Part shown: positions 1 to 64,000 of the stretch, piece by piece
How the letters are laid out: each line of letters opens with the position of its first letter
How positions within the stretch are numbered: position 1 is the first letter of the stretch
NCBI GenBank assembly: GCA_964389375.1
Contig: CAYMDP010000005.1
Location: forward strand, 765-64,764
DNA length: 64,000 nucleotides
From: an uncultured Pseudobdellovibrionaceae bacterium
GTDB taxonomy: Bacteria > Bdellovibrionota > Bdellovibrionia > Bdellovibrionales > UBA1609
Direction: 5' to 3'
Position numbers and translations under genes: made by a program
The notes under the pieces: generated by a model
Told to the model about the DNA's origin: nothing
The model's database searches: none
Seen by the model: the letters and a program-made list of their open reading frames with translations, nothing else

Positions 1-385
1 GACCGATAAAGGGAGCATTAGAGCCAACGGTTGCTAAAAAACTTAAATGTTTTTCGAGGCTCTGTTTTTCGATTAGAGAGTAAGAGTTAAAGATTTCATC
101 TAATCCCTGTGCGCCTTTTTCTTTGATGTGTCTGAAGGCCAGCCCCATGGCACGACCTTCGAGGCTATCGCGATCTTTTCCAAGCTCCTCAAGGTCACCC
201 CAATTTAGAGTCTGAAGAACTTCTCGCATCCTTTCGGAGATACGTTCACTTTGACTTTTAATTTTTCCGAGCACAAGAGCGCGCTCCATAATAAAAGCCA
301 AGCTGAAAATACTCAGAAGTATTAGAATTATCAGGGTAAAGTCATGGCCCCATTCTGCGATTACGAAAAACTGATCCGTTAACAT
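1..385 (-). CDS. MotA/TolQ/ExbB-family proton-channel protein, N-terminal part (3' end lies outside the window)
   Basis: Not in the ORF track because no stop falls inside the window. Hand translation from the ATG at 385 gives MLTDQFFVIAEWGHDFTLIILILLSIFSLAFIMERALVLGK...SLEKHLSFLATVGSNAPFIG. It has an N-terminal TM helix and the LATVGSxAPFIG signature typical of TolQ/ExbB. Confidence 0.7.
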   Translation of the reverse strand, partial: MLTDQFFVIAEWGHDFTLIILILLSIFSLAFIMERALVLGKIKSQSERISERMREVLQTLNWGDLEELGKDRDSLEGRAMGLAFRHIKEKGAQGLDEIFNSYSLIEKQSLEKHLSFLATVGSNAPFIG

Positions 386-506
386 GCGCTCTCCTGTCTT
401 GCATCATCGAGAATTCGTGTCTATTCTCACCTTCAAGATTATCTCTAGTGTTAAATTACTTGGTCAAGGTTACAGTCGTCATGAGGCCTGCTGATTAGCG
501 TTATAT

Positions 507-2354
507 TTGGTGATCACATTGAACATAGCTCGCATTCAAATTTTGGCCCTGCTTATGAGCTCTTTGATGTTGCAGAGTTGTGGTCTGCCACGTGACCCAA
601 ACCCCTCGATCTTAGTCATAGCAATTGAAAACTTGGGCTTTCAGTCTGTGGCCTGTGGGACGGAAGTCATGGCCCATCGGGAGATGAGCGGCTTTCGAAT
701 ATTTTGCGAAGAAAGCGTTCGCTTTACCCATGCATTTACTCCGTCTTTAATGACCCAGTCTGCCCTGGCTTCGGTGATGACGGGACTTTACCCCTTCGAG
801 CACGGACTTCGCCATAATGGAAATCAGTTTCTTTCGGCAGAATATAAAACTCTAGCAGAGGTGGCCTTAGAAGAGGGCTACCGAACTGCACTTTTTTCTG
901 GCGGCCCGCCCTTACTTCGCAGCTCGGGTCTAAATCAAGGCTTCGAGGTTTTTGATGAGGGGCCTGGTCCTCGCTTGGGTTTGATCCATCGGCCCAGTCG
1001 ACAGCTTGCGAGATCTTTTGACCGCTGGTTAAGTGCTGAAGTTTCGGGCCGAAGATTTTTTGCGACAATATTCTTTGCAGACTTGCAGTTTCCTAAAGCT
1101 CCCACCCGTTCAGATTTAGGCGAGTTAAGAGAGAGCTCTGTAGAAGCGCAGCTTTTCGAAATCGGCGAGACCTTGGACCAAATGATTCGAAAGCTGAAAG
1201 AACAGAAGCGTTGGGATAACACCTATGTCTTTTTATTTGGAACGAATGGTCGTTTGGATAAAAAAAAGTTGGGTGACCCAGAGGGGGCCGAGAATGTAGG
1301 GCTGCAAAGTTTTAATACTCAGGTTCCCTTGTTTATAAAACCCGCAAGAAAAAGTCGAGATCTCGGGATCGAGTGGAAAATTGACAAGAACGTTTCCCTC
1401 GCGGATGCCGGTGCTACGGTATTTGATATATTGGGGACGGGTGCACCAAAAGGTAAAAACCCAGAGGTCCATACGATTTCTCTAAGACCAGCTTTAATCA
1501 GAGCCGAGTCTCCTTGGCGAAGTGATCGTTTAATCTATTCCGAAACGGCCTGGCCAGATTGGATGGGCTGGGGAGGGATCCGTTTTTCTCTACGAAAAGA
1601 TCAATATCTTTACATTCACGACAGTCAGCCAAAGCTTTTTAATTCTTTGATCGATCGCTTCGAGCAAACTCCCTTTCAGTCGACGGATCCCTTTTATCAA
1701 GACCTCTTTGATTCCTTCCAAAGAAGTGCAAAAAACTTAGGAAAAACTTTTTCCTATAAGCGCAAAGAAATGATTTCGGCTCAATATTCGAAAGCCCTTT
1801 ATTCCCCAGAAGGTCTTGAGGGCTTCGAGGCGCAATTAAGTGTTTATCTTCAAAGAAATCCCAGGGACCGAAGTCTGATGCGAACTCTCGCAGAGCGTGC
1901 GATTCGAAAAGGGGACTGGAAAGAACTCGAAAAGTTAGGACGTCAGGCTCGAATTACCTCTTGGATCTATGTTGCGAAAAAAAATCTTCGCAGTCGCGTT
2001 CGCTGGCGACCCAGGGCCTGTTATAAGCTCATGGTTTCCAGGGCCTCTTCCTTAAGTCTTGAGGATTTAAGCCAGTGTGACGACCGACTTTTGCTTAGGA
2101 TGGTGAACTGGCTTCGCGAGCGAGACGAGACTCAACGAGAATTAATTTTCCAGGCCTTCCTAACGGATTTTTCGGCCCTTCGATTAAGACGCCAGATAGC
2201 AGAAGATAATATTCAGTCCTTCTATTCTTGGCTAAAGCCCGATGAGAATGCTGACACAATTCCCTTGATTGATCTTTATCTGGCCTTGCCTGAAAATGTC
2301 AGAATTCGAAATTTTGTTGAATCTCGACTGTGCTCCGGAGCGGACTCTTGTTAG
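507..2354 (+). CDS. Sulfatase-like hydrolase/transferase (alkaline-phosphatase superfamily) lipoprotein with a helical C-terminal region
   Basis: 615-aa ORF with a TTG start at 507; the true start may be slightly downstream. It has a lipobox (LMLQSCG) and the sulfatase-like segment AFTPSLMTQSALASVMTGLYPFEHGLR. Confidence 0.5.
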   Translation: MVITLNIARIQILALLMSSLMLQSCGLPRDPNPSILVIAIENLGFQSVACGTEVMAHREMSGFRIFCEESVRFTHAFTPSLMTQSALASVMTGLYPFEHGLRHNGNQFLSAEYKTLAEVALEEGYRTALFSGGPPLLRSSGLNQGFEVFDEGPGPRLGLIHRPSRQLARSFDRWLSAEVSGRRFFATIFFADLQFPKAPTRSDLGELRESSVEAQLFEIGETLDQMIRKLKEQKRWDNTYVFLFGTNGRLDKKKLGDPEGAENVGLQSFNTQVPLFIKPARKSRDLGIEWKIDKNVSLADAGATVFDILGTGAPKGKNPEVHTISLRPALIRAESPWRSDRLIYSETAWPDWMGWGGIRFSLRKDQYLYIHDSQPKLFNSLIDRFEQTPFQSTDPFYQDLFDSFQRSAKNLGKTFSYKRKEMISAQYSKALYSPEGLEGFEAQLSVYLQRNPRDRSLMRTLAERAIRKGDWKELEKLGRQARITSWIYVAKKNLRSRVRWRPRACYKLMVSRASSLSLEDLSQCDDRLLLRMVNWLRERDETQRELIFQAFLTDFSALRLRRQIAEDNIQSFYSWLKPDENADTIPLIDLYLALPENVRIRNFVESRLCSGADSC

Positions 2355-2362
2355 GACGCGCC

Positions 2363-3184
2363 CTAAACAGAGACTACAATTTCAGTTTCCACTTTTCGCT
2401 TCAGTAAAGAGGCAATGCGATATAAGTCATCTTCCGAAACGGCTTCGAGCCGAGGATTTGTCGGTGCTTTATTTATAGTCGTAATGTGAACAGATTTAGG
2501 TTGAGTAATGCCAACAGCCTCGATCCATTCATCAAGCATCGTTTGAGTCGTGTTGTCGACTTCGCCGCGCACAAAAAGGGACTGAACATGCCGACTCTTT
2601 AGGCGTGAAAACTCCTCCAGCATCCTAGAGATCGTCGTTCGTATCAGGGGCTGATTGAGGCTGCGAAATAGGTTTTCATTCCCAGCATCCAGTTTTAAAA
2701 AAGTTTTGTCCACTCGGTCTAGCCCGGCAACCACGCGCTTGCTATCCAGATGAGCCCCATTTGTTAAAACCAAGACGGGGAGGCCTGAGCTGATTTCATC
2801 TCTAACGCTAAGGATAACTTTTACGAGTTCATCGAATTGAGGATAAAGTGTGGGCTCTCCGTGACCAGAGATCGTCAAGGCCTGAGGTGGAGTGTCTTTG
2901 GTAATAAGCTCTCGGATCATGGCTCTTAAGGGCTCAACAAAATCTTGTGGTTGAGCAAAGACAATATCCTTTTTAACTTGGTTCATCTTAATAGTTGTTG
3001 GACCAAGGTTACAATAGACACAATCAAAAGAACAAATCTTTGCGTCGCCAAGTGGGTTAATGCCAATGCTTAAGCCGAAGCGCCGACTTGGAATAGGGCC
3101 GTAGACTAGCTCTGTTGGAGCCTCACTTTTTGGAAATGGATGATTCATGTTTATGATTGTCTTCGATGAAAGAAGAGAATTCAA
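2363..3184 (-). CDS. Radical SAM protein
   Basis: CSFDCVYCNLG (CxxxCxxC cluster motif) near the N-terminus, and ISGHGEPTLYP further on. Confidence 0.8.
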   Translation of the reverse strand: MNSLLSSKTIINMNHPFPKSEAPTELVYGPIPSRRFGLSIGINPLGDAKICSFDCVYCNLGPTTIKMNQVKKDIVFAQPQDFVEPLRAMIRELITKDTPPQALTISGHGEPTLYPQFDELVKVILSVRDEISSGLPVLVLTNGAHLDSKRVVAGLDRVDKTFLKLDAGNENLFRSLNQPLIRTTISRMLEEFSRLKSRHVQSLFVRGEVDNTTQTMLDEWIEAVGITQPKSVHITTINKAPTNPRLEAVSEDDLYRIASLLKRKVETEIVVSV

Positions 3185-3232
3185 GGCCTAGCCAGGCGGA
3201 GTCTGTTCGGGGGCTTAGGGTCTAGATGTCAG

Positions 3233-3931
3233 TTAGCCTGCGTTTTGATCCAATTGAAGACTCGCAAGCCAGAAGGGCATATCCACATTGTCCTTCGAAA
3301 GACGGCGTGAAAGCTCTTCGAGTCGGCGCTCATTCTTTGTTGCAGCCAGAAAGTATGGAGTAATAAAAGATCTGCTGGTCAAGATCAGTTGATCTCCGGG
3401 AAGAGGCTTAAATCCATGAACAGAGAAATTTGAAGTTGAGTAAAGTCCCAAAAGTTGAGAGGGAAGGGGCGCAAGGCTAGCCTTTAGGTCAGCGCTATGG
3501 GCGCCCGCGAGGTCCGTTGAAGAGGATAAAGCGGTGAGATAGTTTGGGTGCCGATCTAAAAAAATTTGTGGTTGTCCAATCTGAGCCCAGACACACTCTT
3601 GTCGATTCCAAAACAGAACACAAAGTTCATAGCCAGAGTTATACTCGGAACCATTTTCTTCGCGGTAAATCATGTCATTTGCAAGCATAATTGCGGCTCG
3701 AAGATTATTCGCCATTGGGCTGACACAGGTGAGTTTTTGAAAGGGACTTGTCACTTCTTGGTCTTGAATGACGGACATTAAAAAATCTCGAATAGACTCG
3801 GAGATCTTTTTTGCCCCTTGGCGAGGACCCCAAGGGGTCGTGATGATCAAGAGTCCATTTTCAGGCTCACACAGAATCTCTGGAGTCGGTCGAAAATATT
3901 TTCCACTATAAGAGCGTTCAAGAAACTTCAT
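3233..3931 (-). CDS. PP2C-fold protein lacking the catalytic Asp motifs (putative pseudophosphatase)
   Basis: By-eye alignment to bacterial PP2C (PrpC/PstP type). LLIITTPWGPRQGAKKISESI aligns with xxVADGMGGHxAGxxAS, AQIGQPQIFL with AxxGDSRxYL, GDQLILTSRSF with GDxLLLCSDGL, and KDNVDM with xDNxT. The start lies 2 nt after the upstream stop. Confidence 0.45.
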   Translation of the reverse strand: MKFLERSYSGKYFRPTPEILCEPENGLLIITTPWGPRQGAKKISESIRDFLMSVIQDQEVTSPFQKLTCVSPMANNLRAAIMLANDMIYREENGSEYNSGYELCVLFWNRQECVWAQIGQPQIFLDRHPNYLTALSSSTDLAGAHSADLKASLAPLPSQLLGLYSTSNFSVHGFKPLPGDQLILTSRSFITPYFLAATKNERRLEELSRRLSKDNVDMPFWLASLQLDQNAG

Positions 3932-3933
3932 CG

Positions 3934-5895
3934 CTAAAGTCCAATGCCGTGACTTCTTAGTTTACTTCGGGCCTTTAAGAAATATTCCCCACCCTTGATG
4001 TCGGCTTCCATAATTTTTTTCCATTTTTCTTTGGCTTGATCTACGTTTCCAAGACTTTCCTCAAGAATGCTGTCTTCGTAAACGAGTTTGAGCTCTCGTT
4101 TTAACTCGGACAAGGCAAGATCTTGGTTCGATTTGGCTTCTTGATGGCTTGGGTCCTCTTCCGATGCCTTCTTACAGGCCAGGTAGGCGGACTTAAATTG
4201 AGCACTTTCTAAATTCTGTTGGCAAGTCGCCAATAACTCTGAAACCTTTTTGGTAAGCTCGCTTTGAATCGATGCAAGTTCTCTACGGGCTGTGCTTTCC
4301 AGATCAGAAAGTCCAGAATAAGAACCGCGCAAGAATTTTTGATATTCTTTAATCGATTTCGAAAGTTCTCCTTGTCCATAGAGGGATTTTGCCAAACTGT
4401 ACTGCCTGCGTCCTGCCTGAGCGAGCTGTCTTTGTTCATTCGCAATTTCTCTTTTTCGAGCCTTTTCAAGTTCTCGCTCTTGCAGCTCTCCAATTAGACC
4501 TAGGATCCCCTCGTTGCCTGGGTCTCTTTCGCGTGCAGCAGAAAGACAGGATTCGATGTCTTCAAGACTTGTCGTCGGCGTCAGTTCTGCCCGACATCGA
4601 ACAACTTCCTCTGCTATAAATTCTTTTGTTTTTTCGGCTTCTTGTCGCTCGCGCTCGTTGGCTTGTGCTTTGGCTAAAAGTTTAGATCCGTTTTCGCAAA
4701 AATCTTGAAGCTCTTTCGAATTTTGAAACTGCGGCGTTAAATCATGAAGTTTTTTAAGTTCGGCTAAACATAATTCGTATTTTCCTTGGCGGTATAAAGA
4801 TCCCGCGAGGTTTAAAGCATCCTTAATCGCGGATTGTTGTCCGGGAGTCAGATTTTCGACTAGAGGACTTCCCTCTTCAGAGGAATTCAATGTGGCCTGA
4901 TCGCTGGACTGCTGCGGGTCCCGAAGAATTCCCCAGATTAAAATGGGAATCATCAACGCAATGGCCCCACGGGTGGCCATTTTTTTGTTCATGAACTTTT
5001 GAAAGCGTCCACCGAAATAATTTTGCGCGGGAATTCGAACGACACCAGGACCAGAGTCTGCGGAGAAAGCTTCGAAGTTTGAAAAGTTCGCGACTTGTCC
5101 AGGCGCCTGGGCCGGCTGAGGGTAGACGGGCGACAGGGCTGCAGACATTTGCGCAAACTGTGGATTGCGAGATTCAAAATGCATCCGCACGGACTTAATT
5201 GAGAGCTGGTCGCCACTGACAATCTGAATGGGACTTTGGGGCTCGAGGGCCTCGCCATTTAATGAGAGTCCATTTGCGCTACCGAGATCTTTAATAAAAA
5301 AGCCGTCTTGGGTGCGAATGATTTCGAAATGTTTGCGGCTGACATGCTGACAATTGATATAGATATCACAACCTGGATCTCTTCCCCCAAGCCAGCGCTG
5401 ACCCTCAAGTTTAAAGACTTCAGCCTGCCCAGTCTCTTCGATCTGAATTTTCAGATAGGATTCAAGTCGGACCTGGCCAATCATTGTGCGTTCATCTTGA
5501 TCTGTGGGGCTCTGATTTACCTGTGCTTGATCCCGTGATACGGGCGCTGTGACGACCAAGCTTTTTTCAGAGAAATCAATTGGAGCTTCCAGCTCTTCAG
5601 ATACAGCCATGACACATTCAAAAACAAAGGGAGGAATCGAAAATACGGATCCATTTTTAAGCTCGATACTGTCATGAGCTGCGGAATCAACAAAAAGCCG
5701 ACCATGTTTTGAAGTGACACTGACTCTCCAGACTGCATTTTCTTCAACAACCTTTGCATGCTGTCTAGAGATCCCACGTGGTCCTTCGACCACAATATCA
5801 CACTCGGGCGCGCGTCCGATCACGTACTCGCGGCCTGATTCTAATTTAAGCCGACTGACTTCGATCCCGTTATGTTTGACGATAAGTTCTAACAT
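3934..5895 (-). CDS. Membrane protein with two FHA domains and a C-terminal TPR/coiled-coil region
   Basis: FHA1 is IGRAPECDIVVEGPRGISRQHAKV. FHA2 is LGGRDPGCDIYINCQHVSRKHFEI...GSANGLSLNG. The TM helix is GAIALMIPILIWGIL, followed by TPR-like repeats. I prefer the ATG at 5895, which overlaps the upstream TGA as TGATG, over the TTG at 5925 used in the ORF track. Confidence 0.8.
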   Translation of the reverse strand: MLELIVKHNGIEVSRLKLESGREYVIGRAPECDIVVEGPRGISRQHAKVVEENAVWRVSVTSKHGRLFVDSAAHDSIELKNGSVFSIPPFVFECVMAVSEELEAPIDFSEKSLVVTAPVSRDQAQVNQSPTDQDERTMIGQVRLESYLKIQIEETGQAEVFKLEGQRWLGGRDPGCDIYINCQHVSRKHFEIIRTQDGFFIKDLGSANGLSLNGEALEPQSPIQIVSGDQLSIKSVRMHFESRNPQFAQMSAALSPVYPQPAQAPGQVANFSNFEAFSADSGPGVVRIPAQNYFGGRFQKFMNKKMATRGAIALMIPILIWGILRDPQQSSDQATLNSSEEGSPLVENLTPGQQSAIKDALNLAGSLYRQGKYELCLAELKKLHDLTPQFQNSKELQDFCENGSKLLAKAQANERERQEAEKTKEFIAEEVVRCRAELTPTTSLEDIESCLSAARERDPGNEGILGLIGELQERELEKARKREIANEQRQLAQAGRRQYSLAKSLYGQGELSKSIKEYQKFLRGSYSGLSDLESTARRELASIQSELTKKVSELLATCQQNLESAQFKSAYLACKKASEEDPSHQEAKSNQDLALSELKRELKLVYEDSILEESLGNVDQAKEKWKKIMEADIKGGEYFLKARSKLRSHGIGL

Positions 5896-6875
5896 CAGAA
5901 TCTCTCCTGAAGTCGGATACGACAATCATCATGGTTTCGTTTGGCCTCTTGATAGACTGTGCTACTTGTATCTTTCACTAAAATCATGACATCTCGAAAT
6001 GCGGCGATACAAGAGCTGAATTGATTTTGATCTTTGTAGGATCGTCCCAGAAGCATTTGTTTTTGGATCAACTCGGAGTTTCTTCTTTGAGAAAGTCTAA
6101 GGTAGCGATTGCATAAGGAGTGGCTGGGGTCGAGCGATAGACAGGCTTGAAAACTTTCACTCGCTCGCCCAAACTGACCTTTTTTATAGTCCCGAAATCC
6201 TCGGATATAAACAGACTGAGCTTCCCGCTCGGCAGGTGACTTGGGTCGTCTGGCATCGAATTCGGTTCGAGCCTCTTCAATGGATTGATTCACTTCTTCC
6301 ATTGCAGCGGTGACCTGCTCTTCGGTTCTAAGTTGGACCTCTTCCTTTTTGTCCGATGGTGAAGAAAGCAAAAGATAAAGCATGAATCCGATTCCGGCAT
6401 AAATGGCAAAACGAGGAATTGGGGACTTTGAGCCCTTTGGACGTCGAGTCTTTCGTGGACTTCCGGCCTTGGGTAAAGGGGACTGGACCGCCTCATAAGA
6501 AGCCATGGTTTGAGGTCCCATCGGGACTTGAACCAACTCTTGAGGAAGATGGGATTGAGCCCGAAACTGAAGTTGAGTATCACCAATCGAGATTAAACTA
6601 TTGTCATGTAGAATTGCAGTTTCACAATGAACCCCGTCGACCAGCAAACGATTTTTTTCGCTTTTGCCGGAGATGGTGAATACACCCTCTTTGTATTGGA
6701 TGATGGCATGTTGACGACTGCATTTAGGATCATAGGGTATCGCGATGTCGTTTTCGGGGTCTCGTCCAATAGAGATTTTTGGGCTTACCAATTTAAAGCT
6801 GACGCCTTGCTCGGGACCATTCAGCAGACGAAGGTGAAATTCAAGACCTGCCACAGGAGCGATGGCATTTTTCAT
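5895..6875 (-). CDS. FHA-domain membrane protein with a TPR-like C-terminus
   Basis: IGRDPENDIAIPYDPKCSRQHAII (FHA), a Pro/Lys-rich linker, the TM helix FAIYAGIGFMLYLLL, and a TPR-like tail. There is an ATGA overlap with the upstream gene. Confidence 0.8.
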   Translation of the reverse strand: MKNAIAPVAGLEFHLRLLNGPEQGVSFKLVSPKISIGRDPENDIAIPYDPKCSRQHAIIQYKEGVFTISGKSEKNRLLVDGVHCETAILHDNSLISIGDTQLQFRAQSHLPQELVQVPMGPQTMASYEAVQSPLPKAGSPRKTRRPKGSKSPIPRFAIYAGIGFMLYLLLSSPSDKKEEVQLRTEEQVTAAMEEVNQSIEEARTEFDARRPKSPAEREAQSVYIRGFRDYKKGQFGRASESFQACLSLDPSHSLCNRYLRLSQRRNSELIQKQMLLGRSYKDQNQFSSCIAAFRDVMILVKDTSSTVYQEAKRNHDDCRIRLQERF

Positions 6876-8452
6876 ACACCACCTCCGTGTTCAAGAGGAG
6901 CAAGGACCACAATAAAGTAAGAAATTCGATTCGAGCCGGAGACCGCCTGAATTGCGATCTGAAAATTTTGGCCAGAGAACTCGAGTTCATTCGTAAGTAT
7001 CTGGTCAGGACTTTGTTTTGATCTTTGGATCAAATCAACAAGACTTAGTTTTAGGGATTGATCAGAAACACTTTCGACGTGCAGATTAATGATATTCTCG
7101 GACCGGATCCCAGTTCGTTCTTCAAAAGCAGAATTAACCGCATAAATCGAAAGGTCCTCGGCATGAATGGCAATCGCCCCATAACCGATGAGTTCAATTA
7201 AATTACTCATTTCAAATCGACGGTCGGATTCAACAATCGGAGCGGCGCCGCTGTTTTCTGGCTGGACCCGGGCAAGAGCACTTCCAATGTTTGAAACAAG
7301 TTTTTCTAAAGCGGGAAATTGAAAGGGAACGTGCACATTGTCTCGACCCTCTTTAAGAGCCGCATCGACTTGCTCATTTAAAGAAAGAATTGGATATTCG
7401 ATGAGTTTATAAAGAAAGAAAAATAGGATCGTACCGAGGATCAGGGCGATCAGCAGAGTCTTAATAAAAAGACTTAAGATCTTTTCGTTACCGACGGAGA
7501 GGGAGGTCATGTCATACTCCACGACAGCAAAAGCCGTGGCAGACTGAACACCGGTTTCTGAGTTGAAAAACTCAATTGGGACAACCGCAACAATAGTTTG
7601 GCTGTCGACCTTTTGTACGGCCTCTCGTGAAGCTCCCGTTCGCTTGCGGGCTTCATGTGCGAAGGGAATATTTGGATAGGATCCAGCCTGTGCGGCGGGA
7701 GCCATGATGCTCCCATCCCCTTCAGAGATAATCAGTGCTTTTTTTACTCCGTTGAGATTGCTAGCGGATTGAACCGATAGTGCGGATTCAATCCCTTGCA
7801 TGACGGCACTGCGATTCACGACGGCTAGATTTCTGGCAATCGTCAGTGCGTGTTGCTCGCTTTCGACCTCGACACTTTCCTGAAGAATCTGAATCAGTGG
7901 GATTGTGGATAAACTTGTTAATAGAATCCCAAAGGTTCCAAGAAACAGAACCAAGACCCACTTAAACTCCATGAGTTCTGCAAGTTTGTAAACTCCGGGC
8001 AGCAAAGCTTTGTTGAGATAATTTTCAATAAACCGCTTCCAGTTTTGGACGGGCTCTTGTTCACTCTCGGGAGCAGAGTCTTGATTTGGATGTGATGAAG
8101 CCTGAAAGGGATCGGATTTATAAGCCACATTCCCATGATAGCTGGGAGCGACGGCCATGCTTCTGTTAAAGGGAATGATTTCAAACAAAATGTCATGAAC
8201 GCCAATGCGATCTCCCGGCTGTATGCGGGTCGATCGGACTTGAACTCCGTTGACGAATGATCCATTGCGCGAGTTCATGTCAGTCAAAATTATTTTATCC
8301 GAATAGATCTCGATCTGAAGGTGCTCTTTTGAAGCCCCGGGACTTAGGATTTTAACATCACAGTCCAAGGCCCGACCTAGGGTATTGGTCCCATCTTTAA
8401 GTGGAAAAGCTTGGCCCGTTTGGGGGCCAGATAAAAATCTAATGCCCCACAT
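6872..8452 (-). CDS. FHA-domain protein with two TM helices, an extracytoplasmic loop, a HAMP-like linker and a PAS-like C-terminus (no output domain)
   Basis: N-terminal FHA (LGRALDCDVKILSPGASKEHLQI...NSRNGSFVNG). TM1 is WVLVLFLGTFGILLTSL and TM2 is LLIALILGTILFFFLY. A PAS-like segment (AIHAEDLSIYAVNSAFEERTGIRSENI) follows. Confidence 0.7.
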   Translation of the reverse strand: MWGIRFLSGPQTGQAFPLKDGTNTLGRALDCDVKILSPGASKEHLQIEIYSDKIILTDMNSRNGSFVNGVQVRSTRIQPGDRIGVHDILFEIIPFNRSMAVAPSYHGNVAYKSDPFQASSHPNQDSAPESEQEPVQNWKRFIENYLNKALLPGVYKLAELMEFKWVLVLFLGTFGILLTSLSTIPLIQILQESVEVESEQHALTIARNLAVVNRSAVMQGIESALSVQSASNLNGVKKALIISEGDGSIMAPAAQAGSYPNIPFAHEARKRTGASREAVQKVDSQTIVAVVPIEFFNSETGVQSATAFAVVEYDMTSLSVGNEKILSLFIKTLLIALILGTILFFFLYKLIEYPILSLNEQVDAALKEGRDNVHVPFQFPALEKLVSNIGSALARVQPENSGAAPIVESDRRFEMSNLIELIGYGAIAIHAEDLSIYAVNSAFEERTGIRSENIINLHVESVSDQSLKLSLVDLIQRSKQSPDQILTNELEFSGQNFQIAIQAVSGSNRISYFIVVLAPLEHGGGV

Positions 8453-8786
8453 GAAGTTGATCTCCGGGTTCTACAAAGTTTTCAGGGATCGCCCCTGTTG
8501 AAAATTCAAAAACAGATTTGGCTTTCCAAATGGGACCGCGGATTCTCCAGGGCCGAACATTGCGATGAACGGCGCAGACCTTAAGGTCTCGGTCGACAAA
8601 AATTAGATCCAAAGAGAACTTCATAAAAAATGTATGAATGCTGTTGCAATCCGAAATCCAAAGTGTGGTCTGTTGGGGCAAAGTTTTTCGACCCAACAAT
8701 CCTTTTGCGCGGCTCCAAAAACTGTTCGCAGTGATGACCTCTGCGGCCAGTGTTTTTTGTTTGCTTGTGTTTTTTAAAGAGGGCAT
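8439..8786 (-). CDS. DUF192-family protein
   Basis: 115 aa. KGLLGRKTLPQQTTLWISDCNSIHTFFMKFSLDLIFVDRDLKV matches the DUF192 (COG1430) pattern. There is a TAATG overlap with the upstream gene. Confidence 0.65.
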   Translation of the reverse strand: MPSLKNTSKQKTLAAEVITANSFWSRAKGLLGRKTLPQQTTLWISDCNSIHTFFMKFSLDLIFVDRDLKVCAVHRNVRPWRIRGPIWKAKSVFEFSTGAIPENFVEPGDQLHVGH

Positions 8787-9697
8787 TAAACATCCCCTCC
8801 GTAAAAGAACTGAAGTATCACTGGTGCGAAGACCATAATAAAAACGGCTGGAAGGATTAAGAAAAACATGGGCAGCATCATCAACTGTGAAGCTTTTGCG
8901 CCCGCTTTTTCTGCGCGAACAAAGCGCTCAAGCCTCATTTGCTCGGATTGATCTTTGAGGACTTTCGAAATGCTTGCTCCGGTTTCATCCGCGTCGCGGA
9001 CGACCGCGACAAAAGAGGTGATCTCGGACATATCAAGACGGTCGGCCAGCGCGGCAAGGGCATCTTTGCGCGATCGGCCAAGTTTGATGTCTTTCAGGAC
9101 AATTGCAAATTCGTCAGCCAGAACACTGTTTTCAGCTTTTTCTGTGATCCGTTGAAGGGCTCCGATAAAATCAAGACCTGCTTCTGTAGATAGGGCCATC
9201 AGGTCAATAAAGAAGGGAAGGTCCACCACCACCGAATTGTAGCGAGAGGATTTTTGTTGCTGGCAGTACAGGTGGGGAAAATAAAAGCCAAATAGCCCAA
9301 ATAAAAAACAAAACAAATAGGGATATCCCAGCTGAAGGGCAAAATTCAAAATCAACAAGGCGATAGGAAACATCACGCCCCAAAGAATTTGCAAACCGAT
9401 AAACTCGTCCACGTTGATTTCTTGAGAAAGACCTGCGGTCAAAATTTTCTTTTGTACATTTTCACGATAGTCATGATTGCGGATCCGCAGAGCATGCTGA
9501 AGAGTGAAGTTGTGCACCAGGGGTCTTGAAAAGTTGATTAAGCCGGATTTCGACTTCTGTGGTTCGTCTCCAGAAGCCCAGGCCAAGGCATCGGCGTCAG
9601 CATTATTTGAAAAGATGGCAGTGACAAACAGGTAAACACTCAAGGCGGCAAAGCCAAGCCCAGCTAAAAGCAAAATGATTAAATCAAAACTTAACAT
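8786..9697 (-). CDS. Type II secretion system F-domain protein (TadC/TadB-like pilus platform protein)
   Basis: N-terminal TM helix, central TM pair, then LPFFIDLMALSTEAGLDFIGALQRI...ETGASISKVLKDQSEQMR and a terminal TM helix. This is the T2SSF domain architecture of Tad platform proteins. Confidence 0.75.
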   Translation of the reverse strand: MLSFDLIILLLAGLGFAALSVYLFVTAIFSNNADADALAWASGDEPQKSKSGLINFSRPLVHNFTLQHALRIRNHDYRENVQKKILTAGLSQEINVDEFIGLQILWGVMFPIALLILNFALQLGYPYLFCFLFGLFGFYFPHLYCQQQKSSRYNSVVVDLPFFIDLMALSTEAGLDFIGALQRITEKAENSVLADEFAIVLKDIKLGRSRKDALAALADRLDMSEITSFVAVVRDADETGASISKVLKDQSEQMRLERFVRAEKAGAKASQLMMLPMFFLILPAVFIMVFAPVILQFFYGGDV

Positions 9698-9725
9698 CTT
9701 CGCCCTTTTCGTGCAGTAAAGGGGG

Positions 9726-10340
9726 ATGTACCAGTTGATCTTGGCCTCTCAATCTCCACGGCGTCGCGAGCTTCTCGAGAAAGCGGGTTATCAATTTGGT
9801 ACTTACCCAGTTAAACTATCGGAAATAATTGATAAAAACCTGAATCTGGAAGAGGCCTTAAAGAAGCTCAGTCGGGATAAGGTGTTGGCCTGCCTGGATC
9901 AGAATAAGCAATTGAAATCTAAGGGCTTTTTGGTATTAGGGGCGGATACAGAGGTGGCTCTAGAGGGGGAGTTTCTTGGAAAACCCAAAAATCTGGACCA
10001 AGCGAGAGAGTTTTTGAATAGGCTGTCAGATAAATCGCATAGCGTCATGACAGCCATTGCACTTTTGGACGTTGGCGCTAACCGCTGGGTCCAGGACCTC
10101 GTCCGGACAGAGGTCCAGTTTAAAAAGCTCAGCGCTGCTGAAATTGAAAGGTATGTTCAAAGTGGGGAACCGATGGACAAGGCCGGGGGCTATGCTATTC
10201 AAGGTCTGGGAAAAAACCTGGTCGAGGGTTTCAAGGGCTCGTGGACCAATGTTGTTGGCCTACCCATGGAGCGGTTCGAAGAACTGATGAGTGAAAATGA
10301 CTGGAAACGACATTGCAAGCCGGCTCAGCAAAATTCGTAG
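9726..10340 (+). CDS. maf: Maf-family nucleoside-triphosphate pyrophosphatase
   Basis: LILASQSPRRRELL at the N-terminus and AGGYAIQG near the C-terminus. Confidence 0.85.
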   Translation: MYQLILASQSPRRRELLEKAGYQFGTYPVKLSEIIDKNLNLEEALKKLSRDKVLACLDQNKQLKSKGFLVLGADTEVALEGEFLGKPKNLDQAREFLNRLSDKSHSVMTAIALLDVGANRWVQDLVRTEVQFKKLSAAEIERYVQSGEPMDKAGGYAIQGLGKNLVEGFKGSWTNVVGLPMERFEELMSENDWKRHCKPAQQNS

Positions 10341-11001
10341 GCGCATTGAATCCGCAGCTTTGCGGACCAACAGGGATCCGCACGAAATTCAATTGATCGC
10401 AGTTTCAAAAGGTCAGCCTGCAGAAAAAATTCGCAAGGCTTTTGACCTAGGTCTTCGCCACTTCGGAGAAAATTATGTTCAAGAGGCTACTGCGAAGCAG
10501 ATTGAACTTCGGGATCTAAATATTCAGTGGCATTTTATCGGTGGCCTGCAAAGTAATAAAGCAAAGCAAGTCGTCGGAGCTTTTGAGTGGATTCACTCGG
10601 TGGACCGTGCCTCCTTGTTGGAGCGACTGAATGGAATTGCTCAAACTCAAAATACGAAACAAAAAATTCTGATTGAAGTTCTGCTTGCCGATGAAAGCTC
10701 AAAGTCCGGGGCAAAGCTTGATGAGGCCGAGAGTTTAATTCGGAATCTTCACAAGATGGATCACCTCATTCCCTGCGGACTGATGGTGATGCCTCCGGCC
10801 CTAAAAAATCCCGAAGAGGTCAGGCCTTATTTTAATCAGGCAAAGTCGCTTCTTAGTCAGTGGAGATCCCTTTTGCCAATGAGTCTGCAAGAGGGATTTA
10901 AGGAGCTTTCAATGGGCACAAGTCATGATTTTGAAATTGCAATTGAAGAAGGATCTAGCTTCGTTCGCATAGGGACGGCATTAATGGGAGAGAGGGTTTA
11001 G
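10297..11001 (+). CDS. yggS: YggS-family pyridoxal-phosphate homeostasis protein
   Basis: IQLIAVSKGQP, HFGENYVQEA, WHFIGGLQSNK. I prefer the ATG at 10297; the ORF track starts at the GTG at 10291. Confidence 0.85.
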   Translation: MTGNDIASRLSKIRRRIESAALRTNRDPHEIQLIAVSKGQPAEKIRKAFDLGLRHFGENYVQEATAKQIELRDLNIQWHFIGGLQSNKAKQVVGAFEWIHSVDRASLLERLNGIAQTQNTKQKILIEVLLADESSKSGAKLDEAESLIRNLHKMDHLIPCGLMVMPPALKNPEEVRPYFNQAKSLLSQWRSLLPMSLQEGFKELSMGTSHDFEIAIEEGSSFVRIGTALMGERV

Positions 11002-11002
11002 C

Positions 11003-11830
11003 GTGGCATATCTTGTACAAAAAAATATAGGATTTATCGGAACCGGAAATATGGCCCAAGCGATCATGAGGACTTGGGTGGATTCTAAAGTAATTAAACC
11101 GGATCAAATTTTTGCCTGCAATCGAACCCCAGGAAAGCTAAAGAAAGTTGTCGATCAGTTTGGCATTCGTGGTGTGCAAAATGCCGAAGAACTTATTGAG
11201 TCTTGTGAAGTTATAATCTTAGCGATGAAACCCCAAGATCTGCACCTTGCGATTGAGTCGATTTCTTCAAGCTTTCAGTCTCACCAAATCGTGATCAGTC
11301 TTGCGGCGGGAATCAGTTTATCCCAGCTAAAAAAACTTCTTCCGGATGTGGGTTCACTGGCCCGAGTAATGCCAAATACCGCGTCTCAAATCGGGCAGTC
11401 GGTGGTCGGTTATTGCACCAACCAGAGAGAAAAAGATGTGGACTCCTTGATCGAGGAACTTTTGTCTCCACTAGGATTAGTCGTTCGTGCCGAAGAAGGT
11501 GAAGAGTTCGAAGCATTAACAGTCGCGTGTAGCAGCGGTATAGGCTTTGTTTTAGAGTTGATGCTTTATTGGCAAGAGTGGCTTGAGGAGCATGGCTTCG
11601 AAGCCAAAATCGCAAAAGCGATGACAGTAAAAACATTTTTAGGAGCCTCACAACTCGCGGAACATTCAAAGGATATTTCTTTAGAAGAGCTTCAGGCGAA
11701 AGTGGTTTCTAAAAAAGGAGTGACGGGCGCGGGCCTCGATTCAATGAGAGAACTAGAGCTTGAGCGCGCCCTTCGTTACAGTTTCGAAAAAGCGGTTTTA
11801 CGCGACCGAGAACTAGGCAAGCAGTCTTAA
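11003..11830 (+). CDS. proC: Pyrroline-5-carboxylate reductase
   Basis: IGFIGTGNMAQAI Rossmann motif and full-length ProC-like sequence. The start is GTG. Confidence 0.85.
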   Translation: MAYLVQKNIGFIGTGNMAQAIMRTWVDSKVIKPDQIFACNRTPGKLKKVVDQFGIRGVQNAEELIESCEVIILAMKPQDLHLAIESISSSFQSHQIVISLAAGISLSQLKKLLPDVGSLARVMPNTASQIGQSVVGYCTNQREKDVDSLIEELLSPLGLVVRAEEGEEFEALTVACSSGIGFVLELMLYWQEWLEEHGFEAKIAKAMTVKTFLGASQLAEHSKDISLEELQAKVVSKKGVTGAGLDSMRELELERALRYSFEKAVLRDRELGKQS

Positions 11831-11850
11831 GGTTCCAAATACCCAGATGG

Positions 11851-12020
11851 CTTTTGCCCGAGAAATCTTTTTCATTTTAATAAGTGTCCGCCGAAGACTA
11901 GTTCCGCAGGGCGGCCCAAAATTAGACCTGGTTATCAAACTAAATTCGAAGGGCCGACCGAGGATGTTCGACGGCTGAGGCGGAGCACTTATTAAAATGA
12001 AAAAGATTTCTCGGGCAAAG
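11851..12020. repeat. Palindromic intergenic element, copy A (core in reverse orientation)
   Basis: 33-34 bp self-complementary arms (ttgcccgagaaatctttttcattttaataagtg). They flank the shared core aagtgtccgccgaagactagttccgcagg ... ccgaggatgttcgacggctgaggcggagcactt. Confidence 0.9.
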
Positions 12021-12095
12021 AGCTGGACTTAAGTCCCATTGCATCTCTTTGAGAGCTAACATTCCTGATAAATTGAGGAGCGTCGGGAAGACTTC

Positions 12096-12124
12096 TTGAT
12101 TCGGCGCGGAATCTTTTCTATTCT
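12096..12124 (+). promoter_or_regulatory. Candidate sigma70-type promoter for divIVA
   Basis: TTGATT (12096-12101), a 17-nt spacer, then TATTCT (12119-12124). It lies about 22 nt upstream of the divIVA ATG, with an AAGGGGG Shine-Dalgarno in between. Confidence 0.35.
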
Positions 12125-12146
12125 AGAGATGGGTTAAGGGGGAAAT

Positions 12147-12719
12147 ATGAAGATCGCTCCAATAGATATCGCTCATAAGACATTCGGCCGGAAAATGATG
12201 GGACTGGATCCCGATGAAGTGACGGATTTTTTACGCGCCATTGCTGACGAGATGGAAAGTTTAGTGCGCGAGCGTAACAATCTTCGTGAAGCAATCCGAG
12301 ACCGCGACTTAACTTTGGCTGAATACAAAGAGCGTGATGAGTTACTAAAAAGCACAATCACTACAGCGACTAAGATGGCCGATAAACTTCAGCATGATGC
12401 GGATCGTGAAGCCCGCTTGATCTTGAACGATGCAAATCAAAAGGCCGATCTGATTGTCCGTGATGCTCGTGATAGTTTGAAAAAGATCTATCAAGAAATT
12501 ACTGATTTAAAGCGTCTTCGTATGCAGTTCGAAAACAATATGAAAGCGCTGGTTCAGTCTCATTTGACGATGTTAGAACAAGGTCAAAAGTATATGCCAA
12601 ACCCTTTGCTAGAGCCTCGAATCAACGCAGAGATGCAGGATAACAATTCCGAAGAGCAAATGATTAAGGCCCGCATGAGTGAGGCAGTTTCAAGAGCCAC
12701 TCGAGACAGCGAGTTCTAA
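12147..12719 (+). CDS. divIVA: DivIVA-domain cell-division/polarity protein
   Basis: MKIAPIDIAHKTFGRKMMGLDPDEVTDFL is the canonical DivIVA N-terminus, followed by coiled coil. Confidence 0.85.
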   Translation: MKIAPIDIAHKTFGRKMMGLDPDEVTDFLRAIADEMESLVRERNNLREAIRDRDLTLAEYKERDELLKSTITTATKMADKLQHDADREARLILNDANQKADLIVRDARDSLKKIYQEITDLKRLRMQFENNMKALVQSHLTMLEQGQKYMPNPLLEPRINAEMQDNNSEEQMIKARMSEAVSRATRDSEF

Positions 12720-12727
12720 TAAAAGCT

Positions 12728-12750
12728 GGAGCGACTGATCCAGTCGCTCC
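12728..12750. terminator. Hairpin between convergent genes (possible bidirectional terminator)
   Basis: ggagcgactg-atc-cagtcgctcc, a perfect 10-bp stem, starting 9 nt after the divIVA stop. No clear U-tract. Confidence 0.45.
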
Positions 12751-12761
12751 GCAACTTCAAT

Positions 12762-13136
12762 CTAGTTCGAAGAACACTCCACGATTTCCATTTGGCAGCC
12801 CCAGTTTTTTCTAACGGCATCAAAAGCAGCCTGTTTGGCCTCCGTTTCTGTGCGACCTTCGCCGCCTGCAGAAGTTGAGCTGTTGCTTTCACACTGAGCG
12901 ATACAGTAGAAGCGTTTTTCTACGGGACGGCCGCTTCGCTCGAGTTCACTCACTCTCCACATCAGCGCATTGATGTCTCTGGTCGTGAGCTCATTTTGTC
13001 GCTCAAGATTATCGACTTTTCTTTCGAGTTCCTGAACGCTGTGAAGAATTGGAGATTCTCTTCCTGGACCCGTTCTTTGGGCAAAGGCAGAAGTTGAGAA
13101 AACGGACATTAAAACAAAGGCGAGAACTAGACGCAT
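12762..13136 (-). CDS. Small secreted protein with a coiled coil and a Cys-containing C-terminus (hypothetical)
   Basis: Signal peptide MRLVLAFVLMSVFSTSAFA, with a GAGGGGG Shine-Dalgarno before the ATG at 13136. Four Cys residues lie in the last 50 aa. Confidence 0.55.
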   Translation of the reverse strand: MRLVLAFVLMSVFSTSAFAQRTGPGRESPILHSVQELERKVDNLERQNELTTRDINALMWRVSELERSGRPVEKRFYCIAQCESNSSTSAGGEGRTETEAKQAAFDAVRKNWGCQMEIVECSSN

Positions 13137-13313
13137 AAAGACCCCCTCTTTATATTGCATTTAAAATCTGCTTTGACGTGCTAGCCAAGATAGGGGTTTG
13201 ATTCAAGAAAAACTTCTTTATTGAAATAGAAACTGAGGACAATTTGGCCTTGGGTCCATCGGATTCGAATAGAGGATATTCTCCATTCGATCAGATGGAC
13301 TGTAGGGCCTAAT

Positions 13314-14816
13314 TTAGTTCGCTCCGCCTTTTTGTGTTGGCGCCGAGTCAGAGGGGAGAACCCTTGCTGATCCGTGGTTTAAGTCACAAAGCAGCTTTGC
13401 TAGGGGGTAAGTGTGTTGGATCGCCAAAAGGCTACGGCCAACGGCACAGCGCTGTTGCTGCGGAAGCGCTGAGGCCTGAAGGTCGGACTCGATCAGCTCT
13501 TTCATATTTCTGCAGCTGCTTAAGTAGGATCGGATCAAAGTTGCATTATCGATGGAAGAAGATCCTTCGATCTGGCTGTTCCACTGGGAAGTTAAAACTT
13601 CGGGTCGCCCGATCTCGAGACGATCATTTAGTTTAAAGGTCATTCTATTTTCAGGTTTGTTGCTACCGCGAATAAACTCGGATTCAACCGATAGATTTTT
13701 GCCTTCCTCTTTTATCCAATATTGAACCTTTTTATCGCCAACTTTAGCCTGTACTTCTCCGCTGCTACAGTTGGGAAGATCAAGTAAGTCGACCTCTGCC
13801 AAAAATCTTTTTTCTGCGGCCTCTTTGCTTTTCTGCAAAGTCGTGCAAAGAGCCGGGGAGGCAGGAGTCTTGCTGTCGATGGACTTATTTAAGATTGATA
13901 GAAGTTGCTCAGGGTCGAATTGAAGAGAGTCACAAGATCCGGATACGCCCGCGCCAAAACTCAAGTCATCTTTTAGAATTTCTAGATCCGCGGGGCTCAG
14001 TTGTGGGAAGCACTTTGCAAGCTTGTCCGAATTCAATTTTGAGGCCGCCGCTTGTCCTGCAGCCATTGCTCCAACCGCAAGAGCTCCGACTTTTGCGCCC
14101 TTCACGATTCGATTTTTTTGCGCTTTTTGTTTTAGTGTTTGTTCAATTTTTTTAACATCAGTTTGTCTTAGGCCCTCGCGAGATTCCCAAAGTGCGATGG
14201 CTCGATTAGATTCGCGAATCTGAGCCTCTAGAGCTTGAAGCTGTATTCTCTTCTTTGGTCCGTCCTTAATTTTACTTTTTTCCTGTTCAAGGCTGGTTTT
14301 GTGGGCCTCAAGCATCAAACGATGTTTTACCGTAAGCTCCACGGCGCTACGATATTGGGTCCATTCCCAGACTTGTGCGGCCGCCGGGGATTTTGCAAGA
14401 GTCGTCTTATTTTGAGTTTTGAAGCCAGCAATTTTATCCTGAAGAGTCGGGAGTTTTAATTTTTTTGAAAAAGGCCCTGAGCGCCGAACTTCGGCTATGT
14501 AGCTGCGAAACTCGGCAGCATGGGTTTTTAAAACGGCTTCGATACCTTTCACAAACTGTTGAGCGGCCGGGTCACTGGCCAAAGCTTTTGCAAAGCCAGG
14601 TCTATTTCCAAGACCAATCGATCCGATCCGCGATTTTTGGCTAGAGTAGGTTATTCCCAAAGCTCCAAGGGCACAGGCCGCTGCATTGGCGCCTTGAAAG
14701 CAATCGGCCTGGCTGATCAAATCGACGATTTCGTCACCGAGATCGCAATTTTGAGTCTCGGCTAAGGCGGGGCTTGCGAAAAAAAGAAGGGCAAGAAGTG
14801 AGAGAAGTTGCTTCAT
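13314..14816 (-). CDS. Secreted hypothetical protein
   Basis: Long ORF with signal peptide MKQLLSLLALLFFASPALA (ATG at 14816). No recognisable domain. Confidence 0.6.
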   Translation of the reverse strand: MKQLLSLLALLFFASPALAETQNCDLGDEIVDLISQADCFQGANAAACALGALGITYSSQKSRIGSIGLGNRPGFAKALASDPAAQQFVKGIEAVLKTHAAEFRSYIAEVRRSGPFSKKLKLPTLQDKIAGFKTQNKTTLAKSPAAAQVWEWTQYRSAVELTVKHRLMLEAHKTSLEQEKSKIKDGPKKRIQLQALEAQIRESNRAIALWESREGLRQTDVKKIEQTLKQKAQKNRIVKGAKVGALAVGAMAAGQAAASKLNSDKLAKCFPQLSPADLEILKDDLSFGAGVSGSCDSLQFDPEQLLSILNKSIDSKTPASPALCTTLQKSKEAAEKRFLAEVDLLDLPNCSSGEVQAKVGDKKVQYWIKEEGKNLSVESEFIRGSNKPENRMTFKLNDRLEIGRPEVLTSQWNSQIEGSSSIDNATLIRSYLSSCRNMKELIESDLQASALPQQQRCAVGRSLLAIQHTYPLAKLLCDLNHGSARVLPSDSAPTQKGGAN

Positions 14817-14913
14817 AAAAATCCTATCCAGAAAATGAGATAAAGAGCCAACCACTATTGTAGCTAAATATTCTCATCTCGTTCAGAAGAATTTGAGAGG
14901 TAGACCTTATAGT

Positions 14914-16053
14914 CTAGAAGTTTTCCAAAGCCTTCTGAGTATCGTCGAGCATCTTGTCCACATTCGGTGGTGGAGCCGCCTTGGGCTTTGGTTTAGCTTT
15001 CGGCCGTGGTCGGGCCTTTCGCCCGGTGCGCTTCTTTTGCGGAAGCGGATTGGATTGCTCAAAAAGTTCTTCATCATATTTTTGTTCAGCCGGCTGAAAT
15101 TGATCCCCTCTTCGTTCGCGAAATCTTGAAGGAGGAATATCGTCTTGAAAGCCAGAGGGTGACAACTCTTGAGGGGAAGAGCCGAAATACCAGGGAAGTT
15201 TTAAATTTACAAAGACACTTAAGCCGTGGGCTGTATTCTCTCCGTCTAAAGTTTGCTCTATCCCAAGGCGCAGATCGAAAGCCTGTCCTTTCCATCCAGT
15301 CCAAGCTCGCGCTGCCATCCAAGTTGGGTTTACTGAATAGTAACGAAGACTGCTGCCATTCACACGAGTTGTGACTGTCGTGCGAGGGCCAATATTCGCA
15401 GAATCTTTATCATCCGAAATTTTTTGTGCCCCATTGACCTCGGCTCCTCCGATCCAGCTGCTGTCGATGGCTTGAAGCCCTAAGCGCCACGGCAGAAGGC
15501 TGGCCCGGTCTTCATCTTGATAGCGATATCCGACAAATGCATAAGCCTGAAGAGCCCAAATATTGACTGTGCTCCAAAGGCCCGGCTGAAGAACCATCAC
15601 ACCTTCTCCGGTCAGACTGGCATCTGTCGCAGGATCAATTTTATTCAATGGAAATAAAAAGATAAACTCAGTAAATAAGCTAAAGTCTGAGTCGATCAAA
15701 GTGTATCTGGCCCCAGCGCCCAATTCGGTGATTTCGGAATTGCTGCGATCAAATTGAGAGTCAAAGCTTTGCGAATATCCAAATCCGACAGAGGTCATCA
15801 GCTCCCAGCTGCGGCTTGGGTGAAAAGACATAGACACATCGCCTCGTAAAACGCGGTAGTATCGTCCGCCACCAAGCTCTTGGTAGCTTCCTCCGCCGGC
15901 CAAATAGTTGGATTCGGTCATAAAATAATCCAGGCCAGTCTCGAAGATGACAGCCTGGTTTTTTGGAGAGGGAGCCCACTGCGTCGAGGAGAAGTCTGAT
16001 CCTTGGACCCAAGGGCTAATTAGGGCTAAACATGTAAAAGCAAGTTTTCGCAT
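14914..16053 (-). CDS. Putative outer-membrane beta-barrel protein with a basic Lys/Pro-rich C-terminal tail
   Basis: Signal peptide MRKLAFTCLALISPWVQG, then alternating hydrophobic beta-strand patterns ending in LKLPWYF. About 90 hydrophilic residues follow, including KKRTGRKARPRPKAKPKPKAAPPP. The start is uncertain (16053 or 16083). Confidence 0.5.
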   Translation of the reverse strand: MRKLAFTCLALISPWVQGSDFSSTQWAPSPKNQAVIFETGLDYFMTESNYLAGGGSYQELGGGRYYRVLRGDVSMSFHPSRSWELMTSVGFGYSQSFDSQFDRSNSEITELGAGARYTLIDSDFSLFTEFIFLFPLNKIDPATDASLTGEGVMVLQPGLWSTVNIWALQAYAFVGYRYQDEDRASLLPWRLGLQAIDSSWIGGAEVNGAQKISDDKDSANIGPRTTVTTRVNGSSLRYYSVNPTWMAARAWTGWKGQAFDLRLGIEQTLDGENTAHGLSVFVNLKLPWYFGSSPQELSPSGFQDDIPPSRFRERRGDQFQPAEQKYDEELFEQSNPLPQKKRTGRKARPRPKAKPKPKAAPPPNVDKMLDDTQKALENF

Positions 16054-16107
16054 ACCCCAATAGTGTAACGGATAGATCTTCAAGAGAGAAGTTTTGGTGA
16101 TAAAAAT

Positions 16108-17346
16108 ATGAAAACAAAGCCGCTTTTAGTCCTATTCGTAACTGTCTTTGTGGATTTAGTCGGGTTTGGAATTATCATCCCTTTAAATCCCTATCTAAGT
16201 CGAGAATTCGGAGCAAGTCCCCTCCAGGTCGGGCTATTGATGGCCATTTATTCTTTGATGCAATTTTTGTTTTCTCCCTTCTGGGGACAGCTGAGTGATT
16301 ATTTTGGACGACGCCCAATAATTTTGATGAGTCTTCTGGGTGCAAGTCTATCTCATCTGGGATTCGCTTTTGGAACCGACCTTTCGCATTTGTTTATCGC
16401 AAGAGCTTTTGCTGGCATCTGTGGTGCAAATATTTCTACCGCCATGGCGGCCATCGCCGACATCACAAAAGAAAAAGATCGAGCAAAGGGCATGGGCTTA
16501 ATTGGCGCGGCCTTTGGTCTTGGTTTTATGCTGGGGCCCTTTATTGGAGGAATCGTGGGCCACTGGGGCGAAATGCTTGGTGATGCTCCACCATTCGGTC
16601 CAAGCCTTGCGGCCGTTGCCGCAGCGGTGATCTGCTTTGCGAATTTTGTTTTTGCCTATACTTCATTGCCCGAAAGTTTGGCCTCTAAACTTTCCAAGCA
16701 GTCCTCGGTATCAGTTTGGGAGGCCTATAAAAATCGTCCTGCGCGATTAAAAAGAGTGTGGCAAGCTTTGTCTCGGCCAACCCTGGGATGTTTGATGGGA
16801 ATGTATTTTATGTCGAGCCTTGCAATGGCTCATATGGAAGCCTCCTTGTTTATGTTTGTACAAGATCGATTCACTTGGACCTTGGCTCAAGCCAGTATGG
16901 GTTTTGCTTATGTGGGATTAATCATGGTGCTGACTCAAGGGGTATTGATTCGAAGACTTCTGCCGGTATTTGGCGAAAGAAAGTTGCTCTTTATGGGGCT
17001 TGCTCTGTCTGCATTTAGTTTGGCCGGCATAGGTTTTTCCCACTCTATTCCGATCCTAGCTGTGATGGTGACTCTACTTGGATTGGGTTCGGGTTTGTCG
17101 TCTCCCTCGCTGATGGCAAGTGTGAGCTTGCTTTCTTCTGAAGCCGAGCAGGGCGGGCACCTTGGTGTCAATCAAAGTCTTGCGGCCTTGGGAAGAATCC
17201 TTGGACCCGCTGCCGGTGGATATTTTTATCAGCAGCTGGGTGTGTCTTCACCATTTTGGATTGCGGGCGGCCTGATGTTTATATCCATCTTAATGGGTCT
17301 AAGTATTTATTCACGAATCCCTGAAAAAGCGAGAATGACAAAATGA
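16108..17346 (+). CDS. MFS transporter (TetA/TCR-like)
   Basis: 12-TM pattern, with GQLSDYFGRRP (MFS motif A) after TM2. Confidence 0.85.
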   Translation: MKTKPLLVLFVTVFVDLVGFGIIIPLNPYLSREFGASPLQVGLLMAIYSLMQFLFSPFWGQLSDYFGRRPIILMSLLGASLSHLGFAFGTDLSHLFIARAFAGICGANISTAMAAIADITKEKDRAKGMGLIGAAFGLGFMLGPFIGGIVGHWGEMLGDAPPFGPSLAAVAAAVICFANFVFAYTSLPESLASKLSKQSSVSVWEAYKNRPARLKRVWQALSRPTLGCLMGMYFMSSLAMAHMEASLFMFVQDRFTWTLAQASMGFAYVGLIMVLTQGVLIRRLLPVFGERKLLFMGLALSAFSLAGIGFSHSIPILAVMVTLLGLGSGLSSPSLMASVSLLSSEAEQGGHLGVNQSLAALGRILGPAAGGYFYQQLGVSSPFWIAGGLMFISILMGLSIYSRIPEKARMTK

Positions 17347-17666
17347 GTTTAGATTACCTAGAGCTTGATACCTTTCAGTTTGAGTCCGTCGTCATGAGTT
17401 ACGCAAGCTTTCGCTTGTTTGTGTTTGAAGAGGACCTAGAAGTTCCTGAGACAAAAAGAATCTTCTTCGAAAGAGCAGAAAAAGTCGAACCCCGTGCGCT
17501 TACAAAAAAGCTTCAAGAAGAGGCTGTGGCTTTAGAGTTTCCAATTGTTTTGATTTGTTCGGATGGGCATATCTCGGCGCAAATTGCCGAGGACTTATCG
17601 AACTTAGGTTATAAAAATATCTGTATACTCTCGGGCGGTGCGCGCGCCTTCCGCGAAGAAAATTAA
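17343..17666 (+). CDS. Rhodanese-homology domain protein
   Basis: IVLICSDGHISAQIAEDLSNLGYKNICILSGG resembles the rhodanese active-site loop region. There is an ATGA overlap with the MFS gene. Confidence 0.5.
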   Translation: MSLDYLELDTFQFESVVMSYASFRLFVFEEDLEVPETKRIFFERAEKVEPRALTKKLQEEAVALEFPIVLICSDGHISAQIAEDLSNLGYKNICILSGGARAFREEN

Positions 17667-17691
17667 AATCCCAAGGCCTCTATCGCGGCCT

Positions 17692-18093
17692 CTATGGGTT
17701 AACCTGAGGCTTGGATTCTTGCTGTGGGGCCTTTTTCGAGTCGCTGATAAGAAAGTAAGCTACGACATAGGCCAAGATCACTCCACCGAAAGACATAAAA
17801 CAAAGGCTTAGGGCTAAGAAGCGGACGATGCCAACTTCAATTTCAAGCCGCTGAGCTAGTTTTGAACACACCCCTAAAATTTTTGAATCCAGAGCTTGAT
17901 CCAAGCGGTCAGCGCGAGGAAGTGAGAAGGCAAGGCCGAGGTAAACGAAAAGTCCAAAGCCGCCAAAAAGCACGGCAACTAAAAGCAAGACGCGGAGGAT
18001 GCCTACTTCCAGATCCAATGTGTCGGCCAGGCCAGAGCAAACTCCAGCAATAACCCCTTCTTCAGAGCGCTTCCACTTCATCTGTTGAGTCAT
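17692..18093 (-). CDS. PspC-domain membrane protein (two PspC-like repeats)
   Basis: GVIAGVCSGLADTLDLEVGILRVLLLV and KILGVCSKLAQRLEIEVGIVRFLAL. The ATG at 18093 is preceded by a GGGAGG Shine-Dalgarno. Confidence 0.7.
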   Translation of the reverse strand: MTQQMKWKRSEEGVIAGVCSGLADTLDLEVGILRVLLLVAVLFGGFGLFVYLGLAFSLPRADRLDQALDSKILGVCSKLAQRLEIEVGIVRFLALSLCFMSFGGVILAYVVAYFLISDSKKAPQQESKPQVNP

Positions 18094-18228
18094 ATTAAAT
18101 CCTCCCAAAGAGTCGGACTTTAGCAGGTCAGAGGTCCAAAAGAAAAGAAAAAAGACCAGCTTGCCTTTTGCCATCTTTAGCCCTGCTTGGTATGGGTATA
18201 GGTACAGCCCTTTATGCTCGGAGAGTTT

Positions 18229-20907
18229 ATGTCTTTGTCAGATCGATATTCGCCACAAGATGTTGAAGACCGCACCTATGCTTGGTGGTTAAGCCAAGGC
18301 TACCTTAAGGCTGAAGATGTCTCGACGAAGCCTCCTTACTCAATTATTTTACCGCCGCCGAATGTCACGGGCTCTCTTCATATGGGACATGCCTTGGATC
18401 ACACAATCCAGGATGTACTCACCCGTTGGAAGCGCATGTCGGGCTTTAATACTTTATGGCTTCCGGGAACGGATCACGCGGGGATTGCGACTCAATCTGT
18501 TGTCGAGCGTGAACTTAAAAAAAATGAAAAGCTCAACCGAAAAGATCTGGGACGAGAAAAGTTTGTCGAAAAAGTATGGGATTGGAAAAAGCAATACGGG
18601 GATCGCATCGCCCATCAAATGCAAAAGCTTGGAGATTCCTGTGATTGGGATCGCCATGTTTTTACACTTGATGAAGGGGTGTCCAAAGCAGTTCGAAAAG
18701 TATTTGTTTCTCTTTACGAGAAAAAATGGATCTACAAAGGACAAAAACTGATCAACTGGAGTCCGGCCCTTGAATCCGCTATCTCGGATCTTGAGGTTGA
18801 GCACCAAGAAGTTAAAGGAAGTCTTTGGCATCTGGCTTATCCCTTAAGTGATGGTTCGGGACAAATTATTGTCGCGACAACTCGTCCAGAAACCATGCTT
18901 GGCGATACCGCCGTTGCGGTTCATCCAGATGATGAACGTTACAGAGCGATGATCGGAAAAAAAATTAAGCTTCCGCTGACCCAACGTGAGATTCCCATTA
19001 TTGCGGACTCCGAGGTCAATCAAGAATTCGGAAGTGGAGCTGTAAAAATCACTCCAGCCCATGACTTTAACGATTACAAGATGGGTCTTCGCCACAAGTT
19101 GCCGATGATCAACATCCTTAACAAAGATGGAAGTTTAAACGACCAGGCTGGAGCTTATCAGGGGCTTAAGGTCGCAGAGGCACGAAAAAAAATCTTGATC
19201 GATTTAGAAGCCGGTCAAGTTTTAGTTAAAACCGAGCCACATACGCTTCAGGTGGGGCATTGTTCTAGAAGTGGTTGCGTCGTTGAGCCTTTTCTTTCTG
19301 AACAGTGGTTTGTAAAGATGGAAGAATTGGCGGTTCCAGCTCGGCGGGTGGTCGAAAATGGAAGCATCCGCTTTGAGCCGGAGCAGTGGACCAAAACTTA
19401 TCTGCACTGGATGAGTATCATCGAAGACTGGTGTATTTCACGGCAGCTTTGGTGGGGACATAGAATTCCCGCCTGGAACTGTGCCGATTGCGGAAAAATC
19501 ACGGTGAGCGAAAGTGATCCATCAGAATGCCAGGCCTGTAAGAGTAAAAAAATCTCTCAGGATGAAGACGTTTTGGACACCTGGTTTAGTTCAGCCCTTT
19601 GGCCTTTTAGCACCATGGGCTGGCCCGAAGACACTGAAGCACAGAAAACTTTTTATCCCACAAATGTCTTAGTCACTGGCCACGATATTATCTTCTTTTG
19701 GGTCGCTCGTATGATCGTCATGGGCCTTGAGTTTAAAAAAGATGTTCCTTTTCGAACAGTCTACGTTCACGGCCTCGTCCGAGATGCACAGGGTAAAAAA
19801 ATGTCGAAGTCTTCTGGGAATGCGGAAGACCCTGTGGCTTTGATCGAAAGCCACGGGGCAGATGCCTTAAGGTTTTCTTTGATGGCATCGGTCGCCTCTG
19901 GACGTGACTTAAAGTTTTCGATGCAGCGTCTTGAGGGCTACAGAAACTTTATGAATAAAATTTGGAATGCGACGCGGTTTTCGTTAACGGCGCTCGAAGG
20001 CTTTAAGGCGCCTGATGAAGGGACAGCTGCGCTTCCGGTAAAGTCGGATCTGACTTCTGCGGATCATTGGATTATTCATAAAACTGCACTTTGTGAAAAA
20101 GAAGTCGATCAGGCTTTGACGGCCTATCGTTTTTCGGATGCCGCGCTTTCGATTTACTCCTTTGTTTGGAATGATTTTTGTGACTGGTATCTAGAGTTTA
20201 TTAAGCCCATTATCTACGGAGAGGATTCAAAAGAAAAGCAGGCCACTCAACTTGTCTTGGCGCAAACCTTAAATCGAATCATGCGATTGCTTCATCCTTT
20301 TTGCCCATTTATCTCGGAAGAGATTTTTCAAAAACTTCCGATCAAGTCTGAGGCCCTTATTGTTGATTCTTTTCCAAACTTAAGAAATGATAAAGAGTGG
20401 CTGGCCTGTGGATCTTCAGAAGCAGCCTTTGAGTTAGATGTTGTTCGAGAGGTCATTGCGGCGATTCGAAACATTCGCGGAGAAAACCGCATTAAGCCGG
20501 GTGAAAAATTAAAAGTTCGCCTCGCACCAAGTGAAGATCAGGCGCAAAAGATCTTAGGGAATAATAAACAAGCGATTATGACTTTAGCAAAACTGGAGTC
20601 CTGTGATATCGGAGAGCCCGGGTCTTTAAGCAAATGCGCATTGACTCCGGTGCGAGTGGGTTCGGTGCAGGTGGATGTGATTGTACCTCTTGAGGGCTTG
20701 GTTGATATCGAGGAAGAGGTAAAACGAATCTCTAAAACCCTCGAGAAGCAACAGCGCGAGATCATGGGTCTTGTGAAGCGCCTAGGAAACGAAGAGTTTG
20801 TTAGAAATGCTCCAGAAGAAGTCGTAGAACAAGGAAAGGCTCAGCTTGAAGAGCTTAAGGGTCAGGTCCATGCTCTTCAAGAAAGTCTAGCTCGCTTAAC
20901 GAGCTAG
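18229..20907 (+). CDS. valS: Valine--tRNA ligase
   Basis: PPPNVTGSLHMGHAL (HIGH-type motif), KMSKS, and a C-terminal coiled coil. The start is at 18229 or 18214. Confidence 0.95.
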   Translation: MSLSDRYSPQDVEDRTYAWWLSQGYLKAEDVSTKPPYSIILPPPNVTGSLHMGHALDHTIQDVLTRWKRMSGFNTLWLPGTDHAGIATQSVVERELKKNEKLNRKDLGREKFVEKVWDWKKQYGDRIAHQMQKLGDSCDWDRHVFTLDEGVSKAVRKVFVSLYEKKWIYKGQKLINWSPALESAISDLEVEHQEVKGSLWHLAYPLSDGSGQIIVATTRPETMLGDTAVAVHPDDERYRAMIGKKIKLPLTQREIPIIADSEVNQEFGSGAVKITPAHDFNDYKMGLRHKLPMINILNKDGSLNDQAGAYQGLKVAEARKKILIDLEAGQVLVKTEPHTLQVGHCSRSGCVVEPFLSEQWFVKMEELAVPARRVVENGSIRFEPEQWTKTYLHWMSIIEDWCISRQLWWGHRIPAWNCADCGKITVSESDPSECQACKSKKISQDEDVLDTWFSSALWPFSTMGWPEDTEAQKTFYPTNVLVTGHDIIFFWVARMIVMGLEFKKDVPFRTVYVHGLVRDAQGKKMSKSSGNAEDPVALIESHGADALRFSLMASVASGRDLKFSMQRLEGYRNFMNKIWNATRFSLTALEGFKAPDEGTAALPVKSDLTSADHWIIHKTALCEKEVDQALTAYRFSDAALSIYSFVWNDFCDWYLEFIKPIIYGEDSKEKQATQLVLAQTLNRIMRLLHPFCPFISEEIFQKLPIKSEALIVDSFPNLRNDKEWLACGSSEAAFELDVVREVIAAIRNIRGENRIKPGEKLKVRLAPSEDQAQKILGNNKQAIMTLAKLESCDIGEPGSLSKCALTPVRVGSVQVDVIVPLEGLVDIEEEVKRISKTLEKQQREIMGLVKRLGNEEFVRNAPEEVVEQGKAQLEELKGQVHALQESLARLTS

Positions 20908-20952
20908 CTGATTTTGAACTATTCTGATTTTGGGCGTGCTTGCGAAGGGTCT

Positions 20953-20981
20953 ATCGGACGAGGCCGAATGGCTCGTCCGAT
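20953..20981. terminator. Hairpin between convergent valS and the next gene
   Basis: atcggacgaggcc-gaat-ggctcgtccgat, a stem of about 12 bp with one bulge. No clear U-tract. Confidence 0.4.
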
Positions 20982-20987
20982 GTAAAA

Positions 20988-21719
20988 CTAAAGCTCTGTG
21001 ATTTGTCCGTCGCCCTGAACAAAATAGGATTTGCTCATCTGGTGACTCTTAAGGGGAGTTTTAACGGACCACTGAAGTTCTAATTCCATTCCTGCTTTTG
21101 GGAAGGCTGATGAACCTAGGTTAAGGATCTGGCCAACTCTAACCTGAGCATCAAAGTTGTAGCCCCAAACCACATCCAATTGAGTCGGAATGACCTGAGC
21201 ATTGGCGATATACTGTCCTTGTCCAAACATCCCACCGCCGTGAGAGAACACAACTTTAAATTCAAAGCCGACAACTCTGGATCCGAGTAAGTTCTTATAA
21301 GAAACATTGTAGGTCGCGACTTTGGGAACTTGCCAGCCATCAAGATCCGTCCAGCACTTCACTCCTCGAGGAAGAGCGTGCGAGCTGACTCCGCGAACAT
21401 TGACCACGGGCCGCCCTTTTTCGATGATCTGCCAAAGTTGTTTTCCGTAGCCGATGATCTGATCCATAACAACAGTACCATCAACCTGGGGCGTGAAATC
21501 ATCTGGAGCCATCGCACTACAGTCGCCGGCATAAGATAAAGTCTGAAACAAGGCAGATCCCGGAAGTAATTCACCTTCGGAAACCTTCTGAATCTCGATC
21601 GAATCAACCGTGAAATACTGTTCTTGATCCAATGTCGGTTGTTGTGGATTGGACTCAGCAGCGAAGCTGGATGCGCTTAAGAAAGCGCCTAAGGCGAAAA
21701 CAAGTATAGACCGAAACAT
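20988..21719 (-). CDS. Secreted hypothetical protein
   Basis: ATG at 21719 preceded by an AAGGGGGA Shine-Dalgarno. Signal peptide MFRSILVFALGAFLSASSFA. No recognisable domain. Confidence 0.6.
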   Translation of the reverse strand: MFRSILVFALGAFLSASSFAAESNPQQPTLDQEQYFTVDSIEIQKVSEGELLPGSALFQTLSYAGDCSAMAPDDFTPQVDGTVVMDQIIGYGKQLWQIIEKGRPVVNVRGVSSHALPRGVKCWTDLDGWQVPKVATYNVSYKNLLGSRVVGFEFKVVFSHGGGMFGQGQYIANAQVIPTQLDVVWGYNFDAQVRVGQILNLGSSAFPKAGMELELQWSVKTPLKSHQMSKSYFVQGDGQITEL

Positions 21720-21831
21720 AAATCCCCCTTTTGGTTCATGGATCTTATGACCCAATGCACGAATTGAGTTTTAAGTCTGTGAAGAGCTTTCCGGTTATGA
21801 AAATTGTATATTTGAAATAAATACAGGGCCC

Positions 21832-22833
21832 TTAAGTGAGCCCTATTTCCTTAAGACGTTGCTTTAGGAAGTCACCGGCCGTGATGTCCGGGTATTTTGC
21901 CCCATTGCCGCGGCAAGACTCAAGACAAGTCAAAAGGGCATCCGGGTTTGGGTGCATGAAAAATGGCATCGAGTAGCGGCTGGTGTTTGCTCCTGCGGGA
22001 TTCACCACTCGGTGAGTCGTCGATGGGATCACATCATTGGTAATCCGTGCGAGCATGTCTCCTGAATCTACAATAAGATTGTTCGCACTGGTCTCAATCG
22101 CAAGCCACTTTCCATCGCGGTCCAGAAGTTCAAGACCCGAGGCAGAGGCGCTAACTAAAATTGTAATCAAGTTGATGTCTTCATGGGCCGCCGCACGAAT
22201 ACAACGAGGGTCAACTCCCTCGGGAATTGGGGGATAGTGAAGAAGACGCAAAACCGAACTTCCGTAATCGACTTTGGTTTCAAAGTAGTCGGCTTCAAGC
22301 TTTAGGGGTCCCGTTAGGGCTTCAAGAAGAACTCTGCCAACATCGTCGAGACGTTTGTACATTTCTTGGAAGGTCGGTTTGAATTCGGGCAAAGCCGCGG
22401 GCCAAATATTTTCAGGATAGTCGGCCTTCAGCGGATGGCTTGGATCAAGATCGCGTCCGACATGCCAAAATTCTTTCAAATCTGGAACCTTGGCGTCCTT
22501 TGCATGTTCTTTTCCAAAGGGGGTATAACCTCTTTGACCTCCACCTGCGGGACTAATTAACTTTAATTTTTCTTCAACTGGGAGCTCGAATAATTTTTGA
22601 GAAAGTTGGTAGGCTTGACGTAACAGTTCCACGTCAATCGGGTGGTCTTTTAATACGATAAACCCATAATGTTTAAGACCCGCAAAAAAATCTTGAATAA
22701 ATTCTTGGCGTTCGGAGTCTTTTCCCTCGAGGTAGCTTTTCAAGCTGAGTTCAGGGACCTTCAAGTACTCACGGACTTGTGGCTTTCCCTTGTGCTCCAT
22801 TTGATCTTTTGCTGGCGTTTGATTCATATCCAT
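21832..22833 (-). CDS. 2-oxoglutarate/Fe(II)-dependent oxygenase (isopenicillin-N-synthase-like)
   Basis: AAHEDINLITIL (HxD) and STTHRV (distal His/Arg), embedded in a full-length 2OG-oxygenase-like sequence. Confidence 0.75.
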   Translation of the reverse strand: MDMNQTPAKDQMEHKGKPQVREYLKVPELSLKSYLEGKDSERQEFIQDFFAGLKHYGFIVLKDHPIDVELLRQAYQLSQKLFELPVEEKLKLISPAGGGQRGYTPFGKEHAKDAKVPDLKEFWHVGRDLDPSHPLKADYPENIWPAALPEFKPTFQEMYKRLDDVGRVLLEALTGPLKLEADYFETKVDYGSSVLRLLHYPPIPEGVDPRCIRAAAHEDINLITILVSASASGLELLDRDGKWLAIETSANNLIVDSGDMLARITNDVIPSTTHRVVNPAGANTSRYSMPFFMHPNPDALLTCLESCRGNGAKYPDITAGDFLKQRLKEIGLT

Positions 22834-23061
22834 AGATCTTTCCCCCCGGATTGCCAGCTTCTAGGCCGACTCTGGGGATGGGTCAAGGGCAATTTAAAAG
22901 CGAATAGCTATACAAGCAGCTGTCAAAGCATCCGACGTTTCATCTTGAGAGAATCTCACATTGAGACACTCTAGAGGTCTTAAATTCCGTTTGGGGATTT
23001 GGCCCTCGCGGTATGTCCGTTGCATTGTTTAAGTCATAGGAACTTAATTTGAGGGGGCATA

Positions 23062-24006
23062 ATGTTACTCGTAAAGAACCTGTATATTAGATTTAAAGTT
23101 GGCCAGGCTTCTGAGGCTTATCAATTTGCAGCCCTCGTCCTTTTAACAATGTTTTTATTAAGCTTTCAGAATTGCGCTAAGGCTAAATTCACATCTTTAG
23201 ATGATGTTTCTGCGAAGTCGAACCTGGCTGTTGATTTAGACCCACCAGTTAACGGCGGGGACGTCCCGAACCCTACTGACGGAGATGCCGGAGGCAACGG
23301 GGGAGATGGGAACGGTGGCGGCAATGATGATGACCAGGATAATGGAAATGATGACGACAATGATGATGACGGAAATGATGATGACGACCAGGGTTCAAAT
23401 CCTGATGATGACCAGGAAGATCCAAACGAGTCCATTTGTTCAGCGGATGCCATCGTGAATGGGAGCTTCGAACTCACCGACTCAAGAAAGGGTTTAGTTC
23501 ACAATATCCAGCTCGACAATCTGGCGAATAGTTCTCAGCGCTGGGATGTTTTCCATAAACTTCCTGGAGTGAAGCCGAATTCCTTCTCTTGGTATACAGT
23601 CAAGGGATCTGGCATCGAAGTTCAGGCCAGTCTTTTAGGTCCGGCCTATGATGGAGTGAATTATGTAGAGTTGGATTCTCACCCAACAAGTCTGGATCAG
23701 TCGCGAACGAATTCAACGATGTCTCAACAAATCTATCTTCAGAAATCTGGTAAGTACCGTTTGGTGTTTTACTATAAGGCTAGAACTAAGAATGTGGCAG
23801 AAAACGACATCGAGGTCCTTATCAATGACAAGCTGGTTAAAGTTGTGAAAAGTCAAAATGAGCCGAACTGGAGAAAAGTCATTGTGAACTTAAACAATGT
23901 CAGTTCGGGTCACCACAAAGTCTCTTTTCGGGCGGCAGGCAAAGAAACAACTTACGGTGGTTTAATCGATAAGGTCAGTCTGCATAAGGTTTGTGCGAAG
24001 AAATAA
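23062..24006 (+). CDS. Secreted protein: lipobox, Asp/Asn/Gly-rich linker, DUF642-like (galactose-binding-like) domain
   Basis: SFQNCAK lipobox-like site. The low-complexity region GGDVPNPTDGDAGGNGGDGNGGGNDDDQDNGNDDDNDDDGNDDDDQG is encoded by nt 23254-23430. The C-terminal part has IVNGSFE...VNYVELD...YRLVFYYKAR. Confidence 0.55.
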   Translation: MLLVKNLYIRFKVGQASEAYQFAALVLLTMFLLSFQNCAKAKFTSLDDVSAKSNLAVDLDPPVNGGDVPNPTDGDAGGNGGDGNGGGNDDDQDNGNDDDNDDDGNDDDDQGSNPDDDQEDPNESICSADAIVNGSFELTDSRKGLVHNIQLDNLANSSQRWDVFHKLPGVKPNSFSWYTVKGSGIEVQASLLGPAYDGVNYVELDSHPTSLDQSRTNSTMSQQIYLQKSGKYRLVFYYKARTKNVAENDIEVLINDKLVKVVKSQNEPNWRKVIVNLNNVSSGHHKVSFRAAGKETTYGGLIDKVSLHKVCAKK

Positions 24007-24026
24007 AGTGAAATTCTGGGCTAGCG

Positions 24027-24061
24027 ATGTGGGTTAAGGTATGTTAAATCTTAACCCACAT
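24027..24061 (+). other. Hairpin ending on the rnr start codon
   Basis: atgtgggttaag-(11 nt)-cttaacccacat, a 12-bp perfect stem. The last two stem bases are the A and T of the rnr ATG (24060). Confidence 0.6.
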
Positions 24062-26252
24062 GCGACATAGAAAAGGCTCAAAGGGCTCAAAAGGCTTCAA
24101 GAAATCGAAAGATAACTTTCACAGCAAAAAACCACAAAAAATTCTTCAGGGGATCGTCAAGCGCCACCCGGATGGCTTCGGATTCTTTATTGCAGACGAT
24201 GCAGATCAGGTCGACGTCTATATCCCGCGAAATTTTATGAGCGGGGTTATGGCGAATGATCGTGTAGAGATCTCGATGGAAAGAGAAAGCGGTGGGGATC
24301 GATTCCGCGGAGAGATTCTAGAGATTCTTCAGCGCGCGACAAATCAGGCGGCGGGCCAATACACCGCCTTGCCCGATGGTAAAGGAATTCTTAAAGACAA
24401 AAGCTTCGCCTGGGGAAGTGACCTGATCGTAGAGAACCCAGAAAATATTCCGGTAAAAGATAAAGACTGGGTTGCGGTTCGGTTGACCGATTATCCGGAT
24501 TCAGCGCGGGGTTTTCGAGGAGTCCTTGTTAAGGTCATCGGAGACATATTAGATCCCTTAAATGACTCTCCTAGGGTTCTTCATCTTCATCGAATTCCAG
24601 ATGAATTTAGCAAAAAAACAATTCAAGAGGCCGCCCGTTTCGGTGAAGAGGTTGATCCTCGTGACATCGAAGGACGAGTCGATTTGCGCGAGATGCCCTT
24701 GATCACTATTGATGGGCAAACGGCAAAAGATTTTGACGATGCTATTTTAGTGCAGAATCAACCAACTGGATTTCGCTTGATCGTAGCGATTGCGGACGTC
24801 AGTCATTACGTCAAGTTGAACACGGCCATTGATGAAGATGCTTACGAGCGGGGAACGAGCACTTATTTTCCAAACTTCGTCTCTCCCATGCTTCCAAAAA
24901 ACTTAAGTGATCATTTGTGTTCACTAAAGCCCAATGTGGATCGTCTATGTCTAGTGGCGGACATGACCTTTGATTTTCAGGGAGAAAAAACGAGTTCTAA
25001 GTTTTACGAAGCCGTGATGCGCAGTCACGCCCGAGTCACTTATGGGCAAGCCCAAGAAGTGATTGATGGCAGTGTGCCCGAAAGTCTTCGGCACGTGGCG
25101 GACTGTATTTTGCGGGCCTCAGACTTAGCCAAGATATTGATGGCCAAAAGATTTCGCGAAGGATCTTTAAATTTAGAGATTCCGCAGACAGAAATTGAAG
25201 TGGATGAAACGGGACAGCCAGTAGATATCATGCAGGCCGAAAGAATTTTTTCTCATCGTTTGATTGAAGAGATGATGTTGGCCGCCAACGTGGCCGTTGC
25301 CGAATTTTTAAATCAAAATGAGCGCGCGGTTTTATTTCGGATTCACGAAGAGCCAAATCCTGAAGCCATTATGAATTTGGTCAACTACCTTCACACTTTA
25401 GGCTTTCAAAAAACGATTTCTGGAGGAGACCTTCAGAAAAAAATTACCAAAGCGCTTCAGGAATTTTCGGGCCATCCTCATGAGCATATTTTGAATGTGC
25501 TGACCTTAAGATCGATGGCTCAGGCGAAATATTCTCCTCATAATGTGGGGCATTTTGGTTTGGGTTTTGCGAATTATGCTCACTTCACAAGTCCTATTCG
25601 AAGATACCCGGATTTAATTGTTCACCGAGTTTTAAAGTCAGTGATTTGCCCCGGCAAGGGTTACGGGGCTTACAGCATGGACGAGCTTGAGTCTGCTGGA
25701 ACTGTCTTAAGTGCTGCTGAGCAAAGGTCGGTCAAAGCAGAGCGTCATATCCAGGCCATTAAAAAAGCCCGCTTTATGAGTAAACATCTGGGACAGGTTT
25801 TTGAGGGCTTCATCAGCTCGGTTACAAAATTTGGACTTTTTGTATTGCTTAGACAATTCGACGTCGATGGCCTTATTCGTCTTGAGGACCTCGGTGGAGA
25901 TCGCTTTGAATTTGATCCCGAAAAACTTATCCTGGTTGGCCGAAAATCTGGTATGAAATACGTCATCGGAGACCCTCTTATGATTCAAGTGGCTGCAGCC
26001 CATATTGATGAAGGACGGGTGGATTTCGTATTGGCTCCGGTTGAGGGTGCAAAGCCAAAATCAGTTCGGGATAGATTTTTAGAAGAATCTTCTTCTGGGC
26101 CAACGGAAAAACTAGGTTTTAGATCGAAGAAAAGGGAGAACGGTAAGGGTGGCAAACGGGCGCGTCAGCAAACTGAAAAACGCGGGAAGGCTGAAGACAA
26201 TTCTGGGCATCTTCGCTCGTCACGGTTTTCAAAGCCTACTCGAAAGAGCTAA
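24060..26252 (+). CDS. rnr: Ribonuclease R
   Basis: OB/cold-shock-like N-terminus, RNB region (ITIDGQTAKDFDDAI, HFGLGFANYAHFTSPIRRYPD), an S1 domain, and a Lys/Arg-rich tail. Confidence 0.9.
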   Translation: MRHRKGSKGSKGFKKSKDNFHSKKPQKILQGIVKRHPDGFGFFIADDADQVDVYIPRNFMSGVMANDRVEISMERESGGDRFRGEILEILQRATNQAAGQYTALPDGKGILKDKSFAWGSDLIVENPENIPVKDKDWVAVRLTDYPDSARGFRGVLVKVIGDILDPLNDSPRVLHLHRIPDEFSKKTIQEAARFGEEVDPRDIEGRVDLREMPLITIDGQTAKDFDDAILVQNQPTGFRLIVAIADVSHYVKLNTAIDEDAYERGTSTYFPNFVSPMLPKNLSDHLCSLKPNVDRLCLVADMTFDFQGEKTSSKFYEAVMRSHARVTYGQAQEVIDGSVPESLRHVADCILRASDLAKILMAKRFREGSLNLEIPQTEIEVDETGQPVDIMQAERIFSHRLIEEMMLAANVAVAEFLNQNERAVLFRIHEEPNPEAIMNLVNYLHTLGFQKTISGGDLQKKITKALQEFSGHPHEHILNVLTLRSMAQAKYSPHNVGHFGLGFANYAHFTSPIRRYPDLIVHRVLKSVICPGKGYGAYSMDELESAGTVLSAAEQRSVKAERHIQAIKKARFMSKHLGQVFEGFISSVTKFGLFVLLRQFDVDGLIRLEDLGGDRFEFDPEKLILVGRKSGMKYVIGDPLMIQVAAAHIDEGRVDFVLAPVEGAKPKSVRDRFLEESSSGPTEKLGFRSKKRENGKGGKRARQQTEKRGKAEDNSGHLRSSRFSKPTRKS

Positions 26253-27789
26253 TCTAGGGCGCTTTGTTTTAGAGCGCTTCCTATCTTCAGAAATAGAAAA
26301 CAAATCCGTTCCAGAGCGTTTGCGATTGGCCTTCGAACAGCTCGGCCCAACTTTTGTCAAACTAGGTCAGCTTCTTGCTACTCGTCCGGATTTAATCCCC
26401 ACAGATTTTGTAGAAGAGTTTAGAAAACTTCAACATCAGGTGGCTCCGATTTCGTTTCAAGAAATCGAAAAAGTTTTGACCGGCCATTTTGGTCAAGACC
26501 TTGAAGTTGTTTTTGAGTCCTTTGACCAACGCCCCTTGGCCGCCGCCAGTATTGCACAAGTGCATCGAGCCGTGTTGAGAACCGGCGAGCCTGTTGTTGT
26601 CAAAGTTCAGCGCCCTGGGATAGGCCCGATTATTCAAGAAGACACAGGCGTTCTTTATACCTTGGCGGATTTAATTGAAAAATATGTTCCCGAAGCAAGA
26701 CCCTATAATCCCGTAGGAATCGTCGACGAGTTTACAAAAAATTTGGCCCTCGAGACCAATTTTATCGTCGAAGCCAATAATATTCGCCGCTTTGCCGAAA
26801 ATTTTTCCTCTCAACCAGAAATCAAGATCCCTCATGTGTATCGTGAATTCACGGGACGAAAAGTTTTGGTTATGGAAGAGCTTCAGGGGATTCCCTTAAG
26901 CCAAAGAAACGCTCTCGATCAAGAAGGCATTAATCCAGAACTTGTTTTAAAGCGCGGATTGAAGGCCTATTTAAAAATGGTTTTCTCTGACGGTCTTTTT
27001 CACGGCGATCTTCACGCCGGCAATATGTTTGTCTTACCTGATAATCGAATCGGTTTAATAGATTTCGGAATGGTCGGAAGGCTCAATCGAAAAACCCAAA
27101 GTGCGATCGCGAATATGCTTTTGGCATTAGCGGAAGAAGACTACGATCGCCTCGCATACAGTTATATAGATCTTGCGCCCTTTACCGAGCAGTCCGACGT
27201 GGATGTCTTTGCAAGACAACTTCGAGATTTAATTGCTCCGTATTTTGGTCTAACAATGAAGCACATGAATGTCGGTCGCCTCTTGTTGGACTCAACGGGA
27301 GTTGCCGCACGCCAAGGGCTGGTCTTGCCAGCGGATCTAGTTTTATTCTTCAAGTCCATTGTCACAATTGAAGGCATGGGCCGCATTATCGTGGAAGATT
27401 TTGATTTTCTTCAACACTCCCTCCAATTCGCAGACGAATTGGTAAAGTCGCGTTACGAGCCGCAAAAAATCGCAAAAGATTTGAGTTTCTTAGCCCGAGA
27501 CATGAATGTCCTATTAAGCGGACTACCAAGGCAAATCAGGCAAAGCCTACGAAAATTCAACAGCCCCGAATACGCCTCTAAAATCGAGGTCCGTGGCTCC
27601 GAAGATTTTTTGAAAACACTTCGCTCTGGTTTTGCACTAATGTTTTTAGGCCTCATCTTAGGCAGCTTAATTTTGGGATCTTCACTTCTTTTGTCCCAAG
27701 CTTCAGACCCCCAAAGCTTCTGGCTAGCCATCGGTGGGCTGGGATTGTCGATAGGCCTAGGGATATTTTCCTATCTCCGTGGCCACTAA
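26149..27789 (+). CDS. ubiB: ABC1/UbiB-family atypical kinase
   Basis: FEQLGPTFVKLGQLLATRPDLIP, AAASIAQVHRA, HGDLHAGN, and two C-terminal TM helices. The GTG start at 26149 implies a 104-nt overlap with rnr. Confidence 0.8.
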   Translation: MANGRVSKLKNAGRLKTILGIFARHGFQSLLERANLGRFVLERFLSSEIENKSVPERLRLAFEQLGPTFVKLGQLLATRPDLIPTDFVEEFRKLQHQVAPISFQEIEKVLTGHFGQDLEVVFESFDQRPLAAASIAQVHRAVLRTGEPVVVKVQRPGIGPIIQEDTGVLYTLADLIEKYVPEARPYNPVGIVDEFTKNLALETNFIVEANNIRRFAENFSSQPEIKIPHVYREFTGRKVLVMEELQGIPLSQRNALDQEGINPELVLKRGLKAYLKMVFSDGLFHGDLHAGNMFVLPDNRIGLIDFGMVGRLNRKTQSAIANMLLALAEEDYDRLAYSYIDLAPFTEQSDVDVFARQLRDLIAPYFGLTMKHMNVGRLLLDSTGVAARQGLVLPADLVLFFKSIVTIEGMGRIIVEDFDFLQHSLQFADELVKSRYEPQKIAKDLSFLARDMNVLLSGLPRQIRQSLRKFNSPEYASKIEVRGSEDFLKTLRSGFALMFLGLILGSLILGSSLLLSQASDPQSFWLAIGGLGLSIGLGIFSYLRGH

Positions 27790-27803
27790 CCTAAATAGCC
27801 CCA

Positions 27804-27948
27804 CTTTTTAAAGAAATTTATTCGATCCGAGAAGTGCTCCGCCTCAGCCGTCGAACATTCTCGCTTCTCCTTCGGCTTTGCCGAAGGAGAAGCTGCGAAA
27901 CTAGTCTTCGGCGGACACTTCTCGGATCGAATAAATTTATTTAAAAAG
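27804..27948. repeat. Palindromic intergenic element, copy B (forward)
   Basis: Arms ctttttaaaGaaatttattcgatccgagaagtg and its complement, with one mismatch. Core is aagtgctccgcctcagccgtcgaacattctcg, a 12-bp apical hairpin, then ctgcgaaactagtcttcggcggacactt. Confidence 0.9.
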
Positions 27949-28091
27949 ATACATGGGCAGACAAATTTTTTTGATTCAAAGAAGCGGCGCTTCTTCGTAG
28001 CGAAGAAACGTCGCGGCAAGATATTTTCTGTTTGAGAGTCGTCAGTCTCGAAACTCTGGATCCACTAAGGACCTATGTTAGACTTTACGGG

Positions 28092-28565
28092 ATGAAGATA
28101 TTATTTGTTTGCCTTGGAAATATTTGTCGAAGTCCTGCCGCTGAGGGGGTTTTTCTTTCGCTTCTAGAAAAAGAAGGTGTGTCTAAAAACTTTGTTGTCG
28201 ATTCGGCTGGAACTTCTGCCCATCATGCAGGGGAGCCTGCAGATGCTCGTATGAGAAAGCATGCTTTGAAGCGGGGAATTGAGCTTCGCAGCATCTCTAG
28301 GCAATTCAATCCAGACGAAGATTTTGAGAGATTTGATTTGATCCTTGCGATGGACGAAATTAACGCTCAAGACATGATGGACGAGGCGCCAGACGCACAG
28401 GCTAAAGCCAAAATTAAGACGATGGTGTCTTACTGCAAAAAACATAAAGTTCCTCGGGTCCCAGATCCCTATTACGGGGGGCCAGAGGGGTTCGAAACGG
28501 TTTTGGATATACTAGAAGACGCTTGCTGGGAATTACTCGCCGAAATCAAGAAAAAGTCTTACTGA
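28092..28565 (+). CDS. Low-molecular-weight protein tyrosine phosphatase
   Basis: MKILFVCLGNICRSPAAE (CX5R-S P-loop) and the DPYYG motif near the C-terminus. Confidence 0.85.
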   Translation: MKILFVCLGNICRSPAAEGVFLSLLEKEGVSKNFVVDSAGTSAHHAGEPADARMRKHALKRGIELRSISRQFNPDEDFERFDLILAMDEINAQDMMDEAPDAQAKAKIKTMVSYCKKHKVPRVPDPYYGGPEGFETVLDILEDACWELLAEIKKKSY

Positions 28566-30697
28566 GTTTTTCGAAGTCTCATTTCGAGATCTATCGCTGT
28601 TGCGCGAAGCATTTCGAGGAGTGCACTTTCGTCATTTAGGTTGGTGTAGATCTTATCCAAGCGGCAAGCGTCGTCTGAGCGGCTAACACTTCGGTTTAAA
28701 GAAAAGGCCATTATCTTTTCAGAAAAACAAGCTCTGGTGGTCTCCTGTTGAGAAACGAGCTGACTCAACTCTATGGCGCCGTTTGCTCGAGCCCCTGGGC
28801 CTAAAATCGCACTTAAGTCCACTTGTGAATCGATAGGCACATAGGTTTGTATCGCATTTTGAGTTAGGCTGACGATTGGTTCTTGAGTCATGTGCATTCC
28901 GAAAGCATTGAAATTTGAAAGGCCAAAACCAAGCGGATTAATTTGGTTATGACAAGAGACGCAAGACGCACCCGAAGTCTTAATGTCAACTTTATCTCGC
29001 ATAGAAAGCACATGAGGAACTTCTGTCCCATTGAAAACATCAAGGGCGTTGGCCGGAGCGGATCCCGAGAGATCTAAACACAAAACGTCTTTTCTTAAAT
29101 GAACGGCTCTTAGAATTGGGCTGGTAATTTCACTTCCTGAAACCAGCATCGCTGCGCGTGTTAATATCCCGCCCCGCTCTTGGCTTGCTGGAAAACGCAC
29201 AGCATTGGACTCAGTCAGATTTTGAAAACTCGGGGAAGGTGTGGCTTGAGCGTAGATGCTCATAAGGTTTGAGCCTCTGGCTAAAGAGATATTGGAGGTA
29301 AATAGATCATTAAAGGTTCCACCGGAGGTCAAGGTGAAAGATCCAAACTCTTCCACCTCTTGAATCATCTCGGATCTTAAACTGTCGTTAAAACTAATGC
29401 CCGGAGCAAGTAGACCAAATCTTTCGTTTGGATTGAATCGTGGAGTTCGAGAGAGCTTTAGCCAATCATGCATATACTCTCTCATCGCATCATCGACTTT
29501 AGCTCGCTGAGAAAGAACATAGTTGAGGGTATTTAGATAGGCGGTTTCGGTCGAAAAATCTTCGCTTTGCGCTCTTCTCCAGAGTTCGTTATCGGGCATC
29601 GTATTCCATAAGCGATAGCTTAAGCGACTGACAAAGGCGTGAGGGGATAAGACGTAGGTATTTGCGGCCAGTTGCTGACTGGTCAAAAGATCCTGGTCTT
29701 CGATTTGAAATATAAAGTGGGGCGCCATCAACACTCTAAATACCAAGCGGTTTACCGCCTCTTGAGTGGTTACAGAATTAAATTCTGCAGAGTAAGTGGC
29801 TAGCTCATCTATGACTTCGCCAGTGTTTGTGGTGAGGTTGTGTTGTGGCTCGCGAATGGGGCGCCTGAAGGCTCGGCCGGCGAAGTTGCGGATCAGTTGA
29901 CCTCTGCAGGCTGCGGACAAGCTAGAGACATTAATGCTGCTACATGTGCCCGGATTTAGATTAATAAACTGAGTGACGAAATTATTAAGGTGCTGGCCCG
30001 AGATAGTTGTAGCAATTCTGTCGGCCACTTCGAAATGAGCGGTCGCATGGTCTCCAACAAAAGTGTTATTTTCCCTGCGAAAGCTTTGTCCCGTATCAGC
30101 TGGAAAGTTTGTTGCAGCCATCGCACTATCAACCATGGAAACCGCAGTATTTCTGGCGATGGAAAGGCTTAAAAGATCTTTTAAGGTGTTTGAGTACTGC
30201 CGCACACTTAGGCGTTTGGCGTGATTCGATCGCAACTTTTCGTTGTCGAACTGGTCAATGTCGCAGCGAAATGGAGATTGTCCCGAGGGCATGTCACCAA
30301 TCCAACTGTAAATCGCTTGGTAGTCCGAGTCCGGAATCGGACCCCGGCCTGTGGGCATATTATTCGCGACAGCACCAGCCTCATTGTAATTACTAAGTCG
30401 ATAGATCAGCTTAGACCTTCGGGGCTGGCCCGGAACGATAAGTCCCGCGCTGATAAATTGTTCTGCCGTATCAAATTCAAAGGAGATCGCGCTGCCTCCC
30501 GCTCTGTGGCAGGACATACAGTCCCGAGCAAGAATGGCCTTTGTGCTTTCAAAGAGTCGGTCACTGATGCCGGCCGATGAACTTTCTTGGGTTTGCATCT
30601 TCATCACGTCAAATTTAGAGCAAGCGTTCATTGAGGAAACCAACATTCCCAAGGGAAAAACAATGATTATGAAAAGTTTCACTTTAGAACTCATCAT
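28559..30697 (-). CDS. DUF1592/DUF1588-type protein with two CxxCH haem-binding motifs
   Basis: Signal or lipoprotein N-terminus (SSMNACS), CMSCH near the N-terminus, and CVSCHNQINPLGFGLSNFNAFG near the C-terminus. This matches the Planctomycete-cytochrome-like family architecture. Confidence 0.65.
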   Translation of the reverse strand: MMSSKVKLFIIIVFPLGMLVSSMNACSKFDVMKMQTQESSSAGISDRLFESTKAILARDCMSCHRAGGSAISFEFDTAEQFISAGLIVPGQPRRSKLIYRLSNYNEAGAVANNMPTGRGPIPDSDYQAIYSWIGDMPSGQSPFRCDIDQFDNEKLRSNHAKRLSVRQYSNTLKDLLSLSIARNTAVSMVDSAMAATNFPADTGQSFRRENNTFVGDHATAHFEVADRIATTISGQHLNNFVTQFINLNPGTCSSINVSSLSAACRGQLIRNFAGRAFRRPIREPQHNLTTNTGEVIDELATYSAEFNSVTTQEAVNRLVFRVLMAPHFIFQIEDQDLLTSQQLAANTYVLSPHAFVSRLSYRLWNTMPDNELWRRAQSEDFSTETAYLNTLNYVLSQRAKVDDAMREYMHDWLKLSRTPRFNPNERFGLLAPGISFNDSLRSEMIQEVEEFGSFTLTSGGTFNDLFTSNISLARGSNLMSIYAQATPSPSFQNLTESNAVRFPASQERGGILTRAAMLVSGSEITSPILRAVHLRKDVLCLDLSGSAPANALDVFNGTEVPHVLSMRDKVDIKTSGASCVSCHNQINPLGFGLSNFNAFGMHMTQEPIVSLTQNAIQTYVPIDSQVDLSAILGPGARANGAIELSQLVSQQETTRACFSEKIMAFSLNRSVSRSDDACRLDKIYTNLNDESALLEMLRATAIDLEMRLRKTQ

Positions 30698-32385
30698 GCG
30701 GCATTGGATCCTGGCATGGGGAGAGGGTCTTTATAGTGATGGTAGTTTGTTCGTGCATACTCCTGAGAGTACATCTGCTGATTGGTATAGTACCAAACGC
30801 CACTCGTTGAAGCACCGATATGGCCGTAGCCTCCGACTCGGGCGACTCCATTATTATGTGCGCCCAGCAAACCATCCATTCGGTTCTGAAAGAATAGATT
30901 GATTTCGGGATCCTCATATTCATTTGGGTTTAATCCGAGGGCACGAAGGATGGTGGTTAGCGAGCGATTGTAATGGGCTCCATGGTAGCAGTGTCCAAAT
31001 CGGGGATTAGATGGATCCGGTTCAAAGTTGTCGCCCTGATTGACGTGAGGACCAAGCTCTCTGCGGGAATAGTCAATGAGGTGACCCGTTGTGATCGCCC
31101 CATTCGCACTTCCGATTAGCAAACAGGGCTTATTCATATCTGAATGGACTGTTGAGCATTCTAAAGTCAGGTGGACCAATGAATTATCAAGGGCACTTCG
31201 CCCGTTGGCTTCTATGACTTGATCTAGACCGGAAACAAGAGGAACTAAGAAACCATCGATAAAAAGGCGCCAAATTTCTCCCATATAAGCATGATTTATT
31301 TTGTTTCCGTTTGATGCCACTTGCGCCCAAGGTTGATGGCTGTGGCCTTGGTGAAAATCTTCGGTGTTATGGCGATCAAAATAATGGTCGAGCATGCCCG
31401 TGTGAAAATCAAAGACTCGGTGCAGATCACAAGAGGCCGCAGCTACAAATATTTTTGCAAATAGGTCGTAGGCATAGGCGTGTTGTTCGGGATTGTATTG
31501 ATGGCCAAAAGAGACGCCATCGTTTCGAGTTCTGTTTCCGTCAATGCTAGAGTAACTGCAGCCCGTCGTTGTCTGATTGGACCCAAGGCGACTTTGAATA
31601 TCTGAGAAGCGGTCCAGAGCATTATCCAAAACCTGAGCGTCTTCGCTACTGATATGCCGGCCTCTTCGAATTCTTTGATAGTCTTCAAGGACTCTAGATA
31701 GGGCATCCCGTCTGGGGTGGGCTTGGCTTGAGCCACCCGATTCTGGAATGGGCACGCCCCCTCGGGTAAAGAGTTGGTCAAAAAGCTGGTGGGGTTTCGG
31801 CCATCTTCCGCTGGCACGCTGGACGGTTCCGTTTTGATCTCTAAGAAATGACCAGGCCTCTCCAAGAATCAGTGGGTCATTGGAGTGCGGGGTAAATCTT
31901 CTATTGGCCGCAAGAACTTGATCTATTGTAGGGAGTCTTTTGAGTGCAGTGACGGTCGTGTCGTGTCCATCGGTCGCAGCAATATTTCCAAGCATGTGTC
32001 CCTGACCGTGACCAATCCGGGTATGAAGATTGAGGCCGCGAAAGAGATTCATCTTATTCACAAAAGGGTTCAGCCGATTTCCAAAAATCGGCGAAAGCAT
32101 GGAGTTCGTCTGCGGAAGAAAAGTGTTCAATCTTTGATAGCGATAGCTTAAATCAGTACCGGAGGACCCAACCAGAGGAAGTTCGTTTAAAGTTGGAAAC
32201 CAGTTTTGATGGTGCCCATAGTCGTAGTTTCCGACCATGCTAAAGTATCTCTTAATTACAGCAGGGCTTTGGCCCCAAGCTTCGCGAGGTAACAGAGAGG
32301 GAAGTAGCGGAATGGCTAGTGTAAAACCACCCATTCCCTTTAAAAACATACGACGCGGATAAGTCTGCTTTTTGTATTTACCCAT
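30694..32385 (-). CDS. DUF1552-family protein with a twin-arginine signal
   Basis: YPRRMFLKGMGGFTLAIPLLPSL (Tat-like). There is an ATGA-type 4-nt overlap with the downstream DUF1592-like gene, the usual pairing for these families. Confidence 0.65.
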   Translation of the reverse strand: MGKYKKQTYPRRMFLKGMGGFTLAIPLLPSLLPREAWGQSPAVIKRYFSMVGNYDYGHHQNWFPTLNELPLVGSSGTDLSYRYQRLNTFLPQTNSMLSPIFGNRLNPFVNKMNLFRGLNLHTRIGHGQGHMLGNIAATDGHDTTVTALKRLPTIDQVLAANRRFTPHSNDPLILGEAWSFLRDQNGTVQRASGRWPKPHQLFDQLFTRGGVPIPESGGSSQAHPRRDALSRVLEDYQRIRRGRHISSEDAQVLDNALDRFSDIQSRLGSNQTTTGCSYSSIDGNRTRNDGVSFGHQYNPEQHAYAYDLFAKIFVAAASCDLHRVFDFHTGMLDHYFDRHNTEDFHQGHSHQPWAQVASNGNKINHAYMGEIWRLFIDGFLVPLVSGLDQVIEANGRSALDNSLVHLTLECSTVHSDMNKPCLLIGSANGAITTGHLIDYSRRELGPHVNQGDNFEPDPSNPRFGHCYHGAHYNRSLTTILRALGLNPNEYEDPEINLFFQNRMDGLLGAHNNGVARVGGYGHIGASTSGVWYYTNQQMYSQEYARTNYHHYKDPLPMPGSNAA

Positions 32386-32523
32386 AGGTCTATCTTATCG
32401 TCGCGAATCGGACTTCGCTTTATCAAAAGACACATTGAATCGTTTTGAGACAGCTCTCCCTAAACTAAATTCTATGAGCTAAGAAAGTGAAGAAATTTTA
32501 GACAGTCTGGGTGAATGAAAGCT

Positions 32524-32604
32524 TTAAAAATAAAGGCCGAGACCCATAACAAAAGCAGTCAATGCAGAGCCAGCAAGTGGAAGAATCCATTCGTTTAAAA
32601 ACAT
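32524..32604 (-). CDS. Candidate 26-aa hydrophobic micro-protein
   Basis: Not in the ORF track because it is too short. ATG at 32604 is preceded by GGAGG at a 5-nt spacing. The product is MFLNEWILPLAGSALTAFVMGLGLYF, a single TM helix. Confidence 0.25.
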   Translation of the reverse strand: MFLNEWILPLAGSALTAFVMGLGLYF

Positions 32605-32638
32605 TTTTGCCTCCGTGCAAAATCCTATTTTAAAATTT

Positions 32639-32661
32639 CCCAGCCCCTTAAGAGGGCTGGG
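32639..32661 (-). terminator. Candidate intrinsic terminator after fliC (32685)
   Basis: cccagccc-cttaaga-gggctggg, an 8-bp GC-rich stem. On the minus strand it is followed by aaattttaaaa. Confidence 0.5.
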
Positions 32662-32684
32662 AGTCCAGTTCACTGCTATTAGAT

Positions 32685-33518
32685 TTAGCCTAAAAGTTTT
32701 AAGGCCATTTGTTGCATCGAGTTTGTCTGACCTAAAATCGAAACCGCAGCTTGCTTTAGAATCGTGTTTCGTGTCAGCTCCGCTGTTTCTTCTGCGATAT
32801 CCGCATCACGGATTCGAGAGTTTGCAGCAGATAAGTTCTCGTGTGCAATTGCCAAGTTATTAATTGTCGATGTCAGTCTATTTTGCATGGCTCCGAAGTT
32901 CGCTCGCATCGCGTTTACAGAGATCATCGCATTGTCCACAACATCTAAACTTAACTGGGCTTGCTCTTTCGTCGCTAAAGATTCAGCGACTAGACCAAGT
33001 GACTCAAGAGTTGAGTTGGCCGCCGAAGAGTTAAAAGATATTCGATCTTTAAAGTTGTCGTTTTGAACTCCAACTTGAATATCCATCACTCCGCCGGTTC
33101 CGTTCAGAAGATCTCGACCGTTAAAAGTCGTGACTTCTGCAACCCTCTGAATTTCAGACTTTAGCTGTTGATATTCAACGTCAGTAAACTTTCGTTCAAT
33201 ATCTCCGACCGTGTCTGAAGCCGCTTGGATCGCGAGCTCTCTCAAACGAATCAACATTGCTGAGATTTCGTTCAAACCACCTTCTGCAACTTGAACGAGG
33301 GAAATACCGTCGTTCGCGTTTCGGCTAGCTTGTTTTAAGCCTCGGATCTGTCCTTTCAGGTTTTCGCTGATGGCCAGACCTGCGGCATCATCTGCCGCTT
33401 GGTTGATTCTAAAACCGGAACTCAATCGGGCGAGCGATGTATCCAAAGCTCGATTTGTTGAGAACAGATTTTTTTGGGCGTTGAGAGATGCAACGTTCGT
33501 TGCTATTCTTAATCCCAT
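32685..33518 (-). CDS. fliC: Flagellin
   Basis: MGLRIATNVASLNAQKNL... ends ...LGQTNSMQQMALKLLG. The ATG at 33518 has an AAGGAGGA Shine-Dalgarno. The ORF-track start at 33608 is an upstream extension. Confidence 0.9.
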   Translation of the reverse strand: MGLRIATNVASLNAQKNLFSTNRALDTSLARLSSGFRINQAADDAAGLAISENLKGQIRGLKQASRNANDGISLVQVAEGGLNEISAMLIRLRELAIQAASDTVGDIERKFTDVEYQQLKSEIQRVAEVTTFNGRDLLNGTGGVMDIQVGVQNDNFKDRISFNSSAANSTLESLGLVAESLATKEQAQLSLDVVDNAMISVNAMRANFGAMQNRLTSTINNLAIAHENLSAANSRIRDADIAEETAELTRNTILKQAAVSILGQTNSMQQMALKLLG

Positions 33519-33807
33519 ACTTATCCTCCTTGCATTTTCCGTCCTCCTTGACTGTTGCCATCCATTGGCTACGAGCACATTCTGTGCCGCGGTTATTATT
33601 ATGGACATACGATTTGCTACAACAGCAAAGCCTATGTCAGGCTCTCCTTCTGAAACTCAGAGCGAAGTCACCCAATAACGAATCGGTATTTTTCGAAGAT
33701 TTTTTGAGTCCAGTTTTTTGTTATTTTTGTGGCGTAGATTTTTTGAGAGAAAGAAGAAATTAAAAACTTCCCGTTAAGATTCGGGATTCATGTTTACCTT
33801 TAAGGAA

Positions 33808-33838
33808 TTTGGGCTTCGTCTTTTCAGACGAGCCCAAA
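33808..33838 (-). terminator. Hairpin downstream of fliC (33967)
   Basis: tttgggcttcgtc-ttttca-gacgagcccaaa, a 12-bp stem with one bulge. Confidence 0.4.
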
Positions 33839-33892
33839 AACTTCGCAGGAAACAAGTTATCATTCAGTACCGTCCGAGTTCGCCTCGGGTTC

Positions 33893-33915
33893 AGAAGGAC
33901 AATCCTTGTCCTTCT
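33893..33915 (-). terminator. Hairpin downstream of fliC (33967)
   Basis: agaaggacaa-tcc-ttgtccttct, perfect 10-nt arms, about 52 nt after the stop codon. Confidence 0.35.
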
Positions 33916-33966
33916 GGTGAGCTAAAGTTCTATGAACCAGGCTCGGTTAGTCGGAAGTGATTCCGA

Positions 33967-34812
33967 TTAACCGAAGGTCTTGTTCAAGAGCGAGAGAGCC
34001 GTTTGAGCCGTCTGGTTCGCTTGTGCGAGCACAGAAGTTCCTGCGTTCAACAAGATATTATTCTTGGTGAGCTCAGCGGTCTCTTCAGCAACATCAACAT
34101 CTCGAATACGACTATTTGCAGCCGACATATTTTCAACCGACACCGCTAAGTTGCTGATGGTCGATTGTAAACGGTTTTGGATTGCTCCAAAGTCCGCTCT
34201 CATCGCGGAAACACTTACAATCGATGAATCGATCGCAGAAAGTGCGTTTTGAGCAGAGGCTTTATCAGCCACACTGGTCAAATTCACTCCCAATGCCGCA
34301 GCATTGGCATCTGCTTTTGATGCATCAAAAGAAAGTCTGTCAATATTTGGATCGTTTCGAGTTCCAACTTGGAAATCGAGGATAGATCCGGTTCCGCTAA
34401 GGAGTTGAGTTCCGTTGAACTCAGTTCCGTCGGCAATTCGATCAATCTCAGACACAAGCTGATCATATTCCACGTTTAGGAATTGTCTTTCTACAGGCCC
34501 GATCGTATCTGAAGCGGCTTGTACGGACAATTCTCTAAGGCGGATCAGAATCGAGCTGATCTCGTTTAGCGCTCCTTCTGCCACTTGGACAAGGGAGACC
34601 CCATCCTGAGCATTTCTCGAAGCTTGCTTTAAGCCTCGAATTTGAGCTTTTAAGTTTTCGGATATCGCGAGACCGGCGGCATCGTCGCCCGCGCGATTGA
34701 TACGGAAGCCCGAAGACAACCGTTCTAATGATTTATCCAATCCTAACTTCGTGCCCATCAGATTTCTCTGGGCATTCAACGAAGCCGTATTGGTGTTAAT
34801 TCTCAAACCCAT
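33967..34812 (-). CDS. fliC: Flagellin
   Basis: MGLRINTNTASLNAQRNL... ends ...LAQANQTAQTALSLLNKTFG. The Shine-Dalgarno is AAGGAGGAGGA. Confidence 0.9.
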   Translation of the reverse strand: MGLRINTNTASLNAQRNLMGTKLGLDKSLERLSSGFRINRAGDDAAGLAISENLKAQIRGLKQASRNAQDGVSLVQVAEGALNEISSILIRLRELSVQAASDTIGPVERQFLNVEYDQLVSEIDRIADGTEFNGTQLLSGTGSILDFQVGTRNDPNIDRLSFDASKADANAAALGVNLTSVADKASAQNALSAIDSSIVSVSAMRADFGAIQNRLQSTISNLAVSVENMSAANSRIRDVDVAEETAELTKNNILLNAGTSVLAQANQTAQTALSLLNKTFG

Positions 34813-34838
34813 TTTTCCTCCTCCTTGAAGAACTTGTC

Positions 34839-34859
34839 AGGCATCGATCCGTGATGCCT
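34839..34859 (-). promoter_or_regulatory. 5'-leader hairpin presenting GGA in its loop (CsrA-type site candidate)
   Basis: On the minus strand: aggcatc-acGGAtc-gatgcct. It lies about 27 nt upstream of the GGA-rich Shine-Dalgarno. Confidence 0.35.
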
Positions 34860-34899
34860 CCTGGAACAACTCCAGGGGGTTACTCTTCTGTCATAGCTC

Positions 34900-34926
34900 T
34901 CTTCGGCGTCTCATTCTGAGTCTTAA
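34900..34926 (-). promoter_or_regulatory. Candidate sigma28 (FliA) promoter for fliC (34812)
   Basis: On the minus strand: TAAG, 14 nt, GCCGAAGA. The consensus is TAAA, 15 nt, GCCGATAA. Confidence 0.4.
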
Positions 34927-35011
34927 TGGCAATGTCTCAAAATTAGACTAAAGCCCTTGGTTTTTTTAAAAGAAGTCCCGTTTCAGAGTTTTTGGGACTA
35001 GCATCTTAAGA

Positions 35012-35797
35012 GTGATCAAAGCCGTTCTCTTATTATTAGTCCTCTTTCAATTTCCGGCATGGGCCATTGCTTTGGACATGGCGCCCTCTGCGTGGCGGGA
35101 TCCTGATACAAAGTCGAGTTCGATTCTTGCCCGAGAATTGATTCATGCAGAACGGGGGTCCGCTCTACAGCGTCGTCGTCCTTATAATAGGATGGATTTT
35201 TCTAAACTCCCTCACTGGACTTTCGAGCAGATGATGGAGGCCTTTGTTTTTTTAAGAGACCTGCGATTTGTCCAGACGGAAGAGAGGCCAGATTTTTTAA
35301 GACGACTGTCTTGGTTGTATCCTGATGATGGCTGCAGTACTCGGGCAGGATTTATGTCTCATCTTCTATTTCAACAGAGCGGTCTTTTGCAGCCCATGAG
35401 GATTTTCGTTTTCGGCGATCTTAAAGTCGAAACAGCAAACCACCCACGGGGCCAAGTGACTTGGTGGTACCATACGGCTTTAGTCCTAAGAGTCGATTCT
35501 GAAATCTACGTCTTGGATCCAAGTCTTTCTATTCAAAGGCCCCTAACTTTAGAGGACTGGCTTTATCTTCAAGTGGAAAGTACGGAAGACATTCAGCTGA
35601 GTCTTTGTCTTGCGGGGGCATATTCCCCAAGATCTTTATGTGATTTAGAACAGCTCCAAACCCCAGAGACACTTACAAAACATCAGAGCCTTTATCTAAA
35701 AGCCGAGTGGTCCAGGCAGTTAGAGCTAAAAAGAAACCCAGAACAAGTTCTGGGTGATGATCCGCCATGGCTCCAGTGGAGCAGCAGTTTTTATTGA
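35012..35797 (+). CDS. Secreted protein, possibly of the protein-glutamine glutaminase family
   Basis: Signal peptide. YPDDGCSTRAGFMSHLL and TWWYHTALVL resemble the Cys and His regions of protein-glutaminase-like enzymes. This is motif-level similarity only. Confidence 0.35.
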   Translation: MIKAVLLLLVLFQFPAWAIALDMAPSAWRDPDTKSSSILARELIHAERGSALQRRRPYNRMDFSKLPHWTFEQMMEAFVFLRDLRFVQTEERPDFLRRLSWLYPDDGCSTRAGFMSHLLFQQSGLLQPMRIFVFGDLKVETANHPRGQVTWWYHTALVLRVDSEIYVLDPSLSIQRPLTLEDWLYLQVESTEDIQLSLCLAGAYSPRSLCDLEQLQTPETLTKHQSLYLKAEWSRQLELKRNPEQVLGDDPPWLQWSSSFY

Positions 35798-36555
35798 ATC
35801 CTTGGAATCGTCAGTTGAAGAGGCTCATGAATGGGAAGCTCTTCGGATTTAACGATAACTAAAGTTTTGTAGCCCCACTTTTTAATTGGCTGACCATCAA
35901 CTCCAAGACTGCGAAATCCATTGGCATTGATTTCATCAACATAGCCAGCTCCAGAATTCCCAATCAGGTGAAACAGTGCGCGGGCGCGATTTGGCTCTAG
36001 ACGAACACAGCCCGCAGAAGCCCGGGTACCCAGACGATCTATGTTCGTGTCGAAAACCCCGTGAGTGGCTATGTTTCCATTAAAAAAGACGGCCCAAGGC
36101 ATAGGGGCATTGTCGTAAAGACTAGATTGGTGTCTGGAAGAAAATCCTTCGACTCTAAAGTAGCCATTTGGAGTTACTTTTCCAGCACGAGCGGTAGAGG
36201 ATTTCCAAAAATATCGAAGACCCGCTTGTCGGTCGTAAACTCGTACAGTTTGCCCGGGCTCACCTTTGAGATCTTCTTGGTTAGCCACTACAATAACTTC
36301 GTAGCTTTCGAAGCGTTGGTCTAAAAGTGGAGAGGGCAAAGCCAGGGCGATATTAAAGTCAGGGTCGGTATATTTTCTTGGATTTTCAAAATCCTCTTCG
36401 ATCGACAGATCAAAGACCGCCTGAGGATCTGCCTGGTAATCAGGAACGGGATAGGTTCGCTTTTGTGCAAATGCCGTTAACGAAAACAGCATCAAAGCAG
36501 ATGAGGCAAAAAATCGAATACAGCTCTGGTTCATTGGCCCCCCTAAAAATTTCAA
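35791..36555 (-). CDS. L,D-transpeptidase (YkuD domain)
   Basis: IATHGVFDTNIDRLGTRASAGCVRL matches the HG...G...S-x-GC-[IV]-R-L catalytic motif. A signal peptide is present. Confidence 0.8.
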   Translation of the reverse strand: MKFLGGPMNQSCIRFFASSALMLFSLTAFAQKRTYPVPDYQADPQAVFDLSIEEDFENPRKYTDPDFNIALALPSPLLDQRFESYEVIVVANQEDLKGEPGQTVRVYDRQAGLRYFWKSSTARAGKVTPNGYFRVEGFSSRHQSSLYDNAPMPWAVFFNGNIATHGVFDTNIDRLGTRASAGCVRLEPNRARALFHLIGNSGAGYVDEINANGFRSLGVDGQPIKKWGYKTLVIVKSEELPIHEPLQLTIPRIQ

Positions 36556-36847
36556 AATTTTTGCATGAGGAGATTTGCGGGCTCGATCTCTCTTTTATGC
36601 TTTGAGAAGGTTCTAACTAGGAAGACCACATAATGAAATTAGTATATGATGAATGAAAAACTTACTTGAATTTCACTGGGTCCCTCGTGGGACGGAATGG
36701 GTCGAATATTATTCCCGGGGGCTTTGCTTCGAACAGATTTTCGGGCTTGTCGATCTTAGGGTTTAGAGAAAAAGCAGAAAGGGTGACCCGGAGCATTTGC
36801 CCGAGGTGACTTATGAAAGAAGGAGAAGGGGGGATCTTCCCGCGCCT

Positions 36848-37342
36848 CTAGGTTTTCTTGCGGGAATAAGTTAAAAATGAAAAGGGAACTGGTTCATCTC
36901 GATCTCTTCTTTCGACTTCGACGAACTGGCTTTTATCGACTTCCGGGTAGGTGATATCGCCCGGAAAATCCTTATGGATTCTAGTAAGATAAATCAAATC
37001 CACCTGGTTCATGGTTTCCCTAAAAATTTCGCCACCACCGATGATAAAGATCTCTTCCCCGTACTGAGCTTTCTGACTTTTACAGAACTCGATAGCCTCT
37101 TTAATACTTTTGAACACATGGGCGCCTTCGGGCTTATAGCCTTCTTGCCTTGTTACAACCACGTTCAACCGATGAGGTAGGGGGTGACCAACGGATTCAA
37201 AGGTCTTTCGGCCCATGATGAGGGCTTTGCCCTTCGTTTTATCCCGAAAGAATTTTAAGTCTTCCGGGATATGCCAGGGCAAAGTGTTGTCTTTGCCGAT
37301 GACGCCGTTTTTGCTTGCGGCCACGATATGGGACAAAATCAT
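36848..37342 (-). CDS. folA: Dihydrofolate reductase
   Basis: [32 protein letters not shown], with a 4-nt overlap with thyA. Confidence 0.9.
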
Positions 37343-38133
37343 ACGGCCACCTCGGCCTTAATGTGAGGCTCTGGATCGTAGCCCGACAGTTCAAAATCTT
37401 CGTAAGTGAAATCAAAAATGGATTTTATATTTGGATTTAGCTTCATTTGCGGAAGAGGCTTTGGCGTTCTTGTCAGTTGCAGGCGAGCTTGATCCAAGTG
37501 ATTTGAATAAAGATGAGCGTCGCCAAGAGTGTGAATAAACTCACCGGGCTCAAAACCACAGACTTGCGCCATCATCAAATTTAACAAGGCGTAGCTTGCG
37601 ATATTAAAGGGAACACCCAAGAAGACATCGGCGCTGCGCTGATACATCTGACAACTTAAGCGACCTTTTGCGACGTAAAACTGAAAGAAAGCATGGCAAG
37701 GAGGCAAAGCCATTTTGTCAATTTCTCCGGGATTAAAAGCTACGACTAAATGTCTTCTCGAGTTTGGATCTTTTTTAAGACTTTCAACGACATTTGCAAT
37801 CTGATCGATTTGTTTTCCTTCAGGGGATTTCCAAGATCTCCACTGAGATCCATAAACCGGCCCAAGGTTTCCATCTTTATCCGCCCATTCATTCCAGATA
37901 TTGACTTTGTTTTCGGTCAAATACTTGATGTTTGTTTCGCCCTTTAAAAACCAAAGCAGCTCGTGAATGATGGATCTTGTATGAAGCTTTTTGGTTGTGA
38001 TTAAAGGAAAGCCTTCTTTTAAATCAAAGCGCATTTGGTGGCCAAACACACTTAAGGTTCCAGTCCCTGTGCGGTCTTCTTTGTCGACTCCATTTTCGAG
38101 AATATGTCGGAGTAAATTTTGGTATTGCTGCAT
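37339..38133 (-). CDS. thyA: Thymidylate synthase
   Basis: 264 aa. [23 protein letters not shown] and DAHLYSNH motifs. Confidence 0.95.
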
Positions 38134-38275
38134 TTTAAGACCCCCTTGTCCGTAAAGAGCTTTATCCCTTCTATCGCGATCAAGGAATCATCTCCAGTCT
38201 AGATACGCTGTGATATGCTATGCGGGCTGCGTTATTTTCTTTGACCCAGAGCGGGGAAGTCGGTACGAGAAGCCT

Positions 38276-39592
38276 ATGGAATTGCGCGATCCCGTTCATG
38301 GCTCGATGGAGCTCTCAGATGCTGAAGTAAAAGTCCTCGATAGCGTCGCGTATCAGCGTCTTCGTCAAATTAAGCAGCTTGGTTTTGCAGAATTTAGTTT
38401 TCCCGGAGCGACTCATAATCGTTACCTTCATTCGATTGGTGTTAGTTACTTGGCGGGAGTCGCCTTTGACGAGATTTTTAAAAAGTTCCCCTTCTCGAGT
38501 TCAAAAGTTAAAGAGAAATATCGCGTTCTTGTGAAGCTTGCCGCCTTACTTCACGATATCGGGCATGGCCCCTTAAGCCATACAACAGAAGAAGTTATGC
38601 CTCGCCTTAGCGAGCTTAAAATTAAAGCCTACGAAAAACGAAGAACAGATCTTAAGTTTGCCCTGCCAAAAGAAAATCCAGAGCGTCAGGCCAACCATGA
38701 AGATTACACCATCAAATTTATTACGGATTCTTCTTTGACCAAAGTCATTGAAGATGAATTTGCAGATTTTTCCCCGATTCATGTGGCCTGCCTAGTGGAT
38801 AAAACTTTGCAGTGCCCAGATGATTTCTTTAAAGACGGGGATTTTGGCTTTCGCACGATTTTAAGTCAGATCATTAGTTCCGAAATGGACGTTGATCGTA
38901 TGGATTATTTAGAGCGAGACGCCTATTTTTGTGGGACCAACTACGGCAAGGTCGAACAGAATTGGCTGTTAAGTAATCTGTCTTATCATTCGGTCGAAGG
39001 AGAACTTCACCTCGCCCTTAGTCGCAGAGCTTTGTACACTTTCGATGATTTTCTTTTAGCCCGCCATCATATGCATTTGATGGTGTACTTTCATCACAAG
39101 GCGATCATTTATGAAGAGATGCTTTATCGCTACCTGACTTCTAAAGAGTGCAGTTTTAAACTTCCGGCGAACATCGAAGAGTATATTAAATTTACCGACT
39201 ATTCTCTTTATCAGCATTTAGCTTCTGTAGATCACGAGTGGGCGAGACGTATTTCTGAGCGGCGTCCATTTCGAATGCTTTTTGAACTTCACTCGACCGG
39301 AGAAACTCCTAGACCCGAGGCCATGAAGGTCCATTTGGAAGGCGAGGGGATTCCGGTTATATTAGCGGGATCTCAAACGCGGCTAAGCAAGTACCACACA
39401 CTCACTCCCGAGGAGCGCTCCTTTGAGATCTACGTGGTCGATGCCTATGATCGTCTTTCGACGCCTTTTCCTATTCAAGAAAGTACCCAGATTTTCCAAA
39501 AATATGAGGAAATTCGAAGGATTGACCGTCTTTACGTGGCTCCAGAGAACTTTGATCGGGCTGAGCAAATTATCATCCAGCATAAACTTTAA
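38276..39592 (+). CDS. HD-domain phosphohydrolase (COG1078/SAMHD1-like family)
   Basis: RDPVHGSMEL, THNRYLHSIGV, AALLHDIGHGPLSHTTE. ATG at 38276. Confidence 0.75.
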   Translation: MELRDPVHGSMELSDAEVKVLDSVAYQRLRQIKQLGFAEFSFPGATHNRYLHSIGVSYLAGVAFDEIFKKFPFSSSKVKEKYRVLVKLAALLHDIGHGPLSHTTEEVMPRLSELKIKAYEKRRTDLKFALPKENPERQANHEDYTIKFITDSSLTKVIEDEFADFSPIHVACLVDKTLQCPDDFFKDGDFGFRTILSQIISSEMDVDRMDYLERDAYFCGTNYGKVEQNWLLSNLSYHSVEGELHLALSRRALYTFDDFLLARHHMHLMVYFHHKAIIYEEMLYRYLTSKECSFKLPANIEEYIKFTDYSLYQHLASVDHEWARRISERRPFRMLFELHSTGETPRPEAMKVHLEGEGIPVILAGSQTRLSKYHTLTPEERSFEIYVVDAYDRLSTPFPIQESTQIFQKYEEIRRIDRLYVAPENFDRAEQIIIQHKL

Positions 39593-39713
39593 ATATTCGG
39601 TCCTTCCAGTATCTTAATGCTTAGCATCATAAAACTCATCGTTCAGGCCTTGAGACCCATCGGGGTTTTGATATTCTATTGGTCCGGGTCAGATTCAAAA
39701 TATTTGATCCCTC

Positions 39714-40871
39714 TTGGTCGCCCTTTTTATAAGTGATTGCGACGAAAGGAACTGCTTGAGGCCACTGAATCGTTTTTTGATCGGCGTTTCGTTCGAACAG
39801 GACATAGTTTCAGCAACTCTCCTTAAAGACAGCCAAACTCTCGCCAGGCTTTCCTTGGGCCTTCGCCCGGGCCAAGCCAGGGACCTTTTATTGAATCAGC
39901 TTATTCGCTCTGCTTTGCTTGAGGCTAAAATTCAAGGCCCCATCGAGCTACAAGTTGTATTAGTGGAAGATCCCGAGCTTGAAGTGAAGACAAAAAGTCG
40001 TCTTAGTTTTTGGCCAAAATTAAGGCCCCGTCCGGTTCAGGTACTTGGCTCAAAATTAGTTCGAAAGCTTTTAAAAACCCCCGGCTCAGAAGCTTTTCAG
40101 ATTCAAAAAATTTCTTGGAAGGAAATTCCTTTTGCGAAAGCGTGGGCCTTAGATAGTTTCGCGCAAATACAAACGCGGGATGCGGCGATCTGGCTTTTTC
40201 CAAATGATGTTTTTAGACAAACCGAGCTTTGGATTGGCCATAAAGGTGTGGATCCTGTGTCGAGTTTTTCAAAGGCCTGGGAGTTGAACTTACTTCTTCA
40301 GGCGATGTGCCGATTTTGTGGATTTACTGAGAGTCGCGGAGAGCATCAGTTTATGTCTCTCGCAGGCCTTGGCGAGCCTCGTTTTGTTGAGCAAATCAAA
40401 GCTCTAGTTGAAGTGGACGAGAGTTCTGGATTTTTTAATGTAGATATGTCCATCGTGGAGCCGGCCCTTCAAGAACTTCCAAACTGGCATGATTGGGAGC
40501 AGTTGTTTGGTGGGGAGGCCCGAGACCTGTCGAAGCCGGTCTCTGTTCGCGAGTTGGATATGGCCTGTTCTTTTGAATTAGTCTTAAAAGAATTATTTTT
40601 AAATTTTGGAAAATCCATTCGAAGAGATCTGGGATCAAGTCATTTGGTTATAAGTGGAAACACAACTTTTTCTCGCCTCGCATTCCGGGTCCTAAGTGAA
40701 AGCGGCCTATTTGATAAAGTTGTCTTAAACGCGGAAGATTTAAATCTTACATTGTCTAGAGGGGCGGCCCTTTCTGCTCGCAGCGAACTTGCTGGGCCTG
40801 TGGAAAAGGTTTGGCCCAAGTTATTTGGGGTGAAGTCCTTAGATTCACCTCGAGTTTCTTTGGATGTCTAA
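39714..40871 (+). CDS. Hypothetical protein, possibly a degenerate carbamoyltransferase N-terminal (ASKHA-fold) domain
   Basis: FLIGVSFEQDIVSATLL, FMSLAGLGEPRF and HLVISGNTTFSRLAF...SRGAAL resemble the NodU/CmcH N-domain pattern, but conserved residues are replaced. The start is uncertain; a TTG at 39756 has a better Shine-Dalgarno. Confidence 0.3.
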   Translation: MVALFISDCDERNCLRPLNRFLIGVSFEQDIVSATLLKDSQTLARLSLGLRPGQARDLLLNQLIRSALLEAKIQGPIELQVVLVEDPELEVKTKSRLSFWPKLRPRPVQVLGSKLVRKLLKTPGSEAFQIQKISWKEIPFAKAWALDSFAQIQTRDAAIWLFPNDVFRQTELWIGHKGVDPVSSFSKAWELNLLLQAMCRFCGFTESRGEHQFMSLAGLGEPRFVEQIKALVEVDESSGFFNVDMSIVEPALQELPNWHDWEQLFGGEARDLSKPVSVRELDMACSFELVLKELFLNFGKSIRRDLGSSHLVISGNTTFSRLAFRVLSESGLFDKVVLNAEDLNLTLSRGAALSARSELAGPVEKVWPKLFGVKSLDSPRVSLDV

Positions 40872-41262
40872 ATTTGACCGGGTTCTTTACTTCGACGGCG
40901 TCTGCAATCTGTGTAATCACTTTGTCGATTGGGTGATCCGAAGAAATAATTTTGCGCAAATTCGAGTTGCTTCCCTGCAAGGGGAGCACGCAAAAAATCA
41001 TTTACCATTAGAGCTGCGGGAAAATATGACTTCCGTCGTCTATCAACGTGAGGGAAAAAATTTATTAAAATCAGATGCCGCCCTTTGGATTCTTAAAGAC
41101 CTTCAGGTTTTCGGAGCTCTTCCGAGCCTTCTACTGTGGACTCCATCATCTCTGAGAAATTTCATTTACGATCTTATCGCCAAGTCCAGATACTCAGTCT
41201 TCGGAAAAAGAGAAAGCTGCCGCTTGCCGACTCCTCAAGAAAAAGAATATTTTTTAGACTAG
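40864..41262 (+). CDS. DCC-family thiol-disulfide oxidoreductase (DUF393)
   Basis: LYFDGVCNLCNHFVDWV (DGxCxLC motif). Confidence 0.75.
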   Translation: MSKFDRVLYFDGVCNLCNHFVDWVIRRNNFAQIRVASLQGEHAKNHLPLELRENMTSVVYQREGKNLLKSDAALWILKDLQVFGALPSLLLWTPSSLRNFIYDLIAKSRYSVFGKRESCRLPTPQEKEYFLD

Positions 41263-41295
41263 AGCTCGGTGAAGCCAGGTCCTTGCTTTTGGGCG

Positions 41296-41577
41296 GAGAA
41301 ATTCTTTCCCTTTTATAAGTGCTCCGCCTCAGCCGTCGAACATTCTCGGTCGGCCCTTTGGGCCGCCCTGCGAAACGGGGTTGTATCCTGCAATTTCAAG
41401 CCACAGCTGACTTGTTATTTTTGCTTATGGCTTCGTTGCTCCTCCTTGAATTAGCTTGCGCTAGTCCATCGTCGTCGCGCCTCACCATAAGCAAAAATCC
41501 CTGCCTCATCTGTGGCTTGAAATTGCAGGATACAACCCAGTCTTCGGCGGACACTTATAAAAGGGAAAGAATTTCTC
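41296..41577. repeat. Palindromic intergenic element, copy C (forward), interrupted by a nested palindrome
   Basis: Arms gagaaattctttcccttttataagtg and its complement. The core is intact except that ctgcgaaac|...|agtcttcggcgg is split by 162 bp. Confidence 0.9.
41377..41538. repeat. Nested 162-bp palindromic insertion inside copy C
   Basis: Perfect 29-bp terminal inverted repeats, gggttgtatcctgcaatttcaagccacag and ctgtggcttgaaattgcaggatacaaccc. There is a further inner inverted repeat, tttttgcttatgg and ccataagcaaaaa. Confidence 0.85.
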
Positions 41578-41695
41578 TGACACAATGTTGGGGCAAGGGA
41601 GTATTGCGGGAACTAGGATATTGACATATTCCTCCCGTTTTCATCGCACATTTATATTATTTTAGTTCCGGACTTACTATTTACAAGCGTCTCGT

Positions 41696-41820
41696 CCGGA
41701 AAGTCTGTTCCCATTTTTTAAGTGTCCGCCGAAGACTAGTTTCGCAGGGCTGCCGCAGGCAGACCGAGAATGTTCGACGGCTGAGGCGGAGCACTTAAAA
41801 AATGGGAACAGACTTTTCGG
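41696..41820. repeat. Palindromic intergenic element, copy D (reverse)
   Basis: Arms ccgGaaagtctgttcccattttttaagtg and its complement, with one mismatch. The full core is present. It ends 6 nt before the stop of the SDR gene. Confidence 0.9.
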
Positions 41821-41826
41821 TCAAAG

Positions 41827-42645
41827 TTAGAGACCGGCGTTGGCTATTAGCATTTGGCCGCTGACGGCGGAATTAAGTGGGCTTACGAGGTATGCAATAA
41901 AGTGCGCGATTTCGGTGGGCTCAATAATTCTGGCCCAGGGTTTTTCTTTTCGAAATTGCTCTAAGGCTTGCTGAATGGTTAATCCGTTTTGAGTTTGTTG
42001 CATCAACACATCTTCGGTTAATCCTAAGCAAACTCCGTTCATCGTGATCCCTTTTTCAAATACAGATCTTGCGGTTTCAGAAACAAAGCGAGCCATCTCA
42101 CTTTGAATTTCTTTGCCCGAGGTCAGGGCTTCATCGTGGGCTAAAATCAAAATGTGACCACGCTGGCGGCCCTTTAAAAAAGGCAGTCCCGCTTCGGCCA
42201 TCAGTTGAGCTTGCTTCCACTCGATCATGGCCTCTTCCATTTTTGCATTTAGACTGCGAAGCATTCGAGCGTCGATCAAGGCATCAATACCTCCGAAAGA
42301 CTCGGCCACTCTTCCGATTGCCTCTTGGGCTGAGGCAAGATCGGTAACTTGTGCATCAACCACTAGTCCTCGTCCATGGCGGGCGTGGACTTCTCGGACA
42401 TCGTTGATATTTTCCATAAAGCGCCGAGACTCGTTACTGGCTTGGGTAACAAAGCCCACGTCTGCGCCGTGTTCCGCTAAAACATGAATGATCCCCTGAG
42501 TTAGGGGGCTTAAGTGGCCACTAAGGACGATGGTCTTATCGCTGAGTTTAAAGCCGGATTCGCGCAAAGCAGAGCCTCCAGTCATAAGTGTCTTCGAATT
42601 GAGGCGAAGTTTTTTAAGTGTAGGGGGCTTAAGAAGTCCAGTCAA
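41827..42645 (-). CDS. Short-chain dehydrogenase/reductase-like protein (divergent)
   Basis: Rossmann-like TIVLSGHLSPLTQGIIHVLAEHGADVGFV and a C-terminal ...VSGQMLIANAGL typical of SDRs. The glycine motif is atypical. Confidence 0.55.
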   Translation of the reverse strand: MTGLLKPPTLKKLRLNSKTLMTGGSALRESGFKLSDKTIVLSGHLSPLTQGIIHVLAEHGADVGFVTQASNESRRFMENINDVREVHARHGRGLVVDAQVTDLASAQEAIGRVAESFGGIDALIDARMLRSLNAKMEEAMIEWKQAQLMAEAGLPFLKGRQRGHILILAHDEALTSGKEIQSEMARFVSETARSVFEKGITMNGVCLGLTEDVLMQQTQNGLTIQQALEQFRKEKPWARIIEPTEIAHFIAYLVSPLNSAVSGQMLIANAGL

Positions 42646-42697
42646 TTGACCCCAAACAGATTGTGCCTTATGACCTGGGCTTTAAAGGAGATCAGGC

Positions 42698-43954
42698 ATG
42701 CGTGTAGTCGTAGTGGGTTCAGGCGGAAGAGAGCATGCCCTTGTGCGCGCTTTAAAACACTCGCCCTCGGTGACTGAGGTGCATGCCCTTCCAGGTAGTG
42801 CCGGGATGTCTCAAGAAGCTCTTTGCCACAATATTGACCCGATGGACCAGGATGCCGTTTTAGCTTATGTGAAGCGAGCTGCTGTAGATTTAGTGGTCAT
42901 TGGGCCCGAGGTTTATTTGGCTCGGGGGTTAGCGGATCAATTAAGGGCCCAGGGGGTCTTTGTGTTTGGTCCCAATCAAGAGGCCGCTCGTCTTGAAGCA
43001 AGTAAAGTCTTTGCTAAAGAATTTATGATGGAAGCTCAGGTTCCTACCGCGAGATACCATGTGGTGGTTTCTGTCGAAGAGACTTTAAAAGCTGCCGAGT
43101 CCTTTGCGCCGCCTTATGTTTTGAAGGCAGATGGACTAGCTGCCGGCAAAGGGGTCTTTATTTGTAAGGACCTAGTGGAGTTAAAGCTTGAAGCAGAAAA
43201 CTTGTTTGTTAAAAAAACTTTGGGTGCAGCTGGGGAAAAAGCCTTACTTGAAGAGTTTCAGCCGGGTGCCGAACTTTCGTTTTTAGTATTAACCAACGGA
43301 CATGATTTTAGGGCTCTTCCTCTTGCACAAGATCATAAGCGCTTAAAAAATAAAGATCAGGGACCCAATACCGGTGGAATGGGAGTCGTAGCACCCCTTC
43401 AAATTTCTGAAGAGTTGCGGACTGTGATTGAAGAACAGCTTGTCCGCCCTTCGATTCAACAAATAGAACGCAAAGGTTTAATGTACAGAGGCCTTTTGTA
43501 TGTTGGGGTCATTTTTTCCGAGTCCGGCCCTAAAGTCTTGGAATATAATGTTCGCTTTGGAGACCCCGAAGCCCAGGCCCTTTTGCCTTTACTGAATGGG
43601 GATTGGGGGCAGACTTTACTCGAGATCGCCAAGGGGAACTTACCCACTGTGAAATGGAACTCTCTTTTTTCGGCCTGTGTCGTTCTTGCGGCGAAAGGTT
43701 ATCCGGACAAGCCTGAAAAGGGCAGCGAGATTTCGGGGGATCTTTTTTTCCAAACGGCTTCGAGTTATTTTCTTCATGCGGGAACCAGTCGTGGCACAGA
43801 TCAAAAGTGGACTGTCAGTGGCGGACGAGTTTTAAATGCGATTGGCCTGGGCTCTTCTTCGGATGAAGCCGTTCGCAATGCCTACGCTCAAGCTGAAAAA
43901 GCATCCTGGGATGGATTGCAAAAACGCACCGATATCGGCGCCTACCAGAGGTAA
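42698..43954 (+). CDS. purD: Phosphoribosylamine--glycine ligase
   Basis: MRVVVVGSGGREHAL, an ATP-grasp core, and a full-length PurD-like sequence. Confidence 0.95.
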   Translation: MRVVVVGSGGREHALVRALKHSPSVTEVHALPGSAGMSQEALCHNIDPMDQDAVLAYVKRAAVDLVVIGPEVYLARGLADQLRAQGVFVFGPNQEAARLEASKVFAKEFMMEAQVPTARYHVVVSVEETLKAAESFAPPYVLKADGLAAGKGVFICKDLVELKLEAENLFVKKTLGAAGEKALLEEFQPGAELSFLVLTNGHDFRALPLAQDHKRLKNKDQGPNTGGMGVVAPLQISEELRTVIEEQLVRPSIQQIERKGLMYRGLLYVGVIFSESGPKVLEYNVRFGDPEAQALLPLLNGDWGQTLLEIAKGNLPTVKWNSLFSACVVLAAKGYPDKPEKGSEISGDLFFQTASSYFLHAGTSRGTDQKWTVSGGRVLNAIGLGSSSDEAVRNAYAQAEKASWDGLQKRTDIGAYQR

Positions 43955-44064
43955 CAGTTCCCTTTTCCCGTCTCAGCGCATCACCCACGAAAGATACTCC
44001 GATCCAGGAGATCCTTGAAAAAGCTCCGTGATGCGTTGAGACGGGAAAAGGGAACTGTTACCTC
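43948..44064. terminator. 117-bp palindrome between convergent purD and the GT2 gene (37-nt arms, 43-nt loop)
   Basis: The left arm is gaggtaacagttcccttttcccgtctcagcgcatcac (43948-43984). The right arm is its complement (44028-44064), with a single G/T difference. The left arm includes the purD stop codon. Confidence 0.7.
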
Positions 44065-45135
44065 TTAACGAGATTTTAAAAATTTTAGAGGGGACTTCAG
44101 TTTTTTTGATTCTATGACAGAGGTCGGTACGCGTCTTAATTTTGCCATCATCTCTTGGCATTGTCCTCGAGCATAACCAGAATGAGTCAGAAAAAAAGCA
44201 AATGCAGTCATAAGGATTTTTTTAAAGTTCGGCTCGGACCGGTTTAAACGGGTACTTTCTGCGAGAACTCCAAAGAAGTACAGCCAAAAAGGCAAAGCCA
44301 AGACAAGACTATAAAATGAAAAAGTAAAATTAAACATCAAAAGGACATAGGCGGGTCCAAGATAAAAAGCCATTCCATCAGAACTGGAGGATTGAAACTG
44401 TGTTCGGATCGAGTTTTCTCCAAAACGCTCCATGCGTAAAAACCACTCTTTCCAGTTTTCTGCACAATTGTTTAAGACCATGGGGCTTGGGCATAGACGA
44501 AGCTCGTAGCCATAGGCGCTAAGTCTACGTCCAATGTCGACATCTTCTCCGACATTATTTTGAGTGCTGCGAAAGTTTCCAACTCTTAAGACCGCTTCTT
44601 TGCTGAGCAAGATGTTTGTGGTGGCGAGATGAAAAACAGATTGTGAATGCTGAGGCCAAAATGCTTGAGGCGAGTGACCGTGTCCGAGGGGTGAAGACAA
44701 ACTTAAGTTTAGAGCCGAGTGAAACAAAGTCTTTTCAGGGAGGCGGTTTGGACCTCCGACGGCGGCGGTGTCACGGTTACTGAACTGATTTTCATTCAAC
44801 TGCTGGACAAGAGATTCGATCCAATTTGGTGGAAGGATGCAATCGCCATCAGTAAAGGCGATCCAAGGGGTGCGAGAGGCACTGACTATTCCTGCGCGGC
44901 CGAGACCCAAATCATTGACCGAGGATTCGAAGATCTCGATGGGCCAAGGGGATTTACCTTTAAGGCCTTCGATGATTTGTAAGGTTTGATCCTCAGATCC
45001 ATTGTCGACAATAATAATTTCGCGGACAAGTTGTGTTTGGCTTTGATCAAACAAAGACTCCAGCAAGGGGCCAATATTCTTGGCTTCATTTCTTAGGACA
45101 AGTCCGATGGTGATCTGCTGTGGCTCTTGGATCAT
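44065..45135 (-). CDS. Family 2 glycosyltransferase with C-terminal TM segments
   Basis: IIIVDNGSEDQT and AFTDGDC (DxD) motifs, followed by hydrophobic helices. Confidence 0.8.
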   Translation of the reverse strand: MIQEPQQITIGLVLRNEAKNIGPLLESLFDQSQTQLVREIIIVDNGSEDQTLQIIEGLKGKSPWPIEIFESSVNDLGLGRAGIVSASRTPWIAFTDGDCILPPNWIESLVQQLNENQFSNRDTAAVGGPNRLPEKTLFHSALNLSLSSPLGHGHSPQAFWPQHSQSVFHLATTNILLSKEAVLRVGNFRSTQNNVGEDVDIGRRLSAYGYELRLCPSPMVLNNCAENWKEWFLRMERFGENSIRTQFQSSSSDGMAFYLGPAYVLLMFNFTFSFYSLVLALPFWLYFFGVLAESTRLNRSEPNFKKILMTAFAFFLTHSGYARGQCQEMMAKLRRVPTSVIESKKLKSPLKFLKSR

Positions 45136-45209
45136 AAAAATGTGAGACCTTTATCCGTTCAAGTTTTTCGAATGACCGACATCTTAATCGAAAAGATCTT
45201 CAGTGGGTA

Positions 45210-45923
45210 TTAATTATTGAAGAAACGATATCTGAAAATTGTGAATAAAAATGAAAGCCCATCTTTTAAGACATTCAGCTTGGATTGCCCTTTGCGTTCT
45301 TCGTACCGAATCTGAATTTCTTGAATAGGGTAGGCCTGCCTTAAATAAAGCACGGTCATAGCCAGGGTGAAATTCAGTTGACCCGGAAGCTGATCGAGGT
45401 GCTTAAGAAGACTTTGTTTTTCTAAAACTCGAAATCCAGAACAGCAATCTGTGATGCGCCGACCGCTAAAACACCAAACAAGCATCTGATAGCTGAGATT
45501 TCCGATCCTGCGGATCATTGGCATTTTACTATTTGGATTAAGTCTAATCCCGATGCTCATTTTTAAGTTGGGATCCTTTTGAAACAAATGAACCAATGGA
45601 ATCAAATCTTCGGGTTGGCAGGTCCCATCAAGGTCATAAAAACTGAGCAGATCCCCGTTGGCCCTTCGAAATCCGGTTTTAAGGGCCTCTCCGTAACCCA
45701 TGTTCCGTGGGTGGCGAAGCACTTCAATTTGTCCAAGGAAGGGCTGTAGGCGATCAACAGACTGGTCCGTTGATCCGTCATCAACCACTAGAATTTCAAA
45801 CTTCGAAAGTCCACAGGCCCTCATGATCGAGACCTTGTGGTGTAAGAGCTGACTTAAGACCTCGGGAAGAGCTTCTTCCTCGTTATAGCAGGGCAAAATA
45901 ACTGAGAGGGACTGAATCGCCAT
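45210..45923 (-). CDS. Family 2 glycosyltransferase (polyprenol-phosphate sugar transferase-like)
   Basis: LSVILPCYNEEEAL, ILVVDDGSTDQS, FYDLDGT. Confidence 0.85.
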   Translation of the reverse strand: MAIQSLSVILPCYNEEEALPEVLSQLLHHKVSIMRACGLSKFEILVVDDGSTDQSVDRLQPFLGQIEVLRHPRNMGYGEALKTGFRRANGDLLSFYDLDGTCQPEDLIPLVHLFQKDPNLKMSIGIRLNPNSKMPMIRRIGNLSYQMLVWCFSGRRITDCCSGFRVLEKQSLLKHLDQLPGQLNFTLAMTVLYLRQAYPIQEIQIRYEERKGQSKLNVLKDGLSFLFTIFRYRFFNN

Positions 45924-45995
45924 AGAGAATTTGTGTAGCAGACTTATTTAAGGATGGGGAGAAGAATTAGAGGTATCGTGAAATGAGGACAGGCT

Positions 45996-46679
45996 CTAGA
46001 AGCTCATTTGAAGGCTAAGCATCTCGCGACTTTCGTCAGGAACAGAGACGTGATTTAAAACAAGCTGGCTGGTCTCAGATAACTTTTGGGTAACTCGAAA
46101 CTCGAATTGTTGACCGGCAACGGCATAGATCATTTCTGCATTCATCAAGCCTTCGTATTGGATTCGGGCCTGGGTGGAACCGGCATCAACATTAAACTTC
46201 ACTTTGTGCTGCGTGCGCATCGGGCTTAATAACTCTGATCCTGAGGCGCCCGGTGCATTTGCAGAGACATCCGATGGGCTTGATCCACCAAAGCTCATTT
46301 CAGTCCTTAGTGGCGCCTCGATTCTTCGAACTAAGTTTGTGATATAAAGATTTTGAGCTTGAGGACTTTTCATCCAGTTATTCAAGGAGTGTCCAATAAT
46401 TCTGCCCGCAAGGTCTTCTCCGTTAGCCGTTGGAGAAAGATTTAAAGGGATATAGTCTTCACCGCGAAACTTAGGTTGAGCATTTGCGATCTCAACAAGC
46501 TGTTGAAAGTAGGCTAAGTCTAATTCTTTAGAGTCAGAAGTTTGTGTGGCTTGGATTCTTTCTGGAATCATGGCGGCCGTTGGAAGAGAGATCAAAAACG
46601 ACATAGCAATCACCAAGCTCTTAAAGCAGAAGCTTTGGATGTTTTTGATTGCGTTTAATGTTGTCTCAATTTGATTCAT
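45996..46679 (-). CDS. Secreted hypothetical protein
   Basis: ATG at 46679. It has a hydrophobic signal-anchor (SLVIAMSFLISLPTAAM). No recognisable domain. Confidence 0.5.
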   Translation of the reverse strand: MNQIETTLNAIKNIQSFCFKSLVIAMSFLISLPTAAMIPERIQATQTSDSKELDLAYFQQLVEIANAQPKFRGEDYIPLNLSPTANGEDLAGRIIGHSLNNWMKSPQAQNLYITNLVRRIEAPLRTEMSFGGSSPSDVSANAPGASGSELLSPMRTQHKVKFNVDAGSTQARIQYEGLMNAEMIYAVAGQQFEFRVTQKLSETSQLVLNHVSVPDESREMLSLQMSF

Positions 46680-46706
46680 TTCCCCAGTCCCCTTACTGAT
46701 TATAGA

Positions 46707-46722
46707 AGCAAAGTTGAGGCCA
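46707..46722 (-). promoter_or_regulatory. Candidate sigma54 (-24/-12) promoter
   Basis: On the minus strand: TGGCCT-CAACT-TTGCT, with GG-N10-GC spacing. It lies about 28 nt upstream of the ATG at 46679. A TATAAT hexamer (46699-46704) follows directly, so sigma70 use cannot be excluded. Confidence 0.4.
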
Positions 46723-47014
46723 AGCAGAGTCCAGAACTGGGCCTTTATAAGGCATCTTAATAACTTAAACTGTCTACAGAGCGCCACCTGCTGAAGACTT
46801 TGACAGAATCAATTCTTCTACATCGCTTTTCAAATCAGAATAAACAAGTGCCCACTAGACTCTGGTCCCAGTGAATTTCCATAAGTTACACTTACCTTAT
46901 TGCGAAGAAAACAAGGGCTCAAAATGAATTTGAAATGCATTTGCAGAGTTAAGTTTAGGTGCATCGGATCAGTTTGAGACTGAGTTATAGTCGTGGGCAT
47001 TTTTACTAATTGTG

Positions 47015-47048
47015 GACCCGGCAAACGAGTTGATAGAGGTGCCGGGTC
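47015..47048 (-). terminator. Hairpin downstream of the lipoprotein gene
   Basis: gacccggca-(16 nt)-tgccgggtc, a 9-bp stem with no U-tract. Confidence 0.3.
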
Positions 47049-47064
47049 AAGTCCGAAAAGTATT

Positions 47065-47625
47065 TTAGATTTGATTTACAAGTTCCTGAAGTCGTTCGTC
47101 GCTAAGTTGCACGGTGTGAGGGTTTTTTCCACAGAAACCGGCAAACTTGGCTTCTTTGACTGAGAACTTTTGACTTACGATTTCTTCACAGGCGCTCTTA
47201 CTCATGCAAACTGTGTCAGGCGTGTTGCCATTTTTAAAAAGCTCTATGTTGACCACACCGAGGTTTTTAGATTTCCCAGGTCCCTCAAGAATACATTTAT
47301 AGACCAAACCGAGTTGATCTTCTGACTGATCTTCATCTCTTGAGACGACTGGTGGTCGGTTAGAATCTTTCTTCTCTTTGTCGCACTCCTTTTCTTCTTC
47401 CGGCAATGTATCGGGATCATCTATAGAGTGGTCTGTGTTATCTGTTAGGTCAGGACCACTTCCGTCGATGAGATCGTCCACTGGATCGACAAAAGAATCC
47501 TCGCCCTCGGCCTTTTCTACAAGGGCGAAGTCACCATTTGGAGTGAAAGAGACTTCTCCGCAGTTTTGAAATAATAGAGTCGAAGTAGAAACGAATCCGA
47601 TGGCTAATAATAAACGCACATTCAT
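47065..47625 (-). CDS. Lipoprotein, hypothetical (acidic linker and a Cys-containing C-terminal domain)
   Basis: MNVRLLLAIGFVSTSTLLFQNCG lipobox. The ATG at 47625 has an AGGGGG Shine-Dalgarno. The ORF-track start at 47646 would lie at the predicted transcription start. Confidence 0.6.
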   Translation of the reverse strand: MNVRLLLAIGFVSTSTLLFQNCGEVSFTPNGDFALVEKAEGEDSFVDPVDDLIDGSGPDLTDNTDHSIDDPDTLPEEEKECDKEKKDSNRPPVVSRDEDQSEDQLGLVYKCILEGPGKSKNLGVVNIELFKNGNTPDTVCMSKSACEEIVSQKFSVKEAKFAGFCGKNPHTVQLSDERLQELVNQI

Positions 47626-47658
47626 AAGTGACCCCCTAAAAAGCATACAAAGCTATTT

Positions 47659-47674
47659 TGCAAGCTGGGGGCCA
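47659..47674 (-). promoter_or_regulatory. Candidate sigma54 (-24/-12) promoter
   Basis: On the minus strand: TGGCCC-CCAGC-TTGCA, with GG-N10-GC spacing. The predicted +1 is near 47648, giving a leader of about 23 nt with a Shine-Dalgarno before the ATG at 47625. Confidence 0.5.
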
Positions 47675-47816
47675 GCGGGGAGCACTTAAAATCGATGCTG
47701 GGCCTGAATTGGCTGTCTAACTAAAAATTTTGTATAAATGTTGGTGTCTCAAAACTCGAGACAGTGACTCAAAGTGAGACGTCTTCGGGCTGCATTCAGC
47801 TTTGAAGAAGTTGATC

Positions 47817-49037
47817 TTATTGACCCTGACTTATAGACCTCTGTCTCATTTGTAGATCAAGATCTTTCGACTCCATAAGACTGTTTAAGATCCGATTTTT
47901 TTTTGAAGTGGGAAGAGGGCCATGCTGAAGTTCGACTTGTTTTATCAGCAAGTTCGTAAACTGGCGAAGCAGTCGAAAGTAGTAAATGGCATTTTCTTCC
48001 TTTTTTTCCGATTCCAGTTTCACTTCGTCTTTGCGACTCCTACTTCCTTCCTCAATTTGATTTCGGAAACTCTCAGTGAAGGTATCGACAAATGGCTTAA
48101 AGCTTTCTGCCATGGCTTGGGTTCCAATGATCTCTTTCATTTGCCAGAGGACATTAGAAAAAAGAACAGAAATTTCATGAGCGCCTCGGCCGTCAAAATC
48201 CTGATAGGTCAGATCTGGACGAAGAGCGATATTTCTGAGATTTCCAATTTTTGGAGAGTTAAAGAACAAAGCCGAACCAAAATCTGCTAAGGCTTCATCG
48301 ATCGCCTCGTTAATTCGGTGAAGCTTTGTTCGGGGAAAAGTTCGGCCGGTAAGAATATGAAAGCGTTCGTGCATAAGAATGCTTCGATCTATATTCGTAA
48401 GATCGAGGGGTGCAAGGGGAAAGACGATATAGTTTTTGTTTGGATCTTCATCATCCCAAATGGCCGAGGGGCTGATTTTTTCTGAGGAATGGGTTTTTGT
48501 GCTGACCTCTTCGTGAAATGGAAAGATCACATCTAAAACTGTCGTCGGGCTTGAGGGGGTCCCAGTAGAGGCTCGCACTTTGTTTCCAAGAATGACGGTT
48601 GTTAAGGGGGGGACAATAAATCCGAGAGTTCGGTAAAAGTTATCAAATTCATTAATATCGGATTGTAGTATGCCTAGGGCTTCATGTTCTTCGGCAGGTC
48701 CCCATGCGTAGAATTGGAGCTGATCGCTTTGAAGATGAATCTGGTATTTTGGATTAAGACGAATGGTTGAGCGGACGACCCCGTTTTTTGAGTCAATCTC
48801 TTGATTCAGCCATACTCCTGGCCCGAGGGCTCTAGGGCGGGAGACTTCGATCCTGTTATCAAAACATTCCCGAATTCCCCCTAAGGTCAGCTGACAGGCA
48901 TTTAAGATAGATTGACAGGCGCCTGGTTGGACAAGGTCAATGTGGACAATTTTGCTTCCGCTGCTTAGAGAAGGGAAAAGGCTCAAAACAAGTACAAGGC
49001 CCAAGCCCATGATCTTAAAGTGACTAAATTTGTCCAT
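47817..49037 (-). CDS. Secreted protein with an HExxH motif (putative zinc metalloprotease)
   Basis: The ATG at 49037 has a TAGGAG Shine-Dalgarno. The signal peptide is MDKFSHFKIMGLGLVLVLSLFPSLSSG. ILMHERFHILTG is encoded at 48357-48371. Confidence 0.5.
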   Translation of the reverse strand: MDKFSHFKIMGLGLVLVLSLFPSLSSGSKIVHIDLVQPGACQSILNACQLTLGGIRECFDNRIEVSRPRALGPGVWLNQEIDSKNGVVRSTIRLNPKYQIHLQSDQLQFYAWGPAEEHEALGILQSDINEFDNFYRTLGFIVPPLTTVILGNKVRASTGTPSSPTTVLDVIFPFHEEVSTKTHSSEKISPSAIWDDEDPNKNYIVFPLAPLDLTNIDRSILMHERFHILTGRTFPRTKLHRINEAIDEALADFGSALFFNSPKIGNLRNIALRPDLTYQDFDGRGAHEISVLFSNVLWQMKEIIGTQAMAESFKPFVDTFTESFRNQIEEGSRSRKDEVKLESEKKEENAIYYFRLLRQFTNLLIKQVELQHGPLPTSKKNRILNSLMESKDLDLQMRQRSISQGQ

Positions 49038-49061
49038 CCTCGGACTCCTAAGCTGAATATT

Positions 49062-49078
49062 TGCGAGATCGCTGCCAA
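49062..49078 (-). promoter_or_regulatory. Candidate sigma54 (-24/-12) promoter
   Basis: On the minus strand: TTGGCAG-CGATC-TCGCA, with GG-N10-GC spacing. It lies about 25 nt upstream of the ATG at 49037. Confidence 0.45.
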
Positions 49079-49176
49079 CGTAGATCATTCTACCCACGTC
49101 AATGCAAGGTCTATGCGAAAGAGAAGCTTGCCGATCGGCACCCTATCTTCTTTTTTTGGCTTATGGCGCCTGTAGA

Positions 49177-50226
49177 TCACTGATTTTTACGGATTTGTTG
49201 GATCAGGCTGCGAACTTGCTTTCGCTTTTCTTCCTCAGATATATGATCCAGCAGAACCTGTTTGATAGTGGCCGTCATGCTGTCAGTTTTCTTTGAGTTC
49301 ATTCCCAGATAAATGGGGTGGTAGGGGATGTAGGGTCCACCGCTAAGTCTAAAGATGACCTTAAGGTATTCCTTAAGTTCATCTTGGTCTAATTTCCATA
49401 GGGATATTTTTTTTGCAAAGGCCTTGATGAATGGAGTCGATTCTTCGATAGGGCGCATTCGAATCCAATATAGATCTACAAGGATTTTTGTTCTAAGGTC
49501 GGAGGACTCTCGGGCCATAAATTCCAAGAATTCGTGAAGGATCTGGAGATCGCCAATGACCTTTATAAAAGATTTTTGTTTCTTTGGGCTGAGTTTCCGC
49601 ATGGACTTTACAAAGAGACTGGCTTCTATTCTCAGTCCACTAAGGCGTCCTAATCCGTAGTCAAAAATGACTTGAGTTTGACTGAGGTCGAAGCCTTGGG
49701 CCAGCAAATGTTCAGTTACTAAGTACATATGATAAGGGGTCGGCTGATAGTGCCCTGAGGCATCAATCAATTCTGTGATGTGTCCCTGATCAACATTCAT
49801 GGACCAAGCGGCGTAAACAGGTTGGTTGTTGTTAAAAGAAGAGTGGCGAAAGTCTCCAATTTGTCGACTGGACTCTTCGGCCACGGCATAAAGCTTTCCA
49901 ATCGAACCTGGGGTCGAGCTCGGAGCCCAAACTGAAATCATGGTTTCGTCGGTTTGACTGTGAAGGGGCTGATTCGAAGTCAGATAAGTGGCCAATCCGG
50001 ATTTGTCCGGGCCCCACTCGTAGCCAGAGATTTGATGTGGTCCCAGATGGATGATTTTTCCACGATCCCTAACATCCGAATAGAGGATTTCATTTTCAGC
50101 AGCCTTAAGAATGACTTCGCAAGCCCGAGCCTTCAAAGAGGTCTTTGTCTCAGCCCACAGAGGCTGAGAACAGACGGTCATCGTGAAGATAAGGGGAACA
50201 AGTTTTTTAAATCTTAGCCAAAGCAT
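49177..50226 (-). CDS. Secreted hypothetical protein
   Basis: Signal peptide MLWLRFKKLVPLIFTMTVCSQPLWA. No recognisable domain. Confidence 0.55.
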   Translation of the reverse strand: MLWLRFKKLVPLIFTMTVCSQPLWAETKTSLKARACEVILKAAENEILYSDVRDRGKIIHLGPHQISGYEWGPDKSGLATYLTSNQPLHSQTDETMISVWAPSSTPGSIGKLYAVAEESSRQIGDFRHSSFNNNQPVYAAWSMNVDQGHITELIDASGHYQPTPYHMYLVTEHLLAQGFDLSQTQVIFDYGLGRLSGLRIEASLFVKSMRKLSPKKQKSFIKVIGDLQILHEFLEFMARESSDLRTKILVDLYWIRMRPIEESTPFIKAFAKKISLWKLDQDELKEYLKVIFRLSGGPYIPYHPIYLGMNSKKTDSMTATIKQVLLDHISEEEKRKQVRSLIQQIRKNQ

Positions 50227-50350
50227 CGCGTCCTTAAACCTTTGCCCTTTTACAATCCCGACTAAAAAATAGACAAAGGAGTGCTCTCAATTGCGGGAGA
50301 AGATGGTTTCAAGGAAGGGGTCTGCTTAAACTATGCCAGACCCAGGGGCT

Positions 50351-51745
50351 TTAAAGATCGGATTCGGCGGGGCGAAGGCCTTTCTTTTTGATTTTTTCAA
50401 CCAGAGTCGTGCGGTTTAAGCCTAAAAGAAGAGCGGCTTGGTTTCGGTTCCAGCCGGTTTTTTCGAGGGCTCTTAGGATCAAAGCGTTTTCATAGTTATC
50501 AACGGCAGAGTTAAAATCTAATCCGCTGTCAGGAAGCTCGATTTGGTTTCCGGGAAGGGGAGCAGCTTGTGATTTGTAGCGAGGTGGAAGATCCGCAACT
50601 TCGACAATCCCTGAGCCCTTTAAAATTGCAAGGCGCTCGACAAGGTTTTCAAGCTCTCGAATGTTTCCGGGCCAAGAATATTCACACAGCATATTTAGGG
50701 CTTCGGGACTAACGCCTTTAAGTTCGCGCGAACGCGAGCGGTTAAAGCCTTCCATGAAATGATGAAACAAAAGCGGGATATCAGACTTGCGCTCGCGCAA
50801 AGCCGGAATATGAATCGGAATCACATTTAATCGGTAGTAAAGATCTTCTCGAAACCGACCATCTTGCACGGCCTCTTCAAGATTGACATTGCTTGCAGCT
50901 ATGATGCGAACATTCGATCTTTGAGACTTGGCACTGCCAACGGGCTCGAAGCATTTTTCTTGAAGGACTCTTAGTATTTTGACTTGAAGACTTGCGGCCA
51001 TGTCGCCAATTTCGTCTAAAAATAAAGTTCCTGACTCAGCAAGTTCAAAGCGTCCAACCCGATTGCTGATGGCGCCAGTGAATGAACCTTTCACGTGTCC
51101 GAAAAGCTCACTTTCTAAAAGCTCACCAGGAATGGCGCCACAGTTAATTGGAATAAAGGGGCGGGCCGAGCGGTCCGAGTTATAATGAATCGCTTTTGCC
51201 ACAAGTTCTTTTCCAGTTCCGCTTTCGCCAGAAACTAAAACAGTAGAATCAGAGGCCGCAACTTTTTCGATCAGCTCTAAAACTCCGTGAACGGCATCAC
51301 TTTGTCCGATGATATTGTCGAACTGATATTTTTTATGAAGAGCCGATCGCAGTTGTTGGTTTTCGTCTTCAAGTTTTCTATGAGAAAGAGCGCGTTCAAC
51401 AAGGGACAAAATTTCGTCTAAATTGAAGGGCTTCGTTGCAAAATGAAAAGCCCCTTTTCGAGTGGCTTCGATTGCCGATTCGATACTTCCAAATCCCGTT
51501 AATATAATGACTTGGGTTTGTTTGTTCCAAGCCTTCAGTTGAGTCATTAACTCAAGACCATCTCCGTCGGGAAGGCGAAGGTCGACGAGGGCTAGATCAA
51601 TTCCTTTTTCAGTTTGTGAAACCATCTCGGCTTCGGCCTTGGAGGCGGCTGTGACGACCTGGTATCCTCTTCTATCTAGTGCTCTGAACAGTGCGGTTCG
51701 TAGACTGGCTTCGTCGTCAACAATAAGAATTCTTTGAGCCTGCAT
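50351..51745 (-). CDS. Sigma54-dependent response regulator (NtrC family)
   Basis: MQAQRILIVDDE receiver domain, AAA+ module with GESGTGKE and GSFTGA (GAFTGA variant), and a Fis-type HTH (NRNQAALLLGLNRTTL). Confidence 0.9.
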   Translation of the reverse strand: MQAQRILIVDDEASLRTALFRALDRRGYQVVTAASKAEAEMVSQTEKGIDLALVDLRLPDGDGLELMTQLKAWNKQTQVIILTGFGSIESAIEATRKGAFHFATKPFNLDEILSLVERALSHRKLEDENQQLRSALHKKYQFDNIIGQSDAVHGVLELIEKVAASDSTVLVSGESGTGKELVAKAIHYNSDRSARPFIPINCGAIPGELLESELFGHVKGSFTGAISNRVGRFELAESGTLFLDEIGDMAASLQVKILRVLQEKCFEPVGSAKSQRSNVRIIAASNVNLEEAVQDGRFREDLYYRLNVIPIHIPALRERKSDIPLLFHHFMEGFNRSRSRELKGVSPEALNMLCEYSWPGNIRELENLVERLAILKGSGIVEVADLPPRYKSQAAPLPGNQIELPDSGLDFNSAVDNYENALILRALEKTGWNRNQAALLLGLNRTTLVEKIKKKGLRPAESDL

Positions 51746-51889
51746 GCCTCTCCCTTCCTTGGTGCATGAGTTTTCCATCTTGGAAAACATTGTTTTGAGC
51801 GCGAGCAAATCTCAAGATGCCGTCTATTTCATGGTAAGAGAGGAGCTTTGGCGGTGTCAAATTTTCCCGTCAAAATCTTGTCTGACAAC

Positions 51890-53785
51890 TTACAAATCTA
51901 GACGTTGGAGAGAAATTCTTGCCGTGCTGCCCTCAGACTTCTGGGAAAAAAGCTCCAACCTCCCACCATGGTCTGTAATAATTTTTAGGGCCACCGTAAG
52001 ACCTAGGCCTGGATTGGCTCCCGAGCTTTTTGTTGTGAACAAAGGATTGAAGGCTTGACGCAAAACGGACTCGGGCATTCCGCATCCGTTGTCCTTGATA
52101 TTTAAAAACAATTTTGATTTTTCGACTTCAATTTGAATTTGAATTCGACCAACAAAGCGCGGATTTTCAGACATTTTTTGAGAAATTGCTTCGATGGAAT
52201 TATGAATAATATTATTCAGCGCCTGGACTAAAAGGTTAAATTGTCCCTTAATTTCTAAGCTTTCCGCTGGTAAATCAACGTCGATCTGAATGCCCTTAGC
52301 CCGCGAAATCAGTTCGGTAATTTTAAGAGACTGAAGAATCACTTCTTTAAGGTCGAGGTCCTGAAACTCAAGGGCCGAGCTGCGTCTAGCAAAACCCAAA
52401 AGACTTTGGACAATATCCCGACACTTTAAAACTGCGGCTTCCATTTGATCCACATCGGTCCTGCGCGGGTCCGCTTTGGCGAGGTCCATTTTAATCAACT
52501 GAAGAAAAGACAGCATGCCTGCCAAGGGGTTGTTTAACTCATGGGCAATGCTACTGCCGATGGTTCCAATTTCAGCAACCTTTGAGGACTCTAGGACTTG
52601 CCGTTCGAGTTTAAGCTGCTCGGTGATGTCTTCAAATAAAATTAGACTTAAAGGCCTGCGTCCGTCCTCACTGCTCAGGGGCTCTATTTGAATTTCGAAG
52701 CTGCTCATTTTTTCTAAATTCTTTGAAGTTAACTGAATGGATTTCGGCAAAGCGCGAAGTTCTAGATCCGGAACAAAACCCAACAGAGGCGTGAAGCAGT
52801 TTTGACCGATTAAACTTTTAAAGTCTTTTCCAGCGGCCTTGGCAAAGGCTTGGTTGGCTTTAAGAACGTGAAACTCTTCGTCCACCAAACAAAGAGGTCG
52901 TGCAATGGCATCAAAGGTCGACTCCCACTGGCGCTTTAGACTTTCTGATTGTTCAAGCTTGCTCATGCGATCTACGGCTAAGGCGGCGGCATCTGCGATT
53001 TGTTCTAAAAAATTTTTCTCGGCTTTGGTGAAACGTTTGGGTTTGGTTTTCGCAAAATAAATATCTCCCGGAACTTGCTGGCCCAATCGAATCGGAACTT
53101 GATAGGTTGCCGTGTTTTCTGCAAGCTGAGACTGCACCGAGAGATTGCTTAGAGAACGAAAAACGATCTTCACCCAAGACAGATCTAAGGTCTGAGTCAG
53201 AATTCGGTTTAATAAAGATTCCATTTCGCCAACGGATCGCGCCTGATGAACAGCAAGAAGGCAGCTATGAAGAGCCGTGATCTGAGCTTTTGAGCTGCGC
53301 AGTTTGTCTTCAGAAGTTTTAAGGGACTTCAGGCGTTTATTCACCCGCGACTCAAGATCATTGTTTAAAATTTCTAAATTTTCGTTTTGTTCTTGGACGA
53401 CTTTAAGCAGTTCACGATGTTGTCTGTGATAATCGAATTTTTCGAGGGCTTTTTTTAAGACTTCCTCGAGGCCCTCATTTTTAAGGTTCTGTAAAATTCG
53501 AAAAACTTTTTTTTGATTGACCAGCTCAAGGGCTCTCTCAAGGGGGATTTCTTCTGCACACAGGACACGAACTGTATTTGGCGAGACGCGATCAAGTTGA
53601 TCGATAAAATTCTTTAAGCCTGGATCTTTGGGATCTTTTCCGAACACGACAACTGGGATTTTATTTTTTGCGAGAAGTTCTAGGGCCGCTTGGTGGTTGG
53701 GAACAAATTGCACGCCCCAGCACTCAGCCTCGGGAAGTGGTGAGGAAATAATTAAAGCCTGCTCAAAATTTTCTCGCGAGGGCAC
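51890..53785 (-). CDS. Cytoplasmic sensor histidine kinase (receiver-like N-terminus, coiled coil, PAS/GAF-like region, HisKA, HATPase)
   Basis: SIAHELNNPL H-box, and the HATPase motifs NIIHNSIEA, DNGCGM and GLGLTV. No TM helix. GTG start. Confidence 0.85.
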   Translation of the reverse strand: MPSRENFEQALIISSPLPEAECWGVQFVPNHQAALELLAKNKIPVVVFGKDPKDPGLKNFIDQLDRVSPNTVRVLCAEEIPLERALELVNQKKVFRILQNLKNEGLEEVLKKALEKFDYHRQHRELLKVVQEQNENLEILNNDLESRVNKRLKSLKTSEDKLRSSKAQITALHSCLLAVHQARSVGEMESLLNRILTQTLDLSWVKIVFRSLSNLSVQSQLAENTATYQVPIRLGQQVPGDIYFAKTKPKRFTKAEKNFLEQIADAAALAVDRMSKLEQSESLKRQWESTFDAIARPLCLVDEEFHVLKANQAFAKAAGKDFKSLIGQNCFTPLLGFVPDLELRALPKSIQLTSKNLEKMSSFEIQIEPLSSEDGRRPLSLILFEDITEQLKLERQVLESSKVAEIGTIGSSIAHELNNPLAGMLSFLQLIKMDLAKADPRRTDVDQMEAAVLKCRDIVQSLLGFARRSSALEFQDLDLKEVILQSLKITELISRAKGIQIDVDLPAESLEIKGQFNLLVQALNNIIHNSIEAISQKMSENPRFVGRIQIQIEVEKSKLFLNIKDNGCGMPESVLRQAFNPLFTTKSSGANPGLGLTVALKIITDHGGRLELFSQKSEGSTARISLQRLDL

Positions 53786-54499
53786 TTAGGACCGCCTCAA
53801 TATTTTTTTAAAGCCCTCTGCAAATCTAGGCCAGATCTCGGCACTTGGGACGCGCTCGGCTTCTTCGACGCAAATTATGGGCAGCTTGTTGTCCACCCAA
53901 CCATAATGGCTAAGGCTTCCAGGAGTTGGGTAGCCAATCGTATTTTCTATGGGGTAACCCGAGGCCTGGCTTAAGGCTTCGGCATCGCGAAGCGCCGGGG
54001 GCCCAGTTAAAACAATCATCGGCTTCCAAGAGTGGCAGTGAATCACAAGGCGTGGGACCGTTTGTTGAATCAAGTCAACCACAGCCAAAGTTTCTGGTTC
54101 GCTACCGGCTTTGGGGCCTGGAAAATAACGGGACTCCTTGTAGTCCGGGGACCAATTTGAAGAGGGGTAGTTGCGATTCAGGTCGACGCCATTTCCATTG
54201 GTTCTTTGATTCAGCTTAAAGCCATCGATGTTAAGACAGGGAATCACAGCCCAAGGCTGAATTTGATCTTCGGATTCATTGCTTTGGATCAGCCAATTTA
54301 ATAGCTCAGAGGCCAGAGTGACTCCCTCAGGTTCGTCTCCGTGGACTCCACCGATGACGATCACCGGAGAGAGGCCTTTTTTAAACACAAAGTGTCCGCT
54401 GTGAACCAGTTCAATGTTTTGACCTGTTGCGGATTTACACCAGTTTGGATGCCGATTGACTCGCAAGGCTAACCCTGTCCTTTCTTGACCTTTTTTCAA
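53786..54499 (-). CDS. M14-family metallopeptidase-like protein (MpaA/succinylglutamate-desuccinylase-like)
   Basis: VIGGVHGDEPEG (HxxE zinc motif) and DLNRNYP. Its stop abuts the kinase start. Confidence 0.65.
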   Translation of the reverse strand: MKKGQERTGLALRVNRHPNWCKSATGQNIELVHSGHFVFKKGLSPVIVIGGVHGDEPEGVTLASELLNWLIQSNESEDQIQPWAVIPCLNIDGFKLNQRTNGNGVDLNRNYPSSNWSPDYKESRYFPGPKAGSEPETLAVVDLIQQTVPRLVIHCHSWKPMIVLTGPPALRDAEALSQASGYPIENTIGYPTPGSLSHYGWVDNKLPIICVEEAERVPSAEIWPRFAEGFKKILRRS

Positions 54500-54518
54500 G
54501 CTCCGTTAAAAGCATAGC

Positions 54519-55892
54519 ATGTCTCAGCCCTCATTCTCCGCCATAATATTGGCCGCTGGCAAAGGAACTCGCATGAAGTCCCCCCTGCCAAAGGTCCTGC
54601 ATCCCGTCGCGGGTCATCCGATGATCTATCGCACGGTGCGTAGTGTTCAGGCCGCAGGCGCAGAAGAGATCCGCATGGTCGTGGGTTTTGGAGAAGAACT
54701 GGTTCGCCGAGTTGTTGAGCCCCTTGGCAGCCGATGTTTTAGGCAGGCCAATCAATGGGGCACCGGGGACGCAGTAAAGGCGGCTCAGCCGGATAGTCTT
54801 TCTGGCCCAGTTCTAATTTTAAACGGCGACCACCCCTTGATCGAAGCTTCGGATCTTAAAAAAATTATGAAGGAATTCGTCAGTCGAAAGGCAGACATGG
54901 CGGTTGTAACCTGTCGCCTCGAAGAGCCGGGCTCTTTTGGACGAATCGTTCGCTATCATGGTCAAGTTAAGGCGATCGTCGAAGCCAAAGATGCAAGTGC
55001 AGAGGCCAAAAAAATTAATGAAGTGAATACTGGAATTTATGTTGTCGACGCCGTTTTGCTTGCCGAGCTTTTACCAAAAGTAAAAAGTCACAACGCCCAG
55101 AACGAATACTACCTGACGGATATTGTGTCCCTGTTTGTTGAAGAGGGAGGACGAGTGGAAGGAATTGAGATGGACAAAAAAGTTGCCTTTGGAGTGAATT
55201 CACAAAAGGAGTTGGCCATGGCCACAGAGACAGTGTTTCAAAAAACTGCCGAGCGCCTGCTTGAAGCCGGAGTGATTTTAATTGATCCCAAAAGAACCTA
55301 CATCGAGGAAGATGCTGAAATCGGTGAAGGCACTGTGATTTATCCAGGATGCTATCTCAAAGGAAAAACAAAAATTGGAAAGCTTTGTGTTCTTGAACCG
55401 AATTGTTTTATCGATTCATCAACAATTGGTGACAGCTGCCAAATCAAAGCCGGATCTTATTTAGACCACGCAGATGTTCAGACCTTAAGCCAAATTGGAC
55501 CCTATGCTCACCTTCGCCCGGGTTCTGAGATCGGAAAAAACTGTAAAGTCGGAAACTTCGTCGAAATGAAGAAGGTTAAGTTTGGGGACGGTTCAAAAGC
55601 CTCTCATCTGACGTACCTCGGTGATGCGATTGTGGGTAAAGACGTGAACATTGGTTGTGGAACGATTACCTGCAACTATGCAGCCGACAAAAAGAAATAT
55701 ATCACGCGAATTGAAGACGAAGTATTTGTAGGAAGTGATACCCAATTTGTTGCTCCCGTCGTTATCGGAAAGGGCGCGGTTATTGGATCGGGCTCGACAA
55801 TTACAAAAGATGTTCCAGAGGGAGCCCTTGCGGTCACCCGTGCAAAACAAGTCATTAAAGAAAATTACAGAAGCAGACTCAGCGAGAGTTAG
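54519..55892 (+). CDS. glmU: Bifunctional GlcNAc-1-P uridyltransferase / GlcN-1-P acetyltransferase
   Basis: ILAAGKGTRMKS, with C-terminal hexapeptide-repeat beta-helix sequence. Confidence 0.95.
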   Translation: MSQPSFSAIILAAGKGTRMKSPLPKVLHPVAGHPMIYRTVRSVQAAGAEEIRMVVGFGEELVRRVVEPLGSRCFRQANQWGTGDAVKAAQPDSLSGPVLILNGDHPLIEASDLKKIMKEFVSRKADMAVVTCRLEEPGSFGRIVRYHGQVKAIVEAKDASAEAKKINEVNTGIYVVDAVLLAELLPKVKSHNAQNEYYLTDIVSLFVEEGGRVEGIEMDKKVAFGVNSQKELAMATETVFQKTAERLLEAGVILIDPKRTYIEEDAEIGEGTVIYPGCYLKGKTKIGKLCVLEPNCFIDSSTIGDSCQIKAGSYLDHADVQTLSQIGPYAHLRPGSEIGKNCKVGNFVEMKKVKFGDGSKASHLTYLGDAIVGKDVNIGCGTITCNYAADKKKYITRIEDEVFVGSDTQFVAPVVIGKGAVIGSGSTITKDVPEGALAVTRAKQVIKENYRSRLSES

Positions 55893-55913
55893 AAAAGATT
55901 CGGAGTATTTTGA

Positions 55914-57800
55914 ATGTGTGGAATTGTTGGCTACCTTGGACCTAAAGATCCGAAACAAATTATTGTCTCTGGCTTAAAGGCCTTAGAGTATCGTGGCTAT
56001 GACAGTGCCGGAGTCGCGATCCTTCATCATGGAAAATTTAAACGGGTTCGCGCCGAGGGCAAGCTTTTAAATCTTGAAAGCCGACTTTTAAACGAAGAGT
56101 TTGATGGTCATCTGGGAATTGGACACACGCGCTGGGCGACCCATGGTCCCCCTTCCGAGCGAAATGCTCATCCTCATTGCGTGGGCGGAGTCAGCATTGT
56201 TCACAACGGGATCATCGAAAACTATTCCGAACTTCGTGAAGACCTGATTGATAATGGATCGATTCTAGAGTCAGATACGGATTCAGAACTTGTAGCTCAC
56301 CTGATTCATCGAGAAGTGAGCGCGGGCAAAGATCTTTTAAGCTCGGTCTTTGCGGTTCTTCCAAAACTTCGCGGAGCCTTTTCGATTCTGGCAGTCAGTG
56401 AAGATCAGCCCGATGAAATGGTGGCCTTTAAAAATGGACCACCTTTGATTGTGGGTGTTGGCGCAACCGAAACTCTGGTTGCAAGTGATATCCAGGCGAT
56501 TATGCCCTACACGCAAAATGTGATTTTTTTAGAAGACGATCAGATCGTACATGCACGCGGTATTCAACTTCAGATGTACTCTCCCGATGGAAAAAAACTT
56601 ACAGTAAAGCCTCGGATGATGGAGTGGAGCCCTGAGCTTGTCGAGAAAAAGGGCTATCCTCATTTTATGTTGAAAGAAATTTTCGAGCAGCCGCGGGCGG
56701 TGGCCTCGGCCATTACTCCACATATTGATCTCGAAAAACATGAGCTGAGTCTGAATAAGATTGGCTTTTCAGCAAATCATATTTCTGAACTTGATCAATT
56801 GGATGAAATGAAAGACCGAATTTTTACCAATCAAGTTTTTGCAGGCATCGAAAGAATTTTTATTGTGGCCTGTGGGACCAGTTTTTATGCAGGCATGGTT
56901 GGGGAGTATTTGATCGAGCGACTGTGTGGAGTTCCAGTTGAGGTGGATATTGCGAGTGAATTTCGCTACCGACATCCAGTGATTCCAAGCAATTCGATGG
57001 TGATCGTAATTTCTCAAAGTGGAGAAACTGCGGATACCTTGGCCGCACTCAGACTGGCCAAAGAAGTGGGCGCAAAAGTCTTAAGCATTTGCAATGTGAA
57101 GAACTCTTCTATCGATCGAGAATCTGATGGCCATATTTATATGAAGGCCGGAGTGGAAATCGGGGTTGCCAGCACAAAAGCTTTGACGGCGACCTTGGCC
57201 CTTTTAAATGTGCTGGCTTTGGCAATTGCAAAGGCGCGGGGGAGATTGTCGCACGCGGAAGAAAAGGAAGCGGTTCAAGAATTGTTGGCGACGCCAAGCC
57301 AGATGGAAAAGGTATTGGCCTACGATAAGTTTTTCTCTGAAGCCGCAAGCTCCCTACAAGACTTTAGAGGCTTTTTATACATGGGACGAGGGGCGAGCTA
57401 TGCCATGGCTCTTGAAGGCGCCTTAAAGCTTAAGGAGCTAGCCTATCTTCATGCTGAGGGCTACGCCGCGGGCGAAATGAAGCACGGCCCACTGGCTTTA
57501 ATTGATGAAAAAATGGCGATCGTGATGCTGGCTCCAAAAGATGAGCTTTACGAAAAAACCGTCAGCAATCTAGAAGAAGCCCGAGCTCGTGCTGGAAAGA
57601 TTATTTGTATCGGTACAGGAGAAGACGAGCGGCTTAAAAAAGTATCGCTTCATTATTTGGCCTTGCCTGAAGTGAGTTGGAATTTAAATCCTCTACTTCA
57701 AGTCATCCCTTTGCAGCTTTTGGCCTACCATATCGCCTCCTCCTTAGGTCTAGATGTGGACCAGCCCCGTAACCTCGCTAAGTCCGTGACAGTCGAATAG
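55914..57800 (+). CDS. glmS: Glutamine--fructose-6-phosphate aminotransferase
   Basis: MCGIVGY N-terminal nucleophile, two SIS domains, and the C-terminal ...KSVTVE. Confidence 0.95.
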
Positions 57801-57812
57801 CCTGATTCGACT

Positions 57813-57948
57813 CCTTGTCCGAGAAGTTCAATTTCATTTAATAAGTGTCCGCCTTAGCCGTCGAACATTCTCGGCCCGCCTGCGGCGGTCCTGCGAAACT
57901 AGTCTTCGGCGGGCACTTATTAAATGAAATTGAACTTCTCGGACAAGG
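57813..57948. repeat. Palindromic intergenic element, copy E (forward)
   Basis: 35-bp perfect arms, ccttgtccgagaagttcaatttcatttaataagtg and its complement. The core is aagtgtccgccttagccgtcgaacattctcgg, then ccgcc-tgc-ggcgg, then ctgcgaaactagtcttcggcgggcactt. Confidence 0.9.
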
Positions 57949-58080
57949 CATTGGTCTAGTTAAGGGTCCAGGCGGTCTAGATCTGGACCCGCCGACAAGC
58001 CCTTTAAGCTTAGGTTTTCCCTCAATTTTATCGATACATACATAGATGTATTGAATTTAAAACTGACGGAGTTGTGTTCT

Positions 58081-59550
58081 ATGTCTTTTGATTATCGAAA
58101 GAACAAAGAAGGATCCCACGCGGATAGCTTTTGGACGTCCTATTCCGATTTGTTTCTGGGATTGTCTACGATCTTTTTGCTTCTGTACGTTGTCTCTAGT
58201 TTGAGAAACGGCACGGAAGGAATCCGAAGTATGATCGAAAATAAGCGCCTCAGCACTGAGGTTCAGGATTTAAAAAATCAGATTCAAGCTTATGAGGCCA
58301 TTCGCTCGGACTACATGAAAAAAGAGGCAAGCCAAAGCGAAATCCAAGAGTACACCGAGTTGATGGATAAGCTGACTCTTCTTCAGGAAGAAGCCAAAGA
58401 CGAGAACGAGCGCCTGATGAGAGAGGCCATGGAGAATAAATCCAAAGAGGCGGCTTTAAACAAATATCAGCAGATGGTTCGAAATGTCATCAATGCCAAC
58501 AAACTCGCCAAGACAAAGATCACCTCACGTGATGATATCATTGGTGATCAAGATCAAGAGCTCAGTCAGCTAGATCGCGAAATTCAGGAAAAAAAGAAGC
58601 TGATCGAAGAAGGGGATCGTAAGATTGCCGAGGCCAACGCGACTCTCGAAAAGAAGATCGCAGATCTAGATCGCGCGCGAAAAAATAACAAACTGACGGC
58701 AAAAAAATATCGTGAAAGTGTTGAGCAGTTAAAGGCGCAAAACGAAAACCAAATCTCAGCACTTGAAGAAAAAAATAGCGCATACCAAAAGCAGTTGGCT
58801 GAAACTCAAAGCCAGTTGCAAGAAGTTGGCGGTCAACTTCGAGATACCGAAGGAAAGTTGATTGCAAAGCAAGGCGAAGCTGAGGGTTTAAAAAAGCAGG
58901 TGGGTGGCCTTTCTGGTCAGCTTCAAAGCACCAAAGGTCAGTTGGACAGCACTCGTGGAGAACTTGCAAAGGCAAAAGCTGAACTGGATGCACGTAAAAT
59001 GGTGGCGAAAGAAATTAAATCCGGATTGGCAAGGGCAGGAGTTAAAGCGGATGTAGATATGCAGTCTGGTGAAGTGGTCATCGATTTTGGTGATGCCTAC
59101 TTTAAGTCGGATTCAGCAAAGCTGAATGAGCAGATGAAGAACATCCTACAAAAAGCCATGCCCGCTTATTCGAAGTCTTTATTGGGCAATCCTAAGATTG
59201 CCAACAAGATTTCCGCAGTTGAGGTGATCGGATTTGCATCGCCAATATATCAAGGAAAGTACATTAACCCCCATTCTTCGGATCCCAAGGATCGTGAAGC
59301 CTTAAAATATAATATGGATCTAAGTTATCGCCGAGCGAACGCCATCTTTAAGCAGGTCGTTGATGGAAAAAGTATGGACTTTGAATACCAAAACGAACTG
59401 ATTCCATTAATGAAGGTTTCGGGACGAAGTTTTCTAGAGGTTTTTAAGACCAATCGGGACATCGCCTCAAGCGAGGATTTTTGTAAGGTGAACGACTGTA
59501 AGAAAACACAAAGAGTAATAATTCGTTTTAGCATGGATAATAAAAAGTAA
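58081..59550 (+). CDS. MotB-like protein: TM helix with a conserved Asp, long coiled coil, OmpA/MotB-like C-terminal domain
   Basis: FWTSYSDLFLGLSTIFLLLYVV resembles the MotB plug/TM region; the Asp codon is at 58147-58149. About 270 aa of coiled coil follow, and the C-terminus has VIGFASP...DLSYRRANAI. I prefer the ATG at 58081; the ORF track starts at the TTG at 58051. Confidence 0.65.
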   Translation: MSFDYRKNKEGSHADSFWTSYSDLFLGLSTIFLLLYVVSSLRNGTEGIRSMIENKRLSTEVQDLKNQIQAYEAIRSDYMKKEASQSEIQEYTELMDKLTLLQEEAKDENERLMREAMENKSKEAALNKYQQMVRNVINANKLAKTKITSRDDIIGDQDQELSQLDREIQEKKKLIEEGDRKIAEANATLEKKIADLDRARKNNKLTAKKYRESVEQLKAQNENQISALEEKNSAYQKQLAETQSQLQEVGGQLRDTEGKLIAKQGEAEGLKKQVGGLSGQLQSTKGQLDSTRGELAKAKAELDARKMVAKEIKSGLARAGVKADVDMQSGEVVIDFGDAYFKSDSAKLNEQMKNILQKAMPAYSKSLLGNPKIANKISAVEVIGFASPIYQGKYINPHSSDPKDREALKYNMDLSYRRANAIFKQVVDGKSMDFEYQNELIPLMKVSGRSFLEVFKTNRDIASSEDFCKVNDCKKTQRVIIRFSMDNKK

Positions 59551-59562
59551 GGAGAGATCGCT

Positions 59563-60498
59563 ATGCAGGAATCCATTTCTATAAATCAGATGATCCAGTG
59601 GTTCATCTACCTCTTGCCCTACGTCATGGGTGGGGTATTTGCGGTGGCGCTTGTGATGAGGGGTCTGATCTATTTTACCGTTCGGCGACACGAATGGTTT
59701 GCCCGCGAATTTGAGCGACGAGTGAATCGCTACGTCGATGGGGAGACCCCTGGAAAAACAAAGGGTGTGTCTTTCTATATATTGGCAAAACGTATGCTAG
59801 AGCGAACCTATTACGAGACTTTCGAAATTCGTGACCGCTCGACGCGCAGAAAGCCAGATAAAGTCATGGCGACAAGTGATCGTGTATTTTTAATTAAGCC
59901 AGGTTGTGCTTGGTTGGTTAAAGACATTCTTAAGCAGCTAAAGTTTTTGCGCTGGACTGATGATACTCCCAAATTACTAAATATCACTAAAGCGACTTTT
60001 ATGCACAACCCCTGCTTTAACCGGGTTTTTGGAATCATTCCGATTGGTCCAACCAACGATCTACTTAATATTCTTCCAGGACTTTTTGTGGTCGCTGGAA
60101 TCTTGGGAACCTTTTTGGGTATCAAAGGTGGTCTAACTTCTCTGGGAACAATGAACCTGGCGGATTTAGAAATGACCAAAAATGTGATGGACGCCTTCTT
60201 AAATGAAATCGCTTTTGCGATGGCCACTTCAATTGTGGGGATTACATTTTCACTATTGCTTCACTTGTGGAACACAGTTTTTTCTCCAGAAAGGGTATTT
60301 GTTTCGATGATCGATCGTTTTGAGAGCTCTTTAGATCTTCTTTGGTATCGCAGCGATAACAATGATTTTCCCTCTGCAGAACGACCTTTTGATGAAAGTC
60401 GAGATCCTCTCGAGGCTCTGGCTGAGCAAGCCTTGGACCTTGAAGTGGCTCGAAGTGGACACAGTCGAGAGGATTTCGTCAAACCGAAGGCCTCTTGA
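59563..60498 (+). CDS. MotA/TolQ/ExbB-like channel protein (3 TM helices)
   Basis: N-terminal TM helix (WFIYLLPYVMGGVFAVALVM), a soluble loop of about 130 aa, then LPGLFVVAGILGTFLGI and AFAMATSIVGITFSLLLHLWN. The last two match the MotA_ExbB signature region. Confidence 0.6.
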   Translation: MQESISINQMIQWFIYLLPYVMGGVFAVALVMRGLIYFTVRRHEWFAREFERRVNRYVDGETPGKTKGVSFYILAKRMLERTYYETFEIRDRSTRRKPDKVMATSDRVFLIKPGCAWLVKDILKQLKFLRWTDDTPKLLNITKATFMHNPCFNRVFGIIPIGPTNDLLNILPGLFVVAGILGTFLGIKGGLTSLGTMNLADLEMTKNVMDAFLNEIAFAMATSIVGITFSLLLHLWNTVFSPERVFVSMIDRFESSLDLLWYRSDNNDFPSAERPFDESRDPLEALAEQALDLEVARSGHSREDFVKPKAS

Positions 60499-60519
60499 GG
60501 GATATAAAGGATATGAAAT

Positions 60520-63066
60520 TTGGCTAAGCCCCTGAACTGTTTTCTGATTGAGATGCTGGAAGGCGCAGATGTGGCCCGTAGGGTCATTGACCGCAATCCC
60601 TTTTTGATCGGACGCTCTCTTGAGGCGGCCCTCCCCATTGCCGAAGCTTCGGTCAGTCGAAATCATTTAATGGTTAAGAACAAAAAGGGTGAGGTTTGGA
60701 TCTCGGATCAAGCCTCGACTCACGGAACTTTTTTGAATGGCGAGAAGATTGAAGCCAACAAGTGGATCAAAGTTGAACCTAAAGACTTTGTTCGTCTTGG
60801 CAAGACCGGTGTATTGTTAAAATTTTCTGCAGTTGAAAGAATGGTCTCTCATGACTTCATCGAGGGCCATCCAGATATTCCTGAAATCCAAAAAGAATCC
60901 ATTTTAGATGTCCTTGATGGCGCTCGATCGGATGCAGAAAAATTGGTCCGAGCGGCTCGAGACATTCACGACCAAGTTATTCATAAAGCCGAGGGTGACG
61001 CAAAGGCCATCGAGCAAGCTGCAGAAGTTCGAGAACAAGAGCTTTTAGCCGCGACAGAAACTAAGGTCCTTCAATATAAAGCAAAGCTTCTTGAAGAGGC
61101 CCAAAAAGAAATCGCAAAACTTCATGAGCCAGCAAAGGCCGAGGCCATTGCGATCAAGCAGAGGGCTGAAGAAGAGGCCGGCAGGCTTCTAAATGAGTCA
61201 AGACTTCAGGCTAAGAACGAGGCCGAAGAGCTAATTTCCTCGGCCAAAAAGGCTGCAAAGGAAGAAGTCCTAGCCTTAAAATCCAAGGCGAAAGTTGAAG
61301 TCGAAGAGGAGAGGGCGAAAGCGAAAGAAGAGATTGATGCATTAAAATCTAGAGTCGATGAGGAAGTCAAAAAGCTACGGTCCAACATTCAAGCCGAAGT
61401 AAAAAGTCTAAGGTCTGAAGCTCAGGAAGAAGTCCAAAAGCTTAAAGATCAGGCCAAGCTTGATATTGAAAGTGATCGACAAAAAATGATGACCGAGGTC
61501 CATCGGCAGCTTGCGCCTCTTCGCCAAGAAAAGGACTCCACACTAGCGAAGGTCGAAGAAGCAAAAAAAGAGCTTAAAGAGCTTCAGGATTTGATTCAAA
61601 AGCAGAAAAAGTTAGCCCAAGATGAAATCGCGCTTGAACAAGATGCCGCAAGAACGGCACTTGAGCTTGAACGAGAAGAGCAAGAGCTTCGTCTTAAAAC
61701 TTTGATCTCAGATAAGACCGAAGAGTGGGAGCGACAAAAAAAGTTAAAAGAAGAAACTCTTCAGGTCGATATCCAAACCAAGACTTTTGCCTTTGAAAAA
61801 ATAAAAATTCAAAGAGAAGAAGAAATTAAGGTCCTGAATCAAACCCTTGAAAAACTAACACCTCAGTGCCATGAGCTTTCACGTTCTTTGGCAGAGCTTC
61901 AAAATGGCCTACAAAGTCTTAGCGCTGAGAAGCAAAAACGTGAAGCCGAAGTTATAGATCTAAAGGCAGAACTTAGTGATATGGGCCAAAGAAAAGAAGA
62001 CTTGACCACAAGTCTTAGTGAACTCGAAAAAAAGATATCGGTCTTAAGCCAGTCGCGCTCAGAGTTAGAAGACTCTCTTAGAGAAGAAAAAATTCAGACA
62101 AAAAAATTGCTGGCTGAAGAAAGTCAGCGCAGAGACCAAGAGCTTAAGGCCCTGGTTGAGAAACAAAACAAAGAACTACACGAATTAAAACGCGTTCAGA
62201 TTGAAAGTTTACAGCGTGAGCGACAGATGGCGATCGAGGGTTTTAAAGAAGAGCGAGACCAATTGTCTTCAGAGATTTTAAGGATTTTATCAAAGGCTCA
62301 AGCTGCGGGCAGTCCGATTTCTTCGGATCTTTCTGGTTTAAAGAGTCAGATTTCTGGAAGCCTTGAAAAAGCTGGATTGTCCTTAGAGATTACAGGAGAA
62401 GTCGGCGACAGCGGAATTCAAAGTTCTAAAAAGAAGTGGCAAAGAGCGCAACGACAATTCCTTGCTCAAGGAATAGCGATGGGTCTTCTTCTTTTTGGTT
62501 TAGCCCGGTACGGCTACGATCAATTTATCGCGGACCCAAATCCAATGCAGACCATGGCCGAAGAGCAAGCGAAACGAATTCAAGAGGATTTAGCAAATCG
62601 ACGCTTTGATCCGGCACAAGACGCTGAGCTTCGCGAAACCTTTCGAGATGCCGTTATTTATACTAAGGGATTTACGGACATCTATTTAAGGCAAGACTTA
62701 AGGGATCAATTTAGAAAAGAACTTGTTGATTACAATCTTAGACAGTGGCGCATTGAAGAAGAGCGTTCGATTCAAGTTCTAGCGATGGTTCAAACCCTAG
62801 TGGAGTCCTTAATTGAGGCTAAAGCTGCGATTCATCCGGACTTCGTAGAATTGGGTTTAGAGAAGATGGAAAAGATGGAAACCGAAGTCGTAGAGCGTAT
62901 GGTTGAAACTCTGGGGTCTGAGGTTAGATTTGAAGCCTACAAGCGTTTTGAGCGTAAGTTTTTTGAAACCTCTATGGTCGAAGTAAGAATGCCTGCAGCT
63001 GGGGATGACCTTGAGTCTAAGACCGAAACAGAAGTCAACAGTGAAGTAGACAACGAAGATGAGTAG
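60520..63066 (+). CDS. FHA-domain protein with a ~540-aa charged coiled coil, one TM helix and a C-terminal domain
   Basis: IGRSLEAALPIAEASVSRNHLMV...STHGTFLNG (FHA). The TM helix is FLAQGIAMGLLLFGLARYGY. The start is a TTG with an AAGGA Shine-Dalgarno. Confidence 0.75.
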   Translation: MAKPLNCFLIEMLEGADVARRVIDRNPFLIGRSLEAALPIAEASVSRNHLMVKNKKGEVWISDQASTHGTFLNGEKIEANKWIKVEPKDFVRLGKTGVLLKFSAVERMVSHDFIEGHPDIPEIQKESILDVLDGARSDAEKLVRAARDIHDQVIHKAEGDAKAIEQAAEVREQELLAATETKVLQYKAKLLEEAQKEIAKLHEPAKAEAIAIKQRAEEEAGRLLNESRLQAKNEAEELISSAKKAAKEEVLALKSKAKVEVEEERAKAKEEIDALKSRVDEEVKKLRSNIQAEVKSLRSEAQEEVQKLKDQAKLDIESDRQKMMTEVHRQLAPLRQEKDSTLAKVEEAKKELKELQDLIQKQKKLAQDEIALEQDAARTALELEREEQELRLKTLISDKTEEWERQKKLKEETLQVDIQTKTFAFEKIKIQREEEIKVLNQTLEKLTPQCHELSRSLAELQNGLQSLSAEKQKREAEVIDLKAELSDMGQRKEDLTTSLSELEKKISVLSQSRSELEDSLREEKIQTKKLLAEESQRRDQELKALVEKQNKELHELKRVQIESLQRERQMAIEGFKEERDQLSSEILRILSKAQAAGSPISSDLSGLKSQISGSLEKAGLSLEITGEVGDSGIQSSKKKWQRAQRQFLAQGIAMGLLLFGLARYGYDQFIADPNPMQTMAEEQAKRIQEDLANRRFDPAQDAELRETFRDAVIYTKGFTDIYLRQDLRDQFRKELVDYNLRQWRIEEERSIQVLAMVQTLVESLIEAKAAIHPDFVELGLEKMEKMETEVVERMVETLGSEVRFEAYKRFERKFFETSMVEVRMPAAGDDLESKTETEVNSEVDNEDE
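61255..61485 (+). repeat. Seven tandem 11-residue (33-nt) repeats inside the FHA/coiled-coil gene
   Basis: The seven units are AKEEVLALKSK, AKVEVEEERAK, AKEEIDALKSR, VDEEVKKLRSN, IQAEVKSLRSE, AQEEVQKLKDQ and AKLDIESDRQK. Confidence 0.7.
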
Positions 63067-64000
63067 TGGACCTGCAGATCTGAATCAGTTGAATGAAACC
63101 GTCTCTGAGCTGAAGAGCTTTTCATTCTTCAGTGGATTTCCTGAAGAACTCCTCACCTCCTTTGCAGAAATGGTACAAAAGGTTCAATTCGATAAAGGTC
63201 ATTTGCTTTTACAGCAGGGCGAAAAAAACGAATCTCTTTATTTTTTACGAGAGGGAAAGCTCTCTGTAGAGGTCGACGGCGAAATGGTGTCCGAACTGAC
63301 TGTCCCGGGCGAAGTTGTCGGCGAGATGAGTCTGATCAGCCGCAGAGCCGTCACAGCAAGTGTCAGAGCTCAGACCGAGGTTTCGGTTTTCCAGGTCAGC
63401 GAAAGTCAACTGGCACATCGGCCCGAAGATGAGCGGAATCGCTTTCAGCATCTTCTTTATCGGGTCTATGCAAGTGTTCTGGCTGGTAGACTGAGTCGAA
63501 CAAATGATAAGGCCAAACGCTTTGAAATTGCCAATAGGCAACTTGAGGCCGCTCACGAATCCTTAAGACTAATGAATGAGAATCTTCAAACTGAGATCGG
63601 AAGACGTTCACAAGAATTGGTGCAAAAGGTTTTTAAATTGACCGAAACGCACCTTCAGCCGGCACAAAGTACTTTGTCTCGATGGGCCCAGAGCTCTGGA
63701 ATTGCCATCGATTCGGCGGAAGTCCATAAACTTTTGCGTTCTATTAGTGAAGTCGTGGATTTCTTAAAGCCAGTGGCAGAGTTTGGACAAAAGGGGAGAG
63801 CCTTAGAGTCTAGGAAGGTCCTTTTGTTTGATACCAATAAAAAACAGCAGACCGTGGCCCGATTGGCCCTGGGCGGAACAGGAGTGGACTTGACCATGGC
63901 CTCTTCTGTTGAAGAGCTTGAGACGGCCTTAAATCAAACGGAATTCGATCTTATTTTTTGTGATGCCGAAGTCAAAGAAGCCGTTGAAAAGGCGATCGCG
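63059..64000 (+). CDS. Cyclic-nucleotide-binding domain protein with a coiled coil and a receiver-like domain (3' end outside the window)
   Basis: Not in the ORF track because no stop falls inside the window. Hand translation gives MSSGPADLNQLNETVSELKSFSFFSGFPEELL...GEKNESLYFLREGKLSVEVDGEMVSELTVPGEVVGEMSLISRRAVTASVRA (cNMP-binding fold). Later comes KVLLFDTNKKQQTVARLAL...FDLIFCDAE (receiver-like). The ATG overlaps the upstream stop by 8 nt. Confidence 0.7.
   Translation, partial: MSSGPADLNQLNETVSELKSFSFFSGFPEELLTSFAEMVQKVQFDKGHLLLQQGEKNESLYFLREGKLSVEVDGEMVSELTVPGEVVGEMSLISRRAVTASVRAQTEVSVFQVSESQLAHRPEDERNRFQHLLYRVYASVLAGRLSRTNDKAKRFEIANRQLEAAHESLRLMNENLQTEIGRRSQELVQKVFKLTETHLQPAQSTLSRWAQSSGIAIDSAEVHKLLRSISEVVDFLKPVAEFGQKGRALESRKVLLFDTNKKQQTVARLALGGTGVDLTMASSVEELETALNQTEFDLIFCDAEVKEAVEKAIA

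Follow-up and report, generated by a model that had tools for sequence, protein, structure and literature searches.

The compact block of six minus-strand genes described here is not a new kind of system but the known tadC operon of Bdellovibrio bacteriovorus (Bd0470–Bd0475), carried by an uncultured Bdellovibrio relative. It lies in a 64-kb stretch of DNA (hereafter the window) from an uncultured Bdellovibrionales lineage, unlike the cultured HD100/109J, and probably serves a Bdellovibrio-type predator, with accessory proteins arranged around a Tad platform. Tad/Kil machines are contact-dependent invasion/killing devices of predatory bacteria, and FHA proteins have been called "promising candidates" for switching them on upon prey contact. 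The comparative data presented below sharpen several points that are testable in B. bacteriovorus – the phosphate-binding residues of the FHA domains, the link between DUF192 and tadC, and a downstream radical SAM gene that can be ignored – and suggest that the operon phosphatase is dead in most lineages and intact in one deep branch.

The known operon in an uncultured relative

In HD100/109J, Bd0470–Bd0475 encode TadC, an 'uncharacterized conserved' protein, an FHA protein, a second FHA protein (386 aa), an FHA-FHA-TPR protein (674 aa) and a 228-aa hypothetical protein (Duncan 2019, PMC6561027; Abulude 2025, PMC12034629; bioRxiv 10.64898/2026.07.08.737194). The window holds the same six genes with the same order and domains, and the last three products measure 326 vs 386 aa, 653 vs 674 aa and 232 vs 228 aa (window vs HD100). 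Fold assignments also agree (3pjy for the DUF192 protein, phosphatase-type for the last gene), and DivIVA is encoded a few genes away in both (12147–12719 in the window, Bd0464 in HD100). The listed differences are a signal peptide noted for Bd0471, which the window DUF192 protein lacks, and the radical SAM gene that follows the window block. Gene order, domains, sizes, fold matches and neighbourhood thus mark the block as the probable orthologue of Bd0470–Bd0475. The preliminary description had presented it as a unit with an orphan TadC-like protein, to be given up should the block belong to an 'already characterised' tad/kil locus, which is the case since the correspondence with Bd0470–Bd0475 is gene for gene.

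All six Bd0470–Bd0475 genes are required for predation, with Tn-seq fitness values of 0.002–0.03 on prey; complementation in trans was obtained for the Bd0470 and Bd0474 mutants, and insertions in the other four, uncomplemented genes could be polar. Bd0474 mutants attach to prey whereas TadC mutants do not, Bd0474 being needed after attachment, and loss of the FHA proteins therefore does not merely reproduce what is seen without TadC. Bd0474 binds the TPR protein Bd0075 in bacterial two-hybrid assays, and binding between Bd0473 and Bd0475 is predicted by AlphaFold-Multimer (ipTM 0.604). TadC-mCherry sits at the invasive pole, where TadC co-localises with the secretin RcpA; the main text of the RomR proximity paper mentions neither Tad nor the Bd0470–Bd0475 genes.

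In the window, Pfam detected no Pkinase, T2SSE, secretin or Flp domain among the 53 ORFs that reach 130 aa and do not lie inside a longer one, and neither a Hanks kinase, nor a Tad ATPase, TadB, secretin or pilin is encoded in the 64 kb, in line with the earlier remark that kinase, ATPase and secretin are missing nearby. TadC is nevertheless not the 'orphan' it had been termed, since its partners TadB, TadZA, RcpA and the pilins are encoded at other loci in HD100, where tadC lies away from the main tad locus (tadZA-tadB-rcpA-flp) and works with it at the invasive pole. That no partner gene occurs within 64 kb would also fit a new envelope machine that is complete in itself and centred on a single T2SSF protein, in a genome that lacks Tad ATPase, secretin and pilin altogether. 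We find this scarcely credible, because HD100 shows the same split and has a complete tad locus elsewhere, its TadC shares the invasive pole with RcpA, and the literature gives Bd0470 as TadC and as a reciprocal orthologue of KilH.

Gene organisation

The six ORFs were found where they had been placed, between 9697 and 3233 (Table 1), and the junctions proposed between them are all read in the sequence: TAATG (tadC/DUF192), a 14-nt overlap, ATGTGGGGCATTAG (DUF192/FHA_A), ATGA (FHA_A/FHA_B), TGATG (FHA_B/FHA_C) and TAG-CG-ATG with its 2-nt gap (FHA_C/232-aa gene). The TGATG places the start of FHA_C at the ATG at 5895 rather than at 5925, where a longer TTG ORF begins. The DUF192/FHA_A overlap is 13–14 nt in the distant relatives L001, L044 and L046, and because the same junctions recur there, their tightness is not due to chance.

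Table 1. Features of the block and its immediate flanks (positions in the window)
Feature	Position	Strand	Basis	Counterpart
tadC (T2SSF/TadC, 303 aa)	8786..9697	(-)	Pfam T2SSF + hydropathy	Bd0470; KilH
DUF192/COG1430 gene (115 aa)	8439..8786	(-)	Pfam DUF192	Bd0471
FHA_A gene (526 aa)	6872..8452	(-)	Pfam FHA	Bd0472
FHA_B gene (326 aa)	5895..6875	(-)	Pfam FHA + TPR_2	Bd0473
FHA_C gene (653 aa, ATG start at 5895)	3934..5895	(-)	two FHA stretches	Bd0474
putative PP2C-fold pseudophosphatase gene (232 aa)	3233..3931	(-)	AlphaFold + Foldseek	Bd0475
radical SAM gene, downstream	2363..3184	(-)	Pfam Radical_SAM E 3e-9	
divergent gap, 28 nt, tadC/maf start codons	9698..9725	no strand	sequence reading	

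Since only 28 nt separate the start codons of tadC and maf, the operon promoter must lie within maf; no consensus sigma-70 site was found in this gap. A promoter and terminator scan of 2000–10500 returned no more sites than shuffled sequence, and therefore says nothing on transcript boundaries. The radical SAM gene starts with a TTG 48 nt beyond the 232-aa gene, as previously reported, and is present beside the block in most close relatives. It was considered as a member of the unit and rejected, since it is absent from L006, L007, L009, L044, L045 and L046.

TadC and its DUF192 neighbour

The T2SS-F/TadC-like assignment of the first product withstood profile searches (Pfam T2SSF, PF00482, E 8e-19, residues 163–290; 68 bits vs a cut-off of 25.2). 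With a single T2SSF (GspF) domain and three to four hydrophobic segments by hydropathy, it is a polytopic inner-membrane protein of ~300 aa, and Bdellovibrionales MAGs carry homologues with 70–80% identity under the names TadC or tight adherence protein C. The second product is a DUF192 protein (E 5e-18), and the profile of its orthologues matches PDB 3m7a (E 7e-8) and 3pjy (E 2e-5), a 'Hypothetical signal peptide protein' whose molecule name is identical to that of the Phyre match recorded for Bd0471. Its gene directly follows tadC in every complete locus, which ties DUF192 to tadC as tightly as any known Tad subunit. Literature searches for a link between DUF192/COG1430 and pili found nothing, and this conserved coupling is a modestly new observation.

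FHA membrane proteins

The claim that four FHA domains sit on three proteins is borne out by Pfam, with one domain each in FHA_A and FHA_B and two in FHA_C. FHA_A (FHA E 3e-15, Yop-YscD_cpl E 8e-15) comprises a cytoplasmic FHA domain, a TM segment (160–184), a periplasmic domain of ~145 aa, a second TM segment (333–355, both by hydropathy) and a WalK-like HAMP/PAS-like tail without a kinase domain. In the FHA-TM-TM-HAMP-PAS layout previously assigned to it, the FHA domain and both TM segments stand, whereas the HAMP-PAS tail is no better than weakly indicated (NCBIfam WalK over 279–481, E 7.6e-6; PAS in 4–5 and Cache in 2 of 28 orthologues); the AlphaFold single-sequence model (pLDDT 45.7) was too poor for use. 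FHA_B (FHA E 5e-14, TPR_2 E 9e-6) consists of an FHA domain, a short hydrophobic segment and a TPR region, and what had been described as its TM is a 17-residue stretch under the hydropathy threshold. FHA_C has the layout of Bd0474, i.e. two FHA stretches (E 1.6e-29), one TM (306–324) and a periplasmic TPR-rich domain. The Bd0474 interface pattern N382-x-Y-M-Q-x-x-Y389 is seen again in the corresponding TPR of two orthologues (L005 and L037), a weak, TPR-generic resemblance.

The residues of a phosphopeptide site (Gly-Arg, Ser-x-x-His, Asn) are found in these domains, the full set in FHA_A and in FHA2 of FHA_C. Invariant positions are G26, R27, S41, K42, H44, S61 and N63 in FHA_A (28 orthologues) and G37, R38, S53 and R54 in FHA_B (32 orthologues, His and Asn being variable), while R28/S43/H46 and R172/S186/N208 of FHA_C are conserved in 35–36 of 36 orthologues, FHA1 having lost the canonical Asn. 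The phosphate-contacting Arg and Ser are thus invariant or nearly so in all four domains across 28–36 species, a modestly new finding. All four FHA regions also match Pfam Yop-YscD_cpl.

A predicted pseudophosphatase

Neither Pfam nor NCBIfam matches the 232-aa protein, but its AlphaFold model (pLDDT 90.4) is matched in Foldseek by the PP2C phosphatases tPphA, PppA and PstP (E 7e-13 to 1e-10, TM 0.6–0.7), tPphA being the best (E 7e-13, TM 0.66–0.70), and also by RsbX, stressosome and SpoIIE proteins. Together with the family profile, which aligns to the tPphA sequence (E 9e-4) with D119 and D193 replaced, this establishes a PPM fold. The metal-binding Asp motifs, i.e. (N)ED, DGxGG, VGD and (S/T)DG, are replaced by RPTPE, TPWG, GQP and SRS; the NED, DGFGG and TDG motifs kept by the intact relative P0360 align to RPTPE, TPWG and SRS. 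Among the residues that took their place, T32, P33, W34 and G35 vary little or not at all within the family, and an exposed loop D-x-E-x-T-S-P-F (T61) is nearly invariant. The protein hence has a PP2C fold and lacks the catalytic aspartates, a pseudophosphatase by motif, as the preliminary description had proposed. This call is modestly new, Phyre having already marked Bd0475 as phosphatase-like by assigning it to the serine phosphatases. In L046, whose TadC is only 32% identical, the last gene of the block encodes an intact PP2C, and the window version is therefore a degenerate descendant.

These features bear on whether the FHA domains read phosphorylation at all. They could instead be phosphorylation-independent structural modules within the same tadC operon, building a ring in the inner membrane around the platform like the FHA-like domain of T3SS SctD/PrgH, receiving no kinase input and accompanied by a purely structural PP2C. 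The Yop-YscD_cpl matches of all four FHA regions, the PrgH-like MXAN_4649 beside kilH, the 64 kb without a Hanks kinase, a PP2C catalytically dead by motif and the missing Asn in FHA1 of FHA_C would all suit such an arrangement. We nonetheless regard it as unlikely: Arg and Ser are conserved in every FHA domain, which is unexpected had phosphopeptide binding been abandoned, the intact PP2C in the operon of a distant lineage implies that a genuine pThr substrate existed, in the ancestor at the least, and predation-essential annotated Ser/Thr kinases (Bd3148, Bd1804) are encoded elsewhere in B. bacteriovorus.

Conservation and genomic context

All six genes occur in order in 29 of 45 loci, most of the others being truncated contigs. 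Synteny across relatives, put forward earlier as a check, extends to the 32%-TadC lineage L046, where the block is kept and the flanking genes differ. The nearest relatives of the window are labelled Pseudobdellovibrionaceae. A contig scan with a narrow peptide pattern matched only Bdellovibrionales/Pseudobdellovibrionaceae MAGs, and the 19 proteins matched by a profile from 87 divergent family members include none from a cultured strain.

The block neighbours maf, yggS, proC and DivIVA, and L044 and L045 have the same DivIVA arrangement. Such surroundings, together with best FHA matches to mycobacterial FhaB/FipA and GarA, and a Bd0474 mutant that falls in another phenotype class than the TadC mutant, could indicate a general Ser/Thr envelope/division signalling module, made up of the FHA and PP2C-like genes, that shares the tadC transcript and does not act on Tad. 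This is quite improbable, given that (i) tadC, DUF192 and FHA genes stay coupled in L046 without any division-type neighbours beside them, (ii) the overlapping start/stop codons are conserved, (iii) FHA genes flank kilH in Myxococcus too and (iv) operon mutants are specifically predation-defective.

Elsewhere, the window holds a UbiB/ABC1 atypical kinase, a low-molecular-weight tyrosine phosphatase and a histidine kinase/NtrC pair. The UbiB/ABC1 protein (26149–27789) was considered as the missing kinase and dismissed, belonging as it does to a ubiquinone-pathway family (TIGR01982, E 1e-125). A fifth FHA protein, previously overlooked, is encoded at 60520–63066.

A working model

In the scheme that we favour, a tadC operon whose accessory proteins surround the Tad platform, TadC would pair with TadB to make up the inner-membrane platform of a predatory, Kil-like Tad type IV pilus machine, whose ATPase, TadB, secretin and pilins are assumed, from HD100, to be encoded at other genomic loci. 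TadC would be co-translated with five accessory proteins: the cytoplasmic DUF192 protein, the three FHA membrane proteins and the dead PP2C. The FHA proteins, presenting four predicted pThr-binding domains on the cytoplasmic face and sensor-like (FHA_A) or TPR (FHA_B, FHA_C) domains in the periplasm, may surround the platform as both scaffold and checkpoint, with FHA_A relaying a periplasmic prey-contact signal inward. Their FHA domains would read phosphothreonine marks left by a Hanks kinase, which is most simply supplied in trans, as Bd3148 and Bd1804 are encoded away from the operon in HD100/109J. The dead PP2C would act on FHA_B as a non-catalytic adaptor, not as an eraser. That FHA membrane proteins scaffold or regulate a Tad/Kil-like envelope machine, as suggested before, agrees with proposals in the Bdellovibrio and Myxococcus literature.

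A bolder version, to which we give only tentative and minor credence, holds that the six genes are an ancient portable pThr-gated Tad module, in which the PP2C was ancestrally an active eraser (as in L046) and became, in Bdellovibrionales, a dead adaptor whose exposed T61 loop is a docking or phospho-acceptor site for the FHA domains of the operon. DUF192, invariably start/stop-coupled to tadC, would then be an unrecognised platform subunit, and FHA_A a histidine-kinase-like sensor of prey contact with its kinase output swapped for FHA.

Comparison with known systems

A parallel exists in the Kil apparatus of Myxococcus xanthus, a predatory, contact-dependent system in which FHA domains are over-represented. 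The earlier remark that FHA proteins accompany it was accurate: in cluster 2 (MXAN_4648-4651), kilH is preceded by two FHA genes, an FHA+TPR gene and the PrgH-like MXAN_4649 (Seef 2021, PMC8460266), and FHA genes of MXAN_4648-4650 adjoin this TadC-type gene much as in the window block. Unlike in the window, kilH sits with kilG (TadB), kilB and pilin genes, neither a DUF192 nor a PP2C-like gene is listed, and the Kil ATPase has an FHA domain of its own.

The threonine-phosphorylation pathway of T6SS (PpkA, the PP2C PppA and Fha1) likewise combines an FHA reader and a PP2C-fold protein with an envelope nanomachine, and the 232-aa protein has PppA among its best structural matches. The window differs in that its 64 kb hold no Pkinase domain, adjacent or otherwise, its PP2C is inactive by motif, its FHA proteins are membrane-anchored with periplasmic domains, and the machine is another one. 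SctD (YscD/PrgH) of T3SS shares with the window FHA proteins a cytoplasmic FHA-type domain (hence the Yop-YscD_cpl matches), a single TM and a periplasmic domain, but the periplasmic parts encoded in the window show TPR or weak, sensor-like Cache/PAS signals rather than ring-building domains, and their phosphate-binding residues are kept. FHA_A and FHA_C also give weak NCBIfam matches to GltG (21–25 bits vs a cut-off of 650), and no TonB-C domain was detected. The Bd0474 (FHA) and Bd0075 (GYF) couple resembles a bitopic pair of the GltG (FHA)/GltJ (GYF) type from Myxococcus gliding.

Architecture of the block

The six ORFs of the block were recovered on the minus strand of the window (9697 to 3233) by ORF calling, with the coordinates of the preliminary description, and reading of the sequence bore out all the junctions that it listed, namely TAATG between tadC and the DUF192 gene, a 14-nt overlap (ATGTGGGGCATTAG) between genes 2 and 3 (DUF192/FHA_A), ATGA between FHA_A and FHA_B, TGATG between FHA_B and FHA_C, and a 2-nt gap (TAG-CG-ATG) before the PP2C-like gene. 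The TGATG junction makes the ATG at 5895 the start of FHA_C, rather than that of a longer TTG ORF at 5925. A radical SAM ORF lies 48 nt past the PP2C-like gene. At the opposite end, maf and tadC diverge from start codons 28 nt apart, and each promoter must therefore sit within the coding region of the other gene; no consensus sigma-70 site was detected in this interval (9698-9725).

Pfam identifies the first product as a T2SSF protein (E 8e-19) and the second as DUF192 (E 5e-18), both as first proposed, with the DUF192 profile also matching PDB 3pjy, a "Hypothetical signal peptide protein". The expected four FHA domains are there (one in FHA_A, one in FHA_B and two in FHA_C), together with TPR in FHA_B. 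Hydropathy gives TadC 3-4 membrane segments, the 526-aa FHA_A two and the 653-aa FHA_C one; the 326-aa FHA_B shows no more than a short hydrophobic stretch, below threshold. The HAMP-PAS tail that had been read in FHA_A is weakly suggested by a weak WalK-like match (E 7.6e-6) and by matches in its orthologues to PAS (4-5 of 28) and Cache (2 of 28).

In each of the four FHA domains, the phosphate-contacting Arg and Ser are invariant (28-36 orthologues). The full G-R / S-x-x-H / N set is retained in FHA_A and in the second domain of FHA_C, while Asn is lost from the first domain of FHA_C, and both His and Asn vary in FHA_B. The phosphate-binding residues are under purifying selection. It is plausible that the FHA proteins form an SctD-like scaffold that operates independently of phosphorylation, but this is hard to reconcile with Arg and Ser being invariant.

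A PP2C fold without the catalytic aspartates

The 232-aa sixth protein has no match in Pfam or NCBIfam. Its AlphaFold model (pLDDT 90.4, from an alignment of 25 homologues) retrieves bacterial PP2C phosphatases as top Foldseek matches, led by tPphA (E 7e-13, TM 0.66-0.70) and followed by the T6SS phosphatase PppA and PstP, with RsbX, stressosome phosphatase and SpoIIE structures ranking lower. The family profile also finds the tPphA sequence (E 9e-4), in an alignment where D119 and D193 of tPphA correspond to Q/P and R, and an invariant TPWG occupies the position of the DGxGG motif. A PP2C fold in which the tPphA aspartates and the DGxGG motif are replaced makes "PP2C-like pseudophosphatase", the original designation, the correct one. 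A full HMMER search gave 453 family representatives at 50% clustering.

The sixth protein displays an exposed D-x-E-x-T-S-P-F loop (product residues 57-64 of 3233-3931, minus strand), where the model is unstructured (mean pLDDT of the block about 83-85). Close relatives all have T61 in this loop, and among 87 divergent family members it is nearly invariant. That T61 could be an FHA docking site is speculation, because an active PP2C relative (in locus L046, see below) has the same loop.

Conservation among relatives

Scanning species-representative genomes for the sixth protein gave 40 loci, every one in a MAG of Bdellovibrionales or Pseudobdellovibrionaceae. TadC homologues at 70-80% identity come only from Bdellovibrionales MAGs, and many of the sources name the protein TadC. 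Every locus that is long enough shows maf on the opposite strand, then TadC, DUF192, FHA_A, FHA_B, FHA_C and the PP2C-like protein in the same order. The synteny that the preliminary description had proposed to check is complete and ordered for the six genes in 29 of 45 loci, most of the others being truncated contigs, and the start/stop overlaps recur, including one of 13-14 nt between DUF192 and FHA_A. In L043, the PP2C-like gene stands alone, with the block absent nearby.

More distant loci retain the block. L044 and L045 (TadC 57-59% identical) retain the DivIVA-proC-yggS-maf flank and lack the radical SAM gene, and L046 (TadC 32% identical, 38% G+C) has flanks unrelated to those of the window. 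Its block consists of T2SSF, DUF192, FHA, FHA and FHA-FHA-TPR proteins, then one of 245 aa that exceeds the Pfam cut-offs for SpoIIE and PP2C_2 and retains NED, DGFGG, TDG and MDN motifs, which align to RPTPE, TPWG and SRS of the window protein. The set of TadC, the DUF192 protein, the three FHA membrane proteins and the dead PP2C is co-translated and anciently conserved, and its ancestral-looking version, judged by these motifs, has an active PP2C.

In several relatives, an ExbB/ExbD pair (MotA_ExbB and ExbD) is found just past the sulfatase gene, and in L043 such a pair directly adjoins the PP2C-like gene, without the rest of the block. The window begins too near the sulfatase gene to reveal whether the pair is present.

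Surroundings

Among the 53 ORFs of 130 aa or longer in the 64-kb window (none nested in a larger ORF), a Pfam scan found no Hanks kinase, Tad/T2SS ATPase, secretin or Flp pilin, as had been noticed from the start. The UbiB/ABC1 gene encodes the only kinase-like fold besides the histidine kinase, and has no relation to the FHA block. A fifth FHA protein, of 848 aa, adjoins a stator-like MotB/ZorB and MotA/ZorA pair at the far end of the window. The Planctomycete-type pair looks unusual on a Bdellovibrionales contig.

Features of the window and of related loci (L-numbers) outside the six-gene block
Feature	Position	Strand	Remarks
UbiB/ABC1 atypical kinase-like gene	in 26149-28565	+	TIGR01982 E 1e-125
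Low-molecular-weight phosphotyrosine phosphatase gene	in 26149-28565, shortly downstream of UbiB/ABC1 gene	+	Pfam scan
Histidine kinase/NtrC pair	window		Pfam scan
Gene pair with PSCyt3/PSD2-5 (DUF1585/1587/1588/1592/1595) and DUF1552	28559-32385	-	Planctomycete-type
Two flagellin genes, 307 and 281 aa	32685-34812	-	gap about 360 nt
DivIVA	four genes beyond maf		Pfam scan
MotB/ZorB-like, 499 aa	first of three genes, 58051-63066	+	long coiled coil, weak OmpA-like C-terminus
MotA/ZorA-like, 311 aa	second of three genes, 58051-63066	+	ZorA_2 E 8e-14, below cut-off
FHA protein, 848 aa	third of three genes, 58051-63066	+	N-terminal FHA, long coiled coil, late TM segment
Sizeable ORFs, 513, 389, 426 and 349 aa	13314-16083 and 47817-50226	-	no Pfam match; 513- and 389-aa ORFs also without NCBIfam match
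ExbB/ExbD pairs	L043:10001-11810; L001:19332-20374; L044:12631-13665; L045:12549-13627
Apparently intact PP2C, then 407-aa response-regulator protein	L046:10001-12027		Logan SRR25425419 contig

The tadC operon of Bdellovibrio

The block is the tadC operon already known from Bdellovibrio-type predators, here carried by an uncultured relative. In the annotation of B. bacteriovorus by Duncan et al. 2019 (PMC6561027), Bd0470 is TadC, Bd0471 an "uncharacterized conserved protein" (Phyre match "hypothetical signal peptide protein"), Bd0472, Bd0473 and Bd0474 are FHA proteins, and Bd0475 is hypothetical, with Phyre matches to "serine phosphatase, bacterial stressosome" and "stage 2 sporulation phosphatase". 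Bd0470-Bd0475 have been published as one operon (Abulude et al. 2025, PMC12034629), the block therefore being part of an already characterised locus. Gene order and domains agree with those of the window, as do sizes (326 vs 386 aa, 653 vs 674 aa and 232 vs 228 aa for Bd0473-Bd0475); the 3pjy match of DUF192 and the RsbX, stressosome and SpoIIE matches of the sixth protein reproduce the Phyre notes on Bd0471 and Bd0475; and DivIVA lies a few genes upstream in both HD100 (Bd0464) and the window. From this concordance of order, domains, sizes, folds and neighbourhood, rather than from a reciprocal hit, we infer orthology.

Predation depends on these genes. With planktonic V. cholerae as prey, Tn-seq fitness was 0.033, 0.015, 0.0021, 0.0025, 0.0036 and 0.023 for Bd0470 to Bd0475, and mutants of Bd0470 and Bd0474 were complemented in trans, the former failing to attach and the latter, which acts post-attachment, attaching but neither killing nor rounding prey (Duncan et al. 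2019, PMC6561027). Bd0474, an FHA-FHA protein with an extracytoplasmic TPR domain, was confirmed by two-hybrid assay to bind the GYF-TPR protein Bd0075, the contact being periplasmic, and a Bd0473-Bd0475 contact is predicted with ipTM 0.604 (Abulude et al. 2025, PMC12034629). HD100 has a complete, though dispersed, Tad machine; a tadC deletion was unobtainable, TadC-mCherry localises to the invasive pole, and depletion of Tad blocks invasion (2026 preprint, 10.64898/2026.07.08.737194). HD100 thus contradicts both the "orphan" label originally given to TadC and the idea of a truly orphan machine.

At the main Tad machine, TadC would pair with TadB. The FHA proteins would surround the platform or gate it, reading phosphothreonine produced in trans by a kinase such as Bd3148 or Bd1804, both predation-essential and annotated as Ser/Thr kinases. 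FHA_A would relay a periplasmic signal, and the dead PP2C would be an adaptor on FHA_B. What remains of interest is how the FHA proteins, the pseudophosphatase and the DUF192 protein act mechanistically, together with the transition from active to dead PP2C.

The association of FHA proteins with Kil in Myxococcus, which the preliminary description had mentioned, is documented: Bd0470 is an orthologue of KilH, and kilH is preceded by MXAN_4649 (FHA, PrgH-like) and MXAN_4648 (FHA and TPR) (Seef et al. 2021, PMC8460266). That the block is a division or envelope signalling module, having only its transcript in common with tadC, is contradicted by L046 and by this parallel with Kil.

Follow-up and report, generated by a model that had tools for sequence, protein, structure and literature searches.

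The 64-kb window analysed here (one contiguous stretch of 64,000 nucleotides) comes from a Bdellovibrionota relative, with the closest GlmS being 74% identical. It contains five copies of a hairpin-forming DNA repeat, each 125–280 bp long and lying directly 3' of a gene, and all family statistics reported below derive from these five copies in this one window. All five were found where the first-pass annotation had placed them, and Pfam agreed with the gene names it had given upstream of them: proC, an ABC1/UbiB-like kinase gene, a DCC1-like gene, an SDR gene, and glmS. The features are as follows.

11851–12020, minus strand: copy 1, between proC (stop 11830) and divIVA (start 12147); model score 143.9 bits
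27804–27948, plus strand: copy 2, 14 nt 3' of the ABC1/UbiB-like gene; model score 142.6 bits
41296–41577, plus strand: copy 3, 33 nt 3' of the DCC1-like gene; 21-bp perfect arms
41375–41541, plus strand: nested palindrome in copy 3; 36-nt arms (94% complementary) and a 95-nt centre
41696–41820, minus strand: copy 4, 6 nt 3' of the SDR gene (minus strand, stop 41827); model score 145.9 bits
57813–57948, plus strand: copy 5, 12 nt 3' of glmS; model score 145.6 bits
11959–11984 (minus), 27838–27863 (plus), 41323–41348 (plus), 41765–41790 (minus), 57848–57873 (plus): 5' core half, one closing-stem strand and the 5' side of the open internal loop
11882–11909 (minus), 27893–27920 (plus), 41720–41747 (minus), 57891–57918 (plus), split in copy 3: 3' core half, the 3' side of the internal loop and the other closing-stem strand

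The unit consists of three layers: a long arm pair, an open asymmetric bubble, and a variable GC-rich apical hairpin. The 26-nt 5' core, TCCGCCTCAGCCGTCGAACATTCTCG, matched the window five times at ≤1 mismatch and was never found in 100 shuffles, giving a chance expectation of zero; the 28-nt 3' core, CTGCGAAACTAGTCTTCGGCGGACACTT, matched four times at the same threshold, again with zero expected by chance. Mean pairwise identity between copies was 97.5% for the 5' half and 95.8% for the 3' half. The core sequence originally proposed was near-identical throughout, with small corrections in three copies: copy 1 carries ATCCTCGG and GCGGAAC, copy 2 reads CTCGC rather than CTCGG, and copy 5 carries CTTAG and GGCGGGC. 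The apical hairpin is flanked by ...ATTCTCG(G) and CTGCGAAAC on one strand and by ...TTTCGCAG and (C)CGAGAAT on the other, and the outer ends of the family read CTTTG.CCGAGAA ... TTCTCGG.CAAAG.

In the closing stem, AAGTG pairs with CACTT and TCCGCC with GGCGGA. The single bulged base previously described is a C and is found in every copy except copy 5, which has a U.G pair in its place. This conserved 11-bp stem, AAGTG(C)TCCGCC/GGCGGACACTT, continues the arm pair inward and encloses the conserved bubble of about 20 × 17 nt. The description of the inner halves as nearly identical between copies and non-complementary to each other was borne out: shuffling the inner segments alone revealed no hidden pairing, and the two core halves were not significantly similar to each other. 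The forward strand folded worse than 96% of these inner-segment shuffles, which indicates that the inner halves are kept unpaired. A model search of the window detected no isolated core without arms. These results confirm a genuine, structured, and non-random repeat family built on an invariant asymmetric core. As first proposed, this core may be a surface that a protein or RNA recognises specifically. A chance resemblance or an assembly artefact (fold-back chimeras, for instance) has a negligible probability. The window does come from an uncultured genome and was judged on assembled sequence alone; however, five interior intergenic copies share a 54-nt core while their arms and flanks are unique, zero chance matches are expected, and fold-back artefacts occur at contig ends and lack a common asymmetric core.

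The copies differ in their details. Copy 1, whose core lies on the minus strand and is reversed relative to its flanking genes, has perfect 29-bp arms and an insertion of ~31 nt within its apical loop. Copy 2 has 28-bp arms with one G.A mismatch and a different, longer apical hairpin (13 bp); because CCGAG abuts AAGTG, it symmetrically lacks ~20 bp of inner arm on both sides, and it has gained a new 23-bp palindromic extension on the outside. In copy 3, the 3' core is split between GAAAC and AGTC by the nested palindrome, which occurs nowhere else in the window and adds a third helix at the core's ACTAGT site. Copies 3 and 4 lie head-to-head, 118 bp apart, between convergent genes; copy 4 has 24-bp arms with one A.C mismatch. 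Copy 5 has a 41-nt arm pair, closing stem included.

The arms, of 21–30 bp and perfect or with a single mismatch in every copy, are only ~51% identical between copies, compared with ~97% for the core, and variable columns number 23/26 in the arms versus 5/61 in the core (Fisher p = 3e-13). Despite this divergence, 96% of cells across 49 pairs were paired, a figure that dropped to 40–55% when the register was slid. Double-sided changes occurred at 29/49 pairs (43 cells), whereas one-sided G.U changes numbered only 2 and wobble pairs accounted for only about 1% of cells; the observed covariation values were reached by 0/500 shuffles. Copies 1 and 5 differ by a compensated 1-nt indel, and copy 2 combines its symmetric ~20-bp arm deletion with outward extension. 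Independent events are very unlikely to have produced such compensated indels and mirrored deletion, which fit a templated process in which one arm is copied from its partner. Neither strand is favoured by the few arm mismatches (G.A, A.C). Taken together, the Watson–Crick-only covariation, the compensated indels, and the symmetric arm deletion point to complementarity being kept at the DNA level rather than by RNA selection. The arms are different in each of the five copies, which gives no sign of a recent burst. Imperfect inverted repeats are known to become perfect through template switching (PMC7202029), and REPINs provide a precedent for compensatory hairpin changes driven by element-level selection (PMC3116915).

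Gene order is kept in relatives (HD, a 385-aa gene, SDR, purD ... glmU, glmS), and the empty orthologous sites that the first-pass annotation had named as a check on insertion were found: the same junctions in syntenic relatives are overlapping or 8–103 nt long, and about 59 kb from four relatives contained no long inverted repeat and no model match, compared with six or seven long inverted repeats in the 64-kb window. On this comparison, the elements are lineage-specific insertions. Neither a target-site duplication nor a direct repeat flanks any of the five palindromes, and neither a conserved target motif nor presence/absence polymorphism within a species was seen.

An unlikely, though not negligible, explanation is that the element is a cis-acting structured RNA with a host function, located in 3' UTRs and co-transcribed with the upstream gene. 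Its long stem would act as a barrier to 3' exonucleases or as a substrate for RNase III, its open core would bind protein or RNA, and the element would thereby tune the stability or translation of the upstream message. The REP elements of E. coli have a stabilising effect on upstream mRNA and, close to a stop codon, can influence translation. The setting is consistent with such a role: every copy starts 6–33 nt past a stop, as first reported (20–22, 14, 33, 6, and 12 nt for copies 1–5), all are much nearer the upstream stop than the next start, and the three co-directional cases lie 12–21 nt from the stop versus 84–127 nt from the next start. The core is also co-oriented with the upstream gene in four of five copies, folding z-scores range from -8 to -15, and helices of variable length emanate from a conserved junction with expansions at the loops, as in many structured RNAs. 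However, the 4:1 orientation ratio is not significant (one-sided p about 0.19), and the reversed copy is equally near its stop and otherwise indistinguishable from the rest. Covariation is almost purely Watson–Crick, with wobble remaining rare although A-U to G.U is a single transition in these AT-rich stems; indels are compensated symmetrically; and perfect stems of 35–45 bp are atypical of functional RNAs. Rfam yielded no match, and syntenic relatives are entirely without the element, which therefore has no conserved role in regulating proC, glmS, or the other genes. The occurrence of both orientations had originally been taken to favour a DNA-level origin; that origin is supported by arm covariation and by insertion, whereas the orientation argument itself comes down to one reversed copy in five.

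The uniformity of the core against non-uniform arms would also be accounted for by a composite origin, which we regard as improbable, in which the ~77-nt core is a young miniature mobile element, bounded by its own 11–12 bp terminal inverted repeat (AAGTG(C)TCCGCC/GGCGGACACTT), that inserts at the apex of older, diverged intergenic palindromes. Some IS elements (IS1397, IS110-family members) target REP-type palindromes. Within the family, the hairpin loops are themselves insertion sites (the ACTAGT loop of copy 3, the apical loop of copy 1), and 3' of purD, at 43947–44065, there is a palindrome of comparable size that has 38-nt arms and no core. Its similarity to the repeat family was not significant, however, and the window contains no arm-less core. 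Moreover, arm pairing runs unbroken into AAGTG/CACTT in all five copies, with nothing left of any earlier loop. Homology and a shared register relative to the core (CCGAGAA...TTTNAT-AAGTG) link four of the five arm pairs, indicating that arm and core were inherited as one unit.

Little probability attaches to a DNA-level host site, in which a chromosomal protein would bind the duplex or cruciform and host selection would conserve the core; possible binders include a nucleoid-associated protein, a topoisomerase, or a priming or single-strand initiation factor, by comparison with BIMEs and their IHF and gyrase binding. The strong constraint on the core in every copy, the DNA-level signature, the presence of both orientations, and the regular spacing of about one copy per 13 kb are consistent with this, as is a bubble kept open with GC clamps on either side, which resembles the hairpin signals of single-strand initiation. 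Against it, the element is missing in relatives sharing the gene order, so no conserved cellular process depends on it; copy 3 was not lost even with its 3' loop interrupted by the nested insertion; and no candidate binding protein was found.

The novelty of the family had been proposed on the understanding that no described family would match, and searches of Rfam, GTDB representative genomes, JGI metagenomes, IMG/VR, plasmids, phages, and the literature returned no match. Rfam 15 at the gathering threshold gave none in the window (self-cleaving ribozymes, 6S, Y RNA, and IS605/IscB-associated RNAs included), and at E ≤ 10 only miRNA-type long-hairpin models appeared, far below threshold. As first noted for transposases and RAYTs, no transposase, RAYT (Y1 transposase), other HUH enzyme, or integrase gene was detected among the 50 larger ORFs scanned, 14 of which had no family match; nor was a parent IS present in the window.

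We then compared the element with known systems. Its conserved centre and divergent paired arms are the reverse of known bacterial repeats of this kind, and it lacked the defining features of the REPIN, the classical MITE, attC, and the intrinsic terminator alike. The proposed REP/MITE-like label consequently holds loosely, for a DNA-level repeat, and not for the features that define REPINs and TIR-type MITEs. REP hairpins carry a conserved GTAG-type tetranucleotide on their 5' side, and no GTAG occurs in the sequences flanking the apical hairpin on either strand. REPINs also go with a RAYT gene in their own genome, typically one that has REPs on its flanks, and the 50 larger ORFs scanned here included none. 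Like REPINs, the new element is extragenic, multi-copy, hairpin-forming, and compensatory, with five intergenic copies in 64 kb and 29/49 pairs double-changed. REP and REPIN sequences are likewise short and non-coding, form long hairpins in single-stranded DNA or mRNA, show compensatory hairpin changes, are maintained in a single lineage, and are concentrated close to the ends of genes; REPINs are mobilised by a single enzyme encoded elsewhere, as the new element would be (PMC3116915). A REPIN, however, is defined by two conserved REP sequences inverted at its ends with a compensated, less conserved spacer between them (PMC3116915), whereas the new element has ends that are 51% identical and a conserved, asymmetric centre (96–97%).

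Classical TIR-type MITEs, which a transposase mobilises, have terminal inverted repeats that are conserved between copies and match a parent IS, and a target-site duplication flanks each copy; here 23/26 outer-arm columns vary, and a parent IS in the window and target-site duplications around the five copies were both absent. ERIC/IRU elements in enterobacteria and Correia/NEMIS elements in Neisseria are imperfect palindromes over their whole length of about 100–160 bp, lie in transcribed intergenic DNA near genes, and have larger variants with insertions at defined internal sites. They resemble the new element in size, palindromy, gene-proximal intergenic setting, and insertion-bearing variants; their descriptions set them apart, since their whole sequence or terminal inverted repeats are conserved, in contrast to arms at ~51%, and Correia elements have a TA target duplication, of which none was seen at the five copies.

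Integron attC sites are also structured single-strand DNA sites directly 3' of stops, with free stem sequence, conserved structure, and asymmetry arising from unpaired or extrahelical bases. They have conserved R''/R' boxes (RYYYAAC / GTTRRRY) at their outer ends and a variable centre, and they follow mobile cassette ORFs near intI; the present outer ends lack R boxes, the neighbours are housekeeping genes (proC, glmS, purD) in conserved synteny, and the scanned ORFs include no integrase. The first-pass view that these are not plain terminators also held, as no U-tract follows a GC-rich stem: the stem is AT-rich with no T-run after the 3' arm, and a terminator scan of 41000–44300 placed no site inside the elements. 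The IS200/IS605-derived PATE has distinct subterminal imperfect hairpins at left and right and no terminal inverted repeats, whereas the new element has one central imperfect hairpin, a conserved Y.Y mismatch in four copies, and inverted-repeat ends; PATE inserts 3' of a fixed tetra- or pentanucleotide, and no common motif lies beside the five copies, a number too small to exclude one. Quasipalindrome template switching, a known DNA-level route to perfect repeats, matches the Watson–Crick-only arms and symmetric indels (PMC7202029); it is a mutational process rather than an element family, and alone it would tend to erase the asymmetric core that is conserved here.

The interpretation we tentatively favour is that of a new REP/MITE-like, lineage-specific, non-autonomous family of palindromic DNA repeats, inserted in 3' intergenic DNA, whose open, asymmetric core would be recognised, in its hairpin form, by an enzyme. 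The element would be active when its DNA is extruded, as might happen during replication, into a single-stranded hairpin or a cruciform. The arms, free in sequence and strict in complementarity, would serve only to drive folding, and sequence-specific recognition would fall to the open core, which would be bound and probably also cut by an enzyme whose gene lies elsewhere in the genome. The obvious candidate would be a single-strand transposase of the HUH/Y1 type, such as a RAYT or an IS200-family TnpA; the analogy with known HUH substrates is loose, because REPINs and TIR-type MITEs have the opposite layout to a conserved centre with variable ends. Copies whose core is intact and whose arms pair would propagate, freezing the core, while the arms would drift and have their symmetry restored by a DNA-templated process, possibly template switching within a strand as at quasipalindromes, correction of mismatches inside the hairpin, or fold-back synthesis in the course of mobilisation.

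A more speculative and rather improbable extension is a new mode of propagation, in which the conserved, permanently open bubble between two helices would be the recognition and cleavage module and every cycle would rebuild the arms from each other through hairpin-primed or fold-back synthesis, a chromosomal counterpart of rolling-hairpin 'hairpin transfer'. If true, this would explain the divergent yet perfectly paired arms, the mirrored indels, and the arm length of about 21–30 bp, and it would make the partner enzyme a structure-specific nuclease or transposase that is either new or re-purposed.

All five elements of the family were confirmed in the sequence at exactly the positions proposed by the first-pass annotation, and Pfam agrees with the upstream neighbour genes named there. 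As had also been described, each element starts 6–33 nt 3′ of the stop codon of its neighbour.

11851-12020, reverse strand: copy 1, after proC
27804-27948, forward strand: copy 2, after an ABC1/UbiB-like kinase gene
41296-41577, forward strand: copy 3, after a DCC1-like gene
41696-41820, reverse strand: copy 4, after an SDR gene
57813-57948, forward strand: copy 5, after glmS

The core of the element consists of a conserved 5′ half and 3′ half, and is enclosed by outer paired strands, the arms. At ≤1 mismatch, the 5′ core was identified at five sites in the window with a 26-nt probe, and the 3′ core at four with a probe of 28 nt; in copy 3, a nested palindrome (41375-41541) separates GAAAC from AGTC and so interrupts the remaining 3′ core. 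Neither probe produced a match in 100 dinucleotide-preserving shuffles of the window, and artefact or chance is effectively excluded as an explanation of the family. A covariance model (R1), proposed earlier as a check and built from the five copies, found the same five in the window, together with one hairpin-driven match to a core-less palindrome after purD. All statistics and contrasts reported here refer to these five copies in a single window.

The placement of the copies bears on one alternative, namely that the element acts at the RNA level in 3′ UTRs, which we consider unlikely. This reading draws support from the orientation of the cores, four of five being co-oriented with the upstream gene, and from the fact that all copies lie far nearer to the upstream stop than to the next start, an arrangement with a chance probability of ~0.01 in the three co-directional cases (hand arithmetic from coordinates, with 50 nt reserved for a promoter). 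Copy 1, however, is reversed yet otherwise ordinary, which argues against an RNA-level role.

Every copy folds as a rod, with folding z-scores of -8 to -15, and the rod is built of four layers.

Layers of one element, from the outside inward
Arm pair, outermost layer: AT-rich, 21–30 bp; three copies without a mismatch, two with one each
Closing stem, inside the arms: conserved AAGTG(C)TCCGCC/GGCGGACACTT; four copies have a bulged C
Internal loop, inside the closing stem: asymmetric; ~20 nt (TCAGCCGTCGAACATTCTCG) form its 5′ side and ~17 nt (CTGCGAAACTAGTCTTC) its 3′ side
Apical hairpin, innermost: GC-rich, variable in sequence with compensation

Within the apical hairpin, a pyrimidine-pyrimidine mismatch at one position is kept in four copies. 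Two loop positions accommodate additional sequence: in copy 1 this is the apical loop, in copy 3 the ACTAGT site of the 3′ loop. The inner halves had been described as non-complementary, and shuffling of the inner segments alone bore this out, with no cryptic complementarity on either strand. The bubble of the core appears to be kept open, because the forward strand is predicted to fold worse than 96% of these shuffles. Hidden G.U pairing on the opposite strand was considered and rejected, as 73% of shuffles fold as well; the strand difference in folding of the inner halves is an effect of base composition. A direct-repeat relationship between the inner halves, which would hint at symmetric-dimer binding, was likewise rejected, since its alignment score was equalled by 12% of shuffles.

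Core and arms differ sharply in conservation. In a curated alignment of the copies (A2), the core halves show 97.5% and 95.8% identity, whereas the arms show only ~51%; 5 of 61 core columns are variable, versus 23 of 26 arm columns (Fisher p = 3e-13). Pairing is nevertheless retained: standard pairs occupy 96% of arm and stem cells, versus 40–55% when the register is slid by 1–3 columns. Two-sided changes affect 29 of 49 pairs (43 cells), with only two one-sided G.U changes, and none of 500 shuffles attained any of the observed pairing or covariation measures.

The pattern of change in the arms points to a process acting on DNA. Between copies 1 and 5, a 1-nt indel in one arm is balanced by one in the other, and in copy 2 both arms are missing ~20 bp of their inner part, with a new 23-bp palindromic extension outside. 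Rare arm mismatches (G.A, A.C) show no strand preference, and wobble pairs are nearly absent from the AT-rich stems. Near-absent wobble and symmetric indels are expected from DNA-level complementarity, in which one arm is copied from the other, and are not expected from gradual RNA-level compensation; the restriction of covariation to Watson-Crick changes and the mirroring of indels between the arms thus count further against a role in 3′ UTRs. In quasipalindromes, replication template switching is an established process that perfects imperfect inverted repeats (PMC7202029). The possibility that the arms serve as guides or are copies of local sequence was rejected, the longest arm match elsewhere in the window being 13 nt at most.

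A composite origin, in which a young core was inserted at the apex of older palindromes, would fit the nested insertions seen in the loops, but there is no break in pairing from arm to core, and homology in the same register links four of the five arm pairs; we regard it as very unlikely. Similarly improbable in our judgement is a DNA-level host site that binds a chromosomal protein.

The simplest account that fits all these observations places the element among palindromic DNA repeats of the broad REP/MITE kind, as a non-autonomous member; its mobility, hairpin intermediate and protein partner are inferred. The element would be active as an extruded single-strand hairpin, in which the arms need only pair and an enzyme with its gene elsewhere would recognise the open core in a sequence-specific manner. 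Element-level selection would freeze the core, since propagation would require both an intact core and paired arms, while the arms would drift and a DNA-templated process would then restore their symmetry. Compensatory change within a mobilised hairpin has a precedent in REPINs (PMC3116915).

The REP/MITE-like origin put forward by the first-pass annotation holds only loosely, for the broad kind and not for membership of the REPINs or the TIR-type MITEs. In REPINs the inverted REPs at the ends are conserved and the spacer between them is variable, whereas the present family has the reverse layout, with a conserved centre and variable ends. Because of this reversed layout and because the family has no REPIN-type GTAG head, no conserved terminal inverted repeat, no target-site duplication and no integron attC R box, it fails the membership tests for REPINs, TIR-type MITEs and attC sites. 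It may still work like a REPIN despite failing membership. The family belongs to a known broad kind, the intergenic palindromic repeats, with an unusual and apparently undescribed architecture.

Database searches returned no other member. The 5′ 22-mer had no match in GTDB representative genomes, IMG/VR or JGI metagenomes, and the 3′ 20-mer none in IMG/VR; in JGI metagenomes the 3′ 20-mer hit six loci representing three distinct sequences, which were dismissed as chance matches, having no 5′ half, palindrome or model match. The whole element searched at low stringency against plasmids and phages gave no match. In Rfam 15, a check suggested at the outset, neither the window nor the element regions matched a known family at the gathering threshold, and at E ≤ 10 only long-hairpin miRNA models appeared, far below their thresholds. 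A hammerhead ribozyme was rejected by eye (GAAAC...GUC present, CUGANGA absent), as was a sigma-28 or sigma-70 promoter in core and arms, whose spacing and upstream element are not conserved among copies; a promoter scan found nothing inside the elements. Full-text literature searches with core strings returned only an unrelated E. coli paper bearing one string, and those on Bdellovibrio palindromic repeats returned nothing relevant.

The closest match to GlmS in a collection of 5.8 billion proteins is 74% identical, and the named matches (Bdellovibrionales, Pseudobdellovibrionaceae, Bdellovibrio) reach 64–68%; because of these values, we place the host, by sequence, in a poorly sampled Bdellovibrionota lineage. 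Three relatives share the gene order HD-domain gene, 340–385 aa gene, SDR gene (reverse strand) and purD, followed further on by sigma-54 activator, histidine kinase, M14 peptidase, glmU and glmS. Comparison with relatives, as had been recommended, showed short or overlapping junctions at the equivalent sites. In those three relatives the genes overlap at the junction before the SDR gene, which in the window holds the DCC gene with copies 3 and 4; only 8–103 nt separate glmS from the next gene in four relatives, and in the window this junction holds copy 5. Approximately 59 kb from the four relatives contained no long inverted repeat and no R1 match; the window carries six or seven long palindromes in 64 kb. 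Because these junctions in the relatives and the ~59 kb are without the element, the family is a lineage-specific gain and not a conserved regulatory feature of the adjoining genes; its absence from relatives also speaks against an RNA-level role.

Consistent with the earlier statement that the window encodes no transposase or RAYT, the 50 larger ORFs scanned included no transposase, integrase or Y1/HUH protein; 14 of the 50 match no family.

REP, BIME, ERIC, Correia and REPIN repeats influence bacterial genome structure, mRNA stability and recombination, and mobilisation is understood for only a few small palindromic repeat types. The layout of the present family is inverted: because the unpaired centre is conserved and the arms are free but perfectly mirrored, the part that is recognised is separated from the part that merely folds. 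Should a single-strand DNA enzyme act on the core, the core would constitute a compact, testable recognition module. The family also provides a natural case of symmetrised arms on a bacterial chromosome, and it marks a poorly sampled Bdellovibrionota lineage with an unusually heavy load of long palindromes. Its importance would be much greater if a fold-back mechanism proves to regenerate the arms, or if a new enzyme partner comes to light.

Several further palindromes, insertions and genes were observed.

43947-44065: sixth long palindrome, with 38-nt arms (97% complementary) and a 43-nt centre
41375-41541: palindrome nested in copy 3 at the ACTAGT site, with 36-nt arms and a 95-nt centre that has its own inner inverted repeat; unique in the window
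11921-11953, reverse strand: ~31-nt insertion (TTCGAATTTAGTTTGATAACCAGGTCTAATTTT) in the copy 1 apical loop; the hairpin of copy 3, identical in other respects, lacks it
40864-41826: DCC1-like gene with copies 3 and 4 (~960 bp), missing at this junction in three relatives with shared synteny
3934-8452 and 60520-63066: large FHA-domain proteins, encoded by three adjacent genes (reverse strand) and as one 848-aa protein
28559-32385: adjoining gene pair with Planctomycete-type domains
32685-34812, reverse strand: two tandem flagellin genes
23306-23429: imperfect tandem repeats rich in GATGATGAC

The sixth palindrome fills exactly the gap between the convergent purD and GT2 glycosyltransferase genes, its left arm holding the last codons and TAA stop of purD and its right arm ending at the GT2 stop; in two relatives (contig L083 and a JGI contig) the gene ends overlap at this junction. 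It is without the core, and it was rejected as a symmetrised family member, since its R1 match stems from the hairpin alone and the similarity is not significant. The palindrome nested in copy 3 may represent a second repeat family or a local hairpin expansion. At the junction that holds the DCC1-like gene in the window, the upstream 340–375 aa gene of the relatives abuts or overlaps the SDR gene, and the DCC1-like gene may have arrived with, or beside, the repeats.

In one relative, whose GlmS is 72% identical, three independent contigs (L083 11888-11914, L084 5145-5170 and L085 2761-2786) all end 26–27 nt after the glmS stop in the same sequence (…TAAAAAGGTTCCAGGTACTTTTTCGACACC), which hints at an unseen repeat of another family at the equivalent position. 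These contig ends do not resemble the core and were rejected as a related repeat, and a GGTTCCA similarity to the sequence after proC was judged a coincidence.

One of the FHA-domain proteins additionally bears a T3SS YscD-like cytoplasmic domain. The pair at 28559-32385 combines a PSCyt3/PSD2-5 (DUF1585-1595) protein with a cytochrome c-like motif and a DUF1552 (HXXSHH) protein. The intergenic regions surrounding the flagellin genes are without a family copy. The tandem repeats at 23306-23429 lie inside an ORF (23062-24006) with no Pfam match and would encode an acidic low-complexity stretch.

Follow-up and report, generated by a model that had tools for sequence, protein, structure and literature searches.

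The NtrBC-glnAp2, AtoSC-atoDAEB, and ZraSR-zraP systems of Escherichia coli each pair a kinase with an activator that contains REC, AAA+, and HTH_8 domains, and they have -24/-12 promoters beside the regulator gene. NtrC-type HTH_8 dimers are suited to dyads with a 7-N3-7 geometry, ~100-150 bp upstream. The flagellar sigma-54 promoters of Caulobacter have another kind of dyad, the ftr elements of FlbD, which can lie upstream or downstream and can act negatively. More broadly, Francke et al. 2011 (PMC3162934) described sigma-54 as a controller of the bacterial exterior, including the control of Borrelia lipoproteins by Rrp2-RpoN, and AtoC-like activators as the dominant class; the main text does not mention Bdellovibrio. 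In the literature on Bdellovibrio-like predators, we found no description of sigma-54 regulation or of the palindrome TGTCTCA-N3-TGAGACA that is discussed below. Sigma-54 regulation in these predators is hardly described.

We analyzed a stretch of 64,000 nucleotides (the window) from a Bdellovibrio-like predator of the Bdellovibrionales (Pseudobdellovibrionaceae-like). An initial interpretation of the window, which we will call the sequence-only reading, proposed that a two-component system drives a local regulon of secreted orphan proteins from three -24/-12 promoters. As it stated, the genes for an NtrC/AtoC-type activator and its kinase lie directly upstream of the promoter-bearing genes, on the same strand (Table 1). 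The REC, AAA+ (Sigma54_activat), and HTH_8 domains of the activator are all above the Pfam cut-offs (PF00072, PF00158, PF25601, and PF02954), and its GAFTGA-type loop reads GSFTGA. Unlike NtrC, AtoC, and ZraR, this protein is under every NCBIfam equivalog cut-off: it scores 478.4 bits for AtoC (cut-off 714), 452.1 for NtrC (cut-off 558.6), and 385.7 for ZraR (cut-off 760). We rejected all three assignments; as classified by these models, the activator is a generic member of its class and is none of AtoC, NtrC, or ZraR. Also unlike those systems, the operon is headed by a gene for an MpaA-like amidase (E = 1.1e-27 to NCBIfam's MpaA, which is under the curated cut-off), and the putative targets are exported proteins with unassigned functions, not metabolic genes. 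Across the order, orthologues of the activator are 60-77% identical to it, versus 33-49% for paralogues. The kinase has full-length orthologues in relatives (33-45% identity), and in most relatives the amidase gene is upstream of the kinase gene.

Table 1. Features of the locus, with positions in the window (PWM, score for the sigma-54 position weight matrix)
Feature	Position	Strand	Basis or comment
M14/MpaA-like amidase gene	53786..54499	-	First gene of conserved amidase-kinase-activator operon
Histidine kinase gene, PAS + HisKA + HATPase	51890..53785	-	Pfam
NtrC/AtoC-type sigma-54 enhancer-binding response regulator gene	50351..51745	-	Pfam PF00072, PF00158, PF02954
Fourth, weak -24/-12 match, TGGCATAGTTTAAGCA	50322..50337	-	PWM 10.1
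Gene A, 349-aa exported orphan	49177..50226	-	RHSSF...SGHY motif, from sequence
Candidate sigma-54 promoter of gene B, TGGCAGCGATCTCGCA	49063..49078	-	PWM 10.8; predicted start near 49052
Gene B, 406-aa exported gluzincin-type zinc metallopeptidase candidate	47817..49037	-	HExxH + ExxxD
Pair of neighboring dyads upstream of the promoter of gene C, CGTCTCACTTTGAGTCA and GTCTC-N7-GAGAC	47745..47781		
Probable sigma-54 promoter of gene C, TGGCCCCCAGCTTGCA	47659..47674	-	PWM 14.4; predicted start near 47648
Gene C, 186-aa exported or lipoprotein-like orphan	47065..47625	-	LFQNC motif, from sequence
Probable sigma-54 promoter of gene D, TGGCCTCAACTTTGCT	46707..46722	-	PWM 12.6; predicted start near 46696
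Palindrome TGAATCAAATTGAGACA	46662..46678		12/14; abuts gene D ATG (46679)
Gene D, 227 aa, envelope-protein family	45996..46679	-	Order-wide single-copy family
Two GT2 glycosyltransferase genes	44065..45923	-	Pfam; begin 72 nt after gene D

The proposal depended on sigma-54 itself, and rpoN is present and intact: a profile search of the genome found it (PF04552, 219.9 bits) in an open frame of 483 amino acids. The genome also has 11 strong matches to PF00158 (sigma-54 enhancer-binding proteins). The ten others count against assigning the adjacent one to these genes. To score promoters, we used a position weight matrix based on the consensus of Barrios et al. 1999, not on the table in that paper, and the decoys were ten versions with the promoter halves shifted to wrong spacings. 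Among upstream-oriented matches in the genome, the correct spacer gave 140 matches with scores of at least 10 (versus 51-86 for the decoys), 75 with at least 12 (versus 11-27), and 37 with at least 14 (versus 1-9). This 2- to 7-fold excess upstream of genes shows that the -24/-12 motif is in use genome-wide. For matches that are 12-60 nt before a start codon with a Shine-Dalgarno sequence, we estimated the true fraction as 0.89 for scores of at least 14, 0.73 for scores of 12-13, and 0.45 for scores of 10-11. Furthermore, 40/56 sigma-54 sites (71%) precede exported proteins, as scored by a signal-peptide-like N-terminus, versus 25/109 decoy sites (23%, p = 3.5e-9). This genome appears to use sigma-54 mainly for exported proteins, and this bias makes each of the four sites in the window more credible. 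The pattern is similar to that described by Francke et al., as sites are mostly before genes for proteins with signal peptides or for lipoproteins, and glycosyltransferase genes lie behind gene D. Unlike in that pattern, the putative targets are orphan proteins, structural or secreted, and not genes for the biosynthesis of precursors.

The three minus-strand matches noted originally (before genes C, B, and D; the B match was given with the preceding T) are all present with the GG-N10-GC spacing, and so is an additional weak match before gene A; the surroundings of the two dinucleotides resemble TGGCAC-N5-TTGCW. The distance from the end of the match to the ATG is 33 nt for C (ATG at 47625), 24 nt for B (49037), and 27 nt for D (46679). 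Each of these ATGs follows a Shine-Dalgarno sequence and opens a signal-peptide-like N-terminus, and the shorter gene starts that had been proposed agree with the promoter positions. Against the genomic background, the C site is the 44th best in the genome and its bin estimate is ~0.89; the D site is in the 0.73 bin, but the B site is only in the 0.45 bin, and the A site has a similarly low score. Two of the three proposed promoters are well supported, while the one for gene B has roughly even odds. We consider the C and D promoters very probably real. Three such promoter-bearing genes in a row are not rare (permutation P = 0.45); for a promoter cluster no more than 6 kb from a gene for an activator, P = 0.02, and for a four-gene cluster, P = 0.018.

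The sequence-only reading trusted the D site least, as a perfect TATAAT directly follows the -24/-12 match, but it turned out to be the most secure, with GG and GC conserved at the exact spacing. Across the upstream regions of 46 orthologues of D, the mean best score was 13.0, whereas decoys reached 5.2 and the antisense strand 5.7; 34/46 regions scored at least 12, versus 1/46 on the antisense strand. All 13 of 13 further D loci also scored at least 12. In a model-free search upstream of D, the top gapped dyad was TGGC-N7-TTGC, which was found in 25/46 regions and in at most 6 with shuffled sequence. All of the matches could still be fortuitous if the genes used sigma-70-type promoters, such as the TATAAT beside the D site. 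The bare pattern TGGC-N7-TTGC is indeed at chance level in the window (2 observed versus 2.45 expected; no enrichment). However, we found no -35 element at a usable spacing for this TATAAT, a sigma-70 scan upstream of genes A-D found no match, and the TATA-like stretch is missing in many orthologues, while GG and GC are exactly spaced across families. Given also the spacer-decoy results, we think that this explanation is very improbable.

The distribution of genes A, B, and C marks them as insertions, specific to this lineage, that separate the activator from D, and we found no orthologues of them for a comparison of promoter conservation. Gene A belongs to no family in Pfam or NCBIfam, has only two homologues (both partial) among 40 relatives, and is absent beside activator orthologues at 80/80 loci. 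Its match begins 13 nt past the activator's stop codon, ~95 nt ahead of the ATG, and deviates from the consensus (AAGCA at -12 and AA at -15/-14). The site before the HExxH gene, B, is the weakest of the original three: it has C at -14, it would give a leader of only ~15 nt, it lacks the upstream element shared by C and D, and it has no support from orthologues. We found no sigma-54 sites before distant homologues of B. Perhaps only D, or D and C, has a working sigma-54 promoter, and the matches at B and A arose by chance, with those genes expressed by read-through from upstream or from unrecognized sigma-70-type promoters. Scores of 10.8 and 10.1 belong to bins in which roughly half the matches are at the decoy level, and both sites are off consensus at -14/-15. 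Also, we found no minus-strand terminator downstream of the activator gene or in the interval from A to B, and in other genomes, the genes between the activator and D have no excess of sigma-54 sites (3 in 34.5 kb, equal to decoys). On the other hand, A and B both encode exported proteins, which is the class that sigma-54 sites favor, and neither gene has a sigma-70-like match ahead of it. In L156, the closest relative, a strong site (14.0) lies 4 nt past the activator's stop codon, and in G040, a gene that resembles A has a site that scores 13.2. Overall, chance matches at both B and A are quite possible, but we lean against this. Taken singly, the B promoter seems slightly better than a coin toss, and the A promoter is somewhat doubtful.

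The sole cis-element that is common to C and D is the 17-bp palindrome TGTCTCA-N3-TGAGACA, which is near these two promoters and not near A or B. Upstream of C, CGTCTCACTTTGAGTCA matches the palindrome at 12/14 positions. Its center is ~125 nt ahead of the predicted start of C (-99 from the first base of the promoter), which is the distance class found in D orthologues from other families and is similar to the position of dyads in NtrC-type systems. At D, the center of TGAATCAAATTGAGACA is at about +26 from the predicted start (+52 from the first base of the promoter), which is an odd location for an enhancer. Eight relatives match the window's D in having the palindrome at +52 to +64 from the first base. 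Across D promoters, the palindrome is at fixed positions in 30/41, with 17/41 at -96 to -132 and 9 (including the window) at +52 to +64, all counted from the first base of the promoter. These two positions (~-125 and ~+26) are reminiscent of FlbD and its ftr elements, but there are no flagellar genes here, the ftr elements lie farther from their promoters than +26, and binding at the palindrome is putative.

In sequence, the palindrome differs from the NtrC consensus, and it is far commoner than a private enhancer would be. The genome has about 75 copies, of which 59 are intergenic. Over-representation of the palindrome extends throughout the order and to a genome that matches B. bacteriovorus HD100. 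Palindromes lie near correct-spacer sigma-54 sites more often than near decoys, in the genome of the window (14/75 versus 1-7) and in the HD100-like genome (9/39 versus 0-4). The palindrome-plus-sigma-54 promoters (about 15 here, on many contigs) are nearly all before genes for exported proteins or lipoproteins, and FQNC/YQNC N-termini are common to gene C and other genes of this group. Given the abundance of the shared palindrome in the genome and the order, C and D look like members of a regulon of exported proteins that is dispersed and not purely local. For about three quarters of the palindromes, there is no recognizable sigma-54 promoter nearby, which suggests that the protein that reads them may be some general regulator instead of this activator. 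The palindrome may be a binding site of the adjacent activator, but we think it somewhat likelier that it is not.

Gene order supports a connection of D with the two-component system. We examined 29 distinct loci outside the Bdellovibrionaceae that hold both D and the activator orthologue. In all of them, D lies past the activator gene, 9 nt to 9.5 kb from its 3' end; the two genes share a strand in 21 loci and converge in 8. Such constant adjacency is a hallmark of activator-target pairs. In the Bdellovibrionaceae proper, D and the activator orthologue are not linked, and a canonical -12 GC is missing at D; in the HD100-like genome, the two genes are ~3 Mb apart. This part of the "local regulon" claim is supported, but a purely local scope is too narrow, as A, B, and C are inserted and the palindrome is dispersed. 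From the conserved gene order, which is our evidence here, we modestly favor control of D by the adjacent activator.

The explanation that we prefer, and consider probable as a whole, is that the ancestral unit comprised an MpaA-like amidase, a PAS kinase, an NtrC/AtoC-type activator, and one neighbor, D, with a conserved -24/-12 promoter. A, B, and C would have been placed between the activator and D in this lineage, with C bringing a strong sigma-54 promoter; the weak candidates at B and A may function, or these genes may rely on read-through. The kinase would phosphorylate the activator, oligomers of the activator would bind the 17-bp dyad, and ATP hydrolysis by the activator would open sigma-54 closed complexes at D and C. 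Alternatively, C and D might depend on sigma-54 but belong to a dispersed regulon of exported proteins that answers to one of the ten other activators, or that is co-controlled by a separate global regulator that binds the palindrome, with the two-component system a neighbor for unrelated reasons. The number and the order-wide presence of the palindromes, their frequent occurrence without a sigma-54 site, the spread of the palindrome-plus-sigma-54 promoters across contigs, and the separation of D from the activator in the HD100-like genome fit this alternative, and we found no palindrome near the two-component operon itself. However, D is beside the activator orthologue in 29/29 loci outside the Bdellovibrionaceae despite varied orientations and inserts, and the 7-N3-7 geometry suits NtrC-type activators. 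We consider this alternative unlikely. A bolder version of our preferred explanation is that the palindrome is an order-wide enhancer of a sigma-54 regulon for envelope proteins and lipoproteins, HD100 included, that is commanded by the activator of the amidase/kinase operon. We think that this is improbable, and likewise its corollary that in Pseudobdellovibrionaceae, the D site shifted from ~-125 to ~+26, which would alter its mode of action. If it were true, sensing of murein-peptide turnover (such as from the digestion of the prey's cell wall) would be tied to remodeling of the predator's surface.

The kind of system is a textbook, ordinary case of sigma-54 control of cell-surface proteins, and the value of these results is that they map regulation in an unstudied clade, not that they reveal a new mechanism. 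The map includes the amidase-kinase-activator operon and the D family as a conserved pair of activator and target, the genome-wide rule that exported proteins are what sigma-54 sites precede, and an abundant order-wide palindrome that, in the genome matching the laboratory strain HD100, is open to genetics.

The D family is found in 143/201 genomes of the order. Its members begin with a helix that serves as signal or anchor, followed by a helical part and a C-terminal beta-meander of 7 strands that ends in F/W. In the AlphaFold model (mean pLDDT 76.5), the C-terminal sheet is above 90; we found no fold match in PDB. The two GT2 genes are possibly co-transcribed with D: we found no terminator-like site between 45900 and the stop codon of D, and GT2 homologues are also near D in the relatives G003, G161, and G188.

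The sequence of gene B has no family-level match in Pfam or PDB. About one quarter of its structure model has low confidence, and the best fold match is lugdulysin (M30; 7bb8; E = 1.3e-4) with a low TM-score of only 0.33, followed by M1 and M61 gluzincins. Like lugdulysin, hyicolysin (M30), and other gluzincins, B has HExxH followed by ExxxD ~21 residues on, and H223, E224, H227, E248, and D252 are invariant in 25 homologues.

Four consecutive minus-strand genes (A, B, C, and D) lie downstream of an NtrC/AtoC-type activator gene and its kinase. None of the four has a match in Pfam or NCBIfam. The sequence-only reading had proposed −24/−12 (sigma-54) promoters for three of these genes, and these sites (S1, S2, and S3) are present, each with GG-N10-GC. 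They lie 33, 24, and 27 nt ahead of signal-peptide ATGs at 47625, 49037, and 46679, all of which have a Shine-Dalgarno sequence. A fourth, weaker match (S4) begins 13 nt past the stop codon of the activator and is about 95 nt ahead of the ATG of gene A. Transcription is predicted to start near 47648 from S1, 49052 from S2, 46696 from S3, and 50311 from S4. As had been stated, the sigma-54 activator and its kinase are directly upstream on the same strand. The activator contains REC, Sigma54_activat, and HTH_8 domains and the loop GSFTGA. The kinase contains PAS, HisKA, and HATPase domains, and its upstream neighbor, on the same strand as well, encodes an MpaA-like M14 amidase. The genome (2.96 Mb, 45% G+C) encodes an intact RpoN and 11 strong sigma-54 activators.

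Candidate promoters, genes, and palindrome copies in the window
Feature	Sequence	Position	Strand	Remark
S1	TGGCCCCCAGCTTGCA	47674-47659	minus	before gene C
S2	TGGCAGCGATCTCGCA	49078-49063	minus	before gene B
S3	TGGCCTCAACTTTGCT	46722-46707	minus	before gene D
S4	TGGCATAGTTTAAGCA	50337-50322	minus	fourth, weaker match, before gene A
Gene A		49177-50226	minus	
Gene B		47817-49037	minus	HExxH motif
Gene C		47065-47625	minus	L-[FY]-Q-N-C motif
Gene D		45996-46679	minus	
Activator		50351-51745	minus	
Kinase		51890-53785	minus	
Amidase		53786-54499	minus	MpaA-like
L-[FY]-Q-N-C protein		about 23009 onwards	plus	
Palindrome		22953-22969		
Palindrome		34908-34924		
Palindrome		34934-34950		
Palindrome		46662-46678		
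Palindrome		47765-47781		

Because TGGC-N7-TTGC as a bare pattern is no more frequent in the window than expected (2 matches versus 2.45), we applied a 16-column position weight matrix (PWM) to the entire genome. This matrix is an approximation of the consensus of Barrios et al. 1999, not the published table. As decoys, we used both half-sites of the PWM at ten wrong spacings. Among matches that face a gene start, the correct spacer gave 140 with a score of 10 or above (decoys, 51–86), 75 with 12 or above (11–27), and 37 with 14 or above (1–9). After we restricted the set to matches with an SD-preceded start 12–60 nt downstream that opens an ORF of 100 or more amino acids, the estimated fraction of true sites was 0.45 for scores of 10–11, 0.48 for 11–12, 0.73 for 12–13, 0.72 for 13–14, and 0.89 for 14 or above. 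S1 (14.4, the 44th best score in the genome) and S3 (12.6) stand above the decoys, in the bins at 0.89 and 0.73, and S2 (10.8) and S4 (10.1) fall in the bin at 0.45. Apart from S1 and S3, no match of at least 12 in the window faces a gene start; the other five are within coding sequence. Of the 56 ORFs behind correct-spacer matches of at least 12, 40 have signal-peptide-like N-termini, whereas the decoys gave 25 of 109 (Fisher p = 3.5e-9). This makes each of the four sites more likely. We are highly confident that S1 is a genuine sigma-54 promoter. A genome-specific PWM was circular, held no information beyond the input model, and was discarded.

Three match-bearing genes in a row are not rare by themselves (permutation P = 0.45), so we do not use this clustering as stand-alone evidence. 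It is significant only if proximity to an activator gene (within 6 kb, P = 0.02) or the fourth match (a four-gene cluster, P = 0.018) is added. A second cluster is found outside the window, on the minus strand of contig C22 of G000 (about 24663-27677). Its three sigma-54-like promoters (scores of 13.9, 12.8, and 11.3) are each 29–38 nt ahead of a small exported protein of 195–238 amino acids.

From sequence comparisons, gene D appears to be the ancestral, conserved target of the activator locus. The amidase-kinase-activator operon is conserved, with activator orthologs at 60–77% identity versus 33–49% for paralogs. Members of the D family occur in 143 of 201 genomes from the order, as a rule in a single copy, and wherever both genes share a locus, D lies beyond the activator ortholog, at 9 nt to 9.5 kb from its 3' end. 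At the 29 distinct loci with D and an activator ortholog, D is on the same strand in 21 cases and convergent in 8. This conserved gene order would tip the balance slightly towards activation of D by the adjacent two-component system.

The region upstream of D has a conserved sigma-54 site. Across 46 distinct regions, the mean best score was 13.0, versus 5.2 for decoys and 5.7 for the antisense strand, and 34 of 46 regions scored at least 12, a level that the antisense strand reached in 1 of 46. All 13 of the further D loci that we obtained from GenBank MAGs scored at least 12 as well. In a model-free search, TGGC-N7-TTGC was the commonest gapped dyad (25/46 D upstream regions; at most 6 if shuffled). 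It had been suggested that the TATAAT next to S3 might be the real promoter. A TATA-like stretch after TTGCT is indeed common, but it is not in all of the D orthologs, while the GG and GC are conserved; and S3 has no −35 element at a usable spacing. S3, the doubted site, is thus the most secure of the sites, and very probably a genuine sigma-54 promoter.

The Bdellovibrionaceae proper are an exception: D (L078-L082; 380213-380653 in a genome that matches B. bacteriovorus HD100) is unlinked from the activator ortholog and has no canonical −12 GC upstream. The idea that these bacteria lack an activator ortholog was wrong, as they encode one at 65–68% identity; in the HD100-like genome (G084), its gene is at 3,345,257-3,346,639. 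At L078, L080, and L082, TGG-N9-TTTGAA is found just before the SD of D, where the −12 GC would be expected. The promoter type may have switched, or the −12 element may be non-canonical.

The GTCTC/GAGAC dyads upstream of gene C are part of a 17-bp palindrome, TGTCTCA-N3-TGAGACA. The genome contains 75 copies that match at 12 or more of 14 positions, versus 3–12 for other spacers. Most copies (59/75) are intergenic, typically 100–180 nt ahead of an ORF. The palindrome is over-represented in all 10 of the Bdellovibrionales genomes tested; for instance, 40 copies were counted in the HD100-like genome when up to one mismatch was allowed, versus 0 for the reversed control. The 7-N3-7 geometry suits the HTH dimers of NtrC-type regulators.

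Palindromes (at least 11/14) are found at 30 of 41 D promoters. Relative to the first base of the promoter, 17 of these are at −96 to −132, with −96, −106, and −123 recurring, and 9 are at +52 to +64. In the window, gene C has a palindrome at −99, beside a GTCTC-N7-GAGAC variant, and gene D has one at +52 that abuts the ATG; there is none at genes A and B. Through the palindrome common to C and D, gene C might be a further target of the adjacent two-component system. One of the three promoters in the C22 cluster has a palindrome at −97. A second, diverged paralog of D (contig C2 of G000, 12020-12508, plus strand, outside the window) has a palindrome at its 5' end and no sigma-54 match upstream.

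Palindromes are near sigma-54 sites more often with the correct spacer than with decoys, both in this genome (14/75 versus 1–7) and in the HD100-like genome (9/39 versus 0–4). This genome has about 15 palindrome-plus-sigma-54 promoters, nearly all before signal-peptide or lipoprotein genes, several of which share the FQNC/YQNC motif of gene C. About three quarters of the palindromes lack a recognizable sigma-54 promoter, and we did not find a second motif near these. The proposal of a local regulon is partly supported, by the promoter motifs, the regulatory machinery, and the gene order of D and the activator, but given that the shared palindrome is dispersed, the regulon is probably not local. 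Sigma-54 control of the cell exterior is a known pattern (Francke et al. 2011, PMC3162934), which the sites here follow; a literature search found no description of it for this clade.

Two other motifs were considered. TGACAGCTGTCA, which is upstream of some D orthologs, has 6 matches in this genome, the same as permuted controls, so it is not enriched. A second palindrome, GACAGCTGTC, for which ACAGCTGT is found in 12 of 46 D upstream regions, is situated in some families between the promoter and the 17-bp palindrome, as in G025, G037, and others, such as L031 and L033. It is not enriched in this genome.

Judging from their distribution, genes A, B, and C are lineage-specific inserts. None of them is beside any of 80 further activator orthologs, and A and B have few, weak, and partial matches among 40 relatives. 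In a word-indexed search of 5.8 billion proteins, B and D each retrieved only themselves. In other genomes, the genes that separate D from the activator have 3 sigma-54 matches in 34.5 kb, which is the decoy level. At L156, the closest relative by activator identity (77%), the stop codon of the activator is followed, after 4 nt, by a strong site (14.0); this site precedes a 576-aa ORF, and D is next, with its own promoter. Also, a site that scores 13.2 directly precedes an A-like gene of G040. Both sites argue for S4-type promoters; S4 itself is a tentative candidate, and we lean slightly against it. S2 has a C in place of the strongly conserved −14 T, its use would give gene B a short leader (about 15 nt), and distant B-like genes have no sigma-54 site upstream. 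We marginally favor S2 as a genuine promoter. TGCCGATCGGCA, upstream of gene B, occurs just once in the genome, and 10-mers common to the four upstream regions revealed nothing convincing.

An AlphaFold model of D, from 40 homologs, has a mean pLDDT of 76.5. It starts with a helix at the N-terminus, continues with a helical middle part, and closes with a C-terminal beta-meander of 7 strands that is modeled with confidence. The C-termini of the family end in F or W and have alternating hydrophobic residues, like outer-membrane proteins. A fold search of D against PDB gave no significant match, and sequence searches of PDB with A, B, and D gave nothing meaningful. For gene B, there are 52 distant homologs; H223, E224, H227, E248, and D252 are invariant in 25 homologs. 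The model of B is most similar to lugdulysin (M30), followed by gluzincins of M1 and M61; the TM-scores are low. Gene B probably encodes an exported zinc metallopeptidase. The motif RHSSF...SGHY of gene A recurs in two distant homologs. Gene C encodes a small Cys-containing, lipoprotein-like orphan. Its N-terminal L-[FY]-Q-N-C, a lipobox-like variant, recurs behind palindrome-plus-sigma-54 promoters elsewhere in the window and on contigs C32 and C50, and may be a clade-specific lipoprotein signal. Across the order, the kinase-activator operon begins with the gene for the MpaA-like murein-peptide amidase, a conserved arrangement which hints that the two-component system senses cell-wall peptide turnover.
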